Below the pieces are notes generated by a model. That model saw only the letters and a program-made list of their open reading frames with translations, did not search any database and was not told where the DNA came from. A program made the position numbers and the translations under genes. Shown piece after piece: positions 1 to 55,591 of a stretch of 55,591 bases of DNA. The stretch comes from a virus, in IMG/VR virus record IMGVR_UViG_3300032237_001108, positions 1 through 55,591 of that record. One strand, written 5' to 3'. Numbering within the stretch: position 1 is the first letter of the stretch; the number at the start of each line of letters is the position of its first letter.

Positions 1-123
1 AGCACGAGATTGAGCGCGGTGAGGCTGATCGCGGCGCCCGTGGAGGCGATTCCCAGGGCGATCAGCGCCGCTCCGGTGTCCTTCACGGGCTTGGGCAGTG
101 CCGACACGGCGCCCACGGCAGCG
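1..123. repeat. Terminal overlap copy A (identical to 55469-55591); signature of a circularly closed genome
   Basis: Read directly: bases 1-123 (agcacgagattgagcgcggtgagg...gcccacggcagcg) recur exactly at 55469-55591, giving a unit length of 55468 bp. Confidence 0.95.
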
Positions 124-1523
124 TTGGCCGCCTGCACGAGGGGCCGGAGGCCTGCCGCCATCACTCCGCCGATGTTGTTGCGCAAGGAATCCATGGTGCC
201 GGTGAGCTGCTGCAGCTCCAGGCCCATCCCGACCATGGCATAGCGGGCGGTGTCGGTGGCTCCCTTGCTGTTGCGCAGGTCGCTGAACATCTTGGTGATG
301 GCCGAGTTGCTCTGGTTCGTGACCGCCAGGAACTTGGATCCAGCCTCATCGCCAAATAGCACGTTCGCCAACTGCACCTGATCGGCCTGGTTGAGCTTCT
401 CCAGGCCGCTCTTGAGCCGCAGAAACACCTGTTCGAGGGGGAGCAGCTTGCCGCTGGAATCCGTCACGGTGGTTCCGAGCTGGCTCATCACCTTTTGCAG
501 CCGCTCCTGACCGCGCACCAGGCCGAGCACCTCAGGCGTTGCGCCTCCGGCGGCCTGCTGCAGCTTCTGCAGACCCGTGCGAAGGCCCGTGCCGGCCACG
601 CTGCCCTGAATGCCTGCGTTGGCCATCAAGCCGGCGGCAGCGGCCACATCTTCCAGGCTCACCCCCAGCGCCTTGGCGATCGGCGCGGTGTACTCGAAGG
701 TGTAGCCGAGGCCTTCAATCGAGGCGTTGGAGCTATTGGCCGTGTTCACCAGCACGTCCACCACGCGGGCGGTCTGATCCACCTCCAGGCCAAACCCCCG
801 CAGGGTGTTGCCCACGATGTTCCCGAAGCTCTCGAAGCCGGTTCCCGTGGCCTCGGCGCCCCGGACCACGCCAGCCAGGGCTCCCTCAACCTCTGACACG
901 CTGAAACCGGCCCGCACAAGGCTGGTGGCCAGCTCCGCCACCTGTTTCGTGGTGCCGGCCGCATCGATGCCCACCTTGTCCACGATCTGGCTGAGGCGCT
1001 GGTAACCGCCCGCTTCCCCCGCGGCGGCGGCAGCCAGGCGCAGCTCACCGTCCAACTCCAGGAACCCCTGAACCAGCCCTTTCACGCTGCCCAGGGCGCT
1101 GCCGGCGGCGTCGGTGAGCTTGCTGGTCAGGCTGACGGCCACGCCGGTAACGGCGGCCTCCAGCAGGTTCATGCTGCGAGTCCCCTCGCGGCTGATTTCG
1201 CCTAGGGCCGACCGGAGGCGGCCGAGCCCCTGAACGGCATCATCAAAGCCCTTGTTCGCCTGCTGGAGTTGGCGAATCGCGTCATCAGAGAGGAACTTGC
1301 CCTGCTGATCACGGAAGCGGAGATCCTGACGGCTGAATTGAACCCCTACCTCTTTGGCGGCCTTCTCTGCCTGCGCTACGAGGTCTTCAAATGCCTTCTT
1401 CGCCTCACCGCTGAGCCGATTGCCGAAGTCCCGGCCGACCTTGCCGCCGGCCGCCTCAAGGGCACGGGCCAGCTCCGCCTCGTTCTCCAGCAGGAGGGCC
1501 AGCGATACCTGAAGGTCTGCCAC
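1..1523 (-). CDS. Tail tape measure protein, N-terminal part (gene crosses the junction and continues 55468->52960; about 1343 aa in total)
   Basis: Absent from the ORF track because it runs off the left edge. The minus strand, hand-translated from GTG at 1523 (in-frame TAG at 1541-1539 just upstream), is open to base 1. It is in frame with ORF 52960..55584 through the overlap. The stretch ...TKQVAELATSLVRAGFSVSEVEGALAGVVRGAEATG...NSSNASIEGLGYTFEYTAPIAKALGVSLEDVAAAAGLMANAGIQGSVAGTGLRTGLQKL looks like the TP901-type tape-measure core. Confidence 0.85.
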   Translation of the reverse strand, partial: MADLQVSLALLLENEAELARALEAAGGKVGRDFGNRLSGEAKKAFEDLVAQAEKAAKEVGVQFSRQDLRFRDQQGKFLSDDAIRQLQQANKGFDDAVQGLGRLRSALGEISREGTRSMNLLEAAVTGVAVSLTSKLTDAAGSALGSVKGLVQGFLELDGELRLAAAAAGEAGGYQRLSQIVDKVGIDAAGTTKQVAELATSLVRAGFSVSEVEGALAGVVRGAEATGTGFESFGNIVGNTLRGFGLEVDQTARVVDVLVNTANSSNASIEGLGYTFEYTAPIAKALGVSLEDVAAAAGLMANAGIQGSVAGTGLRTGLQKLQQAAGGATPEVLGLVRGQERLQKVMSQLGTTVTDSSGKLLPLEQVFLRLKSGLEKLNQADQVQLANVLFGDEAGSKFLAVTNQSNSAITKMFSDLRNSKGATDTARYAMVGMGLELQQLTGTMDSLRNNIGGVMAAGLRPLVQAANAAVGAVSALPKPVKDTGAALIALGIASTGAAISLTALNLV

Positions 1524-1548
1524 CCGAGCCGCGCCGCGCTACTGCCTG

Positions 1549-1558
1549 AGTTTTCCCG
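1549..1558 (-). promoter_or_regulatory. Motif I copy 1 (CGGGAAAACT)
   Basis: Exact 10-mer on the minus strand, 25 nt upstream of the tape-measure GTG at 1523; followed by CAGGCAGTAG. Confidence 0.6.
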
Positions 1559-1561
1559 CCG

Positions 1562-2002
1562 TCACCCCTTCTGCAGCACCGCCACCGGACAGGTCCAGGT
1601 GACCGTGTGCTGCTGCAGGCCAGAGGTCAAGCCATCAATGGTCACGCCTGAGGCGTTGGCCCCCGGCAGGAGCTGCAGGAGGCGGTTCACCACGGCGAGT
1701 TGATTGCAGGCGCCCCCGGCGGTTGGGGGCTCCCACTGGGTCACGGACAGGCGGAAGGTGGGCCGTGTGTCCTGCTCGCCGGTTTCGCAGACGGTGACGG
1801 CGGTTCCCACGAGGTTCCGCCACACCACGACCTCCACCCCTGCGGGCTGCGTGATGGGCTCGATCGCTTCCTTTGGCCAGAAGTGGGCCAGGGCCGGCCG
1901 GGTGGTGCCATCGGCCAGCACGTGGATCCCCAGGAGCGCCAGCAGGGTGGCGTCGGCGGCCAGGCGGTCGAACAGGGCCAGGGTGGTGGTGGGGAGGGGC
2001 AT
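1562..2002 (-). CDS. Virion protein, possibly tail terminator/completion (DUF3168-like)
   Basis: 146 aa. The N-terminus MPLPTTTLALFDRLAADATLLALLG resembles neck/tail-completion proteins. It lies directly upstream of the tape measure, and its start sits in the CTAACCCATG context. Confidence 0.5.
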   Translation of the reverse strand: MPLPTTTLALFDRLAADATLLALLGIHVLADGTTRPALAHFWPKEAIEPITQPAGVEVVVWRNLVGTAVTVCETGEQDTRPTFRLSVTQWEPPTAGGACNQLAVVNRLLQLLPGANASGVTIDGLTSGLQQHTVTWTCPVAVLQKG

Positions 2003-2018
2003 GGGTTAGCGGCGGTGA

Positions 2019-4223
2019 TCAATAGAGTCGTGTGCGTGGGGCGCGATAGCCTTTCCTGCCTTTTCGACTGCTAGGAATGAACCCTTCATTTCGATAGGCA
2101 TAGGCTGCTTGGGCGATTTGAAGCGACCTTTCAGCTTTACGAATACCTCCCGCAGGCGTGTTCCCGCCAATTCGGCTATTAACTATCCTGGCCGCTGTGT
2201 CCTCTCGGCGGCTGGCGCGGGCGTTCCCACGGCCAGCCTTGCTGCTTGCCTCGCGGCTTGCCTGCTGAAACAGATTGACCTTCATTGCGGTTGGCTTAGG
2301 CGGCCTGGCGCCTTTTGCCTTCACCCCCCTCCGCGCCGCCAACACCCCCGGCTTCATCCCCCGCGGCTTGCGCACGGTCCCGGCGGGGCGCTTGGCGCGA
2401 GTCTGAGGGCTGGGCTGTGACGCTTTGGCCGTCAGCCTTGGCGCCTTGAGAGTCAGCCCACTCACGCTATCGGGGCCGGGGTTCTTGACTGTGCTGTAGC
2501 GCCTTTGTTTGCCTGGATTATCCATGGCATACCTGGCGCGAACCGCTGTGGTGATTGAGTTGTATGTGCGCCTGCGGATTGCCGCTGTTCTTGAAGTGCG
2601 GCGGCCACCGTTTGCCGCAACCCGCTGGGCCTCTGCTTTATCCCGCCTCAGCAGGATGTTATCGGGAGAAAGCGCCTTGCCAACACGGCTCCTGCCGCTC
2701 GCCATCCGCGCCTGACGTGTTGCCGCAGGCTTGGGCTTGGCTGCAGAGCGACTGCGAAGGATCGTGCCGGGGCGGGACTTGTTTGCCGCGCCACGCGAAG
2801 CCCATGCAGCGTTGCTCTTTTTTACCGCTGCCTTTCCGGTCTTGTTTCTGTTGCGCATCCAAGTGGCGTATTCCTTCTGAAGTCGCCGATACTCGGCTAC
2901 TTTTTCAGGGCTGGCCTTGGCAATGTTGGCATCCCGTACCTTTGAACCGCCAAAAAAGTTTTTAGGGTTGTACGGTTGCGCTGTGTATGGATACTTTGCC
3001 GCTTCTTTGCTTGCGGCGGCTGACTTTTTCCCGAGGGATCTGTATGTGGCCTGAGGGGTCGCGACCTTGATCCGCTTAGCCGCTGCCTTCTTGGCAGCCG
3101 CCTTAGCTGCCTTCGCGGCGGCCTTTGCCGTGTTGTCCTTGATTTTGGCGATCCGCTTGCGCAGCACCTCGGGGTTGCTGGTTCTGGTCAGCCTTGATTT
3201 CGTCTTGGTCTTGGGGTCAACCTTCCCGGCGTAAATCTGCTGGGCACGCCTGGCGACGGTTGCGCTACGGCTGGCCTTGCTACCTGGGCCGTCCGCCTCC
3301 CGAGCCCACGCGACCAGTTCATTGCGGCCTGCTCGCTGGCTTCTTGCGAGCTGCCTTTGCTGCTGCCTGGCGCGGGGCGAATCAGCAGGGGCCTTGGGCA
3401 CCGCGGCGGAGCGCCTGCGCTCCATGTTCCTAAGCACGGCTGCCGCCGAGTTGGCCATGCGCCTTGATCCTGCGTCGGCCCCTTGAAGATCCCTGTTGCG
3501 GTCGCGGGCGTTGCTTCTGGCGGCGAGGTAGGCCCGCTGTGCCTTGTTTGTGGGCTTCTTGGATGGCCGCTGCGGTTGCTGCTTGGCTGCCCCACCCTTC
3601 TGCGGTTTGTTGTTATCAACAACCTGCTTACGACGCGCCGCCAGCGCCTTCTTGTCCATGGATCCGGTAAGCGGCGAGAATGCAGCCTTTCGCCTTGGCA
3701 TGGAGCCGCTGTAATAGCTCTGTGCCCCCTTGGCGACCGCATAGCCAACCCCGGCCCTTGTCCTGAGCCCGGTCCCTCTCATCGCCGGGCCCTGGAGCCG
3801 CTTCTCGTTCGCCTGCGCTCGTTGCATGGCTCGCTGTTGCTGTCCAGGGCGAGCACGGGAGAGGCCTGCCGCTTTCCGCCCCCCAACCGCCCGCACCGCC
3901 GCCAGACTCCGCGCCACGCTCCCGCGCACACCCCGGCCGCCCTTGGCGATCGTGCCCGAGCGGAACCCCGCCGGCCGCATGGAAGCGATCTGCGTTGCCC
4001 GGCGGTTGCCGCCTGCCGTCTTGAGCCTGCCGCCGCGCACCGTGGCCCCATTCCGCCCGATCCCGCTGATCCGCCCCGCGTTGTCCCGGTTCAGCCGGTT
4101 GCCTGCCCGCATGGCTGCCCGCCGCGTTGCAGGGGTGCTCCGTTTGGGGCCCCCACCACCGGGCGAACTGGCGAACCGGCCGCGGTTGTCGCGGGTGTAG
4201 CTGGTGCGGCGACCTCGGTGCAT
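2019..4223 (-). CDS. Arginine-rich paralog ARP-1 (734 aa), polycationic low-complexity protein
   Basis: Start moved to ATG 4223 (MHRGRRTSYTRDNRGRFASSPGGGGPKRSTPATRRAAMRAGNRLNRDNAGRISGIGRNGATVRGGRLKTAGGN), which aligns with four paralogs. Motif I lies 28 nt upstream. Contains a histone-H1-like tract AKAAAKAAKAAAKKAAAK (about 3070-3135) and the hinge RPAGTVRKPRGMKPGVLAAR (about 2341-2390). Confidence 0.7.
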   Translation of the reverse strand: MHRGRRTSYTRDNRGRFASSPGGGGPKRSTPATRRAAMRAGNRLNRDNAGRISGIGRNGATVRGGRLKTAGGNRRATQIASMRPAGFRSGTIAKGGRGVRGSVARSLAAVRAVGGRKAAGLSRARPGQQQRAMQRAQANEKRLQGPAMRGTGLRTRAGVGYAVAKGAQSYYSGSMPRRKAAFSPLTGSMDKKALAARRKQVVDNNKPQKGGAAKQQPQRPSKKPTNKAQRAYLAARSNARDRNRDLQGADAGSRRMANSAAAVLRNMERRRSAAVPKAPADSPRARQQQRQLARSQRAGRNELVAWAREADGPGSKASRSATVARRAQQIYAGKVDPKTKTKSRLTRTSNPEVLRKRIAKIKDNTAKAAAKAAKAAAKKAAAKRIKVATPQATYRSLGKKSAAASKEAAKYPYTAQPYNPKNFFGGSKVRDANIAKASPEKVAEYRRLQKEYATWMRNRNKTGKAAVKKSNAAWASRGAANKSRPGTILRSRSAAKPKPAATRQARMASGRSRVGKALSPDNILLRRDKAEAQRVAANGGRRTSRTAAIRRRTYNSITTAVRARYAMDNPGKQRRYSTVKNPGPDSVSGLTLKAPRLTAKASQPSPQTRAKRPAGTVRKPRGMKPGVLAARRGVKAKGARPPKPTAMKVNLFQQASREASSKAGRGNARASRREDTAARIVNSRIGGNTPAGGIRKAERSLQIAQAAYAYRNEGFIPSSRKGRKGYRAPRTRLY

Positions 4224-4251
4224 GGCGGTTTGGCGGTGAATCCTCTGCGGC

Positions 4252-4261
4252 AGTTTTCCCG
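4252..4261 (-). promoter_or_regulatory. Motif I copy 2 (CGGGAAAACT)
   Basis: Exact 10-mer, 28 nt upstream of ATG 4223 (ARP-1), in the divergent gap facing nblA. Confidence 0.6.
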
Positions 4262-4329
4262 TCAGCCCAGCCACGCACCCCCGAACCCTCCCGCGTGCCT
4301 GTCTGGATCGGAATAGCTAACCTCAGGCC

Positions 4330-4548
4330 ATGCCAGCCCCCGATCCTGTCGCCGGTTTTCTCCCTGCGGACCCCGCGGGGATGGAGCTCAGTGCCGCGCA
4401 AGCCTTCGAGGTAGAGCGCCACAGCCGCCTGCTGGACGAAATCAGCGACGTGCAGACGCTCCGCAACTTCGCGAAGCTCCTGCTGCAGTCCTGGTACGCC
4501 CAGAAGGCGGCCACGGCCTGGGCCATCCGCCAGGGGATGCGGCGATGA
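4330..4548 (+). CDS. nblA: NblA-like phycobilisome degradation protein
   Basis: 72 aa. ELSAAQAFEVERHSRLLDEISDVQTLRNFAKLLLQSWYAQKAATAWAIRQG aligns by eye with cyanobacterial NblA as I recall it (LS.EQ.F.L......V.DIS.E.L..LF...........IRQG). Confidence 0.65.
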   Translation: MPAPDPVAGFLPADPAGMELSAAQAFEVERHSRLLDEISDVQTLRNFAKLLLQSWYAQKAATAWAIRQGMRR

Positions 4549-4709
4549 CTTGCGGCCTGATTCGCCTGATCTGCGAGGAGCCCTTGAGCCCCCCGCCCGG
4601 CCAGGAGGGTCGGTCGCTTGTGGTTGACATTGCCCCCGAACAGGTCGCTGCCGAGGTGGCTCGGCTGCAGGGCGAGGGCTGGCAAGTCGTCTCCGAATGG
4701 GCCCTCTGA
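4545..4709 (+). CDS. Hypothetical 54-aa protein
   Basis: Below the ORF-track cutoff. MTCGLIRLICEEPLSPPPGQEGRSLVVDIAPEQVAAEVARLQGEGWQVVSEWAL. It has an ATGA overlap with the nblA stop and a TGATG overlap with the endolysin start, so it is translationally coupled on both sides. Confidence 0.45.
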   Translation: MTCGLIRLICEEPLSPPPGQEGRSLVVDIAPEQVAAEVARLQGEGWQVVSEWAL

Positions 4710-5782
4710 TGAGCACCAATCCACCCGATCCCCAGTGGCTCGCCCCGGCCCGGCAGATCGTCGCGCAATTCGAGGGCTGCGTGCTTACCGCCTACCCCGA
4801 TCCCGGCAGCGGCGGCGACCCGTGGACGATCGGCTACGGGCACACGGGGCCCGAGGTGGTGGCCGGCGCCACGATCTCTCAGGCGGTCGCCGAAGAGCTG
4901 CTGGCAGAAGACTTGCGCCTCAGTGCTGCCGACGTGTTCCAGCTCCTGCCGATGGCCGGGGGCTGGACCGCGAAGCGGCAGGCGGCCCTGATCTCGTTCA
5001 CCTTCAACGTGGGCGCCAAGGGCCTGGAGTTCTCCACTCTGCGGCGGCGGTTGCTGGCCGGCGAGGATGCCGACGCTGTGGTGAAGGCTGAGCTGCCCCG
5101 CTGGAGCAAGGCCGGCAGCCGGGTCATGGAGGGGCTGGTGCGGCGCCGGGCGGCAGAGGTGGCCCTGTTCTTGGCCGGTGCTTCTGCCCCTGTCACGACC
5201 GCCACGCCCCCGCGTCCGCCCGGTGGCGCAGCTCCCGATGGCCCGCCGATCTGGCCGCCGGGGATGGTGGGCCCGAAGATCCGCCCCAGCCTTAAGCCCG
5301 GTGATCACCACCTGATCGCCAACGACGTGAACGAGACGCTCACGGCCTGGAGCCATGACGGGCGCCGGCTGTGGCGGATCCCCTGCCTGTGCCGGGGGCA
5401 GGGGGGTGAGGCCGAATGGAACCGCCCGAGCACGGACACGCCGCCGGGCCTCTACCGGATCAACCCGAAGGGCATCTATCGCGACTACGAGCAGGATCCG
5501 GCCGCCAACTTCACCCCCGATCGCCGTGCCTATGGCTGGTATTCGTTCGATCTGGAAGGCCTGGAAGGGCAGGAGGGGCCCACCAGCAAGCCGTACCGCG
5601 ACGGGATCATGTGCCACGGCGGCGGGTCGGCCTGCGGCTGGCCGGGGGCCTGGAACCCGCGGCAGCAGCTCTACCCGACCCAGGGGTGCATCCGCCTGGC
5701 GAATCAGGATCTGCGCGATCGGATCCTGCCCCTGCTCGATCTGGGGACCGTGTGGATCAGCGTCCTGCAGGAGGCTGCATGA
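4709..5782 (+). CDS. Endolysin: GH24 lysozyme domain fused to an L,D-transpeptidase-like (YkuD) domain
   Basis: N-terminal QFEGCVLTAYPDPGSGGDPWTIGYGHT is the T4/lambda-type lysozyme motif. C-terminal ...GIMCHGGGSACGW...YPTQGCIRLANQDL fits the YkuD His...(S/T)xGC(I/V)R catalytic pattern. Start set to ATG 4709 (MSTNPPD). Confidence 0.85.
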   Translation: MSTNPPDPQWLAPARQIVAQFEGCVLTAYPDPGSGGDPWTIGYGHTGPEVVAGATISQAVAEELLAEDLRLSAADVFQLLPMAGGWTAKRQAALISFTFNVGAKGLEFSTLRRRLLAGEDADAVVKAELPRWSKAGSRVMEGLVRRRAAEVALFLAGASAPVTTATPPRPPGGAAPDGPPIWPPGMVGPKIRPSLKPGDHHLIANDVNETLTAWSHDGRRLWRIPCLCRGQGGEAEWNRPSTDTPPGLYRINPKGIYRDYEQDPAANFTPDRRAYGWYSFDLEGLEGQEGPTSKPYRDGIMCHGGGSACGWPGAWNPRQQLYPTQGCIRLANQDLRDRILPLLDLGTVWISVLQEAA

Positions 5783-6117
5783 GCGCGGCCTTGGAGCGCG
5801 TGCGAACGCAGCTTGATGCCCTGCAGCAGGAGATGGAGGCCGTGGCTGCCGTGGCGGCCGAGGTGGAGACGGTGCAGCACAACTGCGCCGCGGCGATGGA
5901 AGCGGCCTATGGCGATGCGGCTCGCCGCTGCGAGGCCGACCGCGAGCAACTCATCCAGCAGGGCCGGGATCTGGAGCGGCAGCGAATCCTCCTGCTGGTG
6001 TCCCTCGTCAGCGAGAGCGTCAAAGAGGGCGGCAGCAACGCCATCGCCCTGGCGACGCTCCGGCGGATGATCGTGGGGGATGAGCCGTCTTCAGGGTCCG
6101 ATCAACCCGTGTCCTGA
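5779..6117 (+). CDS. Hypothetical coiled-coil protein (112 aa)
   Basis: ATGA overlap with the endolysin stop. MSAALERVRTQLDALQQEMEAVAAVAAEVETV... No transmembrane segment seen. Confidence 0.55.
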   Translation: MSAALERVRTQLDALQQEMEAVAAVAAEVETVQHNCAAAMEAAYGDAARRCEADREQLIQQGRDLERQRILLLVSLVSESVKEGGSNAIALATLRRMIVGDEPSSGSDQPVS

Positions 6118-6147
6118 TCTACACTCCCTGTCGGGATGCTTCATCAC

Positions 6148-6181
6148 AAGCCCAGGGATCCGAGAGCCCCTGGGCTTTTTC
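6148..6181 (+). terminator. Rho-independent terminator closing the nblA-endolysin cassette
   Basis: AAGCCCAGGG-atccgagag-CCCCTGGGCTT followed by TTTT. Confidence 0.7.
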
Positions 6182-6184
6182 GTG

Positions 6185-6355
6185 GCTACTCGTCCCCAAC
6201 CTCTCGCCCCTGGCTGATCAGTAGGGACCGATAGGCCTCCATCAGCCGCTGAAGGTTGCGATGCACCACGCAGGAGCCGCCGGAGCAGATGCGCCATAGG
6301 CGCTGCCCCGGTCGGCTGTCTGCGGTCACCACATGCAGGAGGCCGTCAACGTCCA
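6185..6355 (-). CDS. Hypothetical 56-aa protein
   Basis: GTG start 7 nt after the stop of 6362..7213. MDVDGLLHVVTADSRPGQRLWRICSGGSCVVHRNLQRLMEAYRSLLISQGREVGDE. It ends just before the hairpin at 6148-6181. Confidence 0.3.
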
Positions 6356-6361
6356 CCGTGA

Positions 6362-7213
6362 TCAGGCGTTATCGAAGATCGTGTAGGCCTGGCCCAGAAC
6401 CATGAGGCTGGCGCCGTACTTGACCAGAGCACCCGCGTCTCCTTCCTCCTGCTTGGACGAGATACGGCCGTAGCAGAGCTTTTTCTCCGTGGTGCCCCCA
6501 GGTCCGACCCGCAGGTATTTCACGGCCAGCTTCTCGGCGACACCGAACTGGCGCATGACTTCCATGATCTTGTGGTCCACGGACTTGTGAACCGTGAGCC
6601 CCTTGAAGGCAATGCTGCTGTCGGTGTTGATGCCAATGGAGATGGAGGCGCCGCGGGTCACCTGATCGTGAGTGATCACCTTCTCATCGCCCATCTGGGT
6701 TTGCAGGGGTGCGCCGGTGACGTTCATCAGCATGATCGGCTTGCCAGTGCCATCCAAGGGGTAAACGCCCGTGGTGACCGTGCCGGTGTCAACTGCGCTG
6801 GTGATGTTGCTGCCGGTGAGGTCGTAGGTGAAGGTCGTTGTGGTGGGGGCGGCCTTCACGGTGAACGTGCCGTTCACGGCGGTGGCCGTGGTCGCTGCGA
6901 CCGTCACCCTGTCGGCAACGGCCAGGCCATGGGCGGTGCTGGTGGTGATCGTCACCACGTTGGAGGCAAGTGCAACGTTGGTGATCGTCTTGGTGGAGCT
7001 GTTCACCAAGATTTGGAAGGTCGAGGACGATCCGGTGGTGCTCACGCTGCCGGTGCCGCTGATCGCGTTGGCGGTGTTCAGCCAGGCGCTGAGGTTGGCG
7101 CCATTGTTGGCGGCGGCAGTGGCAGCATCCTCCAGAACGACCGATGCGAACCGCATCGGGACGAGGTAGTGCTGAACGTCCAGCGCGGCGGCGTAATCGA
7201 TCGTGGAGGGCAT
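6362..7213 (-). CDS. Virion structural protein (candidate major tail/tube protein with inserted Thr/Ser-rich beta domain)
   Basis: 283 aa. The central ITTSTAHGLAVADRVTVAATTATAVNGTFTVKAAPTTTTFTYDL looks like a phage structural beta-sandwich insert. Has its own motif I copy. Function inferred from position only. Confidence 0.5.
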   Translation of the reverse strand: MPSTIDYAAALDVQHYLVPMRFASVVLEDAATAAANNGANLSAWLNTANAISGTGSVSTTGSSSTFQILVNSSTKTITNVALASNVVTITTSTAHGLAVADRVTVAATTATAVNGTFTVKAAPTTTTFTYDLTGSNITSAVDTGTVTTGVYPLDGTGKPIMLMNVTGAPLQTQMGDEKVITHDQVTRGASISIGINTDSSIAFKGLTVHKSVDHKIMEVMRQFGVAEKLAVKYLRVGPGGTTEKKLCYGRISSKQEEGDAGALVKYGASLMVLGQAYTIFDNA

Positions 7214-7230
7214 GGCCTGGGGTGGGTTCT

Positions 7231-8474
7231 CTACGCGGAGTTTTCCCGGCTCGCCAGAATCAGCACCGCGCCGGCCTGCGCAGCGGCAAACGCTCGCCCC
7301 TGCACTGCATCAGACGGCACCCGCAGCGCCACGACCTCCCCAGCCTCTGACGCGAACTCACGCACCCGGCCCACGGCGCCGGCCTTGGCCACCAGGAACC
7401 CGCCCCAGTGGCTCGCATCCACCCGGTAGGGGGCCAGCAGGATCGCATCCTCGGCCGCCCAGCAAAGCCGCGGCGGTGGGGTGACGCCTCGGCCCTGGGC
7501 CTCCAGATCGGCCAGCCATGGGCCATCCAACACGAATCCCGGCAGGAGATTTCGCTCCAGCAGTTCCAGCAGGGCGGCGCCGGCCTCACTGGGGGGCCTG
7601 GGGGCTTCCGCCACATCGGCCCAGAAAGTGAAATCGCGCAGGCTGTAGGGCTCTGGTCGGGCTTCGCGGTTGCGGTTGGCCTCGGCGAGGATCAGGGCGA
7701 TCTGCGCGGTGCTCTGTTCCTCCCGGTGAAGCCGCTCCCTTTCGGCCGCGTAACCCGCCGCGAGGGCCTGGAGGACATAGCCGCCGGGGAGCTTGCCGAA
7801 GCGCTCGCGGCTGAACTCGGCGGCGCCGGGCCAGAGTCTGCGGCATTCCCAGTAAGCGCGGGGCCAGTCGGGTCGGTCGCAATCGAGTCGCTGACCTCCT
7901 GCAACTTTCCCAGCTCCTCCTCCAGCGCCTGCATCTGAGCCGCGGGATCCTGCTGGTGCCCGGCGCCAGCCAGCTCCTCTTGCTGCTCAAAGGCGTGCAG
8001 CAGGGTCAGCAGGGGGCCGGGGAGGCGACGGGTCTGCTCATCGGTCCAGGCCGGGCGGATCCGGTTCAGGATCACGGTAACGCCCCGGATCGTGACACGG
8101 TTCGTGATCGCTCTGGCCTCCTCCAGGAAGGGGCCGATGATCCCGGCATGAAGCACCTGAACCGCTTCCTCCTTGGGACTCATGCGGCCGATTTTGGCGC
8201 CCTGCTCTTGGGCCAGCAGACGGGTGAGCAAGCCATAGCAGCGGTGAGCGGTGAACTCATCGGACTGCACAGCCTGATGAAGCTCCACGGCGGCAGCGGT
8301 GATCAGGCGATAGAGCGCGTTCTGAGGATCCACCGCCCGAATCCCTTGCATCTCATCCACCGTCAGGTAGCCCAGCCGGGGCAGAATCATTTCCCCACCA
8401 TTCCACGCGATCGTGGCGGTCGGCTGCTCGGGGGCCTGGGGTGCTGTTTCCCAGGGGAGAAGATCAAAGCTCAC
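7231..8474 (-). CDS. Predicted -1 frameshift fusion product (GT-like)
   Basis: The -1 frame is open from about 7990 to the stop at 7231. It reads as good protein (..RLDCDRPDWPRAYWECRRLWPGAAEFSRERFGKLPGGYVLQALAAGYAAERERLHREEQ..) but has no ATG/GTG/TTG until 7614. It is therefore reachable only by slipping at GGGAAAG. Confidence 0.55.
7239..7248 (-). promoter_or_regulatory. Motif I copy 3 (CGGGAAAACT)
   Basis: Exact 10-mer, 25 nt upstream of ATG 7213. It lies inside the last codons (SRENSA*) of the upstream frameshift product. Confidence 0.6.
7692..8474 (-). CDS. Zero-frame product of the frameshift pair (tail assembly chaperone G-like)
   Basis: 260 aa ORF. The sequence after the slippery site (SDSIATDPTGPALTGNAADSGPAPPSS...) is low complexity, consistent with a non-conserved zero-frame tail. 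Confidence 0.55.
   Translation of the reverse strand: MSFDLLPWETAPQAPEQPTATIAWNGGEMILPRLGYLTVDEMQGIRAVDPQNALYRLITAAAVELHQAVQSDEFTAHRCYGLLTRLLAQEQGAKIGRMSPKEEAVQVLHAGIIGPFLEEARAITNRVTIRGVTVILNRIRPAWTDEQTRRLPGPLLTLLHAFEQQEELAGAGHQQDPAAQMQALEEELGKLQEVSDSIATDPTGPALTGNAADSGPAPPSSAASASASSPAAMSSRPSRRVTRPKGSGFTGRNRAPRRSP
7905..7911 (-). other. -1 slippery heptamer G GGA AAG
   Basis: Minus strand reads CTG GGA AAG TTG in the zero frame, an X XXY YYZ heptamer identical to the lambda G/GT site. Confidence 0.55.
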
Positions 8475-8971
8475 TGCAGTTTGCGCCAGGCTTGGATGAA
8501 TGATGCCCGGTATTGCTCGCGGTAGTCATAGGGCTCAAGGCCGGGGATTCTGATGGTCCCGAGCACCGCGTCAGTCCAGGGACGGGCGGGCAGGTTGACG
8601 AGGGGGCGGGTCTTGTCACCCCAGGGATGAATGTTGGCGCCGTAGTGAACCGCCGTGGCATAGCCCACGGCCCAGCGAAAGGTGCAGAGGCTGCCGGTGA
8701 TCTGGAAGCTATTGGAAGCACGCAGGGTGCCCAGGTCCACGATGTTGCGAGGCGAGCCCACCGGCCGGCCCTTGGTGCGGCTGCCATCACGCCGGAAGGT
8801 TCCCCCGCGCATGGTCACCCGCGGCCACGGCCACACCTTCGAGCCCAGGGCGTCCTGAAAGGCGCTGTTGAGCTCCGGGAACACGATCCGCGCTGCTGCC
8901 TCCGATGCCCGCTGCGCACGGCTGAGCGTGGCTGGGTTGACGCGCACGGTGGCCCTGGTCGCGAGCTTCAT
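8471..8971 (-). CDS. HK97 gp10-like neck/tail-completion protein
   Basis: 166 aa. PRNIVDLGTLRASNSFQITGSLCTFRWAVGYATAVHYGANI resembles the IVDTG.LR.S...YA..V..G signature of the gp10 family. Confidence 0.5.
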   Translation of the reverse strand: MKLATRATVRVNPATLSRAQRASEAAARIVFPELNSAFQDALGSKVWPWPRVTMRGGTFRRDGSRTKGRPVGSPRNIVDLGTLRASNSFQITGSLCTFRWAVGYATAVHYGANIHPWGDKTRPLVNLPARPWTDAVLGTIRIPGLEPYDYREQYRASFIQAWRKLQ

Positions 8972-9438
8972 CGGCCGGCCGCCCAGGTGCCGGTGAACTC
9001 GTCGCCGGCCTCAACGCGGATCAGGGCGTCAATGCCGCCGACGCCTGAGAGGGTGGCGATGGTGACCCAACCGCGCTCCGCTTCGGTGGTGGTCGGCAGG
9101 CTGGCCAGGTCGCCCATGAAGGCCTCCAGCTTCTCGCCGCGGGGAAACCCTGTGGGCCGCAGGCCGGTATCGGTCCAGCTCCAGGCGGTTCCCGCGTCCA
9201 GCCAGCCGGCACCGGAGGGCACCACAGCCCAGCGGGTGATGTTGCCCTCAATGCTGCCGGAGCCGATGGAGCGCCCGCCGGAGGGTTGCTCACCGCCGGG
9301 GCCCTGCACCTCGGCGAAGGCCTCGATCACCACCAGATCAGTGGCCCGCTGCAGTCCCTCCCGCAGGCTGGTTGCCGCTGCGGTGGGGCGGCGCCAGAGG
9401 AGGCGGAGGTTCGCGAAGTCGGCGAAGGGGGTGGCCAT
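8968..9438 (-). CDS. Hypothetical virion (head-tail joining?) protein
   Basis: 156 aa. Its start lies 3 nt after the ARP-2 stop in the CTAACCCATGGCCACC context, and it has a 4-nt overlap with the next gene. Confidence 0.5.
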   Translation of the reverse strand: MATPFADFANLRLLWRRPTAAATSLREGLQRATDLVVIEAFAEVQGPGGEQPSGGRSIGSGSIEGNITRWAVVPSGAGWLDAGTAWSWTDTGLRPTGFPRGEKLEAFMGDLASLPTTTEAERGWVTIATLSGVGGIDALIRVEAGDEFTGTWAAGR

Positions 9439-9441
9439 GGG

Positions 9442-11580
9442 TTAGGGCTTTGGCTTGCGGGGCTTGCGGGGCTGCGCTGGCTCCTGCGCCAGTTGAAGCG
9501 CCTGCCGAATGGTGTCCTTGTCCAACAAGTTGCCAGACTTGACGCCTACTCCGTCTATCCCTTGAGATTTGATGAACTTTCGCTTGCTGTAATAGTTAAA
9601 CACCGCTTGCGCTTGCTGCTTTGTAATGCCGCCAAGTTTCTGTATCTGACCTGTCAACGCCTGCTCCGCTTGCACTCTCCTGCTGGCAATGTCCCTAAGC
9701 GCTGAGCGGGTTTCCTGGGGGAGCCTTGAGGGGCTGCGCGTTGGCTTTTGTGCTGCCGTCTTGCGCTTTGGCTTTTGATTTTCGCCGGATGGCTTGCGAT
9801 CGGGGCGAGGCTGAGCGGTTGGAGCCGGGATGCCGGGGCGAGACTGCGGAACGAACCCTTTGGGGAGAACGCTGCTGGTCATGCCCCTCTGCGGGCCGAT
9901 CCGTTTCACCCCACGCAGGAACTCAACTGCTCGCGTTGCGGTCACCTGGCCAATCGCTGCCCGGCCAGCCTGCTTCTTCGTTTCCGGCTGTGCCTTGATG
10001 CTCCGGTTGTAGTTGGCGATTGCCCTGGCCTCGGCTCGCTGCTTTTGCCCTTGCCTTCCGGCACCCTTCCTCCCCGCAATCGCCCCCACCTTCAACCCCT
10101 TCGGCTTCGCCACCGTCCCTGCCGGCCGTGCGGCCTTCATCCGGGGCCCGGCGCCCTTGGGACTGGGCTTGCGGGGGGTAGGCGCGGACTTTGCCAGGTA
10201 GTCAGCGAAATCAAGTCCTGTTTTTGTAAGCGCTGATTGCTCAAAATAGGCTCCATCCGGGCCAACGAGCCGACGCCTGCCATTTTGCACTTGGACTCTG
10301 TAACCCTTTTTGACAAAATCCTCAATAAGCGCTTGGCGAAATACGCCATTGCCATTATTTACCGTGTATTTTTCAAGGGCTGCGTTGGCTTTTGCTCTTT
10401 GCATCGGCGGCATTGAAGCCATGAAGTCTTTTCGTCGCTGCTCGCTGGCAGCGGCTTTAGCGTTAGCTGCCTTCTCTGCAGCGCTAAGCTGCTTTGGTGG
10501 AAACTTTTGCCGCCCTGGCTCTAGCGAATAACTTGGATCGAGTTTGAAGATTTTATCCCTTGCGGCTTTTCTGACTTCCAATGAATTGGAGCCGTTGTAG
10601 ATTATTTTTTCTAAATCAGCTTTTTGGCTTGCAATACTCTTGGGTGCGACTGGCTTTCCTTTTCGTGCAACCACCGTCCCCGCCGCTCTCCGCATAGCAC
10701 CCCCCAGTGCAGACCTGTCCGAGAACGACCGCGCCTTGCGGACCCTCACGTTGTCGGCCTTGCCGCTCAGGAGGTTGCCTTGGGCGACCGCTGCGGTCCT
10801 GATCCGTGCCGATCCCTTGGTTCCGGTCTTGACCCCATCGCCTGCGTATCGGCCGCCGTTGTACGACTTGCTGGCTGTGCTCTTTGTTGCCGCAGCCCGA
10901 TTCAGGTAAGCCTTGCCAGCTTCGGCCCTGGTCCTGAACGTGACGCGGCCACCGCCCTGCTTGGCCGGGTCATAACTGCCGGCCCTCATGCGGGCGTTTT
11001 GCGCCGTGCTGCGGACCCCGAAACGCTGCTTTGCGGTCTGCGCCTCTGCCCGCTGAAACTCGCTGAGCGTGGCCCGAGTGCCGACCTGGCTGGATGCCAG
11101 CGTTCTGTCCGTCTTCGGCTTGTAGCCCGCCGCCGCCGACCTTCCCCGCTTGTAGTTCTTGGGCGCCGCTGCCACCGGCTTGGCCGTGGTCACGCGCCCC
11201 CGCAGTTGGGACACGGCGCCACCCTTCCGAATCACCCCCGCCGGCCCCTTTCCAGTCATCCGCACCGTGGAGGCAGCCCGCACCTTCCCGAGCCGGTTCG
11301 CGCCCCTGGTGACCGCCCCTCTCTGCGCCCGCAGGCTCAGCGTGCCCTGCAAGCTGCGATCAGCCGGGTTCTTGGCGGCCAACTTGGCGCGGCTGCGGCG
11401 GAGGCTGCTGTGAGCCCCCAGCGTGCCGCCGGTGACCGTGGGCCGGGCCTTCCGCATGGCCGCCCGCCTGGTGGCCGGGGTGCTGCGCTTCGGGGGGCCA
11501 CCGCCGGGAGTTGAGGCAAAGCGCCCGCTGTTGTCGCGCACGTAGTTGGAGCGCCTGCCTCTACTGCCGCCGCGGGCCAT
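9442..11580 (-). CDS. Arginine-rich paralog ARP-2 (712 aa)
   Basis: MARGGSRGRRSNYVRDNSGRFASTPGGGPPKRSTPATRRAAMRK... Hinge RPAGTVAKPKGLKVGA at 10081-10128. AT-richer globular islands near 10200-10640 and 9480-9700. Confidence 0.7.
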   Translation of the reverse strand: MARGGSRGRRSNYVRDNSGRFASTPGGGPPKRSTPATRRAAMRKARPTVTGGTLGAHSSLRRSRAKLAAKNPADRSLQGTLSLRAQRGAVTRGANRLGKVRAASTVRMTGKGPAGVIRKGGAVSQLRGRVTTAKPVAAAPKNYKRGRSAAAGYKPKTDRTLASSQVGTRATLSEFQRAEAQTAKQRFGVRSTAQNARMRAGSYDPAKQGGGRVTFRTRAEAGKAYLNRAAATKSTASKSYNGGRYAGDGVKTGTKGSARIRTAAVAQGNLLSGKADNVRVRKARSFSDRSALGGAMRRAAGTVVARKGKPVAPKSIASQKADLEKIIYNGSNSLEVRKAARDKIFKLDPSYSLEPGRQKFPPKQLSAAEKAANAKAAASEQRRKDFMASMPPMQRAKANAALEKYTVNNGNGVFRQALIEDFVKKGYRVQVQNGRRRLVGPDGAYFEQSALTKTGLDFADYLAKSAPTPRKPSPKGAGPRMKAARPAGTVAKPKGLKVGAIAGRKGAGRQGQKQRAEARAIANYNRSIKAQPETKKQAGRAAIGQVTATRAVEFLRGVKRIGPQRGMTSSVLPKGFVPQSRPGIPAPTAQPRPDRKPSGENQKPKRKTAAQKPTRSPSRLPQETRSALRDIASRRVQAEQALTGQIQKLGGITKQQAQAVFNYYSKRKFIKSQGIDGVGVKSGNLLDKDTIRQALQLAQEPAQPRKPRKPKP

Positions 11581-11601
11581 GGGATCGGGGTCTACTGCCG
11601 C

Positions 11602-11611
11602 AGTTTTCCCG
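11602..11611 (-). promoter_or_regulatory. Motif I copy 4 (CGGGAAAACT)
   Basis: Exact 10-mer, 21 nt upstream of ATG 11580 (ARP-2); followed by GCGGCAGTAG. Confidence 0.6.
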
Positions 11612-11622
11612 CGTCCCCCTGC

Positions 11623-12138
11623 TCAGCTCCGCAACAGCATCCCCACGCCGCCGGCTGCACCCTGCGGGGCCAGGCGCTGCACGTTGAGGGCTTGGGCAAT
11701 GCGTGCGGTCAGCAGCTCGATCCGCTCATCCCGCTGCCCCTGCGCCGTGGCCCTGGCGCCGCCGCCGAAGCGATACCGGGCCTTGAGCAGGGAGGTGTCC
11801 CAAGAGAGCTTGCCGGCCTGGCTGAGCTGCTGGGCCCGTGTGGGGGAGGTGCCGGGGATCGGGCCGTCGTATTCCTCGGCATTGCCCAGGTGGGCGGTGC
11901 CTGCATCGATCTCATCGGCCTGGGTCGTCTCCAGGGTCACGATCTCGTCCACCCACCCCTGAACCTGCGTCACGGTGGAGGAGCTCAGCCCTGCAACCGT
12001 GTTCATCTGCTGGATCAGCTCCGTCAGGCTGCCATCGGTCGCGGGCCAGCCGATGTAGGTGCGGATCAGGTCGCGATCGTTGCGGGTGCTGGTGGCCGTG
12101 GGGCGCCAGAGCGGGTCAAGGGTTGGCAGGGTGGCCAT
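11623..12138 (-). CDS. Hypothetical virion-module protein (171 aa)
   Basis: ORF with its own motif I copy and a CC-ATG-GCC start context. No family recognised. Confidence 0.55.
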   Translation of the reverse strand: MATLPTLDPLWRPTATSTRNDRDLIRTYIGWPATDGSLTELIQQMNTVAGLSSSTVTQVQGWVDEIVTLETTQADEIDAGTAHLGNAEEYDGPIPGTSPTRAQQLSQAGKLSWDTSLLKARYRFGGGARATAQGQRDERIELLTARIAQALNVQRLAPQGAAGGVGMLLRS

Positions 12139-12152
12139 GGATCAGGACGCGC

Positions 12153-12401
12153 TCAGGCTGCCGTGAGTTTTCCCGCAGCCGGATCTTCCAGGCCCACGCG
12201 GGGGCCGTGGAGGCTGCCGAACCAGAACCGGCCCTGCGGGTCAAGGCTATTGCTCAGCAGCCGCAGGATCTGCTCTCCCTCGTGGTCATCGGTGACGGTG
12301 GCCAGCATCCGCAGGCCCTGCTGAGCGGCGGCAGCATCGCGGCGGAGGGCAGCGACACTGAGGGCTTGGAACAGGCGAAGGGTGGGGCTGCGGGTGGGCA
12401 T
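12153..12401 (-). CDS. Hypothetical 82-aa protein
   Basis: Start moved to ATG 12401 (MPTRSPTLRLFQALS...). The track start at 12434 is a TTG. Confidence 0.45.
   Translation of the reverse strand: MPTRSPTLRLFQALSVAALRRDAAAAQQGLRMLATVTDDHEGEQILRLLSNSLDPQGRFWFGSLHGPRVGLEDPAAGKLTAA
12166..12175 (-). promoter_or_regulatory. Motif I copy 5 (CGGGAAAACT)
   Basis: Exact 10-mer, 27 nt upstream of ATG 12138. It overlaps the last codons (AAGKLTAA*) of the upstream ORF. Confidence 0.6.
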
Positions 12402-12461
12402 GGGTGGCTGAAGGGGTGGATCAGGAGTGGTCAAGGGATGGTCAAGGGGTGGAGGGGTGGA

Positions 12462-13952
12462 TCACTTGACGGGCTTGTAGCGCTTGAGCCTCTTGGGCTT
12501 GCCCATCAGGGAGAGCTGGCTCATGCCAGTGTCTACGGCGCGGATGCGGGGGTTTTTCCGCATGATGCCAAACCCCAAAACGCCGGTTCTGACCCTGTTC
12601 AACGTGATCTCCCGCCGCCGCCGCTGCGACGCCCTCGCCTGGCTGCGAGTCCTGGCCACGGTTGTGGACACCTTCGCTTCCCGCTTCGGCTTGGAGATGG
12701 TCCCTTTGATTCTTGCGGCGCGAGCAAAACCCTTGCGCGAGGTGCCGTATCCCAATTCCCGGCGACTCCAGGCGCCGCCCCTTATTGCGTCCCTAGACAA
12801 TTTCGGCCTCTGCGCTTTCGCTTTTGCGGCTGCTGATTGATTGCCTTCTTGAATCCTGTCGCGTGCGGTCATTGCGTCCCTGCGGGCCTTGATCCGCGCC
12901 TTGTCCTGCCCGAGGTCATTAAACCGGCCGGGCTTGTTCCTGTTCGGCTTTTGCGTGCTGTATCGCGGCGGCTTTGTCATAGCCTTGCGCACAGAAGCAA
13001 AGGCTTCGGGCTGGCTCATCTGATTAAGCATCCCTACGCTGCCCCCTTCTTTCCTTGCCAGGAAAGACTTTGCCCTTGTTCCCACTTGGATAGCATTAAG
13101 GCGCTTGACGCCTGTTTTTTGTTCTGCGCCACGAACTACATTGTTGAGCCGGCCAATAACTCGTGACACCCTGCCATCGTCTACCCTCGCCTTTCTTTTT
13201 CCACGTGCTGGCTTTGCTGCAGTGCGGGCGGCTTTGGCCTGTTTGGGGGCGGCGAGCTTTGCGGTGGTCGCCTTCCGCCGCCCACGGGAAACGGTGCCAG
13301 GGATTGCGGGGGCCTTGGCCTTGCGCGAGCTTCCACCGATCGGTGACCCGATAGCGGTTCTGGCCCTGAGTGCTTTTATTGTTTTCTTTGTCCTTGCCGT
13401 GTCGATGTATTGAATGTCGCTTGTGCCCATCCGAAAGGCTCGCCTCATAAAGGCAAGCGTTGCAATTCTATTGTTTACTCCAAACTTTTGCTGTATGGCT
13501 TGAATGCCCTCTTTATAGCCTTTTGCAATTCTCCCGTTTAGCAGCAACGTGGGATCGTTGAACGTGTCACGTGCTCGTTGCGCCGCAGATCGCTGCGGCG
13601 CTGACAGCTTGACCGACTTTTGAGGCTTAACCGCCCCCTTCCTAGCCTTCCCCATCGCCCCCGGATCCCGCCGCACCCGGCCGCGCATGGTCCCCGCCAG
13701 CGGCGCCCGCTTCATCCGATCCAGCACCGCCCCCCGCTGATTCCCGGCGGCGGTCCTGAGGCGGCCACCCCGAGCTGTGGCGCCGTTCTTGCCCACGCCG
13801 GTGATCTTGCCGCTGTTGTCCCTGGTGATCCGGTTCGTGCCCCGCTGCGCTCGCCGGGCGGCGGGCTTGGCCTTGGCCGTGGTGGTGCCAGTCGAGGCGA
13901 AACGTCCCTTGCCATCACGGACATAGGTGCGGCGGGCGGATCTTCGGGCCAT
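12462..13952 (-). CDS. Arginine-rich paralog ARP-3 (496 aa)
   Basis: MARRSARRTYVRDGKGRFASTG...NRITRDNSGKITGVGKNGATARGGRLRTAAGNQRG. AT-richer island near 13380-13620. Confidence 0.7.
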   Translation of the reverse strand: MARRSARRTYVRDGKGRFASTGTTTAKAKPAARRAQRGTNRITRDNSGKITGVGKNGATARGGRLRTAAGNQRGAVLDRMKRAPLAGTMRGRVRRDPGAMGKARKGAVKPQKSVKLSAPQRSAAQRARDTFNDPTLLLNGRIAKGYKEGIQAIQQKFGVNNRIATLAFMRRAFRMGTSDIQYIDTARTKKTIKALRARTAIGSPIGGSSRKAKAPAIPGTVSRGRRKATTAKLAAPKQAKAARTAAKPARGKRKARVDDGRVSRVIGRLNNVVRGAEQKTGVKRLNAIQVGTRAKSFLARKEGGSVGMLNQMSQPEAFASVRKAMTKPPRYSTQKPNRNKPGRFNDLGQDKARIKARRDAMTARDRIQEGNQSAAAKAKAQRPKLSRDAIRGGAWSRRELGYGTSRKGFARAARIKGTISKPKREAKVSTTVARTRSQARASQRRRREITLNRVRTGVLGFGIMRKNPRIRAVDTGMSQLSLMGKPKRLKRYKPVK

Positions 13953-13972
13953 GGCGCTGACGGTGCTACCGC

Positions 13973-13982
13973 AGTTTTCCCG
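13973..13982 (-). promoter_or_regulatory. Motif I copy 6 (CGGGAAAACT)
   Basis: Exact 10-mer immediately after the TGA of ARP-4 and 20 nt upstream of ATG 13952 (ARP-3). Confidence 0.6.
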
Positions 13983-15455
13983 TCAGGGCTTGGGTCTTCT
14001 CACGCGGCTGCGGCGGCGTGGGGCAGGGTTTGGCGAGAGGCCCATGGCTTCTCGGTAGGCCCGCATCACCTGGAAGTCGTAGCGGCGGCCGGTCTTGAGG
14101 CCTGCGTAGGTTTCGGCAATGAACTCGGAGGGGCTGGTGGTGGCGTAGCGGCTGACGCGGTGAGCAAGCCTGGACATTTCATTGCCCCTTGCCACCCTGG
14201 CCTCTTGGCTTGGCCCCTTCTGCGTGGCTAACGCCCAGTATTGGCCAAACGGCGTAGATCGAGACAACAGATTCTTGTCCTTTGCGTGCCCCATTTCGTG
14301 GTAAAAGGTGTGCATAGGCGCAGAGCTTGATTTTGCCCCCCTTCTACGCTCTTGAATTGCAGACGCAGCAGGATTTACCCAACTGGTATGCGATCTATTG
14401 ATGGTCATTTGCTTTGTAACAGGGTTGTAACTCGCAACCGTACTACTGCCGCGACTGCTGTTGTATTTCACGGACAGCCCTTGACCTTCAAACATTGCCT
14501 TAGTCGCTTGCGCATTGGCAAGTCGAGCCTTCTTATCGTCATTCGTGGCTGATACTTGGTATCTCATGTTTGCAATACCAGCTTGATACGGATTCTCCCC
14601 CTTCCTCGGCCTTGCCATAGTCCCCACCGGCCGCGCCACCGCGTTCATCAGCTCCCCAGGCCTGAGGCGGCTGGTGGCGGGGCTGCGGAAGGCCTTGGGC
14701 TTCGGGGTGGCCTTGGGCTTGATCGCCCCTGGCTTGAGGCCCTTCGGCTTGGCGATGGTGCTACCAGGGCGAGCGGCGCGGGCCTTGAGGGTTGCCCGCC
14801 TGGGCGTGGTCATTGCCGCCCGAGCCCTCAGGCTGCGAGCGCTCGCCGCGGCGTCGGCGACGATCTGCCCCCGCTGCTGGGGGGTGAGCTTGTTCTTCCC
14901 TCGCGTCGGGCTGCTCCTCAGTCGCCCCACTTGGTCGTAGACGTTCTCCCGAACAAAGCGGGCATCCCCGCTGATCTTGTTGGCCCTGGTTAGCCGTGGG
15001 TAAGAGGGAACGGTCGCAGCCACACCAACGCCTGCCGCGGCAGTGGCGTAGGCCCTGCGAGCGGGCTTCTCAACGGTCTTCCACTGCTTGGCCAGCTTGT
15101 CCCGGTGCGCCTGGTCCGCTGCTGAGCGGTTGGCGATGCGTGAGGGAACCCGCGGGGCTGGCACTGCCCGCGCATTGCCGCTCCTGCTGACCACCCCCGC
15201 CAGCGGTGCCCGCTTCAGCTTTGCCGTCTGCGTCGCCCGCTGATTCCCTGCCCCAGTGCGGAGCCTGCCCCCTCGTGCGGTCGCCCCGTTCTTGCCGACC
15301 CCAACGATCCGGCCGGAGTTGTTGCGGCTGAGGCGGTTTGTGCCCCTGGTGGCCGCCTGCTTCGGGGCGGGGCGGGAGCGAGCCGTGCCGGTGCTGGCGA
15401 AGCGGCCCCGGTTGTCCCTGGCGTAGGTCCGCCTACCCCTGCTGCCGCCCGCCAT
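13983..15455 (-). CDS. Arginine-rich paralog ARP-4 (490 aa) with C-terminal zincin-like metallopeptidase domain
   Basis: MAGGSRGRRTYARDNRGRFASTG...NRLSRNNSGRIVGVGKNGATARGGRLRTGAGNQRA. Hinge GSTIAKPKGLKPGAI at 14721-14771. HTFYHEMGHAKD (HEMGH at 14286-14300) plus a downstream SEFIAETYAG gives an HExxH...E arrangement. Confidence 0.75.
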   Translation of the reverse strand: MAGGSRGRRTYARDNRGRFASTGTARSRPAPKQAATRGTNRLSRNNSGRIVGVGKNGATARGGRLRTGAGNQRATQTAKLKRAPLAGVVSRSGNARAVPAPRVPSRIANRSAADQAHRDKLAKQWKTVEKPARRAYATAAAGVGVAATVPSYPRLTRANKISGDARFVRENVYDQVGRLRSSPTRGKNKLTPQQRGQIVADAAASARSLRARAAMTTPRRATLKARAARPGSTIAKPKGLKPGAIKPKATPKPKAFRSPATSRLRPGELMNAVARPVGTMARPRKGENPYQAGIANMRYQVSATNDDKKARLANAQATKAMFEGQGLSVKYNSSRGSSTVASYNPVTKQMTINRSHTSWVNPAASAIQERRRGAKSSSAPMHTFYHEMGHAKDKNLLSRSTPFGQYWALATQKGPSQEARVARGNEMSRLAHRVSRYATTSPSEFIAETYAGLKTGRRYDFQVMRAYREAMGLSPNPAPRRRSRVRRPKP

Positions 15456-15476
15456 TGGAAACGCTGCTACTGCAGG

Positions 15477-15486
15477 AGTTTTCCCG
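15477..15486 (-). promoter_or_regulatory. Motif I copy 7 (CGGGAAAACT)
   Basis: Exact 10-mer, 21 nt upstream of ATG 15455 (ARP-4); followed by CCTGCAGTAG. Confidence 0.6.
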
Positions 15487-15497
15487 GCTTGCCTTGG

Positions 15498-16652
15498 TCA
15501 GTCCGTCAGCACCGGGAAAGCCCCAGTCCAGCCGCGCTCCGAATCCAAGAACCGCAGCAGTTGCTGAGGGCGCTCCGGGGCAAAGCCCAGTTTCAGGCCA
15601 TAGGCGGTGGGTCCGATCAGGCTGCCGTTTACTGACCAGCCGGTGCCCATGGTGAGCTGGTGGAAGTGCCCGAAGAAGCTGTGATCAGCCCTGATTCCCT
15701 GGTCCTGCCGGTGGACCCATTTCTGGAGGGGGATCGTCAGGCCACCGATGCCACCGCCGTAGCGGATCGCATCGCCATGGTGAAACCGCAAGACCTGCCC
15801 CAGCACTTCGACGTAGAGGATGTTGCCGTCGCTGATGCGCCATTCCAGGCGGGGCTCTCCCCTGTAATGCCGGCGCAGGCTCTGATACATCAGCCATTCG
15901 TAGCTGGTGGCGTGCGCGTTGTCGGCCTGCATCTTGGGGGTGGTGCGCCCGTGGTTGCCGTAACTGCAGGGGATCACGATGCGATCGAATCCGCCGTGCT
16001 CCAGCAGATGATCAATCCCAGCAACAATGGCCCGCTCGCATTCAATTATCTGTTGAGTTGGTGACAACTCCTGAAGCTGCGCCTGTTCAGGATGCAGCCA
16101 ATTATCTATTAAATCCCCGCCCAACCAGAGCACCATTTGCCGAACATCGCAACTACTGCGGACCATGCGGATCACCTTCAGTGCATTGCGAAACAGCGCT
16201 CCGGCTCGCCGGTGAAACTCGTCTATGTCGTAGGCGTTCAGGCCGTTCACTGATTCCGCCCGCACCACGGCGCCGCAGTGCCAGTCCGAGCACAGCAGGA
16301 TCGGCACCGATTCGGATCGATCCGCGTGATCCTCAACAGGTGTCAATGCGGCAGCCGGGGCGATCTCGCGAATGTCCAGGGCGGTGGTCAGGGAATCCAG
16401 CGTGGCCGCCAGCTCCGCAAGGGCTCTATCGCGGTCGCGCTCAGCGGTTCGAGCCACCTCCCTGATCTTGCGAAGCTCCAACTGCAGCGCCAGCAGCTCC
16501 TCAGACGTGTCGCTGCGCTTGCCGTTTGGGCACATGCCAGGCAGGCAAAACGGTCGGCGCTGACCGGCCTCCTCTTGCCACTCAAACGAGCTGTCGGAAA
16601 GCCAGGCCCTGCACGCCTTAGATCGCCGGCATTGGTAGGTGCGTTCAGCCAT
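15498..16652 (-). CDS. Calcineurin-like metallophosphoesterase with N-terminal Cys-rich/coiled-coil region
   Basis: Ordered MPE motifs: LLCSDWHCG, GGDLIDN, GNHG, HHGD, GHFH. The N-terminus YQCRRSKACRAW...FCLPGMCPNG is zinc-ribbon-like. Confidence 0.8.
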   Translation of the reverse strand: MAERTYQCRRSKACRAWLSDSSFEWQEEAGQRRPFCLPGMCPNGKRSDTSEELLALQLELRKIREVARTAERDRDRALAELAATLDSLTTALDIREIAPAAALTPVEDHADRSESVPILLCSDWHCGAVVRAESVNGLNAYDIDEFHRRAGALFRNALKVIRMVRSSCDVRQMVLWLGGDLIDNWLHPEQAQLQELSPTQQIIECERAIVAGIDHLLEHGGFDRIVIPCSYGNHGRTTPKMQADNAHATSYEWLMYQSLRRHYRGEPRLEWRISDGNILYVEVLGQVLRFHHGDAIRYGGGIGGLTIPLQKWVHRQDQGIRADHSFFGHFHQLTMGTGWSVNGSLIGPTAYGLKLGFAPERPQQLLRFLDSERGWTGAFPVLTD

Positions 16653-16693
16653 GCTTTTGGCAGCGATTCAGGCTGGTTGCCCTAGTTTTCCCG

Positions 16694-16703
16694 TGACTGG
16701 GAT
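16694..16703 (-). promoter_or_regulatory. Motif I copy 8 (CGGGAAAACT)
   Basis: Exact 10-mer, 41 nt upstream of ATG 16652. The spacer contains GCAACCAGCCTGAA, a near-copy of motif II. Confidence 0.6.
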
Positions 16704-16719
16704 TCCAGTATTGGCGCCC

Positions 16720-17787
16720 CTACCCCACCGGCACCGGCGCTCGCTCGATGTCGGGATACTGCCGCCGCTCGCTGGGGGAGGGCTTGCGCACGGCCTCCTC
16801 AAGCACCTGGGAGGCACGGGCGAACGGCCAGCCCTTGCCGGCGGCAAACTCTCGGGCGGCATCCTCGCGGGCCTTCTGCCAGTAGGCCTCGCGCAGCAGG
16901 GCGGCTCGCAGGGTGGGGTCGGCCTCCTCCACCGCTTCGGTGGCCACCGGGGAGAGGGAACACCGGCAGCGAGGGTGCCCCGGCGCCACGATCTCGTCCA
17001 ACCGGTAGATCCGGCCATGGCGGCTCGCGCACACCGGACAGGTCCGCTCATCCTTGGTGGCGATCCACCGGGCGTAGCCGAACCCGTTGCGGGCAGCGGC
17101 TGCCTTCTGGGCCCCCACGTAGGCGTTGGCCAGCTCACTGCGGGCGATCAGCTCAGCCCGCTGCTCCAGGCCCAGCCGGTTGTTCAGCCCCTGCGGATCG
17201 CGGGCCCCCTGCAGGGCGGTCCTGATCTCCCCCTCCAGCACGCGGGGCCCCTTCCCGCGCCCGATGCCATCGGTGACGATGCGGGCGATGCTGTCGCGGA
17301 AGCTCTCCACCTCGCCGCGGATGTAGGCGCTGGCGGTGCTGGCGGCGGCCTCCACGGCGGCCTTGGAGGCGCCCACGAACACGCCCTGCGCAGCCGCGTC
17401 AGGGTTGGCCGTCTGCGCGAGCTGCTGCCCCAGGTCACCGCCGAGGGCCACCGCTTCGGCAAAGTCCTCGCGGTAGCGGTTCTGGAGCCACTGCAGCTCC
17501 CGATCCGACGCGAAGGCTTGGGCCAGCTCCAATAGGCGCCGGAACTTGGCGGAGCCATCGGCGATCGAGTACGACCCCGGCCGGCGCGTAACCCCATCGG
17601 CGCTCTGCTGGTCGGGAAGCTCGGGATCCACGAACTGGCCGTAGAACCGGCGCAGATCCCGCAGGGTGCGAGCCAAGGAGCGGCGCAGGGCCGCCTGCGT
17701 GTTGCTGACCGAGCGATCGGCCAGGGTGTCCAAGGCGGCGGCGTAGTCGTCGGCGAGTTGGAGTTGTTGGTCGCCGATGGTGGCCAT
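16720..17787 (-). CDS. MuF / SPP1 gp7-like minor head protein
   Basis: WIATKDERTCPVCASRHGRIYRLDEIVAPGHPRCRCSLSPV is the classical Phage_Mu_F signature. The start lies 3 nt after the ARP-5 stop (TAACCCATGGCCACC). Confidence 0.85.
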   Translation of the reverse strand: MATIGDQQLQLADDYAAALDTLADRSVSNTQAALRRSLARTLRDLRRFYGQFVDPELPDQQSADGVTRRPGSYSIADGSAKFRRLLELAQAFASDRELQWLQNRYREDFAEAVALGGDLGQQLAQTANPDAAAQGVFVGASKAAVEAAASTASAYIRGEVESFRDSIARIVTDGIGRGKGPRVLEGEIRTALQGARDPQGLNNRLGLEQRAELIARSELANAYVGAQKAAAARNGFGYARWIATKDERTCPVCASRHGRIYRLDEIVAPGHPRCRCSLSPVATEAVEEADPTLRAALLREAYWQKAREDAAREFAAGKGWPFARASQVLEEAVRKPSPSERRQYPDIERAPVPVG

Positions 17788-17790
17788 GGG

Positions 17791-19266
17791 TTAGCGGTTG
17801 CGGGGCTTCTGGCGCTTGTTTGTCTCCTGTGTTTGCCGCTTTGCTTTATCTCTTAGCTGCTTGATTGCGTTTTGCTGCTGCCTTATCGCAATCCTTGCGC
17901 CAATGTACCTATCAGCCCTGTTCATTGATGCGTTAGAGCGTCTTTCTTTTGCCTTGCGTGATTGCTTTCTATTTTGGCCAATCTCTCCCCATAGGCCGAA
18001 CTTAACAACAGGATCAGCTTCATACGCTTTTTTTGCTGTAGCTTCTTCGCGTTGCAGTGTCGTGAGCTGCTTGCGAGCGTTGCGAATCTCAGCCGCCAGC
18101 GACTTTCGCTGATCTGTGCCGCGACCATACCCATACTTTGCGGGATCGTAGTTTAGTTCAATTTGCTTGAGCCTTTTTGATGCTCTCCTAAGTGATTCCA
18201 GTTGTTTATCAGCCTTTTGTCCTCTTGCAATCAGTTTAAGGTAGCGGGGGCTAAAGCCGCTTCCGCTTGAGGCTGGGGTGTTATCGCGATTCTTGGCGTT
18301 TTCAACTTTCCTGATTTCATCCAAAACGGCAGTTAATTTGGCGGTGATCTTGCCCTTAGCTGCGCTAATTCTTTCTTTCGTTAGCGGCTTTTTCTGTTTG
18401 CCAGCAGGCTTCTGCCGCTTGGCTGCCAGCGCCCCCGGCTTCAGTCCGCGAAGTTTGGCGATGGTGCCCCCTTGCCGGCCGGCCGTGACACGCTTGGGCG
18501 CAGCGGGCTTGGACGGCGCTGCCTTGCCCTTCCGCGCCACCCCGCCGACACGAGCCCCGCGGATCGTCCTGGCAGCGGTGCTAGGCGCGAGCTGCAAGGC
18601 CTTGGGGTTGTACTTCATGCGCCCCCTATTGCCCGTGGCCAGCCCAACCTTTAGGCGCCTTGCTGATTGGGTCATAGAGCGAGTAATCGCGTCAATCTGG
18701 CCAGGCGTTAATTTGTTCTTGCGCTTGCCTACATTGGCAATTAGTTGCATCCTTCCTTCGGAAAGATTGCTCAACTGTGCTGCTGTGTTTCCTGCAACGA
18801 CAAACTTTTGCTTGCGTGCTAGGCGCTCAACCTGTATTGCACGCCTGGCCGCCTTTGGCAGGGCCCTCAGCCTTCTTCCATGGTCTTTGCGGTGCCCCGC
18901 CATCATGGGATCGGTGCGGTCCTTCCTGGCCTCTGGCGACTGCATCCAGCCGACCGGCTTCTTGGCGGTGACCACCCTCCCCCGCACCTTCCCTCCCCTG
19001 CTCAGCACCCCCTGAGGCGCCCCCTTGAGGCGATCGGTCTGCCTTGCCCTGAGGTTCCCCGCCCCGGTGCGCAGCCGCCCCCCGCGGGCTGTGGCGCCAT
19101 TGCCGCTCACGCTTGTGATGCGCCCCGAGTTGTCCCGCGTGAGGCGATTGGTGCCGCGGCTGGCTCGCTTGGCCGGCGGTCGCTTGGGGGCCCCGCCGCC
19201 TGGGGTGCTCGCGAAGCGTCCGCGGTTGTCCCGCACATAGGACGTTCGGCGGGTTCCTCGGGGCAT
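17791..19266 (-). CDS. Arginine-rich paralog ARP-5 (491 aa)
   Basis: MPRGTRRTSYVRDNRGRFASTPGGGAPKR...NRLTRDNSGRITSVSGNGATARGGRLRTGAGNLRA. Hinge GTIAKLRGLKPGAL at 18427-18468. AT-richer coiled-coil C-terminus (17800-18420). Confidence 0.7.
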   Translation of the reverse strand: MPRGTRRTSYVRDNRGRFASTPGGGAPKRPPAKRASRGTNRLTRDNSGRITSVSGNGATARGGRLRTGAGNLRARQTDRLKGAPQGVLSRGGKVRGRVVTAKKPVGWMQSPEARKDRTDPMMAGHRKDHGRRLRALPKAARRAIQVERLARKQKFVVAGNTAAQLSNLSEGRMQLIANVGKRKNKLTPGQIDAITRSMTQSARRLKVGLATGNRGRMKYNPKALQLAPSTAARTIRGARVGGVARKGKAAPSKPAAPKRVTAGRQGGTIAKLRGLKPGALAAKRQKPAGKQKKPLTKERISAAKGKITAKLTAVLDEIRKVENAKNRDNTPASSGSGFSPRYLKLIARGQKADKQLESLRRASKRLKQIELNYDPAKYGYGRGTDQRKSLAAEIRNARKQLTTLQREEATAKKAYEADPVVKFGLWGEIGQNRKQSRKAKERRSNASMNRADRYIGARIAIRQQQNAIKQLRDKAKRQTQETNKRQKPRNR

Positions 19267-19287
19267 GGCTACGGCAATCGTTGCCGC

Positions 19288-19297
19288 AGTTTTCCCG
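19288..19297 (-). promoter_or_regulatory. Motif I copy 9 (CGGGAAAACT)
   Basis: Exact 10-mer immediately after the portal TGA and 21 nt upstream of ATG 19266 (ARP-5). Confidence 0.6.
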
Positions 19298-20818
19298 TCA
19301 GTTCAGCGGCAGTCCCTGCGCGTCCACGCCACCCCCTGCGAGGTCATTGGGGCCCGGCACCGGCGGGTTGTTGAGGGCTTGCTGGCGGGCATCCTCGGCG
19401 GCCAGTTCGGTGGCTTCCTTCTTGCCGTCCACACCAGGCCGGAGCATCCCGCGCTTCTGAGCCAGGTGCGTGACCGTCTCGCGAAGCAACAACCCTTTGT
19501 CGTAGAGCGTGCCGGCAAGGGTGAGCAGGGCATCATCCACGGGCTTATCGGTGATCCCCGGCAGCAGATCCAGCCCGGCGCCGGCTTGGGGCATCTCCCC
19601 GGTGAATGCGCCCCAGAGCTGAAACATGGATTCCCATGCGGAGCTCTTTGCTTCGGCCATGGTGGTGATCGTGGCCTGAAGCTGAGCCCCCTCCAGTTCG
19701 GCCTGTGTGGCGGTGCGGTTGCTGCTGCCAGAGAACAGGAACGACAGGGTGGAGCGATCAATCAGCTTCTCAATCTCCTGCAGATGCTGCAAATGCTTGT
19801 CCAGGCTGCCGCCGGAGGGTTCGGCAAACGAAAGCGACCCGTTGGGATCCTTGATCTCCACCAGGCTGTTGGGCCCCAGCGTCAGCGGTTGCCCCGGCGC
19901 CCTGCCGGCGTCCTTGAGCACCGTGACGGGCAGGGCGCAGCGGTGCAGGAGCTCCTTGAGGTCGCTGTACTCCCTAAACCAGTCCAGGGTGAGGTTCGCC
20001 AGCGACAGCAGGGGGATCCCACATTGCCCGAAACCATCGCGGGTGGCGCCGTACCAAACCACCGGTGGATGCTGCAGCGGCTGGCCGTTGGCACCGGTGA
20101 AGACGCCCTCCTGCGGGCGGCCCTGCTCATCGGTGGCTACCTCCACCTGATAGTTGGCCGAGGCGCCCTTGCCGCCGTCGCCCTTGATCTTGAGAAGGCG
20201 CCATTCACCGCCCCGCATCACGCGATAGCGCGGCTCCAGCTTCAGGCCGTAGTTGCCGTCTTCAACCTCGTGCCATTCAAGAACCGTGACGGCGACCGGC
20301 ACCCGCTTCCGGCCGACGCGGGCCACCCTCCAGTTGAGGACGTTGCGGCGCTCGGCCATAGAGAACACCGGTCGGCGGCCCTGGGCCAACTCTGCGGCCC
20401 TGCTCTCGGGCACCCCCGGCGGCATGTCCGCCATCAACAGGCAGCCGCCATCGCGAAGCACCAAGGCATCGGCGCCGAGGCCCCAGGCCTTGAGGCTGTT
20501 GCCCTCACCGTCAATGTCCTGGGCTGCCTCCAAAAGCCCCTTCTGCACCCCTCGAAGCTGATACCGGCTCAGCACCCCCGCAAAGGCGCTCACGCCATCG
20601 CGGAAGAACGACGGGTAACTGCTGCGCTTCAGGCGAGCCTGGTAGGCCTCCTTGGGCTCGCCGGCCTCCTTGGGGAGGTGCCGCAGCTTCGCATCACCCC
20701 GCAACAGTTCCCAGCAGTCCGCCACAAGGTCCAGGTCCGTCATGGACTCTGCCAGCCTGGGGTGACGGAATGACGGCAGATCGCCCTTATCGGTTGGATG
20801 GCTGATCTGCTGCCGCAC
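19298..20818 (-). CDS. Portal protein (DUF4055-like)
   Basis: 506 aa, located between terminase and MuF. The N-terminal AYQARLKRSSYPSFFRDGVSAFAGVLSR resembles portal proteins of this type. Call rests on position plus that similarity. Confidence 0.65.
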   Translation of the reverse strand: MRQQISHPTDKGDLPSFRHPRLAESMTDLDLVADCWELLRGDAKLRHLPKEAGEPKEAYQARLKRSSYPSFFRDGVSAFAGVLSRYQLRGVQKGLLEAAQDIDGEGNSLKAWGLGADALVLRDGGCLLMADMPPGVPESRAAELAQGRRPVFSMAERRNVLNWRVARVGRKRVPVAVTVLEWHEVEDGNYGLKLEPRYRVMRGGEWRLLKIKGDGGKGASANYQVEVATDEQGRPQEGVFTGANGQPLQHPPVVWYGATRDGFGQCGIPLLSLANLTLDWFREYSDLKELLHRCALPVTVLKDAGRAPGQPLTLGPNSLVEIKDPNGSLSFAEPSGGSLDKHLQHLQEIEKLIDRSTLSFLFSGSSNRTATQAELEGAQLQATITTMAEAKSSAWESMFQLWGAFTGEMPQAGAGLDLLPGITDKPVDDALLTLAGTLYDKGLLLRETVTHLAQKRGMLRPGVDGKKEATELAAEDARQQALNNPPVPGPNDLAGGGVDAQGLPLN

Positions 20819-21761
20819 CGGTGCCGCCTATTCCTGCTGGCTGAGTTTTCCCGCTCTCTTGGGGGTCGTGACAGGGGCTAAACAGCACCAACTGCTCCGC
20901 CGCCTGCAGGATCTCAGCGGCCCCTGTCAGCCGCCTGCGGGGGGAGCCCCCTGCCGCCTCGGTATCGCCCGCGGGAAGCTCCAGGGCCAGCGCCTGCTGT
21001 TCAGGGGTAGGGTTCAACCGCTCGCCCCGGATGATGCCTTGCGCCATGCGCAGGAACTGCCCATGCGGCATTCGCGCCAGTTGCCGCCGCTTTGGGGCAT
21101 CCCACGCCGCCTCCAGCATCTGCCGATCAGCCCAGCCCATCGCAGCGTGAGCCTCATCGGCGATCCGCATGGCCTCGTTCAGCTCATCAAAGCTCTCGAT
21201 CTCATCCCATGGATCGGGCTCGCGGGTGGCATGGAGGGCGTCAGGGTCCAGGCAGCGGGTTGCCCCCTGCGCTTCTAGGATCGCCTCAACCTCTGAGGCC
21301 TCCAGCCCGGTGGCCGTCACCACGGCCGAAAGGGTGGCCCCCTCCCCAGCCAGGCGCCGCACCGTGGGGGCCTTGTCGCGCCAGCGATCGGGGAAACGGA
21401 CCCCGCTGCTGTGCCCCTTGTCCCGCAACCACTGCGCCATAGCGCCTCGGATGAAGGGCACCACGCACGTGCTCAGGGCATAGGGGATGCCGGTGGTCGG
21501 GTTGAGCCGTTGAGGGTCATAGCGGCGGCAGCCCTTGAGCAGGCCCGCAGCGGCAACCAAGAACAGGTCATCGAATGGCATCCGGGTGGACCGGGCCATC
21601 CGGTTTGCCATGGACCGGGCCAGCAGGAGATTGTCTGCGGCCAGTTGCTCTGACCACGGCGTAGGCGCTGGGAACCTTCCAAGCCGCCCCAGATCAGGAC
21701 ACGGTTCAGGCCGGATCTTGGTGCTGCGGGCGGCCCTGGGGCGCCGTGTCGTAGCAGGCAT
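20787..21761 (-). CDS. Sigma-70-family-like protein with recognisable region 2/3 but degenerate region 4
   Basis: NLLLARSMANRMARSTRMPFDDLFLVAAAGLLKGCRRYDPQR..GIPYALSTCVVPFIRGAMAQWLRDKGHSSGVRFPDRW matches the sigma region 2 pattern (DL.Q.G.iGL..A...fDp..g..FstYA...Ir.ai...l). I could not see a clear region 4 HTH. Start set to ATG 21761. Confidence 0.55.
   Translation of the reverse strand: MPATTRRPRAARSTKIRPEPCPDLGRLGRFPAPTPWSEQLAADNLLLARSMANRMARSTRMPFDDLFLVAAAGLLKGCRRYDPQRLNPTTGIPYALSTCVVPFIRGAMAQWLRDKGHSSGVRFPDRWRDKAPTVRRLAGEGATLSAVVTATGLEASEVEAILEAQGATRCLDPDALHATREPDPWDEIESFDELNEAMRIADEAHAAMGWADRQMLEAAWDAPKRRQLARMPHGQFLRMAQGIIRGERLNPTPEQQALALELPAGDTEAAGGSPRRRLTGAAEILQAAEQLVLFSPCHDPQESGKTQPAGIGGTGAAADQPSNR
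20844..20853 (-). promoter_or_regulatory. Motif I copy 10 (CGGGAAAACT)
   Basis: Exact 10-mer, 25 nt upstream of the portal GTG at 20818, inside the 3' end of the sigma-like ORF (ESGKTQ). Confidence 0.6.
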
Positions 21762-21768
21762 GTTCAAT

Positions 21769-23406
21769 TCACCGGCGAATCAGACCTGATTTCAGTGCCA
21801 TTATTGCGTCATCTGACCATCCCTGCTGTCGCAAAGCATCAGCATCCACCGGCTGGGGTGTGGCGCCATGGCCCCAGGAAACGGTGCTGAAGCTCAGCGG
21901 GCCGGAGCCGATCAGATAGATCAGGAGCTGGCTGGTCTGATCAACAATGTCGTCAAAGGTGGCGGCAGGGAACTGGATCAACTGATCCACCACCTTGGTG
22001 CTCCAAGGGGCGGAGCGCGGCAGGAACACGCGGCCGGCGTTCACTTCCACGCTGGCGGCATTGGCGCGGCTCTCCTTGGACCCCATCGCCCCGGCGCCGG
22101 CCTCCACCACGCGGTAGCCATGGGCGGCAGCAGTAAGGGTCTTGATCACGGCGGCGCCGTTGGCCTTCTTCTCGATCAGGAGCTCCCCAAAACCATGCCG
22201 GCGGTGCATGGCCTTGATCATCGCCACGGTCGCCGGAAAATCAAGGCGCTCATCCACAAGGTCCAGCAGCCAGGCCCCCTCCACGGTCTGCCCCCACAGG
22301 CCCATGGCCACCATGTCGCTCCCTTCGGTGTTGTCAAAGCTGCAGTCCACCGACAGGATCGTGCGCAGGAACGACTGAGGCAGCGCCGCGTCTCCCTCGT
22401 CCCCAGGCCAGGCAGGGCAGCCGTAGAACCGCAGGCGATCCCGGAAGAAGATCGTGCCCTTGCCGGTGCTGGGGCGCTGCTGGTAGACGCTCTCCCAGTC
22501 GCGGTCTGGGGTGTTGGCCCGCTTGCGTTGGATCCACCGCTCGTTGAAGCGCTCCGGGTCCAGGGCTTCGCCGGGCTGGCGCGGGTCAGGCTCGCGGCTG
22601 ACAGTGGCCGGGAGCGGCTTGGCCTCGTGGGCAGGCACGGCCTCGATCGGCAGGCTGACCACGTGCCAGCGCTCGCAGTCGGCCTCCATGCCCTCCTTCT
22701 CCAGCTCCAGGTTCTTGCCGAGCAGGTAGCCGATCAGGTCGGCCTCATGCCAGCGGGTGTGAACCACCACCACCGACGCGCCGGGTTCTTCGCGGGTGCT
22801 GAGCACCGAATCCCACCAGTTATGGACCTGCCGCCGAAACGCGGCGCTCTCGGCCTGCTCGCGGCCCTTAATCGGGTCATCGATGAACAGGCGGTGTCCG
22901 GGCTTGCCGGTACCCTTGCCGATGCCCGCGGTCCAGTTGGTGCCGATCCCGTCAACGGTGCCCCATTCCTCCTTGCCCGAGAGGCTCGGCCGGAGGATTC
23001 CGCCAGAGGCCAAAAAGTACCCTTTCGCGTCATCCGAGAAGCCAACGGCAAGGTCTTGCGACTGGCAGCAGATGCCGTTGGAGCGATCGGGATAGCGCCG
23101 CAGGCAATAGCCCGGCAGGAACCGGCTGAAGATCGTGGATTTCCAGTGCCGCGGGGGAAGCTCCACCATCAGCCGCGGCAGTTCGTCATCGGCCACGCGC
23201 TGGGCCAGATCAATCAGCCGCAGGGTGTGACGGGTAAAGGGAAACCGCGGGAAAGACGTGGCGATGTAGGTCCGAAAGTCGGCGGTGTAAGGCTCCACAG
23301 CCGCTGGGATCGCCTCCTCTGCCGCCCTGGCCTCCTGCACCTCCCGCATCACGGGAAAGCCGCCCCAGTCGTTGGAGGCAGCGTGGTGCATGAGGTTCAG
23401 GGGCAT
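21769..23406 (-). CDS. terL: Terminase large subunit
   Basis: 545 aa. LPPRHWKST (P-loop-like), HRLFIDDP and HTRWHEADLIGYL are typical TerL ATPase/nuclease motifs. TGATG junction with dcd. Confidence 0.85.
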   Translation of the reverse strand: MPLNLMHHAASNDWGGFPVMREVQEARAAEEAIPAAVEPYTADFRTYIATSFPRFPFTRHTLRLIDLAQRVADDELPRLMVELPPRHWKSTIFSRFLPGYCLRRYPDRSNGICCQSQDLAVGFSDDAKGYFLASGGILRPSLSGKEEWGTVDGIGTNWTAGIGKGTGKPGHRLFIDDPIKGREQAESAAFRRQVHNWWDSVLSTREEPGASVVVVHTRWHEADLIGYLLGKNLELEKEGMEADCERWHVVSLPIEAVPAHEAKPLPATVSREPDPRQPGEALDPERFNERWIQRKRANTPDRDWESVYQQRPSTGKGTIFFRDRLRFYGCPAWPGDEGDAALPQSFLRTILSVDCSFDNTEGSDMVAMGLWGQTVEGAWLLDLVDERLDFPATVAMIKAMHRRHGFGELLIEKKANGAAVIKTLTAAAHGYRVVEAGAGAMGSKESRANAASVEVNAGRVFLPRSAPWSTKVVDQLIQFPAATFDDIVDQTSQLLIYLIGSGPLSFSTVSWGHGATPQPVDADALRQQGWSDDAIMALKSGLIRR

Positions 23407-24080
23407 CAGACCTTGGCCAGGGTCACCCCAGCCGCCTGCCCCTGATACTTTCCGGCCCCGTAGGGCTGGTCACAGGGCACCCCTTCAAAGAACAGGGCCT
23501 GACAGATGCCCTCGTTGGCGTAGATGCGGCAGTCGGCGCCTGATGAATTGCTGATCTCCACGGTCAGGTGGCCCTCCCAGCCGGCCTCTCCGGGGGTGAT
23601 GTTGACGATCACCCCGCAGCGGGCGTAGGTGCTCTTGCCGATGTAGAGGGCGGTGACGTGCGGCGGCAGGGCTTGGCGCTCGATCACCACGCCGAGGGCG
23701 TAGGTGTGGGCTGGAAGGATGAAGAAGGCGCCGTAGCTGTCCCACTGCAGCTCGGCCGGGGCGAGGCAACGATCATCGAAGGCCTTGGGATTGACGATCA
23801 GGCCAGGAACGTGCCGGAACACGCGGAAGTCGTGCGGGGCCAGGGTGAGGTCGTAGCCGTAGGAGGAGCAGCCGTAGGAGATCGCCGCAGCGGCAAGCTG
23901 GCTGGCCCCATCGGCTGTCTCCCCGGCGATGATGCGCCTGACCTTCCCCGGCTCAAACGGGCTGATCATGCCCTTGGCGGCAAACTCGCGGATGCGCCAA
24001 TCAGGCATGGAGCCGCCGCGGTTGGCAAGGCGGATGGTGCCGGTGTTGGGAAAGAATGCCTCCCTGTCGTTGTCATTCAT
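23406..24080 (-). CDS. dcd: dCTP deaminase family protein
   Basis: SYGYDLTL, GKSTYARCGVIVNITPGEAGWEGHLTVEISN and YGAGKYQGQ match the Dcd/dUTPase-superfamily signature. Confidence 0.85.
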   Translation of the reverse strand: MNDNDREAFFPNTGTIRLANRGGSMPDWRIREFAAKGMISPFEPGKVRRIIAGETADGASQLAAAAISYGCSSYGYDLTLAPHDFRVFRHVPGLIVNPKAFDDRCLAPAELQWDSYGAFFILPAHTYALGVVIERQALPPHVTALYIGKSTYARCGVIVNITPGEAGWEGHLTVEISNSSGADCRIYANEGICQALFFEGVPCDQPYGAGKYQGQAAGVTLAKV

Positions 24081-24301
24081 GGTTTCAGCAAGCGGGCGGG
24101 ACGTTGGCGGCGCTTCTGCTGGGCTGCAGCCAGGCGCTCTCGTGGCGTGGCCGGGGCCTCTGGGCTGCAGAGGGCCTTGAAGCGTGCTGGCTCACCCTCG
24201 GGCGCAAGGCGGATGATGCGAGGCGGTGGGGATTGCGGCATGGGGGTGGGATTCATTGCTCTGTGGGCATCGTGACAGGGGCGAAGCGTGGCGCGAGTCA
24301 C
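24077..24301 (-). CDS. Hypothetical 74-aa protein
   Basis: GTGA overlap upstream and ATGA overlap with the dcd start, so it is coupled within the operon. Confidence 0.45.
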   Translation of the reverse strand: MTRATLRPCHDAHRAMNPTPMPQSPPPRIIRLAPEGEPARFKALCSPEAPATPRERLAAAQQKRRQRPARLLKP

Positions 24302-24879
24302 CTCGCTCGTGGCTCGTAAAAATCACAGTCGGGCGCGAAAATCGGAAGACGGCCCCTCCTCTCGGGCACGCCCTGAGAGCAGGGATCAGCGCCGCCGCGC
24401 CAGTGCCGGCAGTCGTGGCAAACCAACCCCCCGGCAGGCGCAACCAGCGGCACTGGCGGGGCGGCTGGGGGCTGGGCGGCGCCGTGCTGGCGGCCCAGGT
24501 CGTAGCAGGCGCGGATGGCGGGGCCAAAGCCATGCTCTGAACCATCGTTGTAGACCCTACACAGCTCCTCATCCGTGACCACCGGGGCAGCCTCGGGGGT
24601 GGTGACCATTTTCGTGGCGCCAGGAAAATGGTTGGCGTGCGGCTGCTGCTGCGCAGCCTCCAGCGCCATGATCCGCTTCAGGTGATCGTCAATCCAGCGC
24701 ATCAATTTGTCCACGTCTTTGCCCCATTCCAGAGTGGCCAGTCTCTGGGTTTCGTATTTCCGCTCCAGCGCCTCCACCCGCTCCAGCAGGTGCAGCAGCA
24801 CATGGGAATAGGCGGCGCCCTCAACAGCGGCGGACTGGTAGAGCCAGGCCAGGGTTTCGGGGGGTAGTGGCTTGGTCAT
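24298..24879 (-). CDS. Hypothetical protein (193 aa), Cys-rich C-terminus
   Basis: ATGA overlap with the stop of the pentapeptide gene. No family recognised. Confidence 0.55.
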   Translation of the reverse strand: MTKPLPPETLAWLYQSAAVEGAAYSHVLLHLLERVEALERKYETQRLATLEWGKDVDKLMRWIDDHLKRIMALEAAQQQPHANHFPGATKMVTTPEAAPVVTDEELCRVYNDGSEHGFGPAIRACYDLGRQHGAAQPPAAPPVPLVAPAGGLVCHDCRHWRGGADPCSQGVPERRGRLPIFAPDCDFYEPRAR

Positions 24880-25622
24880 GCCTCCACCTCAGGCCGCGCC
24901 ACCACCGACCGCAACCACTCGGTAGCGGCCTCGTTGTCGTCGTAGAAATGGCCGTGAGCCTCGGTGCCTCCGAGCATCAGCCCGGCGACTTCCGAGCCAA
25001 CTGCAGCCTCCAGCAACCGGCCCACCTCTCCGGCCTGGTCAATCAACCAGCCGCCAATGCCGTAAGCGGTGGAGCAGCTGTGACACGTTTTCATCTCCAA
25101 CGCACCATCAGCAAGCGCTGCAGTGGCGGCAGCCCTGAGCCTCTGGGGAGCGTCGGCTGCGATGGCCAGCCCCAAGGTCCCGCTTAGGTTGGCGCCGCTC
25201 AGGTTGGCGCCGCTCAGGTTGGCGCCGGTCAGGTTGACGCCGCTCAGGTCGGCGTCGGTCAGGTCGGCGTCGGTCAGGTCGGCGCCGGCCAGGTCGGCGT
25301 CGGTCAGGTCGGCGCCGGCCAGGTTGACGCCGGCCAGGTTGACGCCGGCCAGGTTGACGCCGCTCAGGTCGGCGTCGGTCAGGTTGGCGTCGGTCAGGTT
25401 GGCGCCGCTCAGGTTGGCGCCGCTCAGGTTGGCGCCGATCAGGTTGACGCCGCGCAGGTCGGCGCCGATCAAGTTGGCGCCGATCAAGTTGGCGCCGATC
25501 AGGTTGGCGCCGATCAGGTTGGCGCCGGTCAGGTTAACGCGTTGACCCTCCGGGTCGAAAGCGAGCCAGCGGACGTGGCTGGCGAGGATTTCGATCAGGT
25601 TGATTGTGGATGGTTCAGCCAT
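24876..25622 (-). CDS. Pentapeptide-repeat protein with a non-repeat C-terminal domain
   Basis: About 24 consecutive A(D/N)LxG-type pentapeptides (GANLIGANLIGANL...DADLTDADLSGVNLAG...) followed by a roughly 100-aa unique domain. Confidence 0.9.
   Translation of the reverse strand: MAEPSTINLIEILASHVRWLAFDPEGQRVNLTGANLIGANLIGANLIGANLIGADLRGVNLIGANLSGANLSGANLTDANLTDADLSGVNLAGVNLAGVNLAGADLTDADLAGADLTDADLTDADLSGVNLTGANLSGANLSGANLSGTLGLAIAADAPQRLRAAATAALADGALEMKTCHSCSTAYGIGGWLIDQAGEVGRLLEAAVGSEVAGLMLGGTEAHGHFYDDNEAATEWLRSVVARPEVEA
25184..25540. repeat. Tandem 15-bp near-identical DNA repeats (coding for the pentapeptide array)
   Basis: caggttggcgccgct / caggtcggcgtcggt / caggttgacgccggc units repeat head-to-tail across about 360 bp. 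Confidence 0.9.
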
Positions 25623-25631
25623 GGGAGTCTA

Positions 25632-25650
25632 TTTTTTTTGGGGGGGGGGG
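25632..25650. repeat. Homopolymer pair T8 G11 (C11 A8 on the minus strand)
   Basis: attttttttggggggggggg read directly. On the minus strand the tract ends 9 nt upstream of ATG 25622. Confidence 0.9.
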
Positions 25651-25656
25651 TGATAG

Positions 25657-26016
25657 TCATGGCCGTCTCGGCATAAACGCTCCACAGCCTATGCCGTAGC
25701 GAATACCGATTGACTCGGCTTCATTGTGCCCAAGACCACAAACACCCTTGCGTCTTACATTGTCGCGCCTAAAATCCTTAAATATAAAATGCACGCAATG
25801 ACTACAAAGGTGCTTGTTTGATGATTCCGTTATCCGCGGCAACTCTGGAAATAAATCGGCTTGAATGATTCCGCGCCTCACCCTTCGGATCCACTCCCGA
25901 GAGGCGCGGTATTTTGCGGCCAGTTCATCATTGGTCGTTTCGGGTGGGGCAATGAGCACTTTACGGATCAGTTCAATTTTTTCCCGTGTCCGAGCGCTGT
26001 CTTTTACGGGGCTCAT
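25657..26016 (-). CDS. Hypothetical DNA-binding-like protein (HTH plus Cys-rich C-terminus), AT-richer gene
   Basis: Start moved to ATG 26016 (MSPVKDSARTREKIELIRK), which has an ATGA overlap with the upstream small ORF. TNDELAAKYRASREWIRRVRR is HTH-like, and CSHC...C..GH...GC is Cys-rich. Confidence 0.5.
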   Translation of the reverse strand: MSPVKDSARTREKIELIRKVLIAPPETTNDELAAKYRASREWIRRVRRGIIQADLFPELPRITESSNKHLCSHCVHFIFKDFRRDNVRRKGVCGLGHNEAESIGIRYGIGCGAFMPRRP

Positions 26017-26186
26017 CGGCGCTGTTCTTGCTGTACGAAACGGGTTGAACAAGTGAATACCAGCGGCAATACGGCCATCGCCAGCAAGGCCCCAACAACG
26101 CAGCCGGCTGCAAATTGCGCCGCTAGTCGCGCTCCCCTCAGACTAGGGGGATCGGGGGCGATGATCACCACGGGGGGCTTCTTCAT
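26013..26186 (-). CDS. Hypothetical 57-aa membrane protein
   Basis: Below the track cutoff. MKKPPVVIIAPDPPSLRGARLAAQFAAGCVVGALLAMAVLPLVFTCSTRFVQQEQRR. ATGA overlaps at both ends. Confidence 0.45.
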   Translation of the reverse strand: MKKPPVVIIAPDPPSLRGARLAAQFAAGCVVGALLAMAVLPLVFTCSTRFVQQEQRR

Positions 26187-26347
26187 TGCTCTGCTGCCTT
26201 CCTAAACAGCCGGCGCAGCTCCACGGCATTGGGATGGCCCCAAGGCAACACGGAGCGTTGGAGCATGGCTGCCGCATCGGGCATCACCTTGGGGCGCGGT
26301 GCGGGCCTTGGTTCAGGCCTTGGAGGCGGCGGGGCGGTGGGTGTCAT
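26183..26347 (-). CDS. Hypothetical Pro-rich 54-aa protein
   Basis: An internal ATG at 26347 is preceded by an exact motif II (CAACCAGCGAACC ATG). The track start at 26377 is also possible. Confidence 0.4.
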   Translation of the reverse strand: MTPTAPPPPRPEPRPAPRPKVMPDAAAMLQRSVLPWGHPNAVELRRLFRKAAEQ

Positions 26348-26349
26348 GG

Positions 26350-26360
26350 TTCGCTGGTTG
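26350..26360 (-). promoter_or_regulatory. Motif II copy (CAACCAGCGAA), minus strand
   Basis: Exact 11-mer, 2 nt upstream of ATG 26347. Confidence 0.55.
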
Positions 26361-26379
26361 AAGACTGGGATAAGCATAG

Positions 26380-26553
26380 CTATTTGGTGCCGGTCTGGAT
26401 AGGGATACCTTCAGCCAATAACCTCGCCACCTCTCGGCCGCTGATCACCCGGTCGTATCGGGCCTGCAGCAGCAGGGCAAGCGTGTAGGGGTGCCGGCCG
26501 GGGTGCTCGCGGGCGATGGTGGAGACCATCTCGGCGGGGGTGGTGGTGCTCAC
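26380..26553 (-). CDS. Hypothetical 57-aa protein
   Basis: GTGA overlap with the stop of 26550..27278. MSTTTPAEMVSTIAREHPGRHPYTLALLLQARYDRVISGREVARLLAEGIPIQTGTK. Confidence 0.4.
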   Translation of the reverse strand: MSTTTPAEMVSTIAREHPGRHPYTLALLLQARYDRVISGREVARLLAEGIPIQTGTK

Positions 26554-27278
26554 GGCTGGCCCTTCTTGACGGCGAAGGCCTCCTCAAGGATCCGGTGAAC
26601 TCCCGCGCTGTCTCCCCAATGTGTTCTGCCGCCATTGGCGAGCCCGTGCATCGCCTCGCATAGGCGGTAATAAGCCGGGATCAAGTCCCACAGCATCCGC
26701 GCCATCACGTTGGCCCGCTCGATCTCCTGCTGCTCCAACAGGTCGCGCCAGAGTTGCCGGGCCAGCTCCAGATCACCGCGAAACGCCCGCACCAGGGGGA
26801 ACAGAGCCTGCGCTTCCTCCGCCATGCCGCTGCCGATCGCGTCATAGGCCTTGCGGTAGCGGCTCAGCACCTGAAGGTGGGATTCGGCCAGGGCGGCGGT
26901 GGACTCCTGCTGCTTGCCCAGCACCTCGGGGTTGATGACCTTGGCGGTGCTGGCCGGGGAAGGTGACTGCGGCGCTCGCGGCGGAGCTGGAGGCTTCGGC
27001 GCTTGTGGGGTGGGTGGCGCGGTGCGTTTCGGCTTGCCCTTCCGGCCCTTGCTGCGGTCGTAGGCCTCGGCTCGCTTTTTCCAGTTGAACCGAGCAGCGA
27101 CCTTGCCAATCGCCTGATGTGAAATCCCCAGGATCTTGGCCAGGGTTGTCAGGGTTCGATCAGGGCCAAGCTCCAGGAACTGCACAAAACGGTCGTAAGC
27201 CTCGGCGGACTCCTCAAGGCCTCTGCAGCCCTGTCCCTGGTCCCAGATCGCAGCCAAGGAGAGTCCCGGTCCTGACAA
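26550..27278 (-). CDS. HTH protein heading the leftward operon (terminase small subunit candidate or regulator)
   Basis: RTLTTLAKILGISHQAIGKVAARFNWKKRAEAYD resembles TerS-type N-terminal HTH segments. It is the first gene of the operon that later contains terL. Function uncertain. Confidence 0.45.
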   Translation of the reverse strand: MSGPGLSLAAIWDQGQGCRGLEESAEAYDRFVQFLELGPDRTLTTLAKILGISHQAIGKVAARFNWKKRAEAYDRSKGRKGKPKRTAPPTPQAPKPPAPPRAPQSPSPASTAKVINPEVLGKQQESTAALAESHLQVLSRYRKAYDAIGSGMAEEAQALFPLVRAFRGDLELARQLWRDLLEQQEIERANVMARMLWDLIPAYYRLCEAMHGLANGGRTHWGDSAGVHRILEEAFAVKKGQP

Positions 27279-27286
27279 GGATTTTA

Positions 27287-27339
27287 GGGTTGCAGCGCAA
27301 CCCAGGGGCGCAGCCAGTCGCGCAACCGCTTGCGCAACC
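27287..27339. promoter_or_regulatory. Operator-like palindromes in the divergent control region
   Basis: GGGTTGCagcGCAACCC (27287-27303) and GCGCAAccgcTTGCGC (27320-27335). GCGCAACC occurs three times (27295, 27320, 27332). Confidence 0.45.
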
Positions 27340-27510
27340 CCCTCGCCCTGACCCCGATCCAGACACGCACAAAACGAGATAGCCTGTCCCGTACCGGAGG
27401 CCCGCCAACAGAAAACCCGACCTTTCGGCCGGGCCCTCCGTGATCGTCTCCCCCGAAGCTTTGCCGGCAGAAAGGGGAGGGATCAGTTATCAACTACCCC
27501 ATGATTCTAC

Positions 27511-28116
27511 ATGAAAGAACTACCAACAGGGCACCTCGGCTTCACGGCGGTCCCCACCTGGCTCTTGGGCCAGGCCAGCCCGATCGAGCTGGCGGTCTTA
27601 CTGGCCATCCAAGAGGCGCCGGATCAGCAGATCAGCCTCACCGATCTGGGCAGCAAGGCGGGCGTGTGTCGCCGGACAGCCAGCAACGCACTGGCAAAAA
27701 TGGCAGCCCGCGGCTGGCTGGCCAAGGAGGTGACAACCGAGGAGGACGGGGCGATCGGGCCGAACCGCTACGTCCTGAGGATCTGGGGCGACCTGGCAGA
27801 GGCACCCGAGCAACCCCCCAGCCCACCGCAGCCACAGAGGCGCGAACGGAGCGAACGGGAAAACGGAGCGGTGCCCATTGCCCTGATGGCCGCCTGCTCC
27901 GTCAAGAAGGGCGCCCTGTTCGTCTACCTGGCTCTCCAGTTGTTTGAGGCGCCAACGATCAGCACTCTTGCCACGGTCTGCTGTATGGCCCCCGAGGACG
28001 TGCGGGTGGCACTGAAGTTCTTGGAGGAGGGCGGCTGGATCCAACGGATTGACCGACCGGGCAGCAGCAGCCTGTTTCGGGTGTTCTTTGAGCGCGTCGG
28101 CGCTCGCCGGGGCTGA
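27511..28116 (+). CDS. Winged-helix DNA-binding protein (first rightward gene)
   Basis: LGFTAVPTWLLGQASPIELAVLLAIQE...ISLTDLGSKAGVCRRTASNALAKMAARGWL. Paralogous to the N-terminus of the next gene. Confidence 0.6.
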   Translation: MKELPTGHLGFTAVPTWLLGQASPIELAVLLAIQEAPDQQISLTDLGSKAGVCRRTASNALAKMAARGWLAKEVTTEEDGAIGPNRYVLRIWGDLAEAPEQPPSPPQPQRRERSERENGAVPIALMAACSVKKGALFVYLALQLFEAPTISTLATVCCMAPEDVRVALKFLEEGGWIQRIDRPGSSSLFRVFFERVGARRG

Positions 28117-28126
28117 GGTGGTGACG

Positions 28127-29245
28127 ATGAACAAACCTCAGAACCAGCAGCCACGGTGCTGCAGCGAAGCGGCCGGCAACAGGGTCGCAGGGTTCACGTG
28201 CCTGCCGAACTGGCTGTTTGGCCAAGCCACGGCGCAGGAGCTGGTGATGCTCTTGGCGCTGCAGCACCACGCCCCGAACATTCACCCGAGCCTGGCCACG
28301 CTGGCGCGGGTGTCGGGGCTGGGAAAAAGCACGGTTTGCCGGATCTTGCTTGGCCTGAAGGAGCGCGGATGGCTGAGGACAGAGCGCCGGGCGACAGATG
28401 GCGGGGGAAACAATTCGACCTCCTACCACCTGCTGATCTGGGCCATTGAACCGCCCTCAGCCATTGTCCCAGAGCGGGACAACTTGTCCCAGAGCGGAGG
28501 GGGGCTTGTCCCGGAGCGGGACATAAACAAGATGAATCTAAGAATAAAAACTAAACCAACAGCCTTAGAACCCCCCTTACCCCCCGCTGCGCGGGGGGAG
28601 CGCCGGCCCGAGGCCGTCGCCGCTCGCCCGTGTCGTGATCGGGATGGGTTCCTGATCCCGAATCCAGGCCCGCAACCGCAGGCCACCCCGGAGCAACCCG
28701 CAGAGCCTCCGGCAGCCGTGCAGCCGCAGCCGCAACAGCCGCAGGCCCCCAGGCCATTGCCCGAGCCGGCGCAAGATCCCGAGGCGATCGTCCCGGTCAA
28801 GCCGAAGGCCCGGAAGCGAGAGGCTGGGTTTGCGCCGGCCCACCAGGATGTTCCGGCGGCGCTGCTGCCGGTGATTCGCGAACTGCTCGCGTTCTGGCCG
28901 GCGCGGAAGGGCGCCAAGACCTTTGCGGCCTGGGAGCTGCTCTGCAGCGAGCTGAAGCGGATCCAAGACCACCCGCAGGGCGGAACCGAGATCGTGCGGG
29001 GGCAACTGGAGGCGGGCACGACAGCCGGCATTGACGGCAAGGCCTGGCAATCAATCCGGTTCAGCAACTGGCTCAACTACGGCACCAAGGCCGGCGCCCC
29101 GGCAAGCGGCGCGAGGTTCCAGGGCAAGCGCTCCACGATGGACCGGGTGATGGGCGCCATCGCCCTGGTTGAGAAACGCGAGCGCGAGGCGGCAGCAGCT
29201 CAGCGGGCGGAGATCGGCGGGCTGGTGCTCGCGGAGGTTGCCTGA
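28127..29245 (+). CDS. Winged-helix DNA-binding protein, replication-initiator-like (372 aa)
   Basis: Start at MNKPQNQQ. GFTCLPNWLFGQATAQELVMLLALQHH...SLATLARVSGLGKSTVCRILLGLKERGWL. Pro/Gln-rich linker and a unique C-terminal domain. Confidence 0.6.
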   Translation: MNKPQNQQPRCCSEAAGNRVAGFTCLPNWLFGQATAQELVMLLALQHHAPNIHPSLATLARVSGLGKSTVCRILLGLKERGWLRTERRATDGGGNNSTSYHLLIWAIEPPSAIVPERDNLSQSGGGLVPERDINKMNLRIKTKPTALEPPLPPAARGERRPEAVAARPCRDRDGFLIPNPGPQPQATPEQPAEPPAAVQPQPQQPQAPRPLPEPAQDPEAIVPVKPKARKREAGFAPAHQDVPAALLPVIRELLAFWPARKGAKTFAAWELLCSELKRIQDHPQGGTEIVRGQLEAGTTAGIDGKAWQSIRFSNWLNYGTKAGAPASGARFQGKRSTMDRVMGAIALVEKREREAAAAQRAEIGGLVLAEVA

Positions 29246-30000
29246 TGACCATCACGATGCGGGATTTCGTCCCAGCGATGGGGTTCCTGTGCGAAATGCT
29301 GCCGATGCAGCGAGCGCTGAGCGATGAAGCTCTGGCGATGGCGTGGGAAACCATGCCCGGCGCGGCGAAAATCCACCTGACGCGGGAATCCTTGGCGTTT
29401 GCGGTGAAGCAACGGCTGGTGGATCCGGCGCCGCCGAAGGAGCAGGCGTTGCACGTCCAGCTGCTGCGGTACGTGTTCCCGGTGGAGCGCACCGTGAAGC
29501 GCGAGCGGGGTGAGGAGGTGAACTGCGATCGGGCGCTGTTGGAGGGCGGGCTACGGGCTGATCTGGCCGAGCGCATGGCCGCCCCTGACCGGTTCCACGA
29601 TCCAGCCCCAGTGCGCCATGAGCAGGCCCCACCGCAGCGGCCGAGGCTGCCCAGTGGCGGGCGGGCGTGGCATCCGAGCGAGATGACGGCGCAGCAACAC
29701 GCGGCGCACCTGGAGCGGGTTGCGGCGGCGATGCAGCGCCTACGGGAGCGCGGTGGTGATGGCCGCGTTTTGAGCGCGGGGCAACTGGCCCAGGGCCGGT
29801 GGTGGTTTCAGCGCTGCCTCAATGGCTTTTGGCCGCTTGAATGCGACGACGGGGGCATTGCTGGGGCGTGGATCCTGGCCAATGGCCGCCAGGCAGATGC
29901 CCTGCTGCAGCAGGCGCAAAGTGCTCCGGGGCTCCTGCCGCCGGCTGAGGGTTTGGCCGTTGCAGGGCTGACGGGCCAGGGGGTGAACCCATGGCGGTGA
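29245..30000 (+). CDS. Hypothetical protein (251 aa)
   Basis: TGATG junction with the upstream gene. No family recognised. Confidence 0.55.
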   Translation: MTITMRDFVPAMGFLCEMLPMQRALSDEALAMAWETMPGAAKIHLTRESLAFAVKQRLVDPAPPKEQALHVQLLRYVFPVERTVKRERGEEVNCDRALLEGGLRADLAERMAAPDRFHDPAPVRHEQAPPQRPRLPSGGRAWHPSEMTAQQHAAHLERVAAAMQRLRERGGDGRVLSAGQLAQGRWWFQRCLNGFWPLECDDGGIAGAWILANGRQADALLQQAQSAPGLLPPAEGLAVAGLTGQGVNPWR

Positions 30001-30656
30001 CCACACAAGGCGGCTGGTTGGTGGGCGATGCGGTGCCCGAGCCGGCCGATGGACTCTATTGGCACCCCGATCGCGGGATGCGGGTGTTGATGCCAGCAAG
30101 GGCGATCGTCGATGCGGCTTTCCCGTCGCAAAGGGGCGCCCCGGAGCGGTGCCGGTTGTGCCGGGCGGCGATTGCAAGCCATGCCCGCAGCCTGTGGGGC
30201 CCCTCGGCGACGGCAAAACCATGGGCGCCAAGCTCACGAACGTTTGACCCGGCCCGTCCGGCGGTGGAGGCCCTGGTTAGCCATGGCTTCTGGAAACGGG
30301 TTGAGGTGGTGGGCTCGCTGCTGCACGTGGCGGTGCTGCGGCACGAGGCGGCCACATCCGTGGACCTGGCAGTGCGGTTTGAGGATGGTGGGCTGGGCTT
30401 GCTGGCGGTCTGGAGCGGACCGGATAAGCGCATCCACCCGCTGGCGCCATGGGCGGAGCTGGGGGCAGCGGTGGCCGCGTTGGCGGATTCAGGGATCCCG
30501 CTGGCCAAGGCGGTGGTGGTGTGGGTGGATGACGGCGCCGTGAAGCTGGAGGCCAGGCCAGCGGATGAAGCGCTGGGGGTTTGGGTGGATGCAACGGACC
30601 TAGAGCGGGCTAGGCGGCGGCATTTTCCGCAGGGGGTGGCTCATGGCCGCTCCTGA
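29991..30656 (+). CDS. Hypothetical protein (221 aa)
   Basis: 10-nt overlap with the upstream gene. No family recognised. Confidence 0.5.
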   Translation: MAVTTQGGWLVGDAVPEPADGLYWHPDRGMRVLMPARAIVDAAFPSQRGAPERCRLCRAAIASHARSLWGPSATAKPWAPSSRTFDPARPAVEALVSHGFWKRVEVVGSLLHVAVLRHEAATSVDLAVRFEDGGLGLLAVWSGPDKRIHPLAPWAELGAAVAALADSGIPLAKAVVVWVDDGAVKLEARPADEALGVWVDATDLERARRRHFPQGVAHGRS

Positions 30657-31188
30657 TGCCTGTCACGATCGCCATCAGCGCCGCGAGGATGGCCCTACGG
30701 CAGTCCTTAAGGGCTGCCCTGGTGTGGAGAGCGCCGGAGATGGGGAGAAGCCCGCTGCAAGGCCGCAGAGCGTCACGTTTCGCGTGGAGGGCATGGCGCC
30801 GGCTCCGCAGGGGTCAAAGCGGCACGTGGGCGGCGGCGTGATGATCGAGTCGTGCAAAGCCGTCAAGCCCTGGCGGCTACTGGTGGCTCAGTCCGCCATC
30901 GCGGCGAGGGTGCCCCTGCTGCGGGGGCCGGTGCGGCTATCGCTGGTGTTCCTGTTCCCCAGGCCGGCAGGGCACTACCGGAAGAACGGCACCCTCAAGC
31001 CCTCGGCGCCCGCCTATCACGCGGTCAAACCGGACGGGTCAAAGCTCCAGCGCTCCACCGAAGACGCCCTGAGCGGGCTGGTGATCGAGGACGACGCCCG
31101 GATTGTCGGAACCGTCTGGGACAAGCGCTACTGCGTCGGCAGCGAGCGGCCGGGGGCACTGATCACGGTGATCCAGCTTGCTGCATAG
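30643..31188 (+). CDS. rusA: RusA-family Holliday junction resolvase
   Basis: VTFRVEGMAPAPQGSKR...LSLVFLFPRP...KPDGSKLQRSTEDALSGLVIEDDARIV matches the RusA pattern (kPD.DN..K...DaL.g....DD..i). Confidence 0.7.
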   Translation: MAAPDACHDRHQRREDGPTAVLKGCPGVESAGDGEKPAARPQSVTFRVEGMAPAPQGSKRHVGGGVMIESCKAVKPWRLLVAQSAIAARVPLLRGPVRLSLVFLFPRPAGHYRKNGTLKPSAPAYHAVKPDGSKLQRSTEDALSGLVIEDDARIVGTVWDKRYCVGSERPGALITVIQLAA

Positions 31189-31246
31189 GCATACGGTTTC
31201 CCGCACTACTCCCGCTGTAATCGCTACCCTTATGACAGATAGGTAG

Positions 31247-31257
31247 CAACCAGCGAA
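31247..31257 (+). promoter_or_regulatory. Motif II copy (CAACCAGCGAA)
   Basis: Exact 11-mer, 3 nt upstream of ATG 31261; preceded by GACAGATAGG. Confidence 0.55.
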
Positions 31258-31260
31258 GCT

Positions 31261-31443
31261 ATGTCCACTCTCAGGCAACCAGTTCCAACCCGTGTCACGA
31301 TCACGGTTCCGTTTCAGGTGTTTGCGCAGCTGCGGGACCGCGCCGATCAGGAGGGGCGCAGCACGAGCAATCTGGCCGCGTTTCTTTTGGAGCGCTCCCT
31401 AAGGCCCGTTTTACAGGCCCCACCGCGAGACATGGTGTCTTAA
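31261..31443 (+). CDS. Ribbon-helix-helix (CopG/Arc-like) DNA-binding protein
   Basis: RVTITVPFQVFAQLRDRADQEGRSTSNLAAFLLERSL has the beta-alpha-alpha RHH pattern. Confidence 0.65.
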   Translation: MSTLRQPVPTRVTITVPFQVFAQLRDRADQEGRSTSNLAAFLLERSLRPVLQAPPRDMVS

Positions 31444-31446
31444 CAG

Positions 31447-31472
31447 CAAAAAGGGGCCCTCAGTGGGCCCCC
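31447..31472 (-). terminator. Rho-independent terminator for the acidic-protein gene
   Basis: Minus strand reads GGGGGCCC-actga-GGGCCCC followed by TTTTT. Confidence 0.65.
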
Positions 31473-31505
31473 ATGCGTACCTGTCGGACAGGCAGTGGCT
31501 CAGGA

Positions 31506-31916
31506 TCAGGCGGCTTCCGCGTGATCCTCTTCCCCTTCCCATTCGGCGGCAATCACTTCGCCGCCCTCGCCTTCGCCGCCCTGGTCTTCGTCGGGATCTT
31601 CGCCAAGATCAACCTCGGCCAGGATCTGCGCCCCAATCTGGAGCCGCTCCAAAATGGCCACGGTGGTGGGATCGGCGGCGATCTCATCAGCCTCCAGGTC
31701 TTCGGTCAGCTCGGCGGCTACCTCGGCGATGGAGCACAGGGCCAGCTCAATGAAGTCGGCAGGGGCAAAGCCCAAGTCGGCGGCCAGGGCAAGCGCTTCG
31801 GCCACGGGCACGGTCGGGCCATCGTCGGCTTGCATGTCGTCTTCGGCACCGTCCTGCTCCTGATCAAACGGTGGGCGCTCCGCCAAGGGAGCGGACACAT
31901 CGAGGGCTTCAGTCAT
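31506..31916 (-). CDS. Strongly acidic protein (136 aa)
   Basis: Asp/Glu-rich throughout (..DQEQDGAEDDMQADDG...EDLEADEIAAD...DLGEDPDEDQGGEGEGGE..EWEGEEDHAE). A lone leftward gene inside the rightward block. Confidence 0.6.
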   Translation of the reverse strand: MTEALDVSAPLAERPPFDQEQDGAEDDMQADDGPTVPVAEALALAADLGFAPADFIELALCSIAEVAAELTEDLEADEIAADPTTVAILERLQIGAQILAEVDLGEDPDEDQGGEGEGGEVIAAEWEGEEDHAEAA

Positions 31917-32186
31917 GGGTTTGACGCTGGTCCCGCCAATTATGCCTGTCCAGACCCTGAAGGGCTATGCCGTGGCCCTGAATTGCTACTGTTACAAAGC
32001 GCAATGCTTGAGAATCGGGGCGGGGTGGGCGATCTGAGGGAGGCGCAGCCGCGCCTGTTGCCAGTTACCCAATTCATACCCTAATCTCTGGTTGTGGTGA
32101 TGGCCCACTTGCCAGCCACGCAGAAAACCAGCCCCGGAGAGGCCTTGTGAGGCCCCGGCGCTTTCGTCCCCACCGCAACACGAACC

Positions 32187-32375
32187 ATGGCCTCTATCTC
32201 CTGCATCCTGTTTTGGGTTTTTGTGCCCCTGCTGATCGCTTCGGCGGTCGTCGCCTGGGCGCTCGAAACCGACCGGGAGCGGGCCCGCCGCTGGCGCCGC
32301 TCTGGCCTCAGCCAGCAGAAAATCGCTGATCGCCTCGGCCGCAGCCGCTGGCAGGTTCGGCAGCTGCTTGCCTGA
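32187..32375 (+). CDS. Small membrane-anchored HTH protein (62 aa)
   Basis: N-terminal hydrophobic SCILFWVFVPLLIASAVVAWAL followed by SGLSQQKIADRLGRSRWQVRQLL (HTH-like). Preceded by GCAACACGAACC ATG, a degenerate motif II. Confidence 0.45.
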   Translation: MASISCILFWVFVPLLIASAVVAWALETDRERARRWRRSGLSQQKIADRLGRSRWQVRQLLA

Positions 32376-32417
32376 TCCAACGCGGCCCGCCGGAGCCGCA
32401 CCCAATCCGGCCACCGT

Positions 32418-32428
32418 CAACCAGCGAA
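32418..32428 (+). promoter_or_regulatory. Motif II copy (CAACCAGCGAA)
   Basis: Exact 11-mer, 7 nt upstream of GTG 32436. Confidence 0.55.
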
Positions 32429-32435
32429 ACCGACA

Positions 32436-32621
32436 GTGAACCTCTACGAAGTCCGCTCCTTTGCCCACGACACGATCAAGGCTGCGCATGATGCAGGCCG
32501 TCACCACGAGGCGTTTGGCCTCGGCGACCGCCTCTATGAGATCGGCTACCAGCCCACCCCAGAGGCGGCGGCAAAGGTCCAGGCCTGCGCTGAGCACCTG
32601 GCGGCTTCCCTGGCTGCCTGA
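32436..32621 (+). CDS. Hypothetical 61-aa protein
   Basis: ORF with a motif II copy upstream. Confidence 0.45.
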   Translation: MNLYEVRSFAHDTIKAAHDAGRHHEAFGLGDRLYEIGYQPTPEAAAKVQACAEHLAASLAA

Positions 32622-32681
32622 TCATCCACGGCCAGCCGGGAGCCCATCCCGGCAACCCATCCACCACCACATCCCCCGCCC

Positions 32682-32882
32682 ATGGCCTACTCCTTCTTCC
32701 GCCGCGGTTTCTGCGTCTACTGGCACGAGGATCCCGCGACCCTGGAGCGTGCTCACCACCGCGCTGCGACCGAAGAAACCCAGCGTGGCTTTGCCCAGCC
32801 GGGTCCGATTGAGACGACCGATCTGCACCCCAGCCGACTCACGACCCAGGGCGCCGCGCAAGCGTGGCGGGTCAATGCCTGA
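32682..32882 (+). CDS. Hypothetical 66-aa protein
   Basis: ORF-track entry; overlaps the next small ORF start (ATG 32875). Confidence 0.35.
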   Translation: MAYSFFRRGFCVYWHEDPATLERAHHRAATEETQRGFAQPGPIETTDLHPSRLTTQGAAQAWRVNA

Positions 32883-33042
32883 ACCCCTCCCCTACCGCGT
32901 CACCCTGTCCGCCCTTGCTGGCCCTGTGACGCTCGATCTGATCGCCAGTAGCCGCGCTACCGCGATCCTGGCCGCCCAAGAGCTCACCGGCTTAGGACAT
33001 CGCGCCACCGTCGCCCGTTGCGCTCGTCTCGGGGACTGGTGA
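32875..33042 (+). CDS. Hypothetical 55-aa protein
   Basis: MPEPLPYRVTLSALAGPVTLDLIASSRATAILAAQELTGLGHRATVARCARLGDW. The start overlaps the upstream stop. Confidence 0.35.
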   Translation: MPEPLPYRVTLSALAGPVTLDLIASSRATAILAAQELTGLGHRATVARCARLGDW

Positions 33043-33214
33043 TCGCTGCGCCAAGGCCCCTGATCCGCCGCACCAATCAACTGCACTATCACCCGCCAGG
33101 CACCATTCGGTCGCCTGGCGGTTTTGCTGTGGAGATTGACTTCGATCTATGGCCGCTTGTGGCGCCCCTGGTGCCGTTACTGGAGGAGGTGGAGCGCGTG
33201 GAGGCCTTGGCGGC

Positions 33215-33224
33215 TGGGAAAACT
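33215..33224 (+). promoter_or_regulatory. Motif I near-copy on the plus strand (TGGGAAAACT)
   Basis: 9 of 10 positions match (GGGAAAACT exact) and it is followed by GCAGCAG. It lies 16 nt upstream of ATG 33241. Confidence 0.5.
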
Positions 33225-33240
33225 GCAGCAGGATCGCCGG

Positions 33241-33438
33241 ATGCCAATGGCCAAGAAGAAACCGACCACCCAGGGGCAGAAGGCCTTGGCTAAGACGATG
33301 CACGAATGGAAGGCGGGGACGCTTCATAGCGGCAAGGGTGGCCCGGTGGTCAAGTCGCAGAAACAAGCCGTGGCCATCGCCCTCAGCCAAAAAGCCCGCG
33401 CCAGCAAGCCAGGACCGAAGACGAAAAAGAAGCGCTGA
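33241..33438 (+). CDS. Small basic protein (DUF6496-like)
   Basis: MPMAKKKPTTQGQKALAKTMHEWKAGTLHSGKGGPVVKSQKQAVAIALSQKAR resembles the MHEFK.G.L.SG....V.SRKQAIAIALSEA family as I recall it. Confidence 0.55.
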   Translation: MPMAKKKPTTQGQKALAKTMHEWKAGTLHSGKGGPVVKSQKQAVAIALSQKARASKPGPKTKKKR

Positions 33439-33486
33439 TTGCTTGTCGCCACAGTGCAGGATAAGATTGCTATTGCTTGTGCAATC
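33437..33486 (+). promoter_or_regulatory. Operator-like repeats upstream of the cyAbrB-like gene
   Basis: GATTGCTTGT (33437-33446), ATTGCTTGT (33472-33480) and the palindrome GATTGC-N10-GCAATC (33465-33486), ending 9 nt before ATG 33496. Confidence 0.45.
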
Positions 33487-33495
33487 TGATTTCGC

Positions 33496-33930
33496 ATGAC
33501 CGCGACCCTATCCGCGCCACCCGCTGAGCAAATAGCTCCCGCCGCCCCCGCGCCTTCCGCCCCTCTGGCCGGTGCCGACCTCCTGGCTAAGGTCAAAGAG
33601 CTGGGCGACGCCTCAAAGACCGATCTGGCCCGCGCCTGCGGTTACGTCAGCACCAAGAAAAACGGTGCGGAGCGCGTCAACTTCACGGCCTTCTATGAGG
33701 CCATGCTGGAGGCCAAGGGCGTCAGCCTCAGCGAGGGTGGCAGCAGTGCGGCCGGCAAGCCTGGCCGGAAGCTGAGCTACACCACAAAAGTGCAGTTCAA
33801 TGGAAACCTCATGGTCGGCAAGGCCTACACCGCCATGCTTGGCTTGGAGCCTGGCGACGAGTTTGAGATCAAACTCGGCCGCAAACAGATTCGGCTGGTG
33901 CCCGTAGGAGCCGCCGATAGCGACGATTGA
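33496..33930 (+). CDS. Cyanobacterial AbrB-like (cyAbrB) transcriptional regulator homolog
   Basis: The C-terminal KVQFNGNLMVGKAYTAMLGLEPGDEFEIKLGRKQIRLVP is a SpoVT/AbrB swapped-hairpin motif. The N-terminal LLAKVKELGD.SKTDLARACGYVS...VNFTAFYEAMLEAKGVSL matches the cyanobacterial CalA/cyAbrB layout. Confidence 0.75.
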   Translation: MTATLSAPPAEQIAPAAPAPSAPLAGADLLAKVKELGDASKTDLARACGYVSTKKNGAERVNFTAFYEAMLEAKGVSLSEGGSSAAGKPGRKLSYTTKVQFNGNLMVGKAYTAMLGLEPGDEFEIKLGRKQIRLVPVGAADSDD

Positions 33931-33956
33931 ACCCTGTCCAGACAGGCGCCAGATTC

Positions 33957-33980
33957 AGGGGGCTATGGCCCCTCTTTTTT
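33957..33980 (+). terminator. Rho-independent terminator after the cyAbrB-like gene
   Basis: AGGGG-gctatgg-CCCCT followed by CTTTTTT. Confidence 0.65.
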
Positions 33981-34028
33981 ATGGTGCGACCTGTATCCTT
34001 TCTCCGGCGGTTCACCATCGCCCAGAAG

Positions 34029-34064
34029 GCCTCCCCGGTTGGCTTCGCTGGTTGACGGGGAGGC
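34029..34064. other. 9-bp hairpin presenting an orphan motif II copy in its loop
   Basis: GCCTCCCCG (34029-34037) pairs with CGGGGAGGC (34056-34064). The 18-nt loop contains TTCGCTGGTTG (34044-34054), which is CAACCAGCGAA on the minus strand. Confidence 0.5.
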
Positions 34065-34217
34065 TTTCTGCTGCTCTGCTGCGCTTGCGCCTCAGAATCA
34101 AGCAACTCGGTAGCCTGCCCGCAACAGTGCAGTTCGGAACAGGGGACAAGGTAAATGGCTCGATCTGATTTTTCCGGCAGTGAGCATGGCCTGGACCGCC
34201 TAGCCGGCGGGATCGTC

Positions 34218-34910
34218 ATGTTTTCCCGTGCGGTGCGGATGCTGCTGGCTCGCAACAACCTCACCCATGAGCAGCTGGTGAAGCTTTCCCAATGGTCGAA
34301 TCCATGGGGAATGACCTGGCTATCAACCTCTCAGGTCAGCTATCTGCGGACCGGACAGCTCAAAAAAGCCGGCCCCCAGACCATTGACGCCCTCGGACAG
34401 GTCAACCTGAGGCTTGCCCAAGCGGCCGGGGCTGTCTCTCCCGGCGTGGATAATCTGCCCGACTTCGGCCCGCTCCCGAGCACCCTGGGGCTGCCGGACG
34501 AGCCGTTCTTCCTGCGGCACCCAGACAGCCATGAGCCGCTTGATGCCGGTGGGCTCTACTTGGTCTGGATCGGCCGCCTGACGCCCGAGGCGATAGAGGA
34601 GGGACACATCAGCGACATGGAGGGCCGGCGGCTCTCAGGCAACCTTTCGCGCATCGTGCAGGGCTGGGCCAGGGATCGGAAGCTGACGATCGGCCAGGCG
34701 CTGGAGCAAGCCCTCACCGCCTACGGGGTGGTGGAGGAGAGCAGGCGGCAGCGCCTGAAGTCGGTGGTGGTTGGGTTCGAGGTCTTTACCGGTGCCGAAC
34801 TGGATCAGGAGCTGCCTGCCCTGGGGGCGATGCTGGGCGCCCTGGACGGTGACGGGCCCATCGACCCGTCCGACGTGCGGGAGCGGCTCTACCGGCTGCC
34901 GAAGGACTGA
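34218..34910 (+). CDS. XRE-like HTH protein (230 aa)
   Basis: Start set to ATG 34218. MFSRAVRMLLARNNLTHEQLVKLSQW is HTH-like. Stand-alone unit after a 237-nt gap. Confidence 0.5.
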   Translation: MFSRAVRMLLARNNLTHEQLVKLSQWSNPWGMTWLSTSQVSYLRTGQLKKAGPQTIDALGQVNLRLAQAAGAVSPGVDNLPDFGPLPSTLGLPDEPFFLRHPDSHEPLDAGGLYLVWIGRLTPEAIEEGHISDMEGRRLSGNLSRIVQGWARDRKLTIGQALEQALTAYGVVEESRRQRLKSVVVGFEVFTGAELDQELPALGAMLGALDGDGPIDPSDVRERLYRLPKD

Positions 34911-35125
34911 TCGCGCTCCTCGCGTCGCCTCAGTATGTCCTCCATCCGTTCGTTGAGGCTGGCGCATCGGGCAGCCGGCGAGAGGCCGCCCCGGGGGGAG
35001 AGCAGGCGGCGCCCATCGGGTAAGCACAGTTCGATTTCCACCATGGGCCCCAAGCAGTAGGCCATGGCCCGCAGACGGGCTTCCACAATCGCCGCCTCTG
35101 CGGGGGAATCAATCAGGACTCGCAT
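34889..35125 (-). CDS. Hypothetical 78-aa protein, convergent with the HTH gene
   Basis: Start set to ATG 35125 (MRVLIDSPAEAAIVEARLRAMAYCLG...). The track start at 35179 would translate the C13 tract. Confidence 0.4.
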   Translation of the reverse strand: MRVLIDSPAEAAIVEARLRAMAYCLGPMVEIELCLPDGRRLLSPRGGLSPAARCASLNERMEDILRRREERDQSFGSR

Positions 35126-35143
35126 CAGATCAGGCGGCTTCGC

Positions 35144-35156
35144 GGGGGGGGGGGGG
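35144..35156. repeat. Homopolymer G13 (C13 on the minus strand)
   Basis: cgc ggggggggggggg cac read directly. It lies 18 nt upstream of ATG 35125 on the minus strand. Confidence 0.9.
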
Positions 35157-35313
35157 CACACATTGGAAAGGCTCTGCAAATCAGCAGCAGACTAGCTGCG
35201 TCCCCGCTGGGCCAATCCGTATCAGGATAGCCCGTCCAATGTGTCGCGATGTTGCATTGCTTACCCCATTCCGGCCCATGTCCCGATAGGCTAGCGGCGC
35301 CCGAAGGGGCACC

Positions 35314-35324
35314 CAACCAGCGAA
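35314..35324 (+). promoter_or_regulatory. Motif II copy (CAACCAGCGAA)
   Basis: Exact 11-mer, 7 nt upstream of ATG 35332 (recT). TGTCCCGATAGG lies at 35279-35290. Confidence 0.55.
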
Positions 35325-35331
35325 ACCACTA

Positions 35332-36615
35332 ATGACCAGTTCCATGGTGCGCCGCAACGGCTCCGGGCCGATGCAGCGCCAGCAACCCGCCGGCCGGATG
35401 GCCCCCGCGGGTGGCGCAGTCAACACGATTGAAGACTTGCTCAAAAAGCACGGTGCGGAGATTGCCCTCGCCCTTCCGCAGCACGTCACGCCAGAGCGGC
35501 TGCTTCGGATCGCCCTGTCTGAGGTGCGCCGCAATCCGCGGCTTGCCCAGTGCTCCGCGCCCAGCCTGTTGGGGGCGATTTTCACGTGCGCTCAGCTTGG
35601 CCTGGAGCCCGGCGGGGCCCTGGGCCATTGCTTCTTGATTCCCTACCGGGATGAATGTCAGTTTCAGATTGGCTACAAAGGCATGATCGAATTGGCCCGC
35701 CGTTCGGGTCAGATTCAAAGCCTTTCCGCTCGCTCCGTCTACGAAAACGACCATTTCGACTACAGCTACGGACTGCACGAAGATCTTGTGCATCAACCGG
35801 CTACCGGTGAGCGGGGCGAGCTGACCCACGCTTATGCCGTTGCCAAGCTCGTGGATGGCGGCATTCAGTTTGAAGTGATGGATCGCCACGAACTGGAAGA
35901 GATACGCGACGGCAGCCAGGGCTATCAAACCGCAGTCAAATACAACAAGAAAGATTCGCCTTGGATTTCATCGTTTGATGAAATGTGCCGCAAAACGGTG
36001 ATTCGGCGGATGTTCAAGTATCTGCCGGTGTCCATTGAGCTGGTCAAGGCGGCCAGCCTGGACGAGCGGGCCGATAAGGGCCAGCGGCAGGAGACTGACC
36101 TCGACCACCTGTTGCTCCCGGCCGAGGTGCCCGCAGCACCCCCCGCCATTGCTGCCGCTGCCGCCCCTGTCGCGACACTCACCGAACAGCAGCAGCAGCA
36201 GCTTGTGACCGCCCTGGAGCGACAGCTGAGCCCCGTGGGTCAAGCCGCCTATTTGGTTGATGCTTGCCAAGCTTTCGGGGTGGATGCCCTGGAGGCGATC
36301 CCGGCAGAGCATCACAGCGCACTGATGCAGAGCCTGGCCAACGCGGGCAGCCGCGAACGCTGGAATCGAGGCTGTGGGCATGTGGATGGTGAGCCCCTGC
36401 TGAGCACCGAGCAGATCGCAGACCTCAGCCTCCAAGCCCCCGAGGCAGCCAAGGAGGCTTTGCAGCAGCCGGCGCCGCAGCGTGCCGCCAAGCAAGCCCC
36501 CAGGGCTGCCGCTCCTGCCCCCGCTTCAGAGCCTGCCCCGGAGCCCGCCCCGGCCCCGGCCGAAGCTGAGCAGGAGGAGCCCGGCGATGAGCTCATTCAG
36601 TCGGAGCTGGTGTGA
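35332..36615 (+). CDS. recT: RecT-family single-strand annealing recombinase with Ala/Pro/Glu-rich C-terminal extension
   Basis: SLLGAIFTCAQLGLEPGGALGHCFLIPY...CQFQIGYKGMIELARRSG...AVAKLVDGGIQFEVM...SPWISSFDEMCRKTVIRRMFKYLPVS matches RecT. Confidence 0.85.
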   Translation: MTSSMVRRNGSGPMQRQQPAGRMAPAGGAVNTIEDLLKKHGAEIALALPQHVTPERLLRIALSEVRRNPRLAQCSAPSLLGAIFTCAQLGLEPGGALGHCFLIPYRDECQFQIGYKGMIELARRSGQIQSLSARSVYENDHFDYSYGLHEDLVHQPATGERGELTHAYAVAKLVDGGIQFEVMDRHELEEIRDGSQGYQTAVKYNKKDSPWISSFDEMCRKTVIRRMFKYLPVSIELVKAASLDERADKGQRQETDLDHLLLPAEVPAAPPAIAAAAAPVATLTEQQQQQLVTALERQLSPVGQAAYLVDACQAFGVDALEAIPAEHHSALMQSLANAGSRERWNRGCGHVDGEPLLSTEQIADLSLQAPEAAKEALQQPAPQRAAKQAPRAAAPAPASEPAPEPAPAPAEAEQEEPGDELIQSELV

Positions 36616-36791
36616 TGGTCGCCCTTGTTCCTGCCGATCTGACCGTGCCGGAGGAGGAGATCCTCCGGCGGGCGGACGGAGACACATCCTCCGCCCTGCG
36701 GATCGCAGCAGCCTACGGCTATGAACTTGCCTGTCGCGACCTGGATAAGGCAACCACGTTCAAAAAAGAGGCTCCTCAATGCAGTCAGTAA
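36615..36791 (+). CDS. Hypothetical 58-aa protein
   Basis: TGATG junction with the recT stop. MVALVPADLTVPEEEILRRADGDTSSALRIAAAYGYELACRDLDKATTFKKEAPQCSQ. Confidence 0.4.
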   Translation: MVALVPADLTVPEEEILRRADGDTSSALRIAAAYGYELACRDLDKATTFKKEAPQCSQ

Positions 36792-36976
36792 TTTTCCTTG
36801 TTGTTGGGGTTCTTATTGGATGCGTTGCACGTAAAAAGGTATTTGATGAAACGTGGCACGCTGGATATATAGAAGGTGTCCGCTATGGCAACCATGAAAA
36901 CGTTTTCCTAAGGCGGCGCATTATTCATCTAGAAGCTCAGGCCCGTCAACTGAAACGCACTGGGGTAAAGGCATGA
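36779..36976 (+). CDS. Small membrane protein (65 aa), AT-richer
   Basis: MQSVIFLVVGVLIGCVARKK has an N-terminal transmembrane segment. ATGA overlap with the sigma gene start. Confidence 0.45.
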   Translation: MQSVIFLVVGVLIGCVARKKVFDETWHAGYIEGVRYGNHENVFLRRRIIHLEAQARQLKRTGVKA

Positions 36977-37818
36977 GGGCGATTGATCAATTTTATCTAG
37001 ACTCCTACGGCCGAGTCCCGCTGCTCACCGCAAAGGAAGAGATTGTTTTAGCCAGGGCAATACAAAAAGCAAGCGAGCCAGGCGCAACACTGCGGGAAAA
37101 GCGGGCTGGAATACGTGCAAAAAAGCGCATGATTCAGGCCAACATGCGTTTAGCGGTCAACATGGCGATGAAGTTTTTGCCACGCTGCAGCACGCTTGAT
37201 CTTCATGATCTTGTGCAAGAAGCAGCGTTCGGTATCAACCTCGCCGCCGAAAAGTTTGACCCAGAGCGCGGCTACAAGTTTTCCACCTATGCGTATTGGT
37301 GGATTTGGCAGATCTTAAACCGTGCGATTACGTCCCAGGATCGGTCCATTCGTATCCCTGTCAACGCGGCGGAAAGCCTGGCCAAGATGTTTCGTCTGAC
37401 CCAGGACGCAGCGGCCAAGGGTAAGCCGATCAGCGAAGCCGAAGCAGCCAAGGCGGCGAATATCCCGCTTGCTAATGCTCACGCGGCTTTGCTGGCTCTA
37501 GGTGTTCACTCGTTAAACTACATGAAGCACGGAATTGATACCGAGATCATTGATCTTTTAGAAGCGCCAGCTTCTGATGATTATTTCAGTGATCTGGGGG
37601 TCAGCCGGGCGGAGCTGTTGGAGATTGTCAATCAGCTTCCAACGCAGGAGGCCTATGTCGTGGGTTCCTTTTTTGGCCTCCACGGCGAGGCGCCGCAAAG
37701 CCTCACCCGCATCGGAAAGGATCTTGGCATCAATCGCCAGGTGGTCACTCTGCGCAAGGACAAAGCGCTGAACCGCATCCGCCGCGCCATCTATCACACC
37801 CACGGAATCACCGCATGA
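36973..37818 (+). CDS. Sigma-70-family RNA polymerase sigma factor (regions 2, 3 and 4 recognisable)
   Basis: MIQANMRLAVNMAMKF....LDLHDLVQEAAFGINLAAEKFDPERGYKFSTYAYWWIWQILNRAI covers regions 2.1-2.4. SLTRIGKDLGINRQVVTLRKDKALNRIRR is a region 4.2 HTH. The gene is visibly AT-richer than its surroundings. Confidence 0.85.
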   Translation: MRAIDQFYLDSYGRVPLLTAKEEIVLARAIQKASEPGATLREKRAGIRAKKRMIQANMRLAVNMAMKFLPRCSTLDLHDLVQEAAFGINLAAEKFDPERGYKFSTYAYWWIWQILNRAITSQDRSIRIPVNAAESLAKMFRLTQDAAAKGKPISEAEAAKAANIPLANAHAALLALGVHSLNYMKHGIDTEIIDLLEAPASDDYFSDLGVSRAELLEIVNQLPTQEAYVVGSFFGLHGEAPQSLTRIGKDLGINRQVVTLRKDKALNRIRRAIYHTHGITA

Positions 37819-37955
37819 CTCGTCTTCACCTCCTGGGGTTCTTGATTGCCCCCTTGATTGCTCTGCCCTGCATCTGGCACGGCCAAAGGATGGTCAACCC
37901 AGAGGCCCGGCTGTTGCTGGTGCCTGATGCCGCCCTGCAAGCGTTGCAACGATGA
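37815..37955 (+). CDS. Hypothetical 46-aa membrane/signal peptide protein
   Basis: Below the track cutoff. MTRLHLLGFLIAPLIALPCIWHGQRMVNPEARLLLVPDAALQALQR. ATGA overlaps at both ends. Confidence 0.45.
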   Translation: MTRLHLLGFLIAPLIALPCIWHGQRMVNPEARLLLVPDAALQALQR

Positions 37956-38341
37956 CAACTCCCGCCATCACCGTTGCGAACCTGGCCCAGCTGTTGTGCC
38001 AGTGGCCTCACCATGGTGCCAATGGGCAACCCACAACCGTGCTTTTGGGGGATCGGTTCCCTGATGCAGCCGCTGGTCCCCTGCCAGCCATTGCGGCCGG
38101 CGCTGTTGAGCTGGACGACGGCGGGCGGCAGCATCTGGTGCTGTTTCCCGAGCAGCATCAGGTACCGGCCGGGTCCGCTGCCGACCATGCTGATGCCCTG
38201 GATTTGGCGCTGGCCGCGCTCAATTATCAGCTCACCACTCCATTGGATCGCTACGACCCTTGTAGGGCTAGTGAACTGATGGTAAGGGCCGTTACAGCTA
38301 TTGAAACAATCAAGCGCCTAGAGCGACGCCTTTCCCTATGA
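37952..38341 (+). CDS. Hypothetical protein (129 aa)
   Basis: ORF coupled to the upstream small ORF. No family recognised. Confidence 0.5.
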   Translation: MTTPAITVANLAQLLCQWPHHGANGQPTTVLLGDRFPDAAAGPLPAIAAGAVELDDGGRQHLVLFPEQHQVPAGSAADHADALDLALAALNYQLTTPLDRYDPCRASELMVRAVTAIETIKRLERRLSL

Positions 38342-38367
38342 TCAACCCGTGTCCCGATAGGGATTGC

Positions 38368-38378
38368 CAACCAGCGAA
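38368..38378 (+). promoter_or_regulatory. Motif II copy (CAACCAGCGAA)
   Basis: Exact 11-mer, 7 nt upstream of ATG 38386. TGTCCCGATAGG lies at 38350-38361. Confidence 0.55.
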
Positions 38379-38385
38379 AACCCCA

Positions 38386-38616
38386 ATGACCCTCACCTTT
38401 CCGGCCGCGCCGCCCCAGCCGCGAGCGATGGCCCTTGATCTCTTTGACGAACTGGATCAGATCAGCAGCCAGGCCGAGGCTGTGGCCACAGAGCTCCGCC
38501 GCCTGGGGCTGAGCCCCGCGATCCTGGAGCAACTGCAGCCGGGCGCAGGGGCCACGGCGCAGAAAATCACGTGCCGGCTTGAAACCGCCGCCGAGGCCGC
38601 TCGGGGGCTGGGATGA
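38386..38616 (+). CDS. Hypothetical 76-aa protein
   Basis: Start moved to the internal ATG 38386 (MTLTFPAAPPQ...) because motif II sits just upstream. Confidence 0.45.
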   Translation: MTLTFPAAPPQPRAMALDLFDELDQISSQAEAVATELRRLGLSPAILEQLQPGAGATAQKITCRLETAAEAARGLG

Positions 38617-38744
38617 GCGATTTGATCCACTACGACGAGGACGACGAGCTCCCGCCCCGCCGCTGGCCCTGGGATGACCTGGACGACGAACACGAACAGG
38701 CCCCGACCGCTGCCGAACAAAACCCATCAATGCTGCTGCCATGA
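38613..38744 (+). CDS. Hypothetical acidic 43-aa protein
   Basis: MSDLIHYDEDDELPPRRWPWDDLDDEHEQAPTAAEQNPSMLLP. ATGA overlaps at both ends. Confidence 0.4.
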   Translation: MSDLIHYDEDDELPPRRWPWDDLDDEHEQAPTAAEQNPSMLLP

Positions 38745-39880
38745 CCGCCACCATCACCGCCCCTGTCCTGACTTCCAACGGCGCCCCGATCGGGGAAGCC
38801 CTGCTGAGCCCTGAAGCGGCCTGGGAGGAGGTCTGGGGGCTCACCCTGAACGGCGCCCCTCAGGTGTTCTCCGGCCTGCCCCGTGAGGCCTACGACCAGC
38901 TCCCCGGCTGGAATGCCTCCCTGCTGAAAGTCGTCCTGTCCAAGAGCCCGGCCCATGCCTGGAGCGAGTTCATCAACCCCGATCGGGAACAACAGGAGGA
39001 TGCGGGGCAGTTTTTGATCGGCAATTTGTTTCATTGCCGCCTGCTGGAGCCCGAGCTGTTTGATCAGCGCTATTTGGTGCTGCCGCCCGATGCGCCGAAG
39101 CGGCCCACCGTGAAGCAGTTGGAGCCCCTCAAGCCCCGCAAAGACGGCACGATCAACACCGAAACGGCCACCTATGCCAACTGGCAGGACGCCATGGCGC
39201 GGGAAGCCTGGTGGAAGGCCTTTGAGGCAAAGCACCCCGGCGCCGGCACTGCCCAGAACGTCAGCGCCAAGGACTTGGCCCTCGGCGACGCCTTGGCGTA
39301 CGCCGTGCTCGCTCACCCGGTCCTAGGGCCCCGTTTTGATGACGTGCTTCAGAACCGCGTTGGCAATGAACTGACCCTGACGTGGGTTGATCCACTTACA
39401 GGGAGTCGCTGCAAGGCCCGCCTTGATGCAGTGCGGTTCCTGGGGGATCGCCTCTGGATTGGCGACTTGAAGTCCGCCATGGATGCAGGCCCCGGCCCCG
39501 ACCACTTCGGCCGCGCTGCTGCCAACTTTGATTATTGCCTCTCGGCGGCCTGGTATCGCGATGCGGCGCAGTTCTGCCGGGCGGAGATCGAGGCCCTGCT
39601 GGGGCTGCCCGAGGGGGCGCTGATCGTGGCGCCCAACGGCTACGAGTTTGAGTTCATCGCCGTGGAAAAGGCCCACCCGCGGCCCGAGTTCGTCGGCCGC
39701 TACCTCCTCTCCGATGAACAGGCCGAACTGGGGCGCCGCATGGCCCGCCGGGCACTGGAGACGGTGGTGCAGGCTGAGGCCTCCGGCTGGTGGCCCGGCT
39801 ACGACTCGGCCGCCACGGTCCTGGATCTCCCCGGCTACGCCTACCAGCGCATGGAGCGGCTGGCGGAGGTGGCGGCGTGA
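38741..39880 (+). CDS. PD-(D/E)XK exonuclease (RecE/YqaJ-class partner of RecT)
   Basis: CKARLDAVRFLGDRLWIGDLKSAMD gives D...(D/E)xK, and the downstream FDYCLSAAWYRDAAQF...EFEFIAVEK is typical of phage PDDEXK exonucleases. Confidence 0.7.
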   Translation: MTATITAPVLTSNGAPIGEALLSPEAAWEEVWGLTLNGAPQVFSGLPREAYDQLPGWNASLLKVVLSKSPAHAWSEFINPDREQQEDAGQFLIGNLFHCRLLEPELFDQRYLVLPPDAPKRPTVKQLEPLKPRKDGTINTETATYANWQDAMAREAWWKAFEAKHPGAGTAQNVSAKDLALGDALAYAVLAHPVLGPRFDDVLQNRVGNELTLTWVDPLTGSRCKARLDAVRFLGDRLWIGDLKSAMDAGPGPDHFGRAAANFDYCLSAAWYRDAAQFCRAEIEALLGLPEGALIVAPNGYEFEFIAVEKAHPRPEFVGRYLLSDEQAELGRRMARRALETVVQAEASGWWPGYDSAATVLDLPGYAYQRMERLAEVAA

Positions 39881-40287
39881 ACGTCCCCACTCTTCGCACC
39901 CTGGCCCGACTGCTGGCCCCGTGGCGCACAATCCGGCGGTTGGAGCGGGCCAATAAATGGCTCACCAATGCCCTTGCCAACCCGACGCTCACCGGGATGG
40001 CGATTCACGGCAACAGCGCAACCGTGGGTGGCGCCTGCCCTGGCGCCCAGTTGCTCGCCGGCATGTTTTTGGGGCTCCTGGAGGACAACCCCAAGGCCGT
40101 CAACTATTTGCAGCTCACCTTCGGCTCATCCAAGGGGCCAATCCTCGTCACGGTTCAGCGCCCCGGCGGCGCCTCTCCCCATGCCCTGCGGGCCCAGGCG
40201 GAACAGGAGCTCCGGAACCTGCGGGCCGAGTTGGCGCGGTTGCAGGGCGAGCGCACCGCCGAGCAGGAGGACGAACTCCATGGCTGA
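39877..40287 (+). CDS. Hypothetical protein (136 aa) with C-terminal coiled coil
   Basis: The GTG start overlaps the exonuclease stop (GTGA). Confidence 0.5.
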   Translation: MNVPTLRTLARLLAPWRTIRRLERANKWLTNALANPTLTGMAIHGNSATVGGACPGAQLLAGMFLGLLEDNPKAVNYLQLTFGSSKGPILVTVQRPGGASPHALRAQAEQELRNLRAELARLQGERTAEQEDELHG

Positions 40288-40373
40288 CCTCACGCTCCGC
40301 GAGGCGCTGCAGCGGATGCTGAACCGGCACGCTGCCGCCAAGGGGCTTGCCCCTATCCAACTGCCTGGGACTT

Positions 40374-41675
40374 CTACAGCCGATCCACAGCCACCATCTG
40401 TCCCCGTTGGCCCACTCGCATCTCCTGGAGCACGGCGCCGAACACGGCCCGCAGTTCTGCCGGCCCAGCCAGCCTGAACAGTTCGGGATCGCTCAGCCGC
40501 TCGCGGATCGCCTCCACGTCAGGGGTGACCCGCGGGCGGTTTGCCATGGCGGCGATCTCCGCCCGCAGCGCATCACAGGCCGGCGCAATGGCTGGGTTTC
40601 GCCTGGCCATCGCCTCCAGCGACTCCAAGTCGCGGCGCTTGGCGCTAATCGCTGGATCCTCCGCCTTAGGGGCTGCCACTGCTGCCGCCAGGCGATCGGC
40701 TGCCGCAATGCAAGCCTCAATCACCGCCGGCATGGCCCGATCTTCTCGGATGCCCGCCTTCTGCGAGCACAACCGATGACGGCAGCGCCACCAAGCCGTT
40801 TTTCCTGAGGTGTTGCGCCGCAGGGTGTGCCCGCAACTGGAGCACCGCAGTGATCCGGCGAGGGCATGTCGCACCTCCGTGGCGCGACCCAGGAAGCGAT
40901 TAGCGGGCCGCCGCAGGTATTGCGCCAGCTCCTGCCAGTCCTGCTCACCGATCAGCGCCGTGTGCTGGTTGTAGTGGATCTCCCCCCACCGCCGGCTCCA
41001 AGCCTTTCCGCTGCTCTGGTCCACCAGATGGCCAATGTGCCCTCGGATGACGGGATTGCAGAACCACGCCATCAGGCTGCTGGTTGCCGGGGTCCAACTG
41101 CACCAAGCCGGCAAGTCCTTTGACACCGCCGAAAAGCTGCCTAGCTCCTGCAGCAGCGCGAGCACCTTCAGCGCCTGAGGCCAGTGCTCAGGGTGCGGCT
41201 CCAGCCGGTGGTCTGCTCCGCCTCGGTAGCCGAACGGCTTGCGCCGGCGCAAATGGCGCCCTTGGGCACGGTACTGCTCGAACTGGCGCCGCAGCCTCAT
41301 GCTCAGCATTCGGCTCTCCACCTCGGCCATGGTCGTGAGGATGCGAGCCTGCATGAACCCCTGCGGGGAGGCCGATTCGATGATGCCGCCATCAATGGCC
41401 GTGACCTTCACGCCCTGGATTCCGCACAAGGCCAGCAGCTCATCGGCAAAGGCCGCATTTCGGCCCAGTCGATCAGCGCGGGTGATCACCAGCTCTTTCA
41501 CGCAACCGGCTTGCACCTTAAGAATCACCTCAGCCAGGCCGGGGCGGTCGTCAACGCGACCGCTCTCTAGCTCCTCCACGATCCGATCACAACCGGCCGC
41601 CTTGAGCCGTGCCACTTGCGCCGGCAGGCTGTCGGCCTGCTCCTCCTTGCTGACGCGGGCGTAACCAAGGCGCAT
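40374..41675 (-). CDS. int: Large serine recombinase (integrase)
   Basis: MRLGYARVSKEEQADSLPAQVARLKAAGCDRIVEELESGRVDDRPGLAEVI....LVITRADRLGRN is a resolvase-type catalytic domain. It is followed by a recombinase domain and a Cys-rich zinc-ribbon (CSSCGH...WWRCRHRLC). Start set to ATG 41675. Confidence 0.9.
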   Translation of the reverse strand: MRLGYARVSKEEQADSLPAQVARLKAAGCDRIVEELESGRVDDRPGLAEVILKVQAGCVKELVITRADRLGRNAAFADELLALCGIQGVKVTAIDGGIIESASPQGFMQARILTTMAEVESRMLSMRLRRQFEQYRAQGRHLRRRKPFGYRGGADHRLEPHPEHWPQALKVLALLQELGSFSAVSKDLPAWCSWTPATSSLMAWFCNPVIRGHIGHLVDQSSGKAWSRRWGEIHYNQHTALIGEQDWQELAQYLRRPANRFLGRATEVRHALAGSLRCSSCGHTLRRNTSGKTAWWRCRHRLCSQKAGIREDRAMPAVIEACIAAADRLAAAVAAPKAEDPAISAKRRDLESLEAMARRNPAIAPACDALRAEIAAMANRPRVTPDVEAIRERLSDPELFRLAGPAELRAVFGAVLQEMRVGQRGQMVAVDRL

Positions 41676-41696
41676 AGGCTGCGGTAGCAGTGGTTT

Positions 41697-41746
41697 GGAC
41701 CCTAGCGCTTTGCAGTCCTTCTCTTTCAATAGGGTCCGCAAAGCGC
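41697..41746. repeat. Interleaved complementary repeats immediately upstream of int
   Basis: GGACCCTA (41697-41704) and GCGCTTTGC (41705-41713), a 16-nt spacer, then TAGGGTCC (41730-41737) and GCAAAGCGC (41738-41746). The order is A B ... A' B'. Confidence 0.5.
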
Positions 41747-41770
41747 TGCCCAGATGCTGCAAGGGGCTTC

Positions 41771-41971
41771 CTAGGGCTGTCGCTCCTGCAGGGCCACACC
41801 TAGAGCCACATTTGCGGCACCGGTCCAGGTCGTGATGGCGGTTGCCAGGGGGGTTTCGCAGTTGCCGTGATTGCTCAGCAAGCAGACAACCCAGCCAGCG
41901 GTGCCCAGGCTTGCCGCAGCCAACAGGCAGAGGCCCGAGAACAGCAGGCAGCGGCCCAGGAAGCGGGTCAC
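41771..41971 (-). CDS. Small hydrophobic protein (66 aa)
   Basis: MTRFLGRCLLFSGLCLLAAASLGTAGWVVCLL. ATGA overlap with the upstream gene. Confidence 0.45.
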   Translation of the reverse strand: MTRFLGRCLLFSGLCLLAAASLGTAGWVVCLLSNHGNCETPLATAITTWTGAANVALGVALQERQP

Positions 41972-42225
41972 CTTGCCTCCAGCCGCGTCACCCGGCGATC
42001 AATTCCGGTGATTGCCCCTTCGGCTTTCTCCAGCCGATCCTCTGCCGCTAGCTGGCGGCTAAGGATCGCCTTTTGATTCTCAAGTACCAGATCAAGTTGG
42101 CGCGGCACCGTGACACCAATGTAGACAATCCCGGCCACCGCCAACAGGATTAGACCGCTGGCCACTTGTGGGGTTACCTCACTCCAGAACTGAGCCTTTT
42201 GCTGGTGCTGGTCGCCGTTGTCCAT
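41968..42225 (-). CDS. Single-pass membrane protein with coiled-coil tail (85 aa)
   Basis: The transmembrane segment VASGLILLAVAGIVYIGV is followed by LDLVLENQKAILSRQLAAEDRLEKAEGAITGIDRRVTRLEAR. Has its own motif I copy. Confidence 0.5.
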   Translation of the reverse strand: MDNGDQHQQKAQFWSEVTPQVASGLILLAVAGIVYIGVTVPRQLDLVLENQKAILSRQLAAEDRLEKAEGAITGIDRRVTRLEAR

Positions 42226-42245
42226 GTGCTGTATGGCTCTGCCTC

Positions 42246-42255
42246 AGTTTTCCCG
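42246..42255 (-). promoter_or_regulatory. Motif I copy 11 (CGGGAAAACT)
   Basis: Exact 10-mer, 20 nt upstream of ATG 42225. Confidence 0.6.
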
Positions 42256-42259
42256 ATCG

Positions 42260-43960
42260 TCAGTCAGACACCGCTGCTTGGATCTGCGCTCCAGTCGTAT
42301 CCACGGTCGCGCAGTTCTTCAGTCGATCCATCTCTGGGGTTAGTTCGGTGCGCACCTGGAGGGCGATGGCCTCTTTGGTAGGCGGCGTGGTGGGCGCGGT
42401 GTAACCGGAAGCCGCTAGGCGGGTGTCAATCTTGCCTCCGGTACGTTCTAGGTCAGAGCGAATGGCTGCAATCAGAGCTACCTGATCAACGTTTGTGTTT
42501 CCGATTGCGCCGACTATCGCGTTCAGCACCTGTTGACCATCGCTCTCGTTGAGGATGCTCTGCTCGACTGCTGTGGCGATGGCCTGTCGCTCGGTTGAGG
42601 TTAGGGAATAGCCCGTCTTGTCAGCAGCAGCCCATACCGCTGTGGCAATCGTGGTCGCCGAGGGTACGCTCGGGGCGTTAGTGAGGGTGTCCACGGTCCC
42701 GCCGGTAACGGTGCGGGCTACGGCAGACCAAACAGCGCTGGCTACATCAGCAGCGCTTGGGATCGTGGTTGTCAGGGTGCGGGCTATGTTGCCCCACACA
42801 GCCGCAGCCACCGTGGCGGCATTTGGTGGTGCCGTTGACAGGTTGTCAAGATAGCCAGCGCGGGTGATGGTCAGGCCCTGTGATGCCAGAGCGGTCTGGA
42901 CGTTTGCAACCGTGAGAATCGCCGTGCCGGTGGTGTTGTCTGTGGCCACACCAAGGGCAACGCTTGACGCCGAGGCGACGCTCAGCGTGCCGGTGAACTC
43001 GTTGCTGGGTCCATAGACCGTGTACTGGCGCACATTGGCGGTCACTGGGTAACCGCCGCTGGGCATGTTGTCTGCACTAAATAAATTTCGCTTGGTGCTT
43101 CCGTCACTTCTGGCCACTTCAAAGTATGTGGGAATCAGCGTCGGTGCCCAGCGCCAGGACTGCGCCTGGACCGGGTTGATATTGCCGCTGGCGCCCAGCA
43201 GGAATGGACCGGAAAGGCGAAGGATTGTAGTGGCACTGCCTGTGCCGATGGCGCCTGATGTGGTGCTGGATTGGCAGGTGCCGTTCACGGTGATAGTGTT
43301 GGCGCCGCCGTGGTCAAGCGCAAAGGTGCCACCACCAAACAGGCTTCCCGTAATTACGATATTTGCGCCAGTTCCTGTGCAAGCCAAGGCATTGCCTTGG
43401 TTTGCACTGCCCCCCGTTCCATTTCCGGTAATGTTTACAGTTGCTGCACTTGCAACAAGTATCCCCCTACTAGCTCCTGCGCCGCCGTTGAAATTCCCAG
43501 TGTGATTTAGGGTTCCGGTGCCAGTTGCGGTAATTGCACTGCAGGTAGTGGTTGAAGTCGATGCAGACGCTGTGCCGGTTGTGTTTAGCGTGCCACCGCC
43601 TGAGAACGTAAGCAAATTGCTAGAACTTGTTGTGCCTGTATGGCTCAAGTTTGACACCACGCTTGCTGACGATCCCGCGCCCAGGGATGGCGTTGTGATG
43701 CAGCTGGTAGTCGTCGCGCCTTGAACTACCCCGACTGTATTTGTGCAAGTCAAATTGCAGCCATTTAACAGGCTGAACGTACCGCCCACGGTGATGCTGG
43801 TGCCGCTGGCATTACTGATTGCCTGCACCGTGCGAGTGTCGCTGATTGTGACGGTAAAGGTGTTTGCGTAGGCCACGTCACCAGACCCCGGTACCACGCC
43901 GCCGAACCACGTTGAAGTGGCCTCGAAGGCGCCTGATTGTGTTGCGCGTATATCAGCCAT
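42260..43960 (-). CDS. Tail fibre / beta-helix receptor-binding protein
   Basis: 566 aa, Gly/Thr/Ser/Asn-rich with beta-helix-like repeats (TGTGTLNHTGNFNGGAGA, NITGNGTGGSANQGNALACTGTGANIVITG). The C-terminus has reiterated AVW....ART(L/V)T units typical of phage fibres. Confidence 0.7.
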   Translation of the reverse strand: MADIRATQSGAFEATSTWFGGVVPGSGDVAYANTFTVTISDTRTVQAISNASGTSITVGGTFSLLNGCNLTCTNTVGVVQGATTTSCITTPSLGAGSSASVVSNLSHTGTTSSSNLLTFSGGGTLNTTGTASASTSTTTCSAITATGTGTLNHTGNFNGGAGASRGILVASAATVNITGNGTGGSANQGNALACTGTGANIVITGSLFGGGTFALDHGGANTITVNGTCQSSTTSGAIGTGSATTILRLSGPFLLGASGNINPVQAQSWRWAPTLIPTYFEVARSDGSTKRNLFSADNMPSGGYPVTANVRQYTVYGPSNEFTGTLSVASASSVALGVATDNTTGTAILTVANVQTALASQGLTITRAGYLDNLSTAPPNAATVAAAVWGNIARTLTTTIPSAADVASAVWSAVARTVTGGTVDTLTNAPSVPSATTIATAVWAAADKTGYSLTSTERQAIATAVEQSILNESDGQQVLNAIVGAIGNTNVDQVALIAAIRSDLERTGGKIDTRLAASGYTAPTTPPTKEAIALQVRTELTPEMDRLKNCATVDTTGAQIQAAVSD

Positions 43961-43962
43961 GA

Positions 43963-44262
43963 TCAGCGCCCTCCATCGATGTACTCCTGTGCCGCTTGCT
44001 CCAAGGCCACCAGGAACCGCGCCAGCCGTGGATCGTCCTGAGCCTGTGCCATTGCGTCCCAGATGATCAGCGGCGGAATGGGTGGATCAACTGCACTAAA
44101 GATCTCCGGCCCATTCTCGCCATCTCGGTATGCCTTGAATGTGGCATTGATACTCAACACCATTCGCCCCTGCCATTCACGGGTGCTCAGCGATAGATCT
44201 GGTCCCAACAGGTCGTAGGTGACTCCGTTGACTTGTGGCGGCTGTGGGTTGCGGATGGCCAT
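43963..44262 (-). CDS. Hypothetical tail-associated protein (99 aa)
   Basis: ORF tightly packed against the fibre gene. Confidence 0.5.
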   Translation of the reverse strand: MAIRNPQPPQVNGVTYDLLGPDLSLSTREWQGRMVLSINATFKAYRDGENGPEIFSAVDPPIPPLIIWDAMAQAQDDPRLARFLVALEQAAQEYIDGGR

Positions 44263-44267
44263 GGCGA

Positions 44268-44558
44268 TCAGGAATAAGTGAGCGAAGCCCGGCTGGTCCA
44301 GGCGCCGGAGGCGGTTCTGGTGGTCATCAGCACGCCAGCAGCAGAGAAAATCGTGCGAGTGATTGCCCAGCCGGTGGAGGACTCGGCGGTGGCAGCCGGA
44401 GCCTTGCCGACGTAGATGGTGTTGGAGGTAGAGGTGGAATCGATGCGGACGGATTGGGAGGCGCCGCCACCAGAAGGCCCCGGCGGTCCAGGAATTGCGA
44501 CACGCACCACCGCCGGAGCGGCAGGAACGGTCAACCTGACAACAGCAGGGCAGGTCAT
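44268..44558 (-). CDS. Hypothetical fibre-associated protein (96 aa) with short collagen-like GPPGPSGG
   Basis: VAIPGPPGPSGGGASQS...TIYVGKA...WAITR. 4-nt overlap with the upstream gene. Confidence 0.5.
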   Translation of the reverse strand: MTCPAVVRLTVPAAPAVVRVAIPGPPGPSGGGASQSVRIDSTSTSNTIYVGKAPAATAESSTGWAITRTIFSAAGVLMTTRTASGAWTSRASLTYS

Positions 44559-44914
44559 GCGTCCCTCCTGCTGCTGCGCAGGGTCACCGTTACCGATCCG
44601 GTCGCTAGGAAGTTGTCATCAGCCTGGGTAGCGCCAGGCGACACCATGATGCAGTCATAGCGATAGGCTCCGCCCACCTTCAGGTTGTTGACGATCGCTT
44701 CGGGAAGAATCAGCCGGACCCTTCCCTGTGATGGCGTGGCTTCCACCGTCACGGGGTAAATCGTTCGGCCCTTCTCATCGCTGACCGTGGCATTGACATC
44801 CCAGTTCAGGAACTGCCAGGCCGTGGTTTGAGCGGTGTCGCTGAACAGCTCAAAAATCTTCAGGGCATCAAGCCCTTGCTCCATCTCCCAGGTTTCGTCT
44901 TCGACCCAGGCCAT
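44555..44914 (-). CDS. Hypothetical virion protein (119 aa)
   Basis: ORF with its own motif I copy. Confidence 0.5.
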   Translation of the reverse strand: MAWVEDETWEMEQGLDALKIFELFSDTAQTTAWQFLNWDVNATVSDEKGRTIYPVTVEATPSQGRVRLILPEAIVNNLKVGGAYRYDCIMVSPGATQADDNFLATGSVTVTLRSSRRDA

Positions 44915-44923
44915 GGCTCAGCC

Positions 44924-45160
44924 TCACTGCTGCAGTTTTCCCGGCTCGGGCTCGTAGGCCTCGTTCACCGCGGGAGTGCTCAGGTCGTCAGCCTGGAAGG
45001 TGCCGCGATTGGTGCGTGCTCGGCGCCGGGGCCTGGCTTGGGACTCCTCTGTTGTCACATCAGGCGCAGCCTCCTCGGGCTCCCGCTCGCCGCTGATCAG
45101 GGCTTGCTGCTGCTCGTGGGTCATGCCCGCGGAGAAGCTGAAAAGAGCAATGTGTGCCAT
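44924..45160 (-). CDS. Hypothetical 78-aa protein
   Basis: Start at the internal ATG 45160 (MAHIALFSFSAGMTHEQQQ...), with GGAG 10 nt upstream. The track ORF start at 45325 would overlap the gene at 45219..45701. Confidence 0.4.
   Translation of the reverse strand: MAHIALFSFSAGMTHEQQQALISGEREPEEAAPDVTTEESQARPRRRARTNRGTFQADDLSTPAVNEAYEPEPGKLQQ
44934..44943 (-). promoter_or_regulatory. Motif I copy 12 (CGGGAAAACT)
   Basis: Exact 10-mer, 19 nt upstream of ATG 44914. It overlaps the last codons (PGKLQQ*) of the 78-aa ORF. Confidence 0.6.
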
Positions 45161-45218
45161 GAAGGGGCTCCAATGGGAAAGGGGAGGCCGGAGCCTCCCC
45201 CAGGACACAGCAGGGAGA

Positions 45219-45701
45219 TCAGCCGCGTTGAATGTGGATTGTGGCGCCGGTGGCGTTGGCAGGGGCTGCCAGGCCGTTGCTGCCGGTGCCGGCAACAAGG
45301 CGCAGGGCGACGACGCGAGTATCACCCGAGATAGCGGGCGAGGCGCCGGCCTTTACCAGGGCCTCAACCTGAGGGCCGGAGAAGCCGACCTCAGTTTGAT
45401 CGGTGCCGCTGAACACGATGCTGCCGATCCGCACGTAGCCGGTCGGGTTGGCATCGCCGACCACACCACCGGCCGCCACATGGGCCACCTCGATGTAGTA
45501 ACCCCCGGCGGCAGTGCTGAGGGCGCCAACCGCTGCGACCTTGAAGAAGTCGCAGGTGTTGAGCTTGAACGGCAGGAGCCGGGCGGCTCCGGTGCGGGAC
45601 TCGGCCGCGACCCCCTCGCCAGCGCGCACGGCGCCGAGGAGGACGGAATCACGATCAATGAAATACGCCTTGCGGGCTGCAAGGCCAGTTGCCTTAGGCA
45701 T
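45219..45701 (-). CDS. Hypothetical head-associated protein (160 aa)
   Basis: Immediately downstream of the capsid gene. No family recognised. Confidence 0.55.
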   Translation of the reverse strand: MPKATGLAARKAYFIDRDSVLLGAVRAGEGVAAESRTGAARLLPFKLNTCDFFKVAAVGALSTAAGGYYIEVAHVAAGGVVGDANPTGYVRIGSIVFSGTDQTEVGFSGPQVEALVKAGASPAISGDTRVVALRLVAGTGSNGLAAPANATGATIHIQRG

Positions 45702-45737
45702 GGTTCAAAAGGGGAATGAAGGGCAGGAGTGAACTAA

Positions 45738-46706
45738 TCAGGCAGTAATCGCGGCGTTGGTGATGTTGTAAAGGCGAGCGGCGGCGCGTTTGTTCTCAAT
45801 CACCATGGCGGCGTGCCAAGAAATCCGGGTAATCCGGGTTGGGGTGGTGGTGCTCTCGCCCACGTCGTAGATCGTCAGGCCGGGCTGAACGGTGCCATCA
45901 GCGGTCAGGGACGGGCCCTGAACACCGGACACAAGGCCTTCGCCCATCGACACGCAATAAACGCTCGTCGTGTTGGAGCTGGAGCCCTCATCAAAGCCCT
46001 GGATTGCGACGTTCTTAGCGTCCACGTCGGTGCGGATGATCTCCACGTCGCCGTAAAACATGACCGAACGGCCGAGCTCGTTGAGCTTGAAATCAACGGT
46101 GCCCGAAACGCCAACGGCGCGGGAGGCAGCATTGAAACGCAGGGCCATCTTTTTGCCCATTACCAACCGCTTCATGCTGTTGGGGCCGTCCACGGCATCG
46201 ATCAGGTCGTCCAGGGCGGCAAAGCTCAAGCCAGCGCCAGAGGCGTGGTTGGCGATGGCCTGGGACGATCCAACGTTGATCTTCTTGCGAAGGCCATCCA
46301 TCTGTCGGCCGTTGGACTGGCTGGAATCGCCCCGGACGAAATCACGCTCAATCGTCATGCGCAGAGCGCGAGCCGAGGCTTCAATCTGGCGAGCGTGAGC
46401 GTTGGCGCCAAACAGGGCGATCTTGCTGCTGTCCGTCTTGATGTCCTTGCCGTAAATCTTGAGGACTTCGGCTTCGGTGACGGTGCTGCCTTGGGTGTCG
46501 TCGTTGGCCTCGTCAAAGAGGCGAGGCTGCGAATCAGGCAGCTCGTCATCCATGGCGTAGACATAGGCGCCGCCTTGGGTATCAACCCAGGGGATCACCG
46601 GGGCCAGTTCGCCGGTGTTAAGGATGGCGCGAACGCCCAGCTCCAAGCCGGAGGCGTTGGCTTGAGAGCGGAGCGCGAATTGCTCCCAAAGGGTGGTAGA
46701 TGCCAC
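45738..46706 (-). CDS. Major capsid protein (HK97-fold type)
   Basis: 322 aa following a scaffold-like gene. ..GLSFAALDDLIDAVDGPNSMKRLVMGKKMALRF... and the C-terminal ISWHAAMVIENKRAAARLYNI resemble phage major capsid proteins. GTG start. Confidence 0.7.
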   Translation of the reverse strand: MASTTLWEQFALRSQANASGLELGVRAILNTGELAPVIPWVDTQGGAYVYAMDDELPDSQPRLFDEANDDTQGSTVTEAEVLKIYGKDIKTDSSKIALFGANAHARQIEASARALRMTIERDFVRGDSSQSNGRQMDGLRKKINVGSSQAIANHASGAGLSFAALDDLIDAVDGPNSMKRLVMGKKMALRFNAASRAVGVSGTVDFKLNELGRSVMFYGDVEIIRTDVDAKNVAIQGFDEGSSSNTTSVYCVSMGEGLVSGVQGPSLTADGTVQPGLTIYDVGESTTTPTRITRISWHAAMVIENKRAAARLYNITNAAITA

Positions 46707-46873
46707 GGGTCAAAAATGCGGAGGGGGTGAATGGTGGTCTCAATCCAGACAGGGGCGGAGCATCGGCCGGGCATCGCGCCTTGCGTCTGCGGTTGTCCTT
46801 GCTGGTGGTGGTCAGTGCCCTGGCATCGCGCCCGGTGCGGGTGACCCGCAGCATCGCGCTCTGGGTCACCCGG
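46707..46873 (-). promoter_or_regulatory. 167-nt structured leader between motif I copy 13 and the capsid start
   Basis: A perfect 9-bp hairpin, GGGTGACCC (46871-46863) with GGGTCACCC (46847-46839), encloses a 15-nt loop. GCGCGATGC occurs three times (complements at 46851-46859, 46823-46831, 46771-46779). Confidence 0.5.
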
Positions 46874-46883
46874 AGTTTTCCCG
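46874..46883 (-). promoter_or_regulatory. Motif I copy 13 (CGGGAAAACT)
   Basis: Exact 10-mer, 4 nt after the scaffold stop and 167 nt upstream of the capsid GTG at 46706. Confidence 0.6.
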
Positions 46884-46887
46884 GTCG

Positions 46888-47709
46888 TCAGCCGTTGCCG
46901 TAGTGCTCGCTGAGGAACGCGCTGCCGGAGGTGCCGCGGGCCTGCTCCACCGATCGGCCCTGAACACCACGAACACCGCGAGCGCCCACGAAACCACCGG
47001 AGCCCTCCCCGCCCTTGGCGCGGAAGAAGGTGCCTACCACTGCAGAGTTGTCGGCCTGCTGGTTCAACCATGCCACCGGGTCCACGTCCACCCCTTCGGC
47101 GGACTTCACCCGATCACCGTCGTTATCCACCACGTAGAGCTTTCCATTGGTCTCGTCCACCCGGAGGTGGCGCTTGCCTTGGAACTCCATCCATGCGTCA
47201 AAGAACGACAGGCCGGAGGCGTCGGCACCATCGCGGCCATCGGCAGCCGAGAACACCCCGCGGGCCATGGTCTTGACCTCCAGGGCGATCCGGCGGGCCT
47301 TCTCTGCCTCGGCGGTGGTCGTGGCCTTGCGCACCGCCTCGTTGGCCTTGCTCTCGATCCGCTGCCGCTCGGCGGCGGTGAGCTGTTCGCGCTCGGCTAG
47401 GCGGCGCTCCAACTCAATCGCCTTCTCTTGGGCCTGCCGGTAGGCGTCAGGGCTCAGATCCTTGACGGTGGCGAGCTGCGTCTCCATCTGCGCCAAGCGG
47501 CGCTCCAGCGCCTTGCGGGTTTCGCGCTCCTGCCGCAGGGCCTTTTGTCCGGCCTCCCCTAGGCTCGGATCGTCGGGGTCCAGCTCCTCGCCGGTGCCGC
47601 CACCGCCGCCGCCATCGCCCGCGCCTGCGGGGTCGGGCTCCACGGTGGGCCATGGCCGCAGCCATTCGCCAGCAGTCCCGAGGAGCTGATCAATCAGGGT
47701 CCGTTTCAT
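46888..47709 (-). CDS. Scaffolding protein
   Basis: 273 aa. It has an acidic Gly-rich N-terminus and a long charged coiled coil (QKALRQERETRKALERRLAQMETQLATVKDL...ELERRLAEREQLTAAERQRIESKANEAVRKA). It sits directly upstream of the capsid gene. Confidence 0.6.
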   Translation of the reverse strand: MKRTLIDQLLGTAGEWLRPWPTVEPDPAGAGDGGGGGGTGEELDPDDPSLGEAGQKALRQERETRKALERRLAQMETQLATVKDLSPDAYRQAQEKAIELERRLAEREQLTAAERQRIESKANEAVRKATTTAEAEKARRIALEVKTMARGVFSAADGRDGADASGLSFFDAWMEFQGKRHLRVDETNGKLYVVDNDGDRVKSAEGVDVDPVAWLNQQADNSAVVGTFFRAKGGEGSGGFVGARGVRGVQGRSVEQARGTSGSAFLSEHYGNG

Positions 47710-47750
47710 GCGTTGCCGGGAAATCGCTCCGCCGGTGCAAGTTGCCCCGC

Positions 47751-47760
47751 AGTTTTCCCG
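47751..47760 (-). promoter_or_regulatory. Motif I copy 14 (CGGGAAAACT)
   Basis: Exact 10-mer, 41 nt upstream of ATG 47709 (scaffold). Confidence 0.6.
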
Positions 47761-47770
47761 GTTCGGTTGC

Positions 47771-47902
47771 CTAGCCCTTCAGCGCCTGCGCCACGGCCTT
47801 AGCAATGGCGCGATCCACCGCCTGGCGCTGCAGCAGGCGGTCACGGTTGGCCAGGGCCACGAGTTGGGCGGTCTGGACTAGGGGAGGGGAGGGGGTGGTC
47901 AT
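47771..47902 (-). CDS. Hypothetical 43-aa protein
   Basis: MTTPSPPLVQTAQLVALANRDRLLQRQAVDRAIAKAVAQALKG. The ATG lies 1 nt after the TAA of the upstream gene. Confidence 0.35.
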   Translation of the reverse strand: MTTPSPPLVQTAQLVALANRDRLLQRQAVDRAIAKAVAQALKG

Positions 47903-47903
47903 A

Positions 47904-48869
47904 TTAAAAGCCAAGCCATGGTGTTCCTATAATTGTAACGGGGGTCGCGTCATTGATAGCCGCGTTAAAAATAACTGTGCCTAGATAATCTGGCAACGCT
48001 TCAACCTGGGAAAGGTTGTACTGAAAGGTATCGCTAACCTTGGGCGGGTAGTCGTAAACAGAAACATCCGCGCCTTGGCTTTCAACCACGATCCCAGGGT
48101 AGAAACTTTGAAATGCGGGATCACTTTCGGTCACCACTGCGCCAGGATTCGCCAGCACCTTAGAGTTATTGATTTCAAACGGCCAGCTCAAAAACGGATT
48201 TCCAGTAGATGCCCCGGCCTTCATCCATCGAGTGTCTGCGATAAAAGTGCCGTAAATGACTTCTCCTGCATAATCGCCGCCGCCGCCTGCAACAAGTGAA
48301 ACCAGCGGAGGCTGTGAAAAGTTGTCGTCACCAAAAGTATGAACTCTTAGGCTAGACGCAAAGCCTCCGTGATTGCCAAACACTTCTCGCCAGCCCACAA
48401 CTGTGCTGCCAATAACAACTGGTACAACGTCTGCTTTTAGTTGATATACTAACTTGCTAGAGTTAAGCATGTCGTATTTTTTTTGATTGACGTTGCCAAA
48501 GTCTTCCCATATTGTCCAAGCGTCCACCGCCTCGTAAGTGTTAAACCCTATTCCCCCAGAAATGGGCTCAAAAGCCTTTATGACCGTCAGAGTTCTTTGG
48601 CACGTAGCGGAATAGGTAATCTTTGCTCCCGCCCTCCTTTTCCTCCAAATCCGCCACTTCAACGGATCCCCCGTCTCCAGCAACCCTCCGGTCGTCCGAT
48701 CAGGTGTCACCGGCCGCTGTCGCAGCGCGGCAGCGTGGCGGGCCTTAACCCTGGCCTTGATCTTCTCGCTCAGCACCCGGCTGTCCAGCGCCTCTCGATT
48801 GGCGTACTGCGCCGCCCTGGCGGACTCAATCAGTCGCGCCGGAATGTTGAGGTTGACGTTACCGGGCAT
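47904..48869 (-). CDS. Tail-associated protein (321 aa) with AT-richer C-terminal two thirds
   Basis: ORF overlapping the upstream stop. The region 47904 to about 48560 is visibly AT-richer than its flanks. No family recognised. Confidence 0.6.
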   Translation of the reverse strand: MPGNVNLNIPARLIESARAAQYANREALDSRVLSEKIKARVKARHAAALRQRPVTPDRTTGGLLETGDPLKWRIWRKRRAGAKITYSATCQRTLTVIKAFEPISGGIGFNTYEAVDAWTIWEDFGNVNQKKYDMLNSSKLVYQLKADVVPVVIGSTVVGWREVFGNHGGFASSLRVHTFGDDNFSQPPLVSLVAGGGGDYAGEVIYGTFIADTRWMKAGASTGNPFLSWPFEINNSKVLANPGAVVTESDPAFQSFYPGIVVESQGADVSVYDYPPKVSDTFQYNLSQVEALPDYLGTVIFNAAINDATPVTIIGTPWLGF

Positions 48870-49315
48870 CAGGCGGTCACCAAGAACCCATCAGTGAACA
48901 GGAGCACCGAATAGGAGCGGGGCTCGCCAGGGCTGAGCACAACATTGGGGTTTTCCGTGAGCACGAACGAAACGCCAGTGTTCCAGGTCGTCGTGCTGCC
49001 TGAGATGGTGCCAATTACAAGGTAGGCGGTGTTCCAGTTCAGGCCGGCGCCGCCGGAGGATGCGGCATATTCGCAAAGCTGAGCCGCCACTTCAAAGCGC
49101 TCTGTGGTGCTGTTGTAGCTGCCCGAGGGGATTGTCCACTCAAAGCGGGCGTAGCCGTTGCCGCTCAGTTCTGCCGCGTCCCAAGCGGCGGTATTGCTGG
49201 TCACCCCCAGCGATCCAGAGTTGACCGCCAGGCATAGCCGGGCCCTCTTGCCGGCGTAGTTGCTGGCGAACAGGCGCCCCGCTTCGTAGGGGGTCTGGGT
49301 CATTGCAGCGGCCAT
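48869..49315 (-). CDS. Hypothetical tail protein (148 aa)
   Basis: ORF with its own motif I copy, downstream of the tail-tip gene. Confidence 0.55.
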   Translation of the reverse strand: MAAAMTQTPYEAGRLFASNYAGKRARLCLAVNSGSLGVTSNTAAWDAAELSGNGYARFEWTIPSGSYNSTTERFEVAAQLCEYAASSGGAGLNWNTAYLVIGTISGSTTTWNTGVSFVLTENPNVVLSPGEPRSYSVLLFTDGFLVTA

Positions 49316-49336
49316 GGGCTCTCAGTCTGTGCTGCT

Positions 49337-49346
49337 AGTTTTCCCG
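49337..49346 (-). promoter_or_regulatory. Motif I copy 15 (CGGGAAAACT)
   Basis: Exact 10-mer, 3 nt after the tail-tip stop and 21 nt upstream of ATG 49315. Confidence 0.6.
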
Positions 49347-49349
49347 GCT

Positions 49350-52211
49350 TCATTGAAAGAAAATCATCGGGCCGAAGTAGGCCACACCGTCTCCTGGGAT
49401 TGCGTAATTGCTAGTGCCTGTATAAACTGCATAATTCTGGACAAAAGTTACACCAGATAATGCGTTCACGCCAGTTGCGTTCTTGATCATTGCATCAGCA
49501 ACCGTGGCGCTGAGGTTTTCGCAGTAGAACAGATAAGACCCCGGCTGCAGCGTTGGTCCATTAACATTGAACCTGCGCCAAGCCCCATCAAACGTCCCGC
49601 CGGTTGCAGTGATGTTGCCAAGAGAGTTACCATATCCTGAAAATGCAAGCGGGTTTAACGTGTCTAACGGAATGACCTGGACCGAGTAATTGTTGTTGAG
49701 GTCAGCTTGGGTAGGATTGTAGAAACCAACACCGGAAACCGTCTTAGCCGAAGCCAAGGTAAACACAAAACCATAGATAGATTCATTTTCAATATCCCAC
49801 GTCGTTGAGGTGCCGCCTGTAAACGTAAAGGCTGCCCCGGTGCCGCCGCTGCCACTGCCGCCAGACGCAGCCGAAAGGGTCGCAATCGCTCCCGATCCAG
49901 CGCCTGCGATCAGCCGTTTCATCTTGATGGCCACCACGCCGCTGCCGCTGCCCGCAAGCACCTCCACGGCCGGCTGCCGGATCCACGGCAGGGCGGTTGC
50001 CGTCGCCCCGCTGCCACTGCCGGCGGCGATCTCCACCGTTTCGTGGTACGGCCGGAGGATTGCGGCAGGAGCGGCGGTCTGGGCGAACACCGGGGCTTGA
50101 TTGACGGGCAGGGCGGCGAACAGGGCGGCCAGATCAGGATTGCTCGCGTTGAAGCCTTGGGGAATAGCGATTGAGTTGGCCGGTGCCGGGCTGGCGTTGG
50201 TGGTGATCGCGACAGGGGAAGGTAGCGACGTGGCGCCAGGGGGGAGGGGGAACCACGCGTCTGCCACGGTGCCATCCACAGCGCCCCAGAACAGGGCATC
50301 CGCCGTAGCTGTAACCCCTTGGGGGTCAATGTTGTAGGTGATGCCGTTGACCCTGAAGGCGCCGGTGCAGCCATTGAGGCGGATGAACACCAGCCCCAGG
50401 GGCTGCGGTGGCAGCAGTTCGGGAAGCACTTGAATGCCAACCCCGTTTCGGTGCCCCAGCAAGAGCCGGTTTTCGGTGGTCGCATAGTGGAGGGCCATTT
50501 GATCGGCTTGGGCCTTGATCACTCTGTAGGTGCCGCCGCTGTAGACAATCCGATCATCCGGGGCATAGGGCGGGCTGAGCTCGATGGCGGTCTGACTGGT
50601 GGCCGATCCCACGGCCCAGGTCGCCGTGGAGGCAGTTTCAACGGTGGGAGCCTTCAGGTTGGCCGCTGCGGTTCGATCGGCCTCGCTGGGCCGTTTCTGG
50701 AGGCCAAACTCTCGCTCGGTGCGGATCCGGGTTTCCGAGCCGGCCGACACCAGCCGCTGCGCCATCGCCAGGATCTCGCTCAGCCTTGTGCTGTCAAGTT
50801 GGTTGCCGGCATCGCGAAGGCGTGAAATCGCCTCGCTGCCGTCCGGGGTGTTAATGAATGGCACATAAGAAGTAGTTACGGTCTTGGTGATACCCGTTCT
50901 TGCATCTTTTTCATAAGTCGTTTGCCTGTAGCTTGATTGATAATGTTCTCCATAGCCAACGCCCCGTAGCTGGCTGTAAGACTGCTGATAACCAACGGAA
51001 GTTTTTAGCGGCGCCAGCGGTGACCATTCCGTTGCTGTTTCAGACAGTACCTCTGAATAGTTATCAGGCTTGGTAGGGCCGGAGCCGTTGACCTTGTATT
51101 TATAGGCAGTTTCGCCGTATTCCAGGCCCCAAAGCCCAAGGGTTGAGGTCTTGCGCACGGTGACACGATCCCAGGCATCGTAGGTTGTTTCTGTGACTGT
51201 GCGGGTTAGGTAGCTGATCTCCTGCTTCAGTTGATAGGCCTTCACCTCGAAAACCTGATCCATTACGGCATTGCCTAGCACAAGGGTTTCCTGGCCGTTT
51301 GCGATAGAGCTGCTAAGGACGTAATAAACCGGCCTTCCGTTAGCGTCCCTACGCTGCTTGTAAGCAAAGCTGCCATCATCGTTGTAGACCGGTGTTTTTT
51401 GGTACTCGGTCCACTGGTGCGTGTAGCGCTGGGGGGCGCTGACACTGACCTCTTGCTCCCAATTCCTTTTCTGTAAAGTGGCTGCGTCGATAGTCCGTGG
51501 CGTCAGTTTCAGGCTGGTGTATTTGGCGTACACAGCATCACCCGAAAGATCGCCTGTATTGATTGAGTTGAGATCAATCAGATCGTCCTCTGTGATGAGC
51601 ACACTAGCGCCGATCTCGGTCGGCGCCTTGTTGATGAACTCCACCAGGCCCGCCGGGGTCATCCGCACGGCATAGCCCTCGGAGCTGGCCAGCTTGCCCA
51701 GTTCCTCCACGTAGCCGGCGGTGAGATCAAACTCCTGCCGCGTGTAGTGGTTGGTGAGCGGGATTGATCCGGCCGCCGTGAGCCCCAGGACTGAGAGGAT
51801 CTGCTCCACCAGCCAGCTCGCGGGGATCGCAGGCGCCGCAGCACGCCAGACCGCCTCTGGGGTGTCCGGGTTGGCCTGGCGGGTGGTGAGGCTATCTGGC
51901 GGCTGTTTGCGAGCCTCGAAGTAGGCCAGGTCACAGCCGACGCTTACCGCTGTGGTCTTGCCACCAAGGGGGTTGGCGAACGACGACAGGACCAGCAGGC
52001 GGCAGGGGAGCCGGGCGATCCAGTTCTGGCCATCGCTGTAGGCCAGTTCCACAACGGTGCCGGGGGCAGGGCGGTAGATGCCTGCCAGGTTGATGGTGCC
52101 TTTGGTAGTGATCACCCCAGAGCCCTGCGCGTGGGATTCGGCCACGCTGCTGCTTCCATCGGCGAGCGGGCCGAGGCTGCACCAGGAGTAGGCGCGGGAA
52201 TCGGTGCTCAT
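49350..52211 (-). CDS. Tail tip / host-specificity protein (953 aa)
   Basis: A large ORF third after the tape measure, with a 4-nt overlap with the upstream gene. Size and position are typical of siphovirus Tal/J-like proteins. Confidence 0.65.
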   Translation of the reverse strand: MSTDSRAYSWCSLGPLADGSSSVAESHAQGSGVITTKGTINLAGIYRPAPGTVVELAYSDGQNWIARLPCRLLVLSSFANPLGGKTTAVSVGCDLAYFEARKQPPDSLTTRQANPDTPEAVWRAAAPAIPASWLVEQILSVLGLTAAGSIPLTNHYTRQEFDLTAGYVEELGKLASSEGYAVRMTPAGLVEFINKAPTEIGASVLITEDDLIDLNSINTGDLSGDAVYAKYTSLKLTPRTIDAATLQKRNWEQEVSVSAPQRYTHQWTEYQKTPVYNDDGSFAYKQRRDANGRPVYYVLSSSIANGQETLVLGNAVMDQVFEVKAYQLKQEISYLTRTVTETTYDAWDRVTVRKTSTLGLWGLEYGETAYKYKVNGSGPTKPDNYSEVLSETATEWSPLAPLKTSVGYQQSYSQLRGVGYGEHYQSSYRQTTYEKDARTGITKTVTTSYVPFINTPDGSEAISRLRDAGNQLDSTRLSEILAMAQRLVSAGSETRIRTEREFGLQKRPSEADRTAAANLKAPTVETASTATWAVGSATSQTAIELSPPYAPDDRIVYSGGTYRVIKAQADQMALHYATTENRLLLGHRNGVGIQVLPELLPPQPLGLVFIRLNGCTGAFRVNGITYNIDPQGVTATADALFWGAVDGTVADAWFPLPPGATSLPSPVAITTNASPAPANSIAIPQGFNASNPDLAALFAALPVNQAPVFAQTAAPAAILRPYHETVEIAAGSGSGATATALPWIRQPAVEVLAGSGSGVVAIKMKRLIAGAGSGAIATLSAASGGSGSGGTGAAFTFTGGTSTTWDIENESIYGFVFTLASAKTVSGVGFYNPTQADLNNNYSVQVIPLDTLNPLAFSGYGNSLGNITATGGTFDGAWRRFNVNGPTLQPGSYLFYCENLSATVADAMIKNATGVNALSGVTFVQNYAVYTGTSNYAIPGDGVAYFGPMIFFQ

Positions 52212-52963
52212 CGGATCTTGCTCACAGCAAAGGACACGTCGTAGTAGGTGCCGATCGTGCCGCCATCAGCGCGGCGCCGGGCCACGGGCTCGGACCATTC
52301 GGTGGGGAACCATCCACCGGTGGAGGGGCTGGCTGCGGTGGTGGCCTTGAGCCAGGTTTCCAGCAGAGTCAGGTTCGCGGCAGTGACCCATCCCTGAACC
52401 CGCCGCGTTTCGGTCACAGCCAGCGGCCCGGTGATCACGTGCTTCCCAGCGGGGGTGAGCGCAAGGGATGGCAGATCGGCAAAGCTGTCGGGCCGGGCGG
52501 TGAGGTTCACCACGGCGCTCCCAAAGGTCAGCGTGCCCAGGTTGAGCTGTGCGGCCTGCTCTGCCTCCTCCTCGCCTTGACGCAGCAGGATCGCCAGCGC
52601 CTGGGAGGCATCCACGAGGGTGATGCTCACCCGGCAGAACATGCCCGCCATCGCGATCGATGGCGCCGAGGTGAACCAGCAGGGCACCGCTGAGCTCCAC
52701 GCAAACCCCGGCGCCTCGCCGGTCAGGCTCACGGTGGTCCCCACCACGCCCGTGCGCACCGGGTCATCCTCCAGGAGCCGCACTGCGTTCCAGGTGTCGT
52801 ACAGGCCGGCGATCGTGGCCCCGTCCTCGCGGTTGACGATGCCCGAGAGGGCCCACCGGCGAGCGGCCCGACCCCTCCGCACGTCCACCTCGTCGTAGCC
52901 GAAAGGGTGGTCCGTGAGGTTCGGGAAGGTGTAGGCGGTGCCGCCGTAGGAGAGCGTGATCAT
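52208..52963 (-). CDS. Distal tail protein (Dit-like)
   Basis: 251 aa, immediately after the tape measure with a 4-nt overlap. Call is by position. Confidence 0.5.
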   Translation of the reverse strand: MITLSYGGTAYTFPNLTDHPFGYDEVDVRRGRAARRWALSGIVNREDGATIAGLYDTWNAVRLLEDDPVRTGVVGTTVSLTGEAPGFAWSSAVPCWFTSAPSIAMAGMFCRVSITLVDASQALAILLRQGEEEAEQAAQLNLGTLTFGSAVVNLTARPDSFADLPSLALTPAGKHVITGPLAVTETRRVQGWVTAANLTLLETWLKATTAASPSTGGWFPTEWSEPVARRRADGGTIGTYYDVSFAVSKIR

Positions 52964-55591
52964 CGGAAGCCCTGCAGGGTGTGGAGGAGCCCGGCATTGC
53001 CCGGCAGGTTGACGGTCACCGTGGGGTTGTACGTCCGCATGGTGCCTTCCAGTCGGTTAATGGAGCGGTCCAGGCGCCCCAAGGCGGCCATGTCTCGGCC
53101 GCTGCCGCTGAAGGCCGGCGCGATGGCCGCAAGCTGAGGTGCTGCGGCGCTGCCGCCCCCCAAGGCACCCATGGCCTGCAGTCTGGCCGTCAGGCCAGCA
53201 GGGAGCACCATGCCGGGACTTGGCGGGCTCCAGGAGCCGTAAGCCGGGGCATGGATCAGGGACAGGGCGCCCGAGCGCGACAGGAAGGATTCGGGGCCCA
53301 GCTCGTTCACCTGGTAGGTGCCTTCCGGTTCCACCCCGCCACCGGCCCAGCGGGCAGCGGGGGCTTTGGCCAGGCGGGAGACGGTTTGCAGCAGAGTTTC
53401 AGCTTGCTTATTGGCCGCCGCAAACCCGTCGCTGAGTTGCTTGGTGGCGTCGGTCGCGTTCTGCAGGGGCTCCGGCAATCCCGACGCCGCGGCGTAAATC
53501 TTCTCCACCGGACCATTGCCGGCCTGGATCGTGCCCACGAACACCTCGCGCAGCCGATCAACACCAACGGCGGCCTTGTCCAGCTTGGCCAGCGAACCGC
53601 TCAGGCTGTCCTCCCACCCCTTGCCGGCGGCGGCGGCCCGCTGCTGGTTGGCGGCGGTCCCCTGCTGTGCCTGCTGGGTCTGCCGCTCCAGTCCCCAGAT
53701 TTCGGCCATCTGTCCCAGGCGGGTGCGCTCCTCTGCGGCCTGCTGCTTGGACAGGTTCACCGATTGCTGCTGCAGGCCAATCCGCTCCTTCAGGCTGGCC
53801 TTCTCGATCGGATCGGTGTTGGGGTCCAGGAGCTTGCCTCGCAGTTCCAGCAGTTGCTGACGCTGCTGCAGCACGTTCTGATCGGCGGCGCGGATGGCGC
53901 CCTGCTGCTCCAGGAACTGCGCACCCTGCTTGAGCTCCAGAACCCGGCGCTCCATCTCAAAACGCTGCGCCGTGGCCTCAATACTGGCCTGCATGGCTCG
54001 GTATTCAATCTGCTCACCGTCCCGCTTGATCGCGGCGATCCGCTGCTCTGCGTCCTGGATCACCCGAGCACCGGCGCCGCGCTCTCGCAGAAACTGCAGC
54101 TCCTTCTCGGCCAGGCTGAGGCGGTTGCTGTTGCGGTTGCGCTCCACGTCGAACCCAGATTGCGTGAGCGCCGCCTGAGCGCTGGCAAGATTCACGTAGG
54201 CATCGGCGACCTGTTGGATGACCCGCAGGCGAGCGGTATCCTGCCCCGCGATCTTGTCAGCCAAGCTGGCGCGGGCCTGCTCAACGCTGAGCCTGCCCTT
54301 TGCTACTTCCAGTTCCTGCTTTGCCGTAAGCACCCGCTTCCCGTCCTTGGTGACCTGCTGCTCTAGGGTTGCGGCTAGATCCTTGTTAATTTTCTCGCGC
54401 TCAATGTCAAGATTTCTGATCTGGATTTGCAGCGGCAAGAGTTGACTGCGGAGCTTGGATGGATCGGCGCCCTTGGACAGAGCGGCGGCAATGTCTCCCT
54501 GGATTCCGTTGAGTTGCCTCTGAGCCTCCTCGCGGTCAATCGCTACCTTGATCCCTGTCTTTCTCAGGTCGATCTGCCGCTGATAAATGTCCAGCCAGCC
54601 ATCAATCTGCTTCTGTTCCGGTGCGCCTACCGGGAGGCGGATCTTTCTGGCCAGCAGTTCATTGACCCGCTTCTCAATCTCGGCAAGGTCTTTTGCGCCC
54701 TGCTGAGCAACCGGGGAAACGTCCGTCACCTTCTGCCCCTGGTCAATCTGCTGCAGCAGCTTTAGATACCGTTCAGCGCCGTCGATCTTGGGCTTTAGGG
54801 TGATTCTCCCACTGTCATTCTCCCCCAGCTTGTCGTATTCATCCTTCAGGCTCTTTAGCTCGCCCTTCTGTTTGTCAATGCTGAGCTTAATTTCCAGCGG
54901 CCTTTCAATCTCCCGGAGTTTCATGTAAAGCTCATTGACGCGCTTCTGTGCATCGGTCGTATCAATGCCCAGTTTCTTGCCGTTCGCGATCTCCTTCTGG
55001 AGTTGCGCGATCTGCTCTTTCAGTTCGCGGGCCTTGCTGCTGAGGGCCTCGGTGTCCTGGCCCGCCACTTTGGCGTTGTCGCCGATCAGTTTGTAGGCCA
55101 GCGCTGCGGTGCCCCCGGCCACGGCAACGCTGATCAGGGCCCCCACCCAGCCACCCTTGGCGGCGCCAGACGCCAGGGCCGTCAAGATGGCCGTCTTGGT
55201 CAGTTCAGCGTTGTAAAGAGCTGCCGCCGCCGTGGCCAACTGGATCAGGCCTTGTGCCACCCGGAAGGCAAGCACGGCGCTACCAAGGGCGACGGTGGTT
55301 TGCACAAGGGTCTTCGTGGTGGCATCCATCTCGCCAAAGCGGCCGGTCAGCAGGGCAATGCCAGCAGCGGCAGCGGCCACGATCGCAAGATTCCCCCCGA
55401 TCCCGGCCACTGCCACCCCGGCCGCCCTTGCCGCAACGGCCAGTCCCGCGAGCCCACCCGTCTGGGCCAGCACGAGATTGAGCGCGGTGAGGCTGATCGC
55501 GGCGCCCGTGGAGGCGATTCCCAGGGCGATCAGCGCCGCTCCGGTGTCCTTCACGGGCTTGGGCAGTGCCGACACGGCGCCCACGGCAGCG
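52960..55591 (-). CDS. Tail tape measure protein, C-terminal part (open at the right edge; joins 1523..1 through the overlap)
   Basis: The ORF-track entry 52960..55584 begins at an internal GTG only because the window ends, and the frame stays open to 55591. It contains hydrophobic Gly/Ala-rich segments followed by a long charged coiled coil, typical of tape measures. Confidence 0.85.
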   Translation of the reverse strand, partial: AAVGAVSALPKPVKDTGAALIALGIASTGAAISLTALNLVLAQTGGLAGLAVAARAAGVAVAGIGGNLAIVAAAAAGIALLTGRFGEMDATTKTLVQTTVALGSAVLAFRVAQGLIQLATAAAALYNAELTKTAILTALASGAAKGGWVGALISVAVAGGTAALAYKLIGDNAKVAGQDTEALSSKARELKEQIAQLQKEIANGKKLGIDTTDAQKRVNELYMKLREIERPLEIKLSIDKQKGELKSLKDEYDKLGENDSGRITLKPKIDGAERYLKLLQQIDQGQKVTDVSPVAQQGAKDLAEIEKRVNELLARKIRLPVGAPEQKQIDGWLDIYQRQIDLRKTGIKVAIDREEAQRQLNGIQGDIAAALSKGADPSKLRSQLLPLQIQIRNLDIEREKINKDLAATLEQQVTKDGKRVLTAKQELEVAKGRLSVEQARASLADKIAGQDTARLRVIQQVADAYVNLASAQAALTQSGFDVERNRNSNRLSLAEKELQFLRERGAGARVIQDAEQRIAAIKRDGEQIEYRAMQASIEATAQRFEMERRVLELKQGAQFLEQQGAIRAADQNVLQQRQQLLELRGKLLDPNTDPIEKASLKERIGLQQQSVNLSKQQAAEERTRLGQMAEIWGLERQTQQAQQGTAANQQRAAAAGKGWEDSLSGSLAKLDKAAVGVDRLREVFVGTIQAGNGPVEKIYAAASGLPEPLQNATDATKQLSDGFAAANKQAETLLQTVSRLAKAPAARWAGGGVEPEGTYQVNELGPESFLSRSGALSLIHAPAYGSWSPPSPGMVLPAGLTARLQAMGALGGGSAAAPQLAAIAPAFSGSGRDMAALGRLDRSINRLEGTMRTYNPTVTVNLPGNAGLLHTLQGFR
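55469..55591. repeat. Terminal overlap copy B (identical to 1-123)
   Basis: Read directly; see copy A. Confidence 0.95.

Follow-up and report, generated by a model that had tools for sequence, protein, structure and literature searches.

A 10-mer repeated before late genes of a temperate cyanosiphovirus as a probable late promoter of a phage-encoded SigF-like sigma factor

The 10-mer CGGGAAAACT, which recurs on one strand of a cyanosiphovirus genome, probably represents a −10-type late promoter that is read by the phage's own SigF-like sigma factor (ORF 20787-21767, minus strand). From the sequences compared here we assign this reading a probability of about 65%; the case is comparative, and we infer from it both the transcription start at the motif and the sigma factor as its reader. 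An initial annotation had proposed a single-element, −35-independent late promoter recognized by a phage sigma factor. This proposal is the best-supported one, given the match to SigF promoters, the core sigma gene, the degenerate versions in related phages and a terminator in relative L041.

The window, i.e. the whole stretch of 55,591 nt that was analysed, is the complete, metagenome-derived genome of a temperate cyanosiphovirus akin to S-CBS2 and P-SS2. Its temperate nature is indicated by a serine integrase (40374-41762) together with winged-helix regulators. A search of GTDB genomes with the integrase for a prophage or host returned only two unrelated recombinases and identified no host, and GenBank phages gave no megablast match to 25 kb of the sequence. 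The Arg-rich proteins had no match in Pfam or PHROG, and three conserved early proteins without known function had none in PDB sequence searches. Literature searches for the 10-mer retrieved unrelated primers only, and those on cyanosiphovirus late promoters no description.

A recount yielded 15 exact copies of CGGGAAAACT, all on the minus strand, as annotated initially, whereas dinucleotide-preserving shuffles contained 0.07 copies on average and never more than one. Each copy has a late gene downstream. The genes for Arg-rich proteins carry it 28 nt (4252..4261; gene 2019-4223), 21 nt (11602..11611; gene 9442-11580), 20 nt (13973..13982; gene 12462-13952), 21 nt (15477..15486; gene 13983-15455) and 21 nt (19288..19297; gene 17791-19266) before their ATG. 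Further ATG starts follow at a distance of 25 nt (7239..7248; 283-aa gene 6362-7213), 27 nt (12166..12175; 171-aa gene 11623-12138), 20 nt (42246..42255; 85-aa gene 41968-42225), 19 nt (44934..44943; 119-aa gene 44555-44914), 41 nt (47751..47760; 273-aa gene 46888-47709 in the scaffold position) and 21 nt (49337..49346; 148-aa gene 48869-49315). Two copies lie 25 nt before a GTG, namely that of the tape measure gene (1549..1558), which spans the circular junction of the window, and that of the portal gene (20844..20853). The latter copy is part of the sigma-like ORF, in whose 3' tail it encodes G-K-T. The major capsid gene has a conserved leader of 167 nt, with the motif at its 5' edge (46874..46883). 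The copy of the exonuclease/metallophosphoesterase-like gene (15498-16652) is found at 16684..16693; it had been listed at 16694 by a typing error, and the 41 nt given to its ATG are in fact 31 nt. The other 14 coordinates and all other distances were reproduced, and the genes served match those originally listed. A 9/10 copy on the plus strand, TGGGAAAACT (33215..33224), also proved real. It retains the core GGAAAACT and is followed after 16 or 22 nt by the ATG of a gene for a small basic protein; the gene for an AbrB-like regulator (33496-33930) lies downstream.

The distribution of the motif follows the arrangement of the late genes. Late genes at most 5 nt from the upstream gene all lack CGGGAAAACT, those at a distance of at least 30 nt nearly all possess it, and the late genes that lack it are translationally coupled. 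Within long intergenic gaps the motif stays near the downstream start. Terminase, dcd and the early genes of the window are devoid of it, in agreement with the first description. No Shine-Dalgarno sequence was seen before the late starts, GGAG being absent, and sigma-70-consensus promoters and terminators occur in the late region at chance level only.

To characterize the flanks, 76 non-redundant CGGGAAAACT sites from the window and its relatives were pooled. Upstream of the motif no conserved box is detectable, be it a −35 element, a −32 TAGGC or an AG-rich tract (≤0.31 bit at every position), which corroborates the earlier statement that a −35-like box is missing. The 3' flank is weakly conserved and reads G (62%), C/A, G, G (80%), C, A (61%) and purine (91%), the last two being positions +6 and +7 after the motif. 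In 71% of the 76 copies the start codon is 15-32 nt away, while 21% are more than 60 nt from it (range 91-194 nt), with conserved structured leaders in between. The capsid leader (46707..46873, minus strand), which is conserved and non-coding, contains GCGCGATGC three times and a hairpin 3 nt past the motif, which shows compensatory changes in relatives, including the pair at +6; conservation of this leader starts exactly at CGGGAAAACT. A small ORF 19 nt after the capsid-leader copy was discarded, as its frame is not kept in relatives. Rfam gave no match at gathering score in the window. In relative L041 the copy orthologous to 44934..44943 follows 18 nt after the end of a canonical intrinsic terminator, which is the one clear case of a terminator upstream of the motif in 85 sites.

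The exact 10-mer is kept in relatives with G+C contents of 43%, 54% and 69%. In the lineages with the exact motif the sigma segment IRGAM..WLRDKGHSSGV(R/K)FPDRWRD is near-invariant, even at 47-48% overall identity, and in L134, whose motif deviates (GGGAAAACC or GGAAAACT), the sigma segment differs too. L028 retains the exact motif with a sigma factor that is only 39% identical overall, so that the co-variation of sigma factor and motif is only suggestive. S-CBS2 and P-SS2 possess the degenerate form GGhAnnCT at an equal distance from starts. Hereby, 25 of 88 GG[ACT]ANNCT matches in S-CBS2 (3.4 expected) are located 10-40 nt upstream of annotated starts and 15 of 38 in P-SS2 (1.6 expected), most of these start-associated matches at 19-29 nt. 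In S-CBS2 the degenerate motif came up only in the scan of upstream regions; the exact repeated k-mers of this phage are collagen-like coding repeats only. In both phages position −12 is A or C in front of late genes. Versions with T there (GGTATACT, GGTAGACT) are found ahead of early genes and resemble ordinary −10 boxes, and the degenerate versions grade into ordinary TATACT −10 boxes.

The candidate reader is encoded at 20787-21767 on the minus strand, between the genes of the terminase large subunit and the portal protein, as a diverged group-3 (SigF-like) sigma factor homologous to S-CBS2 gp077. A sigma gene occupies this position in 16 of the 16 loci that hold both neighbours. The best NCBIfam matches are SigF (NF005644, 2e-12) and SigB/F/G, far below the curated cut-offs, and a PDB profile search identified SigF (1l0o_C, 4e-7) and also S. 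aureus SigB. The AlphaFold model of the ORF matches sigma factors only, over about 240 columns, and comprises equivalents of regions 2, 3 and 4, including a region-4-like domain. Where sigma-70 has Q437 and T440, the phage protein has G and A. The start codon of the gene is uncertain, and the tail beyond residue ~295 is probably non-functional. In P-SS2 this position is taken by ORF003, which was described as a group 3 sigma factor of unknown regulon, for which a specific regulon was proposed (PMC2784084). Homologous group 3 sigma genes adjoin terL in P-SS2 and S-CBS2 as well, and the literature searched contained no promoter for either of them.

A close counterpart of the motif is the SigF promoter of pilA1 in Synechocystis PCC 6803, which has GGG at −15 to −13 and TAAGTT at −12 to −7 and requires in addition a −32 element, TAGGC (PMC2532724). 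From −15 to −7, six of nine bases are identical between pilA1 GGGTAAGTT and GGGAAAACT, A−11 and T−7 being shared. Both elements have a GGG-(T/A)AA core in the same register, and the cognate phage sigma factor belongs to the SigF/SigB/SigG branch. In contrast to cyanobacterial SigF promoters, the phage motif is not accompanied by a conserved −32 TAGGC or AG-rich upstream tract, its putative sigma factor is phage-encoded, and the element is an invariant 10-mer with about 15 copies per genome.

On this basis, CGGGAAAACT would constitute the −16 to −7 segment of a single-element promoter in which G occupies −15 to −13, A −11 and T −7. The conserved purine about 7 nt past this T is the predicted start of transcription. 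Host core RNA polymerase together with the phage SigF-like (group 3) sigma factor would read the element. As the sigma gene itself lacks the motif, it may be expressed first, together with dcd and terminase. The sigma factor would then turn on about 15 internal promoters across the late region, every one of which would head one block of translationally coupled genes. The predicted leaders are short (~13-20 nt) and devoid of a Shine-Dalgarno sequence, with the exception of the capsid gene and its long structured leader.

Several observations fit this promoter reading less well. The capsid hairpin begins at +3 past the motif, so that part of its 5' arm lies upstream of the start predicted at +7, which calls for read-through RNA or an earlier start. 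SigF promoters need the −32 TAGGC that is absent here, yet the sigma model contains a region-4-like domain. A −10 element of the sigma type usually tolerates more variation than the ten bases seen here, which are identical in every copy. Lastly, the spacing of 19-28 nt, the lack of Shine-Dalgarno sequences and the restriction to uncoupled genes fit a translational role equally well.

Such a role at the RNA level, in which CGGGAAAACT would act within a long polycistronic late RNA and mark the 5' side of uncoupled cistrons, appears unlikely. The motif could serve as a Shine-Dalgarno-independent signal for ribosome loading or re-initiation, or as an endoribonuclease site that creates 5' ends. The dependence of its occurrence on the gene gap (≤5 nt versus ≥30 nt), the late starts without Shine-Dalgarno sequence and the 71% of copies at 15-32 nt from the start codon all agree with this idea, exact invariance suits a nucleic acid or nuclease as reader, and the capsid hairpin 3 nt past the motif suits a 5' end created at the motif. 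However, the 21% of copies at 91-194 nt, with conserved structured leaders in between, rule out a ribosome positioning element that acts at a fixed distance, and the RNA-level alternative already mentioned in the initial annotation is weakened by the fact that long conserved leaders start at the motif. A mini-hairpin formed by the 3' end of CGGGAAAACT and the GCAG flank was rejected for lack of covariation (39 paired cells versus 37.9 expected). The missing Rfam match, the gradation into TATACT −10 boxes in S-CBS2 and P-SS2 and the intrinsic terminator directly upstream of one copy argue in the same direction, and neither a nuclease nor an RNA-binding protein emerged as a candidate reader. The start-associated sequences (SAS) of cluster K mycobacteriophages are situated a few bases from the start and contain the ribosome-binding site. 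They are similar to CGGGAAAACT in being exact short words repeated on one strand upstream of some gene starts, but CGGGAAAACT is 19-41 or 167 nt away from the start and is not accompanied by a Shine-Dalgarno sequence. We also consider it unlikely that CGGGAAAACT combines a promoter with short leaders that act as a 5'-end-dependent ribosome-loading signal, or that it is purely an RNA processing or re-initiation element. If true, such double duty or pure RNA function would amount to Shine-Dalgarno-independent initiation at internal cistrons in cyanophages and would explain why the motif is restricted to translationally uncoupled genes.

If CGGGAAAACT is a promoter, a reader other than the terminase-adjacent sigma factor seems unlikely, be it a host sigma factor such as SigF, the group-2-like phage sigma factor (36973-37818) or a host holoenzyme redirected by a further conserved early protein, for example the AbrB-like regulator. 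The similarity of the motif to the −12 region of host-type SigF promoters would allow for a host sigma factor, and L028, with its exact motif and 39% identical sigma factor, likewise speaks for another reader. The AbrB-like regulator is 72-83% conserved in relatives and is encoded just past the only plus-strand copy. We know of no AbrB-type protein, however, that reads exact asymmetric 10-mers. Group 3 sigma factors were reported to be rare in marine picocyanobacteria (PMC2784084). If the hosts range from 43% to 69% G+C, the phage cannot depend on a host sigma factor of this group. Of the phage's two sigma factors the terminase-adjacent one alone is plausible; the group-2-like one was rejected as reader, since its gene is absent from the interval between RecT and the following gene in L121, L122 and L124, which are the closest relatives with the motif, and its counterpart in L123 and L125 is only 39% identical. 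Asymmetric repressor sites of the stoperator type, which would block read-through into late genes in the lysogen, are highly improbable. In cluster A mycobacteriophages stoperators occur in early and late operons, and a matching operator is present at the early lytic promoter. A temperate siphovirus with serine integrase and winged-helix regulators, whose repeats are asymmetric, intergenic and co-oriented with transcription, would be a suitable setting for them. In contrast to stoperators, CGGGAAAACT is found only before late genes and not in early operons, stays near the downstream start instead of being scattered through long gaps, and adopts a −10-like register with a conserved purine at +7. 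Moreover, the operator-like repeats in the switch region are palindromic (GTTGCGC..GCAAC) and bear no relation to CGGGAAAACT, which is invariant although the winged-helix regulators of the relatives are only 36-70% identical.

With regard to the preferred reading, i.e. a late promoter for the SigF-like phage sigma factor, the T4 late promoters offer a functional parallel. They consist of TATAAATA, which is read by gp55 together with gp33 and the sliding clamp. Both systems rely on a single −10-type element without −35 box, present in many copies within late clusters, and on a phage-encoded reader of the sigma family, which is a candidate here. The resemblance to T4 gp55 suggested in the initial annotation holds for function and not for homology: there is neither a gp55 homologue nor TATAAATA, the motif being CGGGAAAACT instead, and the candidate sigma factor possesses regions 2, 3 and 4, unlike the minimal gp55. 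Pfam and PHROG scans gave no matches to gp55, gp33 or the clamp, and no link to gp33 or clamp loading was seen.

The proposed control of late genes by a phage sigma factor is a familiar kind of regulation, yet the papers searched contained no account of it in this phage group. The consensus put forward here, GGhAnnCT some 20-25 nt ahead of late starts, is fixed as CGGGAAAACT in a widespread lineage that is mostly uncultured and ranges from 43% to 69% in genomic G+C. It could be used to annotate late transcription units in metagenomic cyanophage genomes and to predict the timing of gene expression. The sigma factor and its putative promoter might serve as an orthogonal expression pair in cyanobacteria, and a SigF-type sigma factor may be able to function without a −32 element.

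Apart from the plus-strand copy at 33215, the window contains four matches to CGGGAAAACT with one mismatch, at 19128 and 34219 on the minus strand and at 27856 and 28475 on the plus strand. The match at 28475 was dismissed as a motif copy, since it is part of origin-like iterons.

The decamer CGGGAAAACT is found in 15 exact copies in the 55,591-base window, on the minus strand every time, whereas dinucleotide-preserving shuffles yield a mean of 0.07 and a maximum of 1, thus bearing out the 15 single-strand copies reported in the initial annotation. One of the coordinates given there, 16694, is a typo for 16684, so that the gap of this copy to the start codon is 31 nt and not 41 nt; all other gaps were correct. 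Hereby, the motif-to-start gaps are mostly 19-28 nt, with one of 41 nt and one of 167 nt. The late genes (terminase, portal, MuF, five Arg-rich paralogues, tape measure and capsid among them) all lie on the minus strand. Those which overlap or abut the upstream stop (gap ≤5 nt) never carry the motif, and where ≥30 nt separate a late gene from the one upstream the motif is almost always present. A Shine-Dalgarno sequence is not visible ahead of any late start in the window. At translationally coupled genes a TAA-CCC-ATG junction recurs (minus-strand starts 17787, 9438 and 2002), and CCATGG often surrounds start codons. The copy ahead of portal falls within the 3' end of the preceding sigma-like ORF and there encodes G-K-T, a tripeptide kept in homologues while the neighbouring residues are not, which points to selection at the nucleotide level.

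To describe the motif flanks, 76 non-redundant copies were pooled from the window and related viral contigs. In this set the sequence 5' of the decamer shows no conservation, and the 3' flank is weakly conserved (G, C/A, G, G in 80%, C, A in 61%, and a purine in 91% at base 7); a small hairpin in this flank finds no support from compensatory pairing. The distance to the start is 15-32 nt for 71% of the copies and 91-194 nt for 21%, with the capsid gene, whose start is conserved as GTG, or ATG in one relative, as the clearest long-leader case (167 nt). Conservation of its non-coding leader (46707-46873, minus strand) begins at the motif and is absent 5' of it. Together with the variable distances, this long conserved leader indicates that the motif marks the 5' edge of the leader and holds no fixed position relative to the ribosome. 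Within the leader, GCGCGATGC occurs three times and a hairpin shows compensatory changes; a small ORF located there was rejected, as its frame is not maintained in relatives. Conserved blocks are also present in the leader of the scaffold-position gene (47710-47750), and both leaders may be cis-regulatory RNAs.

Of the 119 loci recovered from viral contigs with the motif plus GCAG as query, most were single chance matches. In 22 loci the copies number three to eight and share one orientation, with one locus as exception; where aligned, nearly all 22 show 65-93% nucleotide identity to the window. The exact decamer is retained at 54% G+C (contigs L008 and L028) and 43% G+C (L135), again ahead of portal and other late genes, and is also present in L136, a contig binned with a cyanobacterial MAG. 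In the related locus L041, a canonical intrinsic terminator (GGGGAGGC-TTCG-GCCTCCCC, then TTTTT) ends 18 nt 5' of a motif copy, so that the gene behind it needs its own promoter. In L134 (ENA k141_1204958, 11000-19650), a more distant relative whose sigma is 45% identical, the late motif is altered to GGGAAAACC or GGAAAACT, with AGGGGCAGCAG after it; this contig would be a useful case for sigma-promoter co-variation.

As potential reader we consider the sigma factor encoded between terminase and portal (20787-21767), a homologue of S-CBS2 gp077. Its Pfam region 2 match is marginal only and its best NCBIfam matches, SigF and SigB/F/G, fall under the cut-offs; sequence and profile searches match it to the solved SigF and S. 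aureus SigB structures. Sigma factors are likewise the sole matches, over ~240 columns, of its AlphaFold model (mean pLDDT 70, helical core >85). Several of the 60 homologues found are annotated as specialised sigma subunits, and the gene lies between terminase and portal in 16 of 16 fetched loci holding both, including S-CBS2 and P-SS2. The P-SS2 paper describes few group 3 sigmas in marine Prochlorococcus, where they are reported to be rare (PMC2784084). In lineages with the exact decamer the segment IRGAM..WLRDKGHSSGV(R/K)FPDRWRD, equivalent to sigma regions 2.4-3.0, is almost unchanged even at 47-48% overall sigma identity; the sigmas of L134, S-CBS2 and P-SS2 differ here. The apparent co-variation of segment and motif across lineages is suggestive only. 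The second phage sigma, a group-2-like (cyanobacterial RpoD-like) protein whose gene (36973-37818, plus strand) is an accessory cassette, was ruled out as reader: it is missing from the three closest motif-rich relatives, in which RecT and the following gene leave too little room for it, and two further relatives have an allele of only 39% identity in its place.

In the SigF-dependent pilA1 promoter of Synechocystis, GGG occupies -15 to -13, AAG -11 to -9 and the pseudo-hexamer TAAGTT -12 to -7, with the -12 region (GGTAA) reported to be the most important part (PMC2532724). The motif aligns with this promoter without gaps (GGGTAAGTT versus GGGAAAACT), which places its A at -11, its T at -7 and the 91% purine at +1. 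The cultured cyanosiphoviruses S-CBS2 and P-SS2 contain no exact repeated words outside coding repeats; their upstream regions are enriched in GGCATCCTA, GGAATACTA, GGAACCCTA and similar words. Hereby, 25 of 88 GG[ACT]ANNCT matches in S-CBS2 and 15 of 38 in P-SS2 lie 10-40 nt upstream of annotated starts, compared to 3.4 and 1.6 expected, and, as in the window, these are mostly 19-29 nt from the start. Early genes, and also the sigma genes, are preceded by forms with T at -12 (GGTATACT, GGTAGACT, GGTAAACT) that resemble ordinary -10 boxes, and A or C occupies this position ahead of structural genes. Such a graded series is typical of -10 elements and not usual for RNA motifs.

The initial annotation had proposed a late promoter or, alternatively, an RNA-level element. 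An RNA-level or dual role would still be compatible with the restriction of the motif to uncoupled genes and with the lack of Shine-Dalgarno sequences; Rfam and tRNA scans of the window were empty. The promoter interpretation is nevertheless best supported, namely by the pilA1 match, the terminase-adjacent sigma, the graded forms and the L041 terminator, and in the late region sigma-70-consensus promoters and intrinsic terminators are no more frequent than chance predicts. We thus predict, with a probability of roughly 0.65, that the motif is a promoter read by the terminase-adjacent sigma; that it is a promoter of whatever kind is more probable still. Further observations do not fit. The capsid-leader hairpin begins at +3 after the motif, with a compensatory change in the +6 pair, and hence lies partly 5' of the predicted start at +7, which necessitates read-through transcripts or an earlier start. 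Moreover, there is no -32 element, yet the predicted sigma model has a region-4-like domain, and it is unusual for all ten bases to be strictly invariant. Late promoters depending on phage-encoded sigmas are already known as a kind; for the group 3 sigma of P-SS2/S-CBS2-type cyanosiphoviruses, to which the papers searched assign no promoter, the motif provides a first concrete candidate.

The window, an ENA metagenome scaffold of ~65% G+C, ends in an exact 123-nt direct repeat (1-123 and 55469-55591). Since, in addition, the tape measure ORF stays in frame through the end junction and one relative aligns through it, the window represents a complete, circularly assembled genome, whose true length is ~55,468 bp given that the repeat is the assembly overlap. 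Its portal shares 33-36% identity with the portals of three cyanosiphoviruses, S-CBS2, P-SS2 and S-CRES, and the proteins encoded include a serine integrase, RecT, RusA, a pentapeptide-repeat protein, a cyanobacterial-type AbrB-like regulator and the RpoD-like sigma; together these features identify a temperate cyanosiphovirus.

Located among the head-morphogenesis genes, the five large, very basic Arg-rich paralogues (2019-4223, 9442-11580, 12462-13952, 13983-15455 and 17791-19266, minus strand) share the N-terminus M.RG.RRTSYVRDNRGRFAS...GTNRLTRDNSGRI..GKNGATARGGRLRT and match neither Pfam nor PHROG; that encoded at 13983-15455 ends in a zincin-like HEMGH motif. They may be packaged or ejected proteins. 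A one-mismatch search for the decamer adds five matches in the window, of which that at 28475 is accounted for by its position within three origin-like iterons (TTGTCCC-N4-CGGGACA, 20-22 nt spacing; 28464-28560, plus strand). These lie inside the gene of a winged-helix protein (ORF 28049-29245), are followed by an AT-rich stretch and look like a lambda-O-style replication origin. Where the leftward and rightward gene clusters diverge, repeated GTTGCGC..GCAAC palindromes (27280-27345) are likely lysogeny-switch operators. On the coding strand, a homopolymer tract of C11 A8 followed by TAGACT (~25626-25644, minus strand) lies just 5' of position 25622, where the pentapeptide-repeat gene starts; it could be prone to slippage or constitute a promoter-proximal feature.

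Follow-up and report, generated by a model that had tools for sequence, protein, structure and literature searches.

A lineage-specific family of arginine-rich proteins with a constant N-terminal module among the virion genes of a siphovirus

What are five large, strongly basic proteins for, when their genes lie among the portal, MuF, neck and tape-measure genes of a phage? The question is raised by a viral genome of 55,591 nt, in which a sequence-only reading had picked out five such minus-strand genes, here called ARP1 to ARP5. ORF calling and translation recovered all five as real ORFs, each at the position and with the length first reported: ARP1 at 2019..4223 (734 aa), ARP2 at 9442..11580 (712 aa), ARP3 at 12462..13952 (496 aa), ARP4 at 13983..15455 (490 aa) and ARP5 at 17791..19266 (491 aa). 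Together they comprise 8784 nt, which on recomputation is 15.8% of the genome, in agreement with the earlier figure of about 16%.

Five coding genes with a common N-terminal module

All five proteins have a pI of 11.8–12.0, a calculation that had been proposed as a check, and their net charges are +148, +115, +106, +78 and +95. Their residue content (R 12–16%, K 6–11%, A 13–18%, G 8–10%) agrees with the Arg/Lys/Ala/Gly-rich composition described before. Divergent family members have net charges of +0.13 to +0.23 per residue, and the family C-termini are extra basic, with K/R making up 46% of the last 10 residues vs 23% of the body; across the family, charge is kept and sequence is not. The AT-richer islands pointed out by the sequence-only reading are present (GC 43–56% vs 70–78% in the basic tracts), and their GC follows amino-acid composition (correlation with R+G+A+P 0.82–0.93). 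Because the charge-hydropathy measure labels even the folded zincin of ARP4 as disordered, it overestimates the disorder fraction of the ARPs.

The dN/dS of the ARPs against their orthologues was 0.15–0.28 (ARP1 0.19–0.20, ARP2 0.15–0.23, ARP3 0.19–0.28), and that of portal and MuF was 0.10–0.12. Related genomes therefore conserve these frames, a point on which the sequence-only reading had staked its proposal. In the N-terminal module (N-module), synonymous-only codon differences exceeded non-synonymous ones in five of seven orthologue comparisons (e.g. 26 vs 7), which indicates selection on the protein and not on the nucleotides. Furthermore, residues 215–371 of ARP1 share 91% aa identity, with many synonymous differences, with the orthologue in a related locus (L003), and the conserved middle block of ARP1 (3123..3590, minus strand, ~aa 212–367) is partly common to P0027; residues 86–496 of ARP3 share 93% identity with L039. 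These results collectively demonstrate that the five ARP frames are coding and under purifying selection.

The N-module, ~95 aa long, aligned in all five ARPs with 57% mean column identity over ~100 aa, and the duplication of an RDNxGR(F/I) element noticed earlier was recovered as the internal repeat YxRDNxGRFAS and NRLTRDNxGRI. On the minus strand, the module occupies 3915..4223 in ARP1 (aa 1–103; alignments A2 and A3), 13665..13952 in ARP3 (aa 1–96; 92% identity to the slot-B gene of L003), 15162..15455 in ARP4 (aa 1–98) and 18973..19266 in ARP5 (aa 1–98). Three boxes are seen in ARP1, A (YxRDxxGRFA), B (NRLxRDNxGRI) and C (GATxRGGRLKTAxGNxRA), along with a box-D-like SGTIAKGGRG. ARP2 had been thought to keep the first half of the module only; that half is indeed kept, but the second, too, is present in a diverged, degenerate form, and the module (11191..11580, minus strand, aa 1–130) has an insertion of 25 aa. 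N-modules are 88–93% like those of the same slot in other genomes (for ARP1, 89% median identity to slot-E modules) and 43–67% like their own paralogues, suggesting that the paralogues are ancient.

The module had not been recognised in the sequence-only reading, and it matched nothing in Pfam, PHROGs, NCBIfam or PDB sequences; a tblastn search with its consensus and ARP5 found no match, and no cultured member of the family, among 50,697 cultured-phage records. The family search that had been recommended extended the pairing of a constant N-module with a variable C-terminus to hundreds of proteins, and the module defines 424 metagenomic protein clusters. It starts at residue 1–9 in all of the best 150 of these 424 clusters, and likewise in IMG/VR ORFs; such locking to the protein start is usual for targeting signals and unusual for generic DNA-binding domains. 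Every examined context of N-module genes belonged to one siphovirus lineage, and the ARPs are a previously undescribed protein family specific to that lineage. Despite its strong conservation, the module was modelled by AlphaFold2 (AF2) with a pLDDT of 57.5 and a pTM of 0.20, and it looks like a series of short linear motifs, probably without an autonomous fold. A module that is conserved, apparently unfolded and selected as protein would fit a motif that folds upon partner binding.

Box D and the zincin-like domain of ARP4

The N-module is usually joined, somewhere downstream in the same protein, by a motif that the sequence-only reading had passed over. This motif, box D (ARPxGT[IV]AKP[KR]GLKPGA), is at least 90% conserved among otherwise unrelated family members and is confined to ARP-type ORFs. 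Four of the five proteins carry it, all on the minus strand: ARP1 (2328..2399, aa 609–632, RAKRPAGTVRKPRGMKPGVLAARR), ARP2 (10066..10131, aa 484–505, ARPAGTVAKPKGLKVGAIAGRK), ARP4 (14712..14774, aa 228–248, ARPGSTIAKPKGLKPGAIKPK; consensus in alignment A5) and ARP5 (18415..18477, aa 264–284, RQGGTIAKLRGLKPGALAAKR). In ARP2, the box D segment alone is 92–96% identical to otherwise unrelated slot-C proteins. A further motif absent from the earlier account, RYST(V/Q)K, also recurs in the family. ARP1 had been credited with a histone-H1-like tract; an Ala/Lys tract is present at aa 366–383, but the label was rejected, as the resemblance is compositional and neither a linker histone H1/H5 globular domain nor protamine homology was found in any ARP in Pfam or NCBIfam. 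When 188 family members were scanned against Pfam, only one matched anything at E ≤ 0.001; a PARP-like match (E 2e-4) was seen in one family member.

The HEMGH from which a zincin had been deduced in ARP4 lies at 14286-14300 (minus strand, aa 386–390), within a zincin-like metallopeptidase domain at 13986..14657 (minus strand, aa 267–490; 52 homologues). Its two His and its Glu do not vary among 46 homologues, and the motif falls on helix 116–126 of the model. E178, A181, E182 and Y184 of EFIAETY (14106-14126, minus strand; model helix 176–188) are also invariant, offering two Glu candidates (E178 and E182) for the third ligand. Structure prediction, suggested earlier for the C-terminal islands, gave for this domain an AF2 model with a pLDDT of 88 and a pTM of 0.84, in which helix 42–58 and strands 62–66, 75–78 and 83–87 are followed by helices. 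This order corresponds to the zincin core fold, in which an N-terminal helix and a three-stranded sheet are followed by two C-terminal helices (PMC5512222). The top Foldseek matches were zincins (IrrE, selecase, SPRTN, lethal factor and phage metalloproteases), with moderate fold similarity (TM 0.4–0.5) and with E above 0.1 for matches in the PDB, and the best BFVD matches were phage ‘lethal factor’, ‘minor capsid protein’, polyvalent and MuF-C proteins (E 1.5e-4 to 3e-2). Among curated peptidase families, Pfam M91, DUF4344, Peptidase_Mx and ATLF gave sub-threshold matches only, those to the effector peptidase family M91 occurring in 17 of 46 homologues; as no match is significant, the domain would represent a new zincin subfamily outside the named ones. 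Taken together, the C-terminus of ARP4 is a confidently modelled zincin fold and a predicted peptidase. Zincin-type peptidase domains have been associated with head-delivered proteins (PMC5512222).

Gene slots and the upstream signal

The placement of the ARP genes among portal, MuF, neck and tape-measure genes held in relatives, where they occupy five fixed slots in the same orientation as these genes. Slot A (ARP5) lies between portal and MuF, a separate 355-aa gene at 16720-17787; slot B holds ARP3 and ARP4; slot C (ARP2) lies between g171 and g156; and slot E (ARP1) lies between an inverted lysis cassette and the gene just ahead of the tape measure, and at least 10 related loci have an ARP1 orthologue in this slot. 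Close relatives carry 4–5 ARP copies per genome and distant relatives 1–3; five paralogues, which had been taken for exceptional, are normal for the clade. The C-termini are mosaic, fast-changing and exchanged between members. The genes downstream of the ARPs are MuF, ARP3, g93, g156 and g146, at gaps of 3–30 nt, and those other than ARP3 are conserved throughout the lineage; no small, immunity-like gene specific to an individual ARP lies directly downstream of any of the five.

The spacing described earlier for a ‘motif I’ was confirmed, with CGGGAAAACT exactly 20–28 nt upstream of each ARP ATG and the upstream signal GGGAAAACT at 4252..4260 (ARP1), 11602..11610 (ARP2), 13973..13981 (ARP3), 15477..15485 (ARP4) and 19288..19296 (ARP5), all on the minus strand. 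However, this signal is not ARP-specific but a general upstream signal of structural-module genes. It occurs 16 times in the genome vs 0.37 expected, with 15 of the 16 copies on the minus strand, and it is also found ahead of the portal, scaffold, g171, tail-283, nuclease and tape-measure genes and, in one copy, 168 nt upstream of the major-capsid ORF. Elsewhere, it precedes 54 of 72 N-module genes by 21–22 nt (27–29 nt in some). Gene position and a common upstream signal point to co-regulation at most, and the nuclease gene of the same module also has the signal.

Proposed packaging in the virion and the competing explanations

The architecture of a constant N-module followed by a low-complexity, polycationic body and a C-terminal part that varies, proposed for five proteins, was confirmed and is general in hundreds. 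Together with the location in the virion module, the common signal and the MuF/minor-capsid/polyvalent-like zincin, it fits head-packaged, co-ejected proteins, and we put at about even the chances that the ARPs are internal virion proteins, directed by the tag, associated with DNA and carrying variable cargo. From these features we infer virion incorporation, DNA binding, ejection and effector action. The ARPs would be produced alongside the virion proteins and, through the N-terminal tag and/or box D, would attach to some component of the head interior (the inner face of the capsid, the portal, MuF or the scaffold), ending up in this way inside the procapsid. The cationic body would rest against packaged DNA, the unfolded proteins could exit through the tail alongside the genome, and variable modules such as the ARP4 zincin might act in the new cell as effectors or processing enzymes. 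That no ARP has its own downstream immunity-like gene also supports packaging. Two points count against packaging: searches of Pfam, PHROGs, NCBIfam and the phage records gave no homology to any known packaged protein, and one copy of each ARP amounts to 2,923 aa, such that the ARPs at high copy number would take up head space needed for DNA.

In phage T4, IPI, IPII and IPIII are small basic proteins that an N-terminal signal sends into the head, where many copies are carried, and that are injected along with the DNA. The T4 signal is ~10 aa long and is cut off by the prohead protease gp21, whereas the ARP tag is ~95 aa, and the ARPs are 5–10 times larger than the T4 proteins and show no homology to them. 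A scan of late genes turned up no prohead protease, which leaves T4-like tag removal unsupported. Adenovirus protein VII and baculovirus P6.9 are arginine-rich, disordered and DNA-bound in the virion, where they neutralise genome charge; these eukaryotic viruses lack phage-density DNA packaging by a portal motor, their proteins have no homology to the ARPs, and no protamine-like core system was described for tailed phages in the literature searched. Box D (GT[IV]AKPKGLKPGA[IL]) resembles in character, by pure analogy and with no sequence relationship, the encapsulin cargo-loading peptides, which are short, Gly/hydrophobic/Lys-rich, usually C-terminal and set in a disordered context, and which dock cargo on the inner face of an HK97-fold shell.

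The best functional analogue of the proposed mechanism is the set of internal head proteins that serve phage P1 in defence against restriction, the Dar proteins (DarA, Hdf, DarB, DdrA, DdrB and Ulx), which support packaging as a precedent. Several large accessory proteins are built into the P1 head, of which DarA and Hdf line the capsid interior, touch DNA via positive surfaces and are co-ejected (PMC12810830), and DdrB bears a zincin peptidase domain (PMC5512222). However, the Dar proteins are largely folded and have no common N-terminal tag family, whereas the ARPs are polycationic and disordered and have one; P1 is a myovirus, while the ARP lineage is a siphovirus one. ARP5 and the N-module consensus had no tblastn match to DarA, Hdf or DarB in the 50,697 phage records, which should include P1.

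Alternatively, the ARPs could be intracellular nucleic-acid-binding proteins, co-made with virion proteins and unpackaged, that coat or condense phage DNA between its replication and its packaging, shut down the nucleoid of the host or bind RNA, with the N-module acting as a nucleic-acid- or partner-binding motif. The extreme positive charge kept across the family, the RGG-like motifs of box C, the sole PDB sequence similarity (compositional, to a ribosomal protein tail, E 0.38) and an upstream signal that means co-regulation only would agree with this. We consider it unlikely, because a generic binding domain need not lock to residue 1 as the N-module does in the best 150 clusters, and because the fixed slots beside portal, MuF and tape measure, the mosaic C-termini and the MuF/polyvalent-like zincin would be left unexplained.

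Quite improbable, in our view, is a role in assembly only, as an internal core or spool, auxiliary scaffolds, or tail-lumen or tape-measure-associated chaperones, with no effector role after ejection or with removal before maturation. A dedicated scaffold (phrog_206, 46888-47709) and capsid (phrog_212, PHROG major head protein, 45738-46706) pair lies far from the ARPs, which are not adjacent to the capsid gene and match no PHROG. The ARPs do lie within the structural module, with slot E directly before the tape-measure pair and slot C, filled in all close relatives, amid head-completion genes; yet the number of copies and of filled slots ranges from 1 to 5, some relatives have nothing in slots A and C, the C-termini change unlike those of core morphogenetic proteins, and one member has an enzyme domain, the predicted zincin of ARP4.

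MuF polymorphic toxins and polyvalent proteins combine a constant head-association part with variable effector modules, most commonly zincin peptidases (Jamet 2017, PMC5576092; Iyer 2017, PMC5512222), and the nearest structural neighbours of the ARP4 zincin include minor capsid, MuF-C and polyvalent annotations. We nevertheless hold it very unlikely that the ARPs are MuF-like polymorphic toxins or exported effectors, released by lysis or delivered to competitors, with the N-module as a trafficking domain. The constant N-terminus with a variable C-terminus, the adjoining MuF gene, the M91 matches and the PARP-like match would suit such toxins, but Pfam found the MuF domain (PF04233) in no ARP, conserved structural genes and no immunity-like gene follow the ARPs, and their C-terminal sequence is mostly low-complexity polycation, not toxin domain. 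Unlike MuF and polyvalent proteins, the ARPs are dominated by cationic low-complexity sequence and are almost without recognisable domains (one Pfam match in 188 members). With no MuF fusion and no adjoining immunity-like gene, the ARPs depart from the MuF-linked polymorphic toxins to which they had been compared earlier.

Artefactual ORFs, arising by chance in GC-rich DNA or overprinted on real genes, might be suspected from the lower third-position GC of the ARPs (0.64–0.74 vs 0.75–0.89 in neighbours) and from long ORFs on the opposite strand, but this is refuted by the 424 homologous clusters, the dN/dS in this frame for all five and the mostly synonymous N-module differences, and also opposed by the confidently folding ARP4 domain and the upstream signal conserved at a fixed distance. 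For ARP1, an alternative start at GTG 4274 is possible, and ATG 4223 is consistent with the other four ARPs. ARP2 is 41 aa shorter in the JGI annotation (P0261), but box A, together with the upstream signal, favours the long form.

The five ARP genes and their N-terminal tag

The five minus-strand ORFs described in the sequence-only reading were all present: ARP1 (2019-4223, net charge +148), ARP2 (9442-11580, +115), ARP3 (12462-13952, +106), ARP4 (13983-15455, +78) and ARP5 (17791-19266, +95), which together take up 8784 nt, or 15.8% of the genome. The description of their products as extremely basic and largely of low complexity also held, with a pI of 11.8-12.0, an R+K content of 20-26%, a D+E content of 4-6% and a summed net charge of +542. 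Using the charge-hydropathy boundary, 91-98% of the 41-residue windows of the ARPs fell on the disordered side versus 4-50% in six neighbouring proteins, although this measure misclassifies the folded domain of ARP4 and thus overestimates ARP disorder. AT-richer islands (GC 43-56%) were found as claimed, alternating with basic tracts of 70-78% GC, and this pattern follows the amino-acid composition (r = 0.82-0.93 versus R+G+A+P). In addition, the net charge per residue was +0.13 to +0.23 in all family members despite their diverged sequences, and K/R made up 46% of the last ten residues versus 23% of the body. When alignable blocks were compared with orthologues in related contigs, dN/dS was 0.15-0.28 for all five ARPs, compared to 0.10-0.12 for portal and MuF. 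ARP1 and its orthologue in the related locus L003 have a 155-residue block in common that is 91% identical, and many codon differences between the two genes are synonymous. These results collectively demonstrate that the five ARP genes are real.

Alignment of the N-terminal ~95 aa (the N-module, or tag) confirmed a shared module with an internal duplication. Box A (Y-x-R-D-x-x-G-R-F-A) is followed by a Gly-rich basic linker, box B (N-R-L-T-R-D-N-x-G-R-I) repeats box A, and box C reads G-A-T-A-R-G-G-R-L-(K/R)-T-A-x-G-N-x-R-A. ARP2, previously thought to keep only the first half, retains box A, carries a 25-residue insertion and has a second half that is degenerate but still there. In the JGI annotation, ARP2 (P0261, 671 aa, sample 3300037994; locus L083) is called from a start 41 codons downstream and loses box A; thus, automatic annotation may truncate the tag in this family. 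Synonymous-only codon differences outnumbered non-synonymous ones in 5 of the 7 orthologue comparisons of the N-module (26 vs 7; 25 vs 9), so the constraint acts on the protein and not on an RNA or DNA element.

To find relatives, 5.8 billion proteins were searched with an N-module profile, which matched 92 unannotated metagenomic proteins, and 1.84 billion cluster representatives, scanned exhaustively with HMMER, gave 424 family clusters (50% identity) at E <= 1e-3, 161 of them at E <= 1e-10. In the best 150 of these 424 clusters, the proteins ranged from 133 to 773 aa, with the module beginning at residue 1-9 in every case. Pfam, PHROGs and NCBIfam held no significant match for the five ARPs, PHROGs gave nothing informative for 120 further family members, and a compositional match to a ribosomal protein was all that PDB sequences gave for ARP2, ARP4 and the N-module profile. 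The N-module, which the first reading did not recognise, thus corresponds to no known domain in these databases. Furthermore, tblastn of ARP5 and the N-module consensus against 50,697 cultured-phage records gave no match even at E <= 1. The AlphaFold2 (AF2) model of the N-module, built from a 36-sequence alignment, had a pLDDT of 57.5 and a pTM of 0.20, with short strands at boxes A and B only, plus one helix. Taken together, the searches and the model indicate that the N-module is a conserved string of short linear motifs rather than a domain.

Slot grammar and upstream signal

A 123-bp direct repeat at the two ends of the window (1-123 and 55469-55591) implies that the assembly closes into a circle of 55,468 bp, and a tape-measure ORF of 1343 aa crosses the junction, from a GTG start at 1523 to a stop at 52960. 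The genome encodes small and large terminase subunits, a portal (DUF4055; 19298-20818), MuF (16720-17787) and a tail protein. The nearest cultured portal, that of cyanophage S-CBS2, is 36% identical, and the gene order of S-CBS2 is likewise small terminase, large terminase, sigma factor. PHROG matches (E 1e-16) identify a gene between the large terminase and portal genes (20787-21767, minus strand) as similar to RNA polymerase sigma factors; it occupies the same position in all relatives, and the arrangement in S-CBS2 is equal. Megablast of 11 kb found no match in cultured phages, ARAGORN found no tRNA genes, and scanning GTDB genomes for a prophage or host gave only one uninformative 1.2-kb contig in an Ignavibacteria MAG.

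The N-module was encoded in 295 IMG/VR stretches. In the 77 loci fetched, the module ORFs were 177-812 aa long (median 447), and every locus long enough to judge had the same synteny, in which the ARP genes occupy fixed positions, slots A to E, among neighbour genes (named g93 and so on): TerL, sigma, portal, slot A, MuF, (nuclease), slot B with 1-3 genes, g93, g171, slot C, g156, g166, slot D, g260, g127, tail, inverted lysis genes, slot E, g146 and tape measure. Slot A is taken by ARP5, slot B by ARP3 and ARP4, slot C by ARP2 and slot E by ARP1. ARP-type genes number 4-5 in close relatives and 1-3, all short, in distant ones; having five paralogs, regarded as exceptional in the first reading, is therefore typical of the clade. 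The N-module of ARP1 was a median of 89% identical to slot-E modules elsewhere versus 43-57% to its own paralogues, that of ARP5 was 88% identical to slot A, and those of ARP3 and ARP4 were up to 93% identical within slot B. Since the modules are slot-specific, the paralogues must be ancient and have been kept distinct. The C-terminal regions are mosaics, with pieces common to different relatives.

The claim that an exact copy of one motif (motif I) precedes each ARP gene proved correct: CGGGAAAACT lies 20-28 nt upstream of every ARP start, and the interval contains no Shine-Dalgarno sequence. The window has 16 copies of GGGAAAACT where 0.37 would be expected, and all but one are on the minus strand (1549, 4252, 7239, 11602, 12166, 13973, 15477, 16684, 19288, 20844, 42246, 44934, 46874, 47751 and 49337). 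At most sites it is ~20-40 nt upstream of a start codon, again without an intervening Shine-Dalgarno sequence, and it also precedes the minus-strand portal, scaffold, g171, tail-283, nuclease, tape-measure and other genes; the copy at 46874 is 168 nt upstream of the major-capsid ORF. The sole plus-strand copy (33216) is followed by a small, very basic ORF (MAKKKPTTQGQKALAKTMHEWKAGTLHSGKGG...; ~33240-33438, plus strand). Elsewhere, 54 of 72 module genes had the signal, or CGGAAACC in distant relatives, 21-22 nt upstream (some 27-29). GGGAAAACT may be a late promoter or a translation signal. The phage sigma-like factor (20787-21767) may regulate the genes that carry it, with the signal as its target; the spacing is inconsistent with standard -35/-10 geometry. 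A conserved RNA hairpin between the signal and the ATG, hinted at by related loci, was rejected, with z-scores in the window of -2.1 to +2.2 and no common fold.

C-terminal cargo and possible roles of the ARPs

Two motifs were missed in the sequence-only reading. The first is box D, consensus (A)ARP[ASG]GT[IV][AV]KP[KR]G[LM]KPGA[IL]AA[RK], which is found at aa 609-632 of ARP1, 484-505 of ARP2, 228-248 of ARP4 and 264-284 of ARP5, with only weak remnants in ARP3. It directly follows box C in short family members and is separated from it by variable sequence in long ones. Box D was found only in ARP-type ORFs, sometimes twice per protein, and is 92-96% identical between proteins that otherwise have no sequence in common. 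The second, RYST(V/Q)K, recurs in ARP1, ARP3 and other members.

The proposal of a zincin around HEMGH in ARP4 was borne out by sequence and model. Residues 267-490 had 52 homologues, all unannotated, 4 of which (P0095, P0132, P0141 and P0164) were also found by the N-module searches, and HExxH and E..AExY were invariant. The confident AF2 model (pLDDT 88, pTM 0.84) has the zincin core as defined previously (PMC5512222), namely a helix and a three-stranded sheet followed by the HExxH helix and another helix that bears Glu. Structure matches in the PDB were all zincins and weak (E > 0.1); the best BFVD matches were phage proteins named lethal factor, minor capsid protein, metalloprotease, polyvalent-associated and MuF-C (E 1.5e-4 to 3e-2, TM-scores ~0.4-0.5), and M91 and other peptidase families appeared below threshold in Pfam. 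The ARP4-type zincin might be a protease dedicated to box D; box D was present in 9/9 zincin loci, and a zincin was missing from the captured stretch of 6 of 15 box D loci. For the C-terminal parts of ARP2, all homologues were unannotated metagenomic proteins, several on phage-sized contigs, and none of the remaining ARP islands could be assigned. One of 120 module-bearing proteins (P0093-P0212) matched the PARP/ADP-ribosyltransferase catalytic domain in Pfam (E 2e-4) and, if the match is real, would represent a second enzyme cargo type; it was the only Pfam hit at E <= 0.001 among these 120 and 68 other family members.

The ARP family is new and unannotated, and the most similar kind of system is already known. 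We give roughly even chances to the ARPs being DNA-associated proteins that the conserved tag would direct into the head and that would leave it together with the DNA. Head incorporation and co-ejection fit the strictly N-terminal, unstructured and strongly conserved tag, box D as a second docking-like peptide, the restriction to one lineage and to fixed virion-module slots, the upstream signal common to ARP and structural genes, and a zincin of the MuF/polyvalent-protein kind; the conserved charge fits DNA-associated head proteins that are co-ejected. The earlier interpretation, a packaged effector family co-ejected with the genome, is thus plausible and partly supported. By function, the P1 Dar system would be the nearest analogue (PMC12810830).

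Such basic proteins might instead bind nucleic acid without being packaged, which we consider unlikely, or, with a somewhat smaller probability, the fixed slots among structural genes might reflect factors needed for assembly only. Polymorphic toxins are improbable. Of the likeness to T4 internal proteins and MuF toxins drawn earlier, a loose analogy of architecture stands, but the ARPs have neither a MuF fusion nor an immunity gene, and the genes scanned did not include a prohead protease. That the ORFs are an artefact can practically be dismissed, given the dN/dS values of these frames.

A bolder version of head packaging, in which the ARPs would be 'phage protamines', seems doubtful to us. 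Here, a set of polycations loaded via the tag and the box D docking peptide would be packaged with the genome, offset a substantial share of the DNA charge to form a nucleoprotein core, and also be delivered as effectors. A single set of the five ARPs provides +542 charges versus ~111,000 phosphates, so ~20 copies of each would neutralise ~10%; by estimate, the resulting protein-to-DNA mass ratio would be similar to that of the T4 internal proteins. To our knowledge, a protein-DNA nucleoprotein core is otherwise known only from eukaryotic dsDNA viruses.

If the ARPs are packaged, the tag would be a new means of loading proteins into HK97-type phage heads, useful for engineered cargo delivery, and this would be the first tailed phage to devote ~16% of its genome to disordered polycations that travel with the DNA, with a bearing on the management of DNA charge and pressure in capsids and on phage delivery of anti-defence or takeover proteins. 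Even without packaging, a 424-cluster family that has no Pfam, PHROG or NCBIfam model is defined here, and its clear motifs, five-slot genomic grammar and new zincin subfamily can be converted into annotation models.

Other genes of the phage

The gene at 15498-16652 (minus strand), between MuF and ARP4, was considered as a mis-annotated capsid protein and rejected; it is nuclease-like (PHROG 'exonuclease' / 'DNA repair exonuclease') and 64% identical to genes of the Synechococcus phages S-CBS1 and KBS-S-2A. Some relatives carry this gene and others, such as L003, lack it, so it looks like an inserted accessory gene; it has its own GGGAAAACT copy. ARP2 was likewise rejected as a capsid protein, since only its N-terminus matches the positional counterpart in L003 and since capsid and scaffold are encoded in another part of the genome. 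The genes for the major capsid protein (45738-46706, minus strand; phrog_212) and the scaffold (46888-47709, minus strand; phrog_206) lie downstream of those for the tail, ~27 kb from portal and MuF, an unusual order for a siphovirus. Large minus-strand ORFs in lower-GC stretches (0.555-0.585) at 42260-43960 (566 aa) and 47904-48869 (321 aa) had no PHROG match and may be receptor-binding or tail-fibre genes.

The lysis cassette (4330-5782, plus strand) is inverted within the structural module, between a tail gene and ARP1, an arrangement kept in relatives. It comprises an endolysin (4697-5782, plus strand; phrog_7), whose L003 orthologue combines lysozyme and YkuD, and a small upstream ORF. 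Furthermore, a serine integrase (40374-41762, minus strand), a RecT-like annealing protein (35332-36615, plus strand) and an exonuclease VIII-like gene (38741-39880, plus strand) suggest that the phage is temperate and has a recombination system of its own.

Follow-up and report, generated by a model that had tools for sequence, protein, structure and literature searches.

ARP-4, encoded by an uncultured siphovirus, ends in a domain of about 190 residues for which our structural and profile analyses support a zincin (gluzincin) metallopeptidase fold of MEROPS clan MA. Moreover, the catalytic core of this domain is exchanged as a cassette between otherwise near-identical phages, an observation that is newly made here. 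We infer that the domain binds zinc and carries out proteolysis, and we consider it reasonably probable that ARP-4 is a lethal-factor-like zinc endopeptidase module that would enter the cell with the genome and cut protein substrates early in infection.

The window is the whole stretch of DNA analysed, 55,591 nucleotides. From N- to C-terminus, ARP-4 consists of a leader, a helical insert, a disordered linker, the zincin domain and a polybasic tail. Its features are as follows.

13983 to 15455, minus strand: ARP-4 open reading frame, 490 amino acids, ATG start, GC3 0.74
15216 to 15455, minus strand: polycationic N-terminal leader, residues 1-80, RTYARDNRGRFAS ... NRLSRNNSGRIVGVGKNGATARGGRLRTGAGN
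14766 to 15215, minus strand: optional insert, residues 81-230, two confident helices at 108-142 and 192-215 (AlphaFold2)
14589 to 14765, minus strand: disordered linker, residues 231-289, conserved motifs STIAKPKGLKPG and PATSRLRPGELMNAVARPVGTMARPRKGENP
14157 to 14605, minus strand: exchangeable cassette, residues ~284-433, helix 1, sheet, HExxH helix and variable insert
14031 to 14588, minus strand: zincin (gluzincin) metallopeptidase domain, residues 290-475, from AlphaFold2, Foldseek and a profile search against the PDB
14286 to 14300, minus strand: HEMGH, residues 386-390, two predicted zinc ligands (H386, H390) and predicted general base (E387)
14145 to 14147, minus strand: Y437, in register with lethal-factor Y728 and with the same Y-x6-E spacing
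14112 to 14126, minus strand: EFIAE, residues 444-448, with the predicted third zinc ligand E444, and E448
13986 to 14030, minus strand: polybasic C-terminal tail of 15 residues, NPAPRRRSRVRRPKP

The exact ARP-4 protein occurs in public metagenome collections, always under the name 'hypothetical protein'. The first-pass annotation had placed a change from polycationic low complexity to an ordinary globular composition at 13986-14600, which corresponds to residues 286-490, and both composition and modelling bear this out. Arginine plus lysine make up 23.2% and aromatic residues 2.8% of residues 1-285, against 14.2% and 8.9% of residues 286-475, and the full-length AlphaFold2 model is globular over residues ~290-475 (pLDDT >90) and disordered at 1-106 and 217-280. 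The insert at residues 81-230 is missing in most homologues; in the L022 orthologue, from a sibling phage, its place between leader and zincin is taken by a sub-threshold PARP-like ART segment, a module of effector type. The linker shares 95% DNA identity with that of L022, and the other ARPs end in tails similar to the polybasic tail of ARP-4.

The translation of ARP-4 contains MHTFYHEMGHAKD, with HEMGH at 14286-14300, and SPSEFIAETYAGL. The earlier reading of these segments was accurate: translation gives SSAPMHTFYHEMGHAKDKNLL and TTSPSEFIAETYAGLKTG as written, codon arithmetic returns the same position for HEMGH, and the distance to the downstream glutamate, estimated at about 50 residues, is 54 from H390 to E444. 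This is the sole HExxH in the predicted proteome of 77 ORFs, where 0.19 would be expected from composition. H386, E387, H390, E444 and E448 do not vary in 38 homologues. Across 133 copies of the domain, HExxH plus the glutamate is retained in 131; by position, the counts are 132, 133 and 132 for the H, E and H of HEMGH, 129 for Y437, 131 for E444 and 133 for E448. Because the motif is unique in the proteome, invariant in the homologues and retained in 131/133 copies, it is more than a chance occurrence. The conservation in homologues on which the annotation had staked its proposal is thus present.

AlphaFold2 modelled the zincin domain with a pLDDT of 88.8 and a pTM of 0.86. The model has the topology H-EEE-H-H(HExxH)-...-H(Glu) of the zincin core, the fold that the annotation had anticipated. 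The elements before the active-site helix (H308-324, E328-332, E341-344, E349-353) have pLDDT >90, HEMGH lies on a predicted helix at 382-392 and E444 on another at 442-454. The predicted zinc ligands are H386, H390 and E444; E387 would act as general base, with Y437 and E448 in supporting roles. Foldseek matches in the PDB were weak (best E 0.09, none <= 0.001), and zincin-fold proteins accounted for 19 of the top 22, among them IrrE/PprI, SPRTN, minigluzincins and lethal factor; the remaining three were M. tuberculosis transcriptional-regulator entries. Among predicted structures in BFVD, the best matches were to phage proteins named 'Lethal factor' (E 8.6e-5), 'Metalloprotease' or 'Minor capsid protein', and proteins of the ART-PolyVal and LPD types matched as well.

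A family profile searched against the PDB retrieved 4l7a (E 0.0026) and a lethal factor fragment, 2l0r (E 0.0049); phmmer with the single sequence retrieved nothing from the PDB. When the HMM is aligned with 2l0r and 1j7n, H386/E387/H390/Y437/E444/E448 fall on lethal factor H686/E687/H690/Y728/E735/E739. At the level of families, ARP-4 reached no threshold in Pfam, NCBIfam or PHROG. It scored 13.2-15.3 bits against Peptidase_M91, for which the gathering cut-off is 25 bits, and gave no Pfam match to ATLF at E <= 1; a Glyco_hydro_32C match (Pfam E 0.034) was taken as chance. Among 34 relatives, the only Pfam families touched were M91 (NleD), ATLF and M90 (MtfA), all under threshold: Peptidase_M91 in 8 (best E 0.0019, under the gathering score), ATLF (PF07737) in 6 (best E 9.5e-4, under the 27.4-bit gathering cut-off) and Peptidase_M90 in only 5 (best E 0.001, under the gathering score). 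NCBIfam gave scattered chance matches only on these relatives. The tandem relative P0070:337-484 reached 25.2 bits against ATLF (E 1.5e-5) and matched the domain HMM at 7.6e-21. Because ARP-4 stays under the ATLF, M90 and M91 thresholds, our data support the statement that the domain works like lethal factor, M90 and M91 peptidases and do not support its membership of ATLF, M90 or M91. The association with lethal-factor, MtfA and toxin-type zincins suggested in the first-pass annotation is borne out in this sense, by the profile register with lethal factor, the sub-threshold family matches and the BFVD 'lethal factor' matches.

Lethal factor (M34) carries HExxH and Y-x6-E-x3-E in a register identical to that of ARP-4. 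However, it also has PA-binding and VIP2-like domains, whereas ARP-4 consists of leader, helical insert and zincin only, and it is delivered by a pore-forming toxin partner, whereas delivery of ARP-4 would be by phage injection. NleD, a type III secreted effector, and MtfA, a cytoplasmic regulator-binding peptidase, are, like the ARP-4 domain, small single-domain HExxH zincins of the lethal-factor-like group. We searched the literature for lethal-factor-like proteases in phages and for anti-defence roles, with no relevant result.

A search with the ARP-4 domain HMM retrieved proteins of 900-5045 amino acids that hold between one and six copies (E 1e-11 to 1e-25) and that also carry Phage_Mu_F, ADPrib_exo_Tox, Peptidase_C39_2 and 2H-type domains. 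Examples are P0138 (Phage_Mu_F and C39_2), P0112 and P0070 (ADPrib_exo_Tox) and P0157 (MuF, weak), with 2-4 copies each at E values down to 1e-21. These giant proteins are what Iyer et al. 2017 called "polyvalent proteins", and by sequence the ARP-4 domain belongs to one family with the zincin 'MPTase' domains recurring in phage polyvalent proteins. The MPTase core described there comprises an N-terminal helix, a three-stranded sheet, the HExxH helix and the Glu helix (Iyer, Burroughs, Anand, de Souza and Aravind 2017, PMC5512222). ARP-4 shares with polyvalent MPTases this core, a late or virion gene neighbourhood and a debate over autoprocessing versus an effector function. In contrast to the multidomain polyvalent proteins, ARP-4 is short, has a single recognisable enzymatic domain without a MuF, portal or ArdC-N fusion, and carries in place of such fusions a polycationic leader that was previously undescribed. 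The strand-2 histidine of one widespread phage MPTase clade is missing in ARP-4, and Pfam MPTase-PolyVal (PF18818) matched neither ARP-4 (E <= 1) nor the 34 relatives (E <= 0.1). With a polyvalent-type copy as query, tblastn against GenBank phages retrieved the haloarchaeal viruses HGTV-1 and BLv36 only.

ARP-4 is one of five ARPs that share the polycationic leader and whose genes are grouped around those for portal and MuF. The neighbouring genes are as follows.

2019 to 4274, minus strand: ARP paralogue, 751 amino acids
9442 to 11580, minus strand: ARP paralogue, 712 amino acids
12462 to 13952, minus strand: ARP paralogue, 496 amino acids
16720 to 17787, minus strand: MuF-like minor head protein (PHROG minor head protein, 3.9e-26; Pfam Phage_Mu_F in syntenic homologues)
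17791 to 19266, minus strand: ARP paralogue, 491 amino acids, leader as in ARP-4, no zincin
19298 to 20818, minus strand: portal protein (phrog_145, 2.4e-67; DUF4055 in homologues)

The five ARPs carry net charges of +78 to +151 each and contain conserved linear motifs within otherwise low-complexity sequence. The leader has invariant positions (Y, R, D, G, R, F and others) in 43 proteins, in which Pfam found zero families, and AlphaFold2 predicts it to be mostly disordered with two weak hairpins; a literature search on arginine-rich internal or ejected phage proteins gave no match to it. The ARP-4 gene lies in the head module, with MuF or portal adjoining, in 24 of 26 IMG/VR loci, and MuF and/or portal also adjoin the ARP-4-type gene in four long metagenome contigs (L001, L002, L004 and L006). 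The closest PHROG is phrog_28013, 'virion structural protein', with a weak E of 0.027 for ARP-4 and a best of 1e-5 among its relatives.

The phage encodes a separate endolysin and is temperate, with a serine integrase among its genes. The nearest isolate relatives of its portal are siphoviruses, the most similar portal being that of S-CBS2; the annotated region downstream of the S-CBS2 portal has no comparable genes. It is probably a cyanophage; since GTDB genomes gave a single match, in a Cyanobacteriota MAG, the host assignment is tentative. GenBank phages gave no match by megablast with the 12 kb around the gene or by tblastn of ARP-4.

Comparison with sibling phages revealed that a segment of ~450 bp within the ARP-4 gene has no DNA similarity to theirs, whereas its flanks are 92-95% identical in DNA. 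The catalytic core encoded by this cassette is 48% identical in amino acids between siblings and the C-terminal helices that follow it are 75% identical on average; the 38 sequences fall into 24 core clusters. Within one allele the core has a dN/dS of 0.07-0.15, which rules out rapid positive selection: selection on the core is strongly purifying, and the diversity of the core comes from allele replacement. We regard the cassette pattern as a conflict-type signature; the exchange could instead stem from modular recombination of the ordinary kind across conserved flanks, and not from selection by host targets. The MuF-fused polymorphic toxins of temperate phages (Jamet et al. 2017, PMC5576092), T4 internal proteins and P1 Dar proteins follow the same logic, in which a conserved module for head association is joined to variable cargo; as in ARP-4, the genes adjoin portal and MuF and cargo is exchanged between close relatives. 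The carrier differs, being a basic disordered leader in ARP-4 and a MuF domain or a 10-residue capsid-targeting sequence in the known systems. Unlike in those systems, exchange in ARP-4 affects the central part of a single domain and leaves the flanks on both sides conserved, and no immunity gene lies adjacent.

A lethal-factor-like endopeptidase that enters with the genome must be weighed against a protease that acts on phage proteins only and has no host target. Such a self-processing or maturation enzyme would cut at the ARP-4 linker and/or trim the four other ARPs at 'GT[IV]xKP[KR]G[LM]KPG'-type sites, either within the head or immediately on entry, and would free or activate fragments or uncoat the DNA. 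Autoproteolysis is the main role that Iyer et al. (PMC5512222) proposed for polyvalent-protein MPTases, citing the processing of DdrB in phage P1, and autoprocessing is an equally classical expectation for a domain of the ARP-4 type. The linear motifs common to all five ARPs and the unusually conserved linker upstream of the domain fit this explanation, and the additional upstream ART-like module of the L022 orthologue might need release. When the window's remaining large structural ORFs were scanned with Pfam and PHROG, no canonical prohead protease was detected, which is weak evidence, as most of these ORFs are without any annotation. However, the siblings' ARPs, leader and linker are ~90-95% identical while the cores are 48% identical, and a dedicated protease for conserved sites would be expected to co-conserve with them; the divergence of the core therefore counts against self-processing. 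The linker is also undocked on the domain in the AlphaFold2 model (pLDDT <50 for 217-280); as a pseudo-substrate or propeptide it found no support, being disordered in the full-length model. Overall, we regard an exclusively self-processing protease as unlikely, although to be taken seriously.

The other explanations fare considerably worse. The best solved-structure matches, IrrE/PprI (Foldseek E 0.09-0.25), and the temperate lifestyle indicated by the serine integrase would suit a cytoplasmic, non-packaged ImmA/IrrE-like anti-repressor that cleaves a repressor for the switch from lysogeny to lysis. However, M78 (ImmA/IrrE) matched neither ARP-4 nor the 34 relatives at E <= 0.1, the gene is part of the late module with portal and MuF and has neither integrase nor repressor beside it, the zincin is fused to a leader common to four other late-module proteins, and homologous domains occur in MuF/ART polyvalent proteins; on this context and the absent M78 match we rejected the anti-repressor as very improbable. 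We attach similarly little credence to an enzyme that cuts peptidoglycan peptide stems or envelope proteins for DNA passage. That role has been suggested for the metallopeptidase domain in gp47 of phage phi24B, a 2811-aa polyvalent protein found in virions by proteomics (phi24B preprint), but in ARP-4 the motif and register fit protein endopeptidases (lethal factor, NleD, MtfA) and not known peptidoglycan peptidase families, the phage has its separate endolysin, its portal kin are siphoviruses, which need no ejected envelope-spanning conduit, and the highly cationic leader better suits association with nucleic acid. An inactive, purely structural fold that keeps HExxH for stability seems exceedingly unlikely: one copy of the 133, P0102:82-263, no longer has the motif, which shows that tandem arrays can contain inactive copies, but ARP-4 retains all six positions of catalytic type, as do 129-133 of the 133 copies, and purifying selection on the core is strong.

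Returning to ARP-4 as an entering endopeptidase, we infer its packaging, injection and substrate from the head-module position, the MuF/ART-fused homologous domains and the weak PHROG match. We propose that the leader would bring ARP-4 into the head or onto the DNA, a packaging role that is a guess on our part, and that the protein would enter the cell together with the genome. The protease would then cut protein substrates early in infection. These would most probably be host-facing, their diversity matched by the exchangeable core cassette, and the phage's own basic proteins may be cut too.

A bolder and rather doubtful extension is that the five ARPs form a protamine-like genome coat that accompanies the DNA of this phage group, and that ARP-4, carried by the common leader, is a DNA-tethered lethal-factor-like protease whose substrate-binding half exists as interchangeable ancient alleles (at least 24 clusters). 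If this were true, ARP-4 would, at the entry site, destroy DNA-targeting host defence or nucleoid proteins, or strip the coat for transcription. Recombination between two invariant stretches, the linker and the Glu-helix region, would swap its alleles, and ARP-4 would be to proteases what the cassettes are to receptor-binding proteins.

No module is commoner in the 'polyvalent' proteins of phages and plasmids than the zincin domain. To our knowledge, no phage polyvalent zincin has a known substrate, and self-processing versus host attack has been debated since 2017. The ARP-4 family is an uncommonly simple object on which to test this question: its domain has only ~190 residues, sits in a short protein, is modelled with confidence and has catalytic residues that are clear. 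The natural allele swaps in otherwise isogenic phages should permit the mapping of alleles to hosts or targets, both in metagenomes and in vitro. More broadly, the polycationic phage proteins form an abundant family that our analysis marks out as candidates for internal or ejected proteins in cyanophage-like siphoviruses.

ARP-4 (13983-15455, minus strand, 490 aa) is one of five polycationic paralogues (ARPs) of this phage, whose public contig in its entirety is the 55,591-bp window (64.2% G+C). The first-pass annotation had read a zincin-like metallopeptidase in its C-terminal part, and this observation is confirmed. Translation recovered MHTFYHEMGHAKD and SPSEFIAETYAGL exactly as read there, with HEMGH at 14286-14300, as it had been placed, and EFIAE at 14112-14126. 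The reported switch in composition is present as well, with R+K falling and aromatics rising from residue 286: 23.2% R+K and 2.8% aromatic in residues 1-285, 14.2% and 8.9% in residues 286-475, and 46.7% and 0% in the tail (476-490). Among the 77 predicted proteins of the window, HExxH occurs once, in ARP-4, where 0.19 would be expected.

The domain is conserved. There are 41 metagenomic matches to the C-terminal 203 aa of ARP-4 (E 1e-115 to 4e-15); every one is a protein named "hypothetical" that lacks a Pfam domain. An alignment of 38 sequences has H386, E387, G389, H390, Y437, E444, F445, A447, E448 and 15 more positions invariant; loss of HExxH from homologues, which would have counted against a peptidase, is thus seen in none of the 38. 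When 1.84 billion representatives were searched exhaustively with a profile, 2011 matched at E <= 0.001, many of them leader-only proteins because that profile included the N-terminal leader. With an HMM restricted to the domain, 133 near-full-length copies were recovered from the retrieved proteins; they keep HExxH and Glu in 131, Tyr (Y437 position) in 129 and the second Glu (E448 position) in all 133. Public gene calls for the homologues are frequently wrong: P0001 (264 aa; L004:9724-10795) begins at an internal Met, with the leader in the same open frame upstream, and P0030 (L024:5092-6864) runs on into a long stretch rich in Pro and Ala. Among isolated viruses, sequence similarity to the zincin family is detectable only in haloarchaeal tailed viruses, Halogranum tailed virus 1 (GenBank KC292026, 120139-120423) and Halorubrum tailed virus BLv36 (OQ850970, 22870-23118).

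Structure prediction, proposed earlier for about residues 290-490, returned a zincin core. The AlphaFold2 model of residues 286-490 (37 sequences; pLDDT 88.8, pTM 0.86) is predicted to run from a helix through three strands, a helix, the HExxH helix, a variable segment and two helices to the E444/E448 helix; the full-length model gives the same fold, with pLDDT >90 for about residues 290-475. Modelling therefore assigns the C-terminal domain to the zincins, with the core described for the metallopeptidases (MPTases) of polyvalent proteins (PMC5512222). Foldseek matches to the PDB were weak (best E 0.09, none <= 0.001); 19 of the top 22 were zincin-fold proteins, namely IrrE/PprI, SPRTN, minigluzincins and anthrax lethal factor (LF), the other three were M. 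tuberculosis transcriptional-regulator entries, and MATCAP and BlaR1 ranked lower. Predicted viral structures (BFVD) matched better: a Siphoviridae sp. "Lethal factor" (E 8.6e-5), a "Metalloprotease", several "Minor capsid protein" fusions, a Cellulophaga phage "structural protein", ART-PolyVal/LPD proteins and, with the top TM-score (0.52-0.56), R4T736 of Halogranum tailed virus 1.

ARP-4 alone reached no curated family threshold in Pfam, NCBIfam or PHROGs: the nearest Pfam peptidase was Peptidase_M91 (E 0.11), NCBIfam gave nothing, and phrog_28013, "virion structural protein", matched at E 0.027 (6 of 34 relatives match it, best E 1e-5). A profile of 34 diverse zincin copies (A3), searched against the PDB, matched 4l7a ("uncharacterized protein" to its depositor, E 0.0026), 2l0r (LF fragment, E 0.0049) and 1j7n (LF, E 0.051). 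In the profile alignment (chain 684-741), H386, E387, H390, Y437, E444 and E448 are in register with LF H686, E687, H690, Y728, E735 and E739. In LF, H686, H690 and E735 bind zinc, E687 is the base and Y728 takes part in catalysis. Scanned singly, the 34 members most often matched M91 (8), ATLF (6) and M90/MtfA (5), all below threshold; a tandem copy at P0070:337-484 (domain HMM 7.6e-21) matched Pfam ATLF at 1.5e-5 and 25.2 bits against a 27.4-bit cut-off. The suggested LF/MtfA/toxin type thus names the right neighbourhood, given the LF register and these sub-threshold matches, whereas membership of those families does not hold. ARP-4 carries a conserved, constrained zincin domain with the full LF-type catalytic set.

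The domain HMM also found the zincin repeated within very large proteins.

Zincin copies in very large proteins (copies at E <= 1e-7; Pfam matches)
P0092, 5045 aa: 5 copies, a sixth at 2.6e-5; Pfam not scanned
P0138, 3032 aa: 2 copies; Phage_Mu_F, Peptidase_C39_2
P0112, 2087 aa: 3 copies; ADPrib_exo_Tox
P0070, 1407 aa: 3 copies; ADPrib_exo_Tox, ATLF (sub-threshold)
P0144, 1631 aa: 2 copies; 2'-5' RNA ligase-like (sub-threshold)

This architecture is that of the polyvalent proteins defined by Iyer et al. 2017 (PMC5512222), in which the zincin MPTase outnumbers all other domains and forms the main network hub, with 1-5 copies each and genes among the late genes. Those authors read MuF fusions as evidence for head packaging and did not decide between autoprocessing before packaging, autoprocessing after it and an effector role on host proteins. 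Proteomics of phi24B virions detected a 2811-aa polyvalent protein with a domain described as a metallopeptidase (2026 preprint). The ARP-4 zincin is homologous to the MPTases of the Iyer et al. proteins, and its gene is syntenic within the head module.

The gene lies in the following surroundings.

24876-25622, minus: pentapeptide-repeat protein, upstream of the terminase
23406-24080, minus: dCTP deaminase, upstream of the terminase
21769-23406, minus: TerL
20787-21767, minus: sigma-like 326-aa ORF, between TerL and portal
19298-20818, minus: portal (phrog_145, 2.4e-67)
17791-19266, minus: ARP paralogue, between portal and MuF-like gene
16720-17787, minus: MuF-like minor head protein
15498-16652, minus: metallophosphatase or "exonuclease" (phrog_284, 1e-47; Pfam Metallophos weak)
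12462-13952, minus: ARP paralogue, after ARP-4
9442-11580, minus: ARP paralogue, beyond small ORFs
2019-4274, minus: ARP paralogue, beyond further ORFs and a tail protein
40374-41762, minus: serine integrase
35332-36615, plus: RecT
38741-39880, plus: exonuclease VIII-like

The minus-strand order is TerL, sigma-like, portal, ARP, MuF-like, exonuclease, ARP-4, ARP, small ORFs, ARP, further ORFs, a tail protein and ARP; scaffold and major capsid protein lie elsewhere in the window. The sigma-like product, with weak or faint Sigma70_r2/r4 matches in homologues, could be a sigma-like factor of the phage or else an HTH-containing small terminase. Integrase, RecT and exonuclease VIII-like gene suggest that the phage is temperate and has a recombination module of its own. 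The zincin gene adjoins MuF and/or portal in four long related contigs and in 24/26 IMG/VR loci, in the order portal, zincin-ARP, MuF or MuF, (exonuclease), zincin-ARP. The metallophosphatase-type exonuclease is an optional insertion that the window shares with L022 and L026 (95-97% aa identity) and with L011 (51%); L004, L006, L012-L015 and L024 lack it. By portal, the closest isolates are the cyanosiphoviruses S-CBS2, PSS2 and S-CRES1-3 (33-36% identity), and the one match in GTDB genomes is a Cyanobacteriota MAG; a cyanobacterial host is plausible on these similarities. Synechococcus phage S-CBS2 also has a dCTP deaminase, located beside its portal. In the window, the pentapeptide-repeat protein has long ANL[ST]GANL[ST]G-type runs.

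All five ARPs (net charge +78 to +151) share a leader of ~75 residues, RTYxRDxxGRFAS ... NRLTRDNxGRI..VG.NGATARGGRLRTAAGN, with two RDNxGR[F/I] hairpin-like repeats, and end in a polybasic tail. The motif GT[IV]xKP[KR]G[LM]KPG recurs in several of them; of 219 ORFs of >= 80 aa just 3 have it, all ARPs. Related phages have 3-5 ARP-type genes each, the leader precedes the zincin in every locus with complete sequence, and 43 leader-bearing proteins contained no Pfam domain. L006 carries two zincin-bearing ARPs, one of 776 aa between portal and MuF (6533-8863; HEIGH at residue 683) and P0025, of 321 aa, downstream of MuF (10001-10966).

Within this carrier the catalytic core is exchanged. The sibling phages L022 and L026 have TerL 100% (partial coverage in both), portal 96.6 and 96.4%, MuF 97.5 and 95.8% and exonuclease 97.1 and 95.6% identical in aa to the window's, against 48% for the zincin core in each. 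L026 DNA is 93.2% identical over 14606-17778 and 92.5% over 13690-14156, with no detectable similarity over 14157-14605; the gaps in L022 (14177-14583), L024 (14168-14587) and L006 (14174-14599) agree in their boundaries within ~20 nt. Sibling proteins are near-identical to ARP-4 at residues 1-283 and 430-490 and carry in between a different, indel-rich allele with an intact motif (HEIGH). Mean pairwise identity across 38 homologues is 70% in the leader, 49% in the linker, 28-29% in helix 1 and sheet, 56% in the HExxH helix, 25% in the variable insert and 76% in the C-terminal helices. The cores form 24 clusters at 70% identity, and 97/703 sequence pairs combine a C-terminal region >= 85% identical with a core <50%; phages with MuF 87-97% identical to the window's have cores at 93, 77, 54, 51, 49, 48 and 40%.

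Core dN/dS within the window's allele class is 0.07-0.15, lower than in leader, insert and linker (0.10-0.44), and core dS exceeds flank dS in 2/3 comparisons (L010, L011). Therefore, the core is strongly constrained, and its variety is due to old alleles being swapped in rather than to fast point substitution. ARP-4 is a modular leader-plus-cargo protein. In a comparison of 13690-14176 with L001, L002, L022 and L026, the 3' ~190 nt of ARP-4 (Tyr/Glu helices) are better conserved as DNA in distant relatives than portal and MuF (82% against 66-69% in L001), which points to additional constraint or to a recombination flank being homogenised repeatedly. The L022 orthologue (4975-6600, 542 aa) carries another insert separating leader from zincin (YHGT...GVYGSGVYSS), possibly an ADP-ribosyltransferase module on the same carrier (Pfam PARP, E 8.3e-5, 22.6 bits, under the 26.7-bit cut-off).

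Several roles can be weighed. Three of them are unlikely for this zincin: an inactive fold, a cell-wall peptidase and an anti-repressor of the ImmA/IrrE kind. The main rival is that the zincin processes the ARPs themselves: Pfam and PHROG scans of the window's other large structural ORFs, most of which lack any annotation, detected no prohead protease, and linear motifs are conserved among the ARPs, but AlphaFold2 did not dock the ARP-4 linker onto the zincin domain. We favour a host-facing target. The exchange affects the half of the domain that normally builds the substrate cleft (helix 1, sheet and the insert separating the catalytic helices), while the candidate substrates within the phage, namely the leader, the linker and the other ARPs, remain 90-95% identical. 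The PARP-like segment added in L022 argues in the same direction, since effectors typically combine ART and zincin modules in this way.

Comparative genomics has already made zincin MPTases known from polyvalent proteins and late-module proteins of phages. The ARP-4 family has no curated model, all its members being "hypothetical" in public data, and our literature searches found no published description of the leader-based architecture or the sharply bounded core exchange, which are new as far as these searches show. Taken together, we propose that the leader would bring ARP-4 into the phage head or attach it to the DNA, that ARP-4 would enter the cell together with the phage DNA, and that its protease would cut proteins, probably of the host, early in infection.
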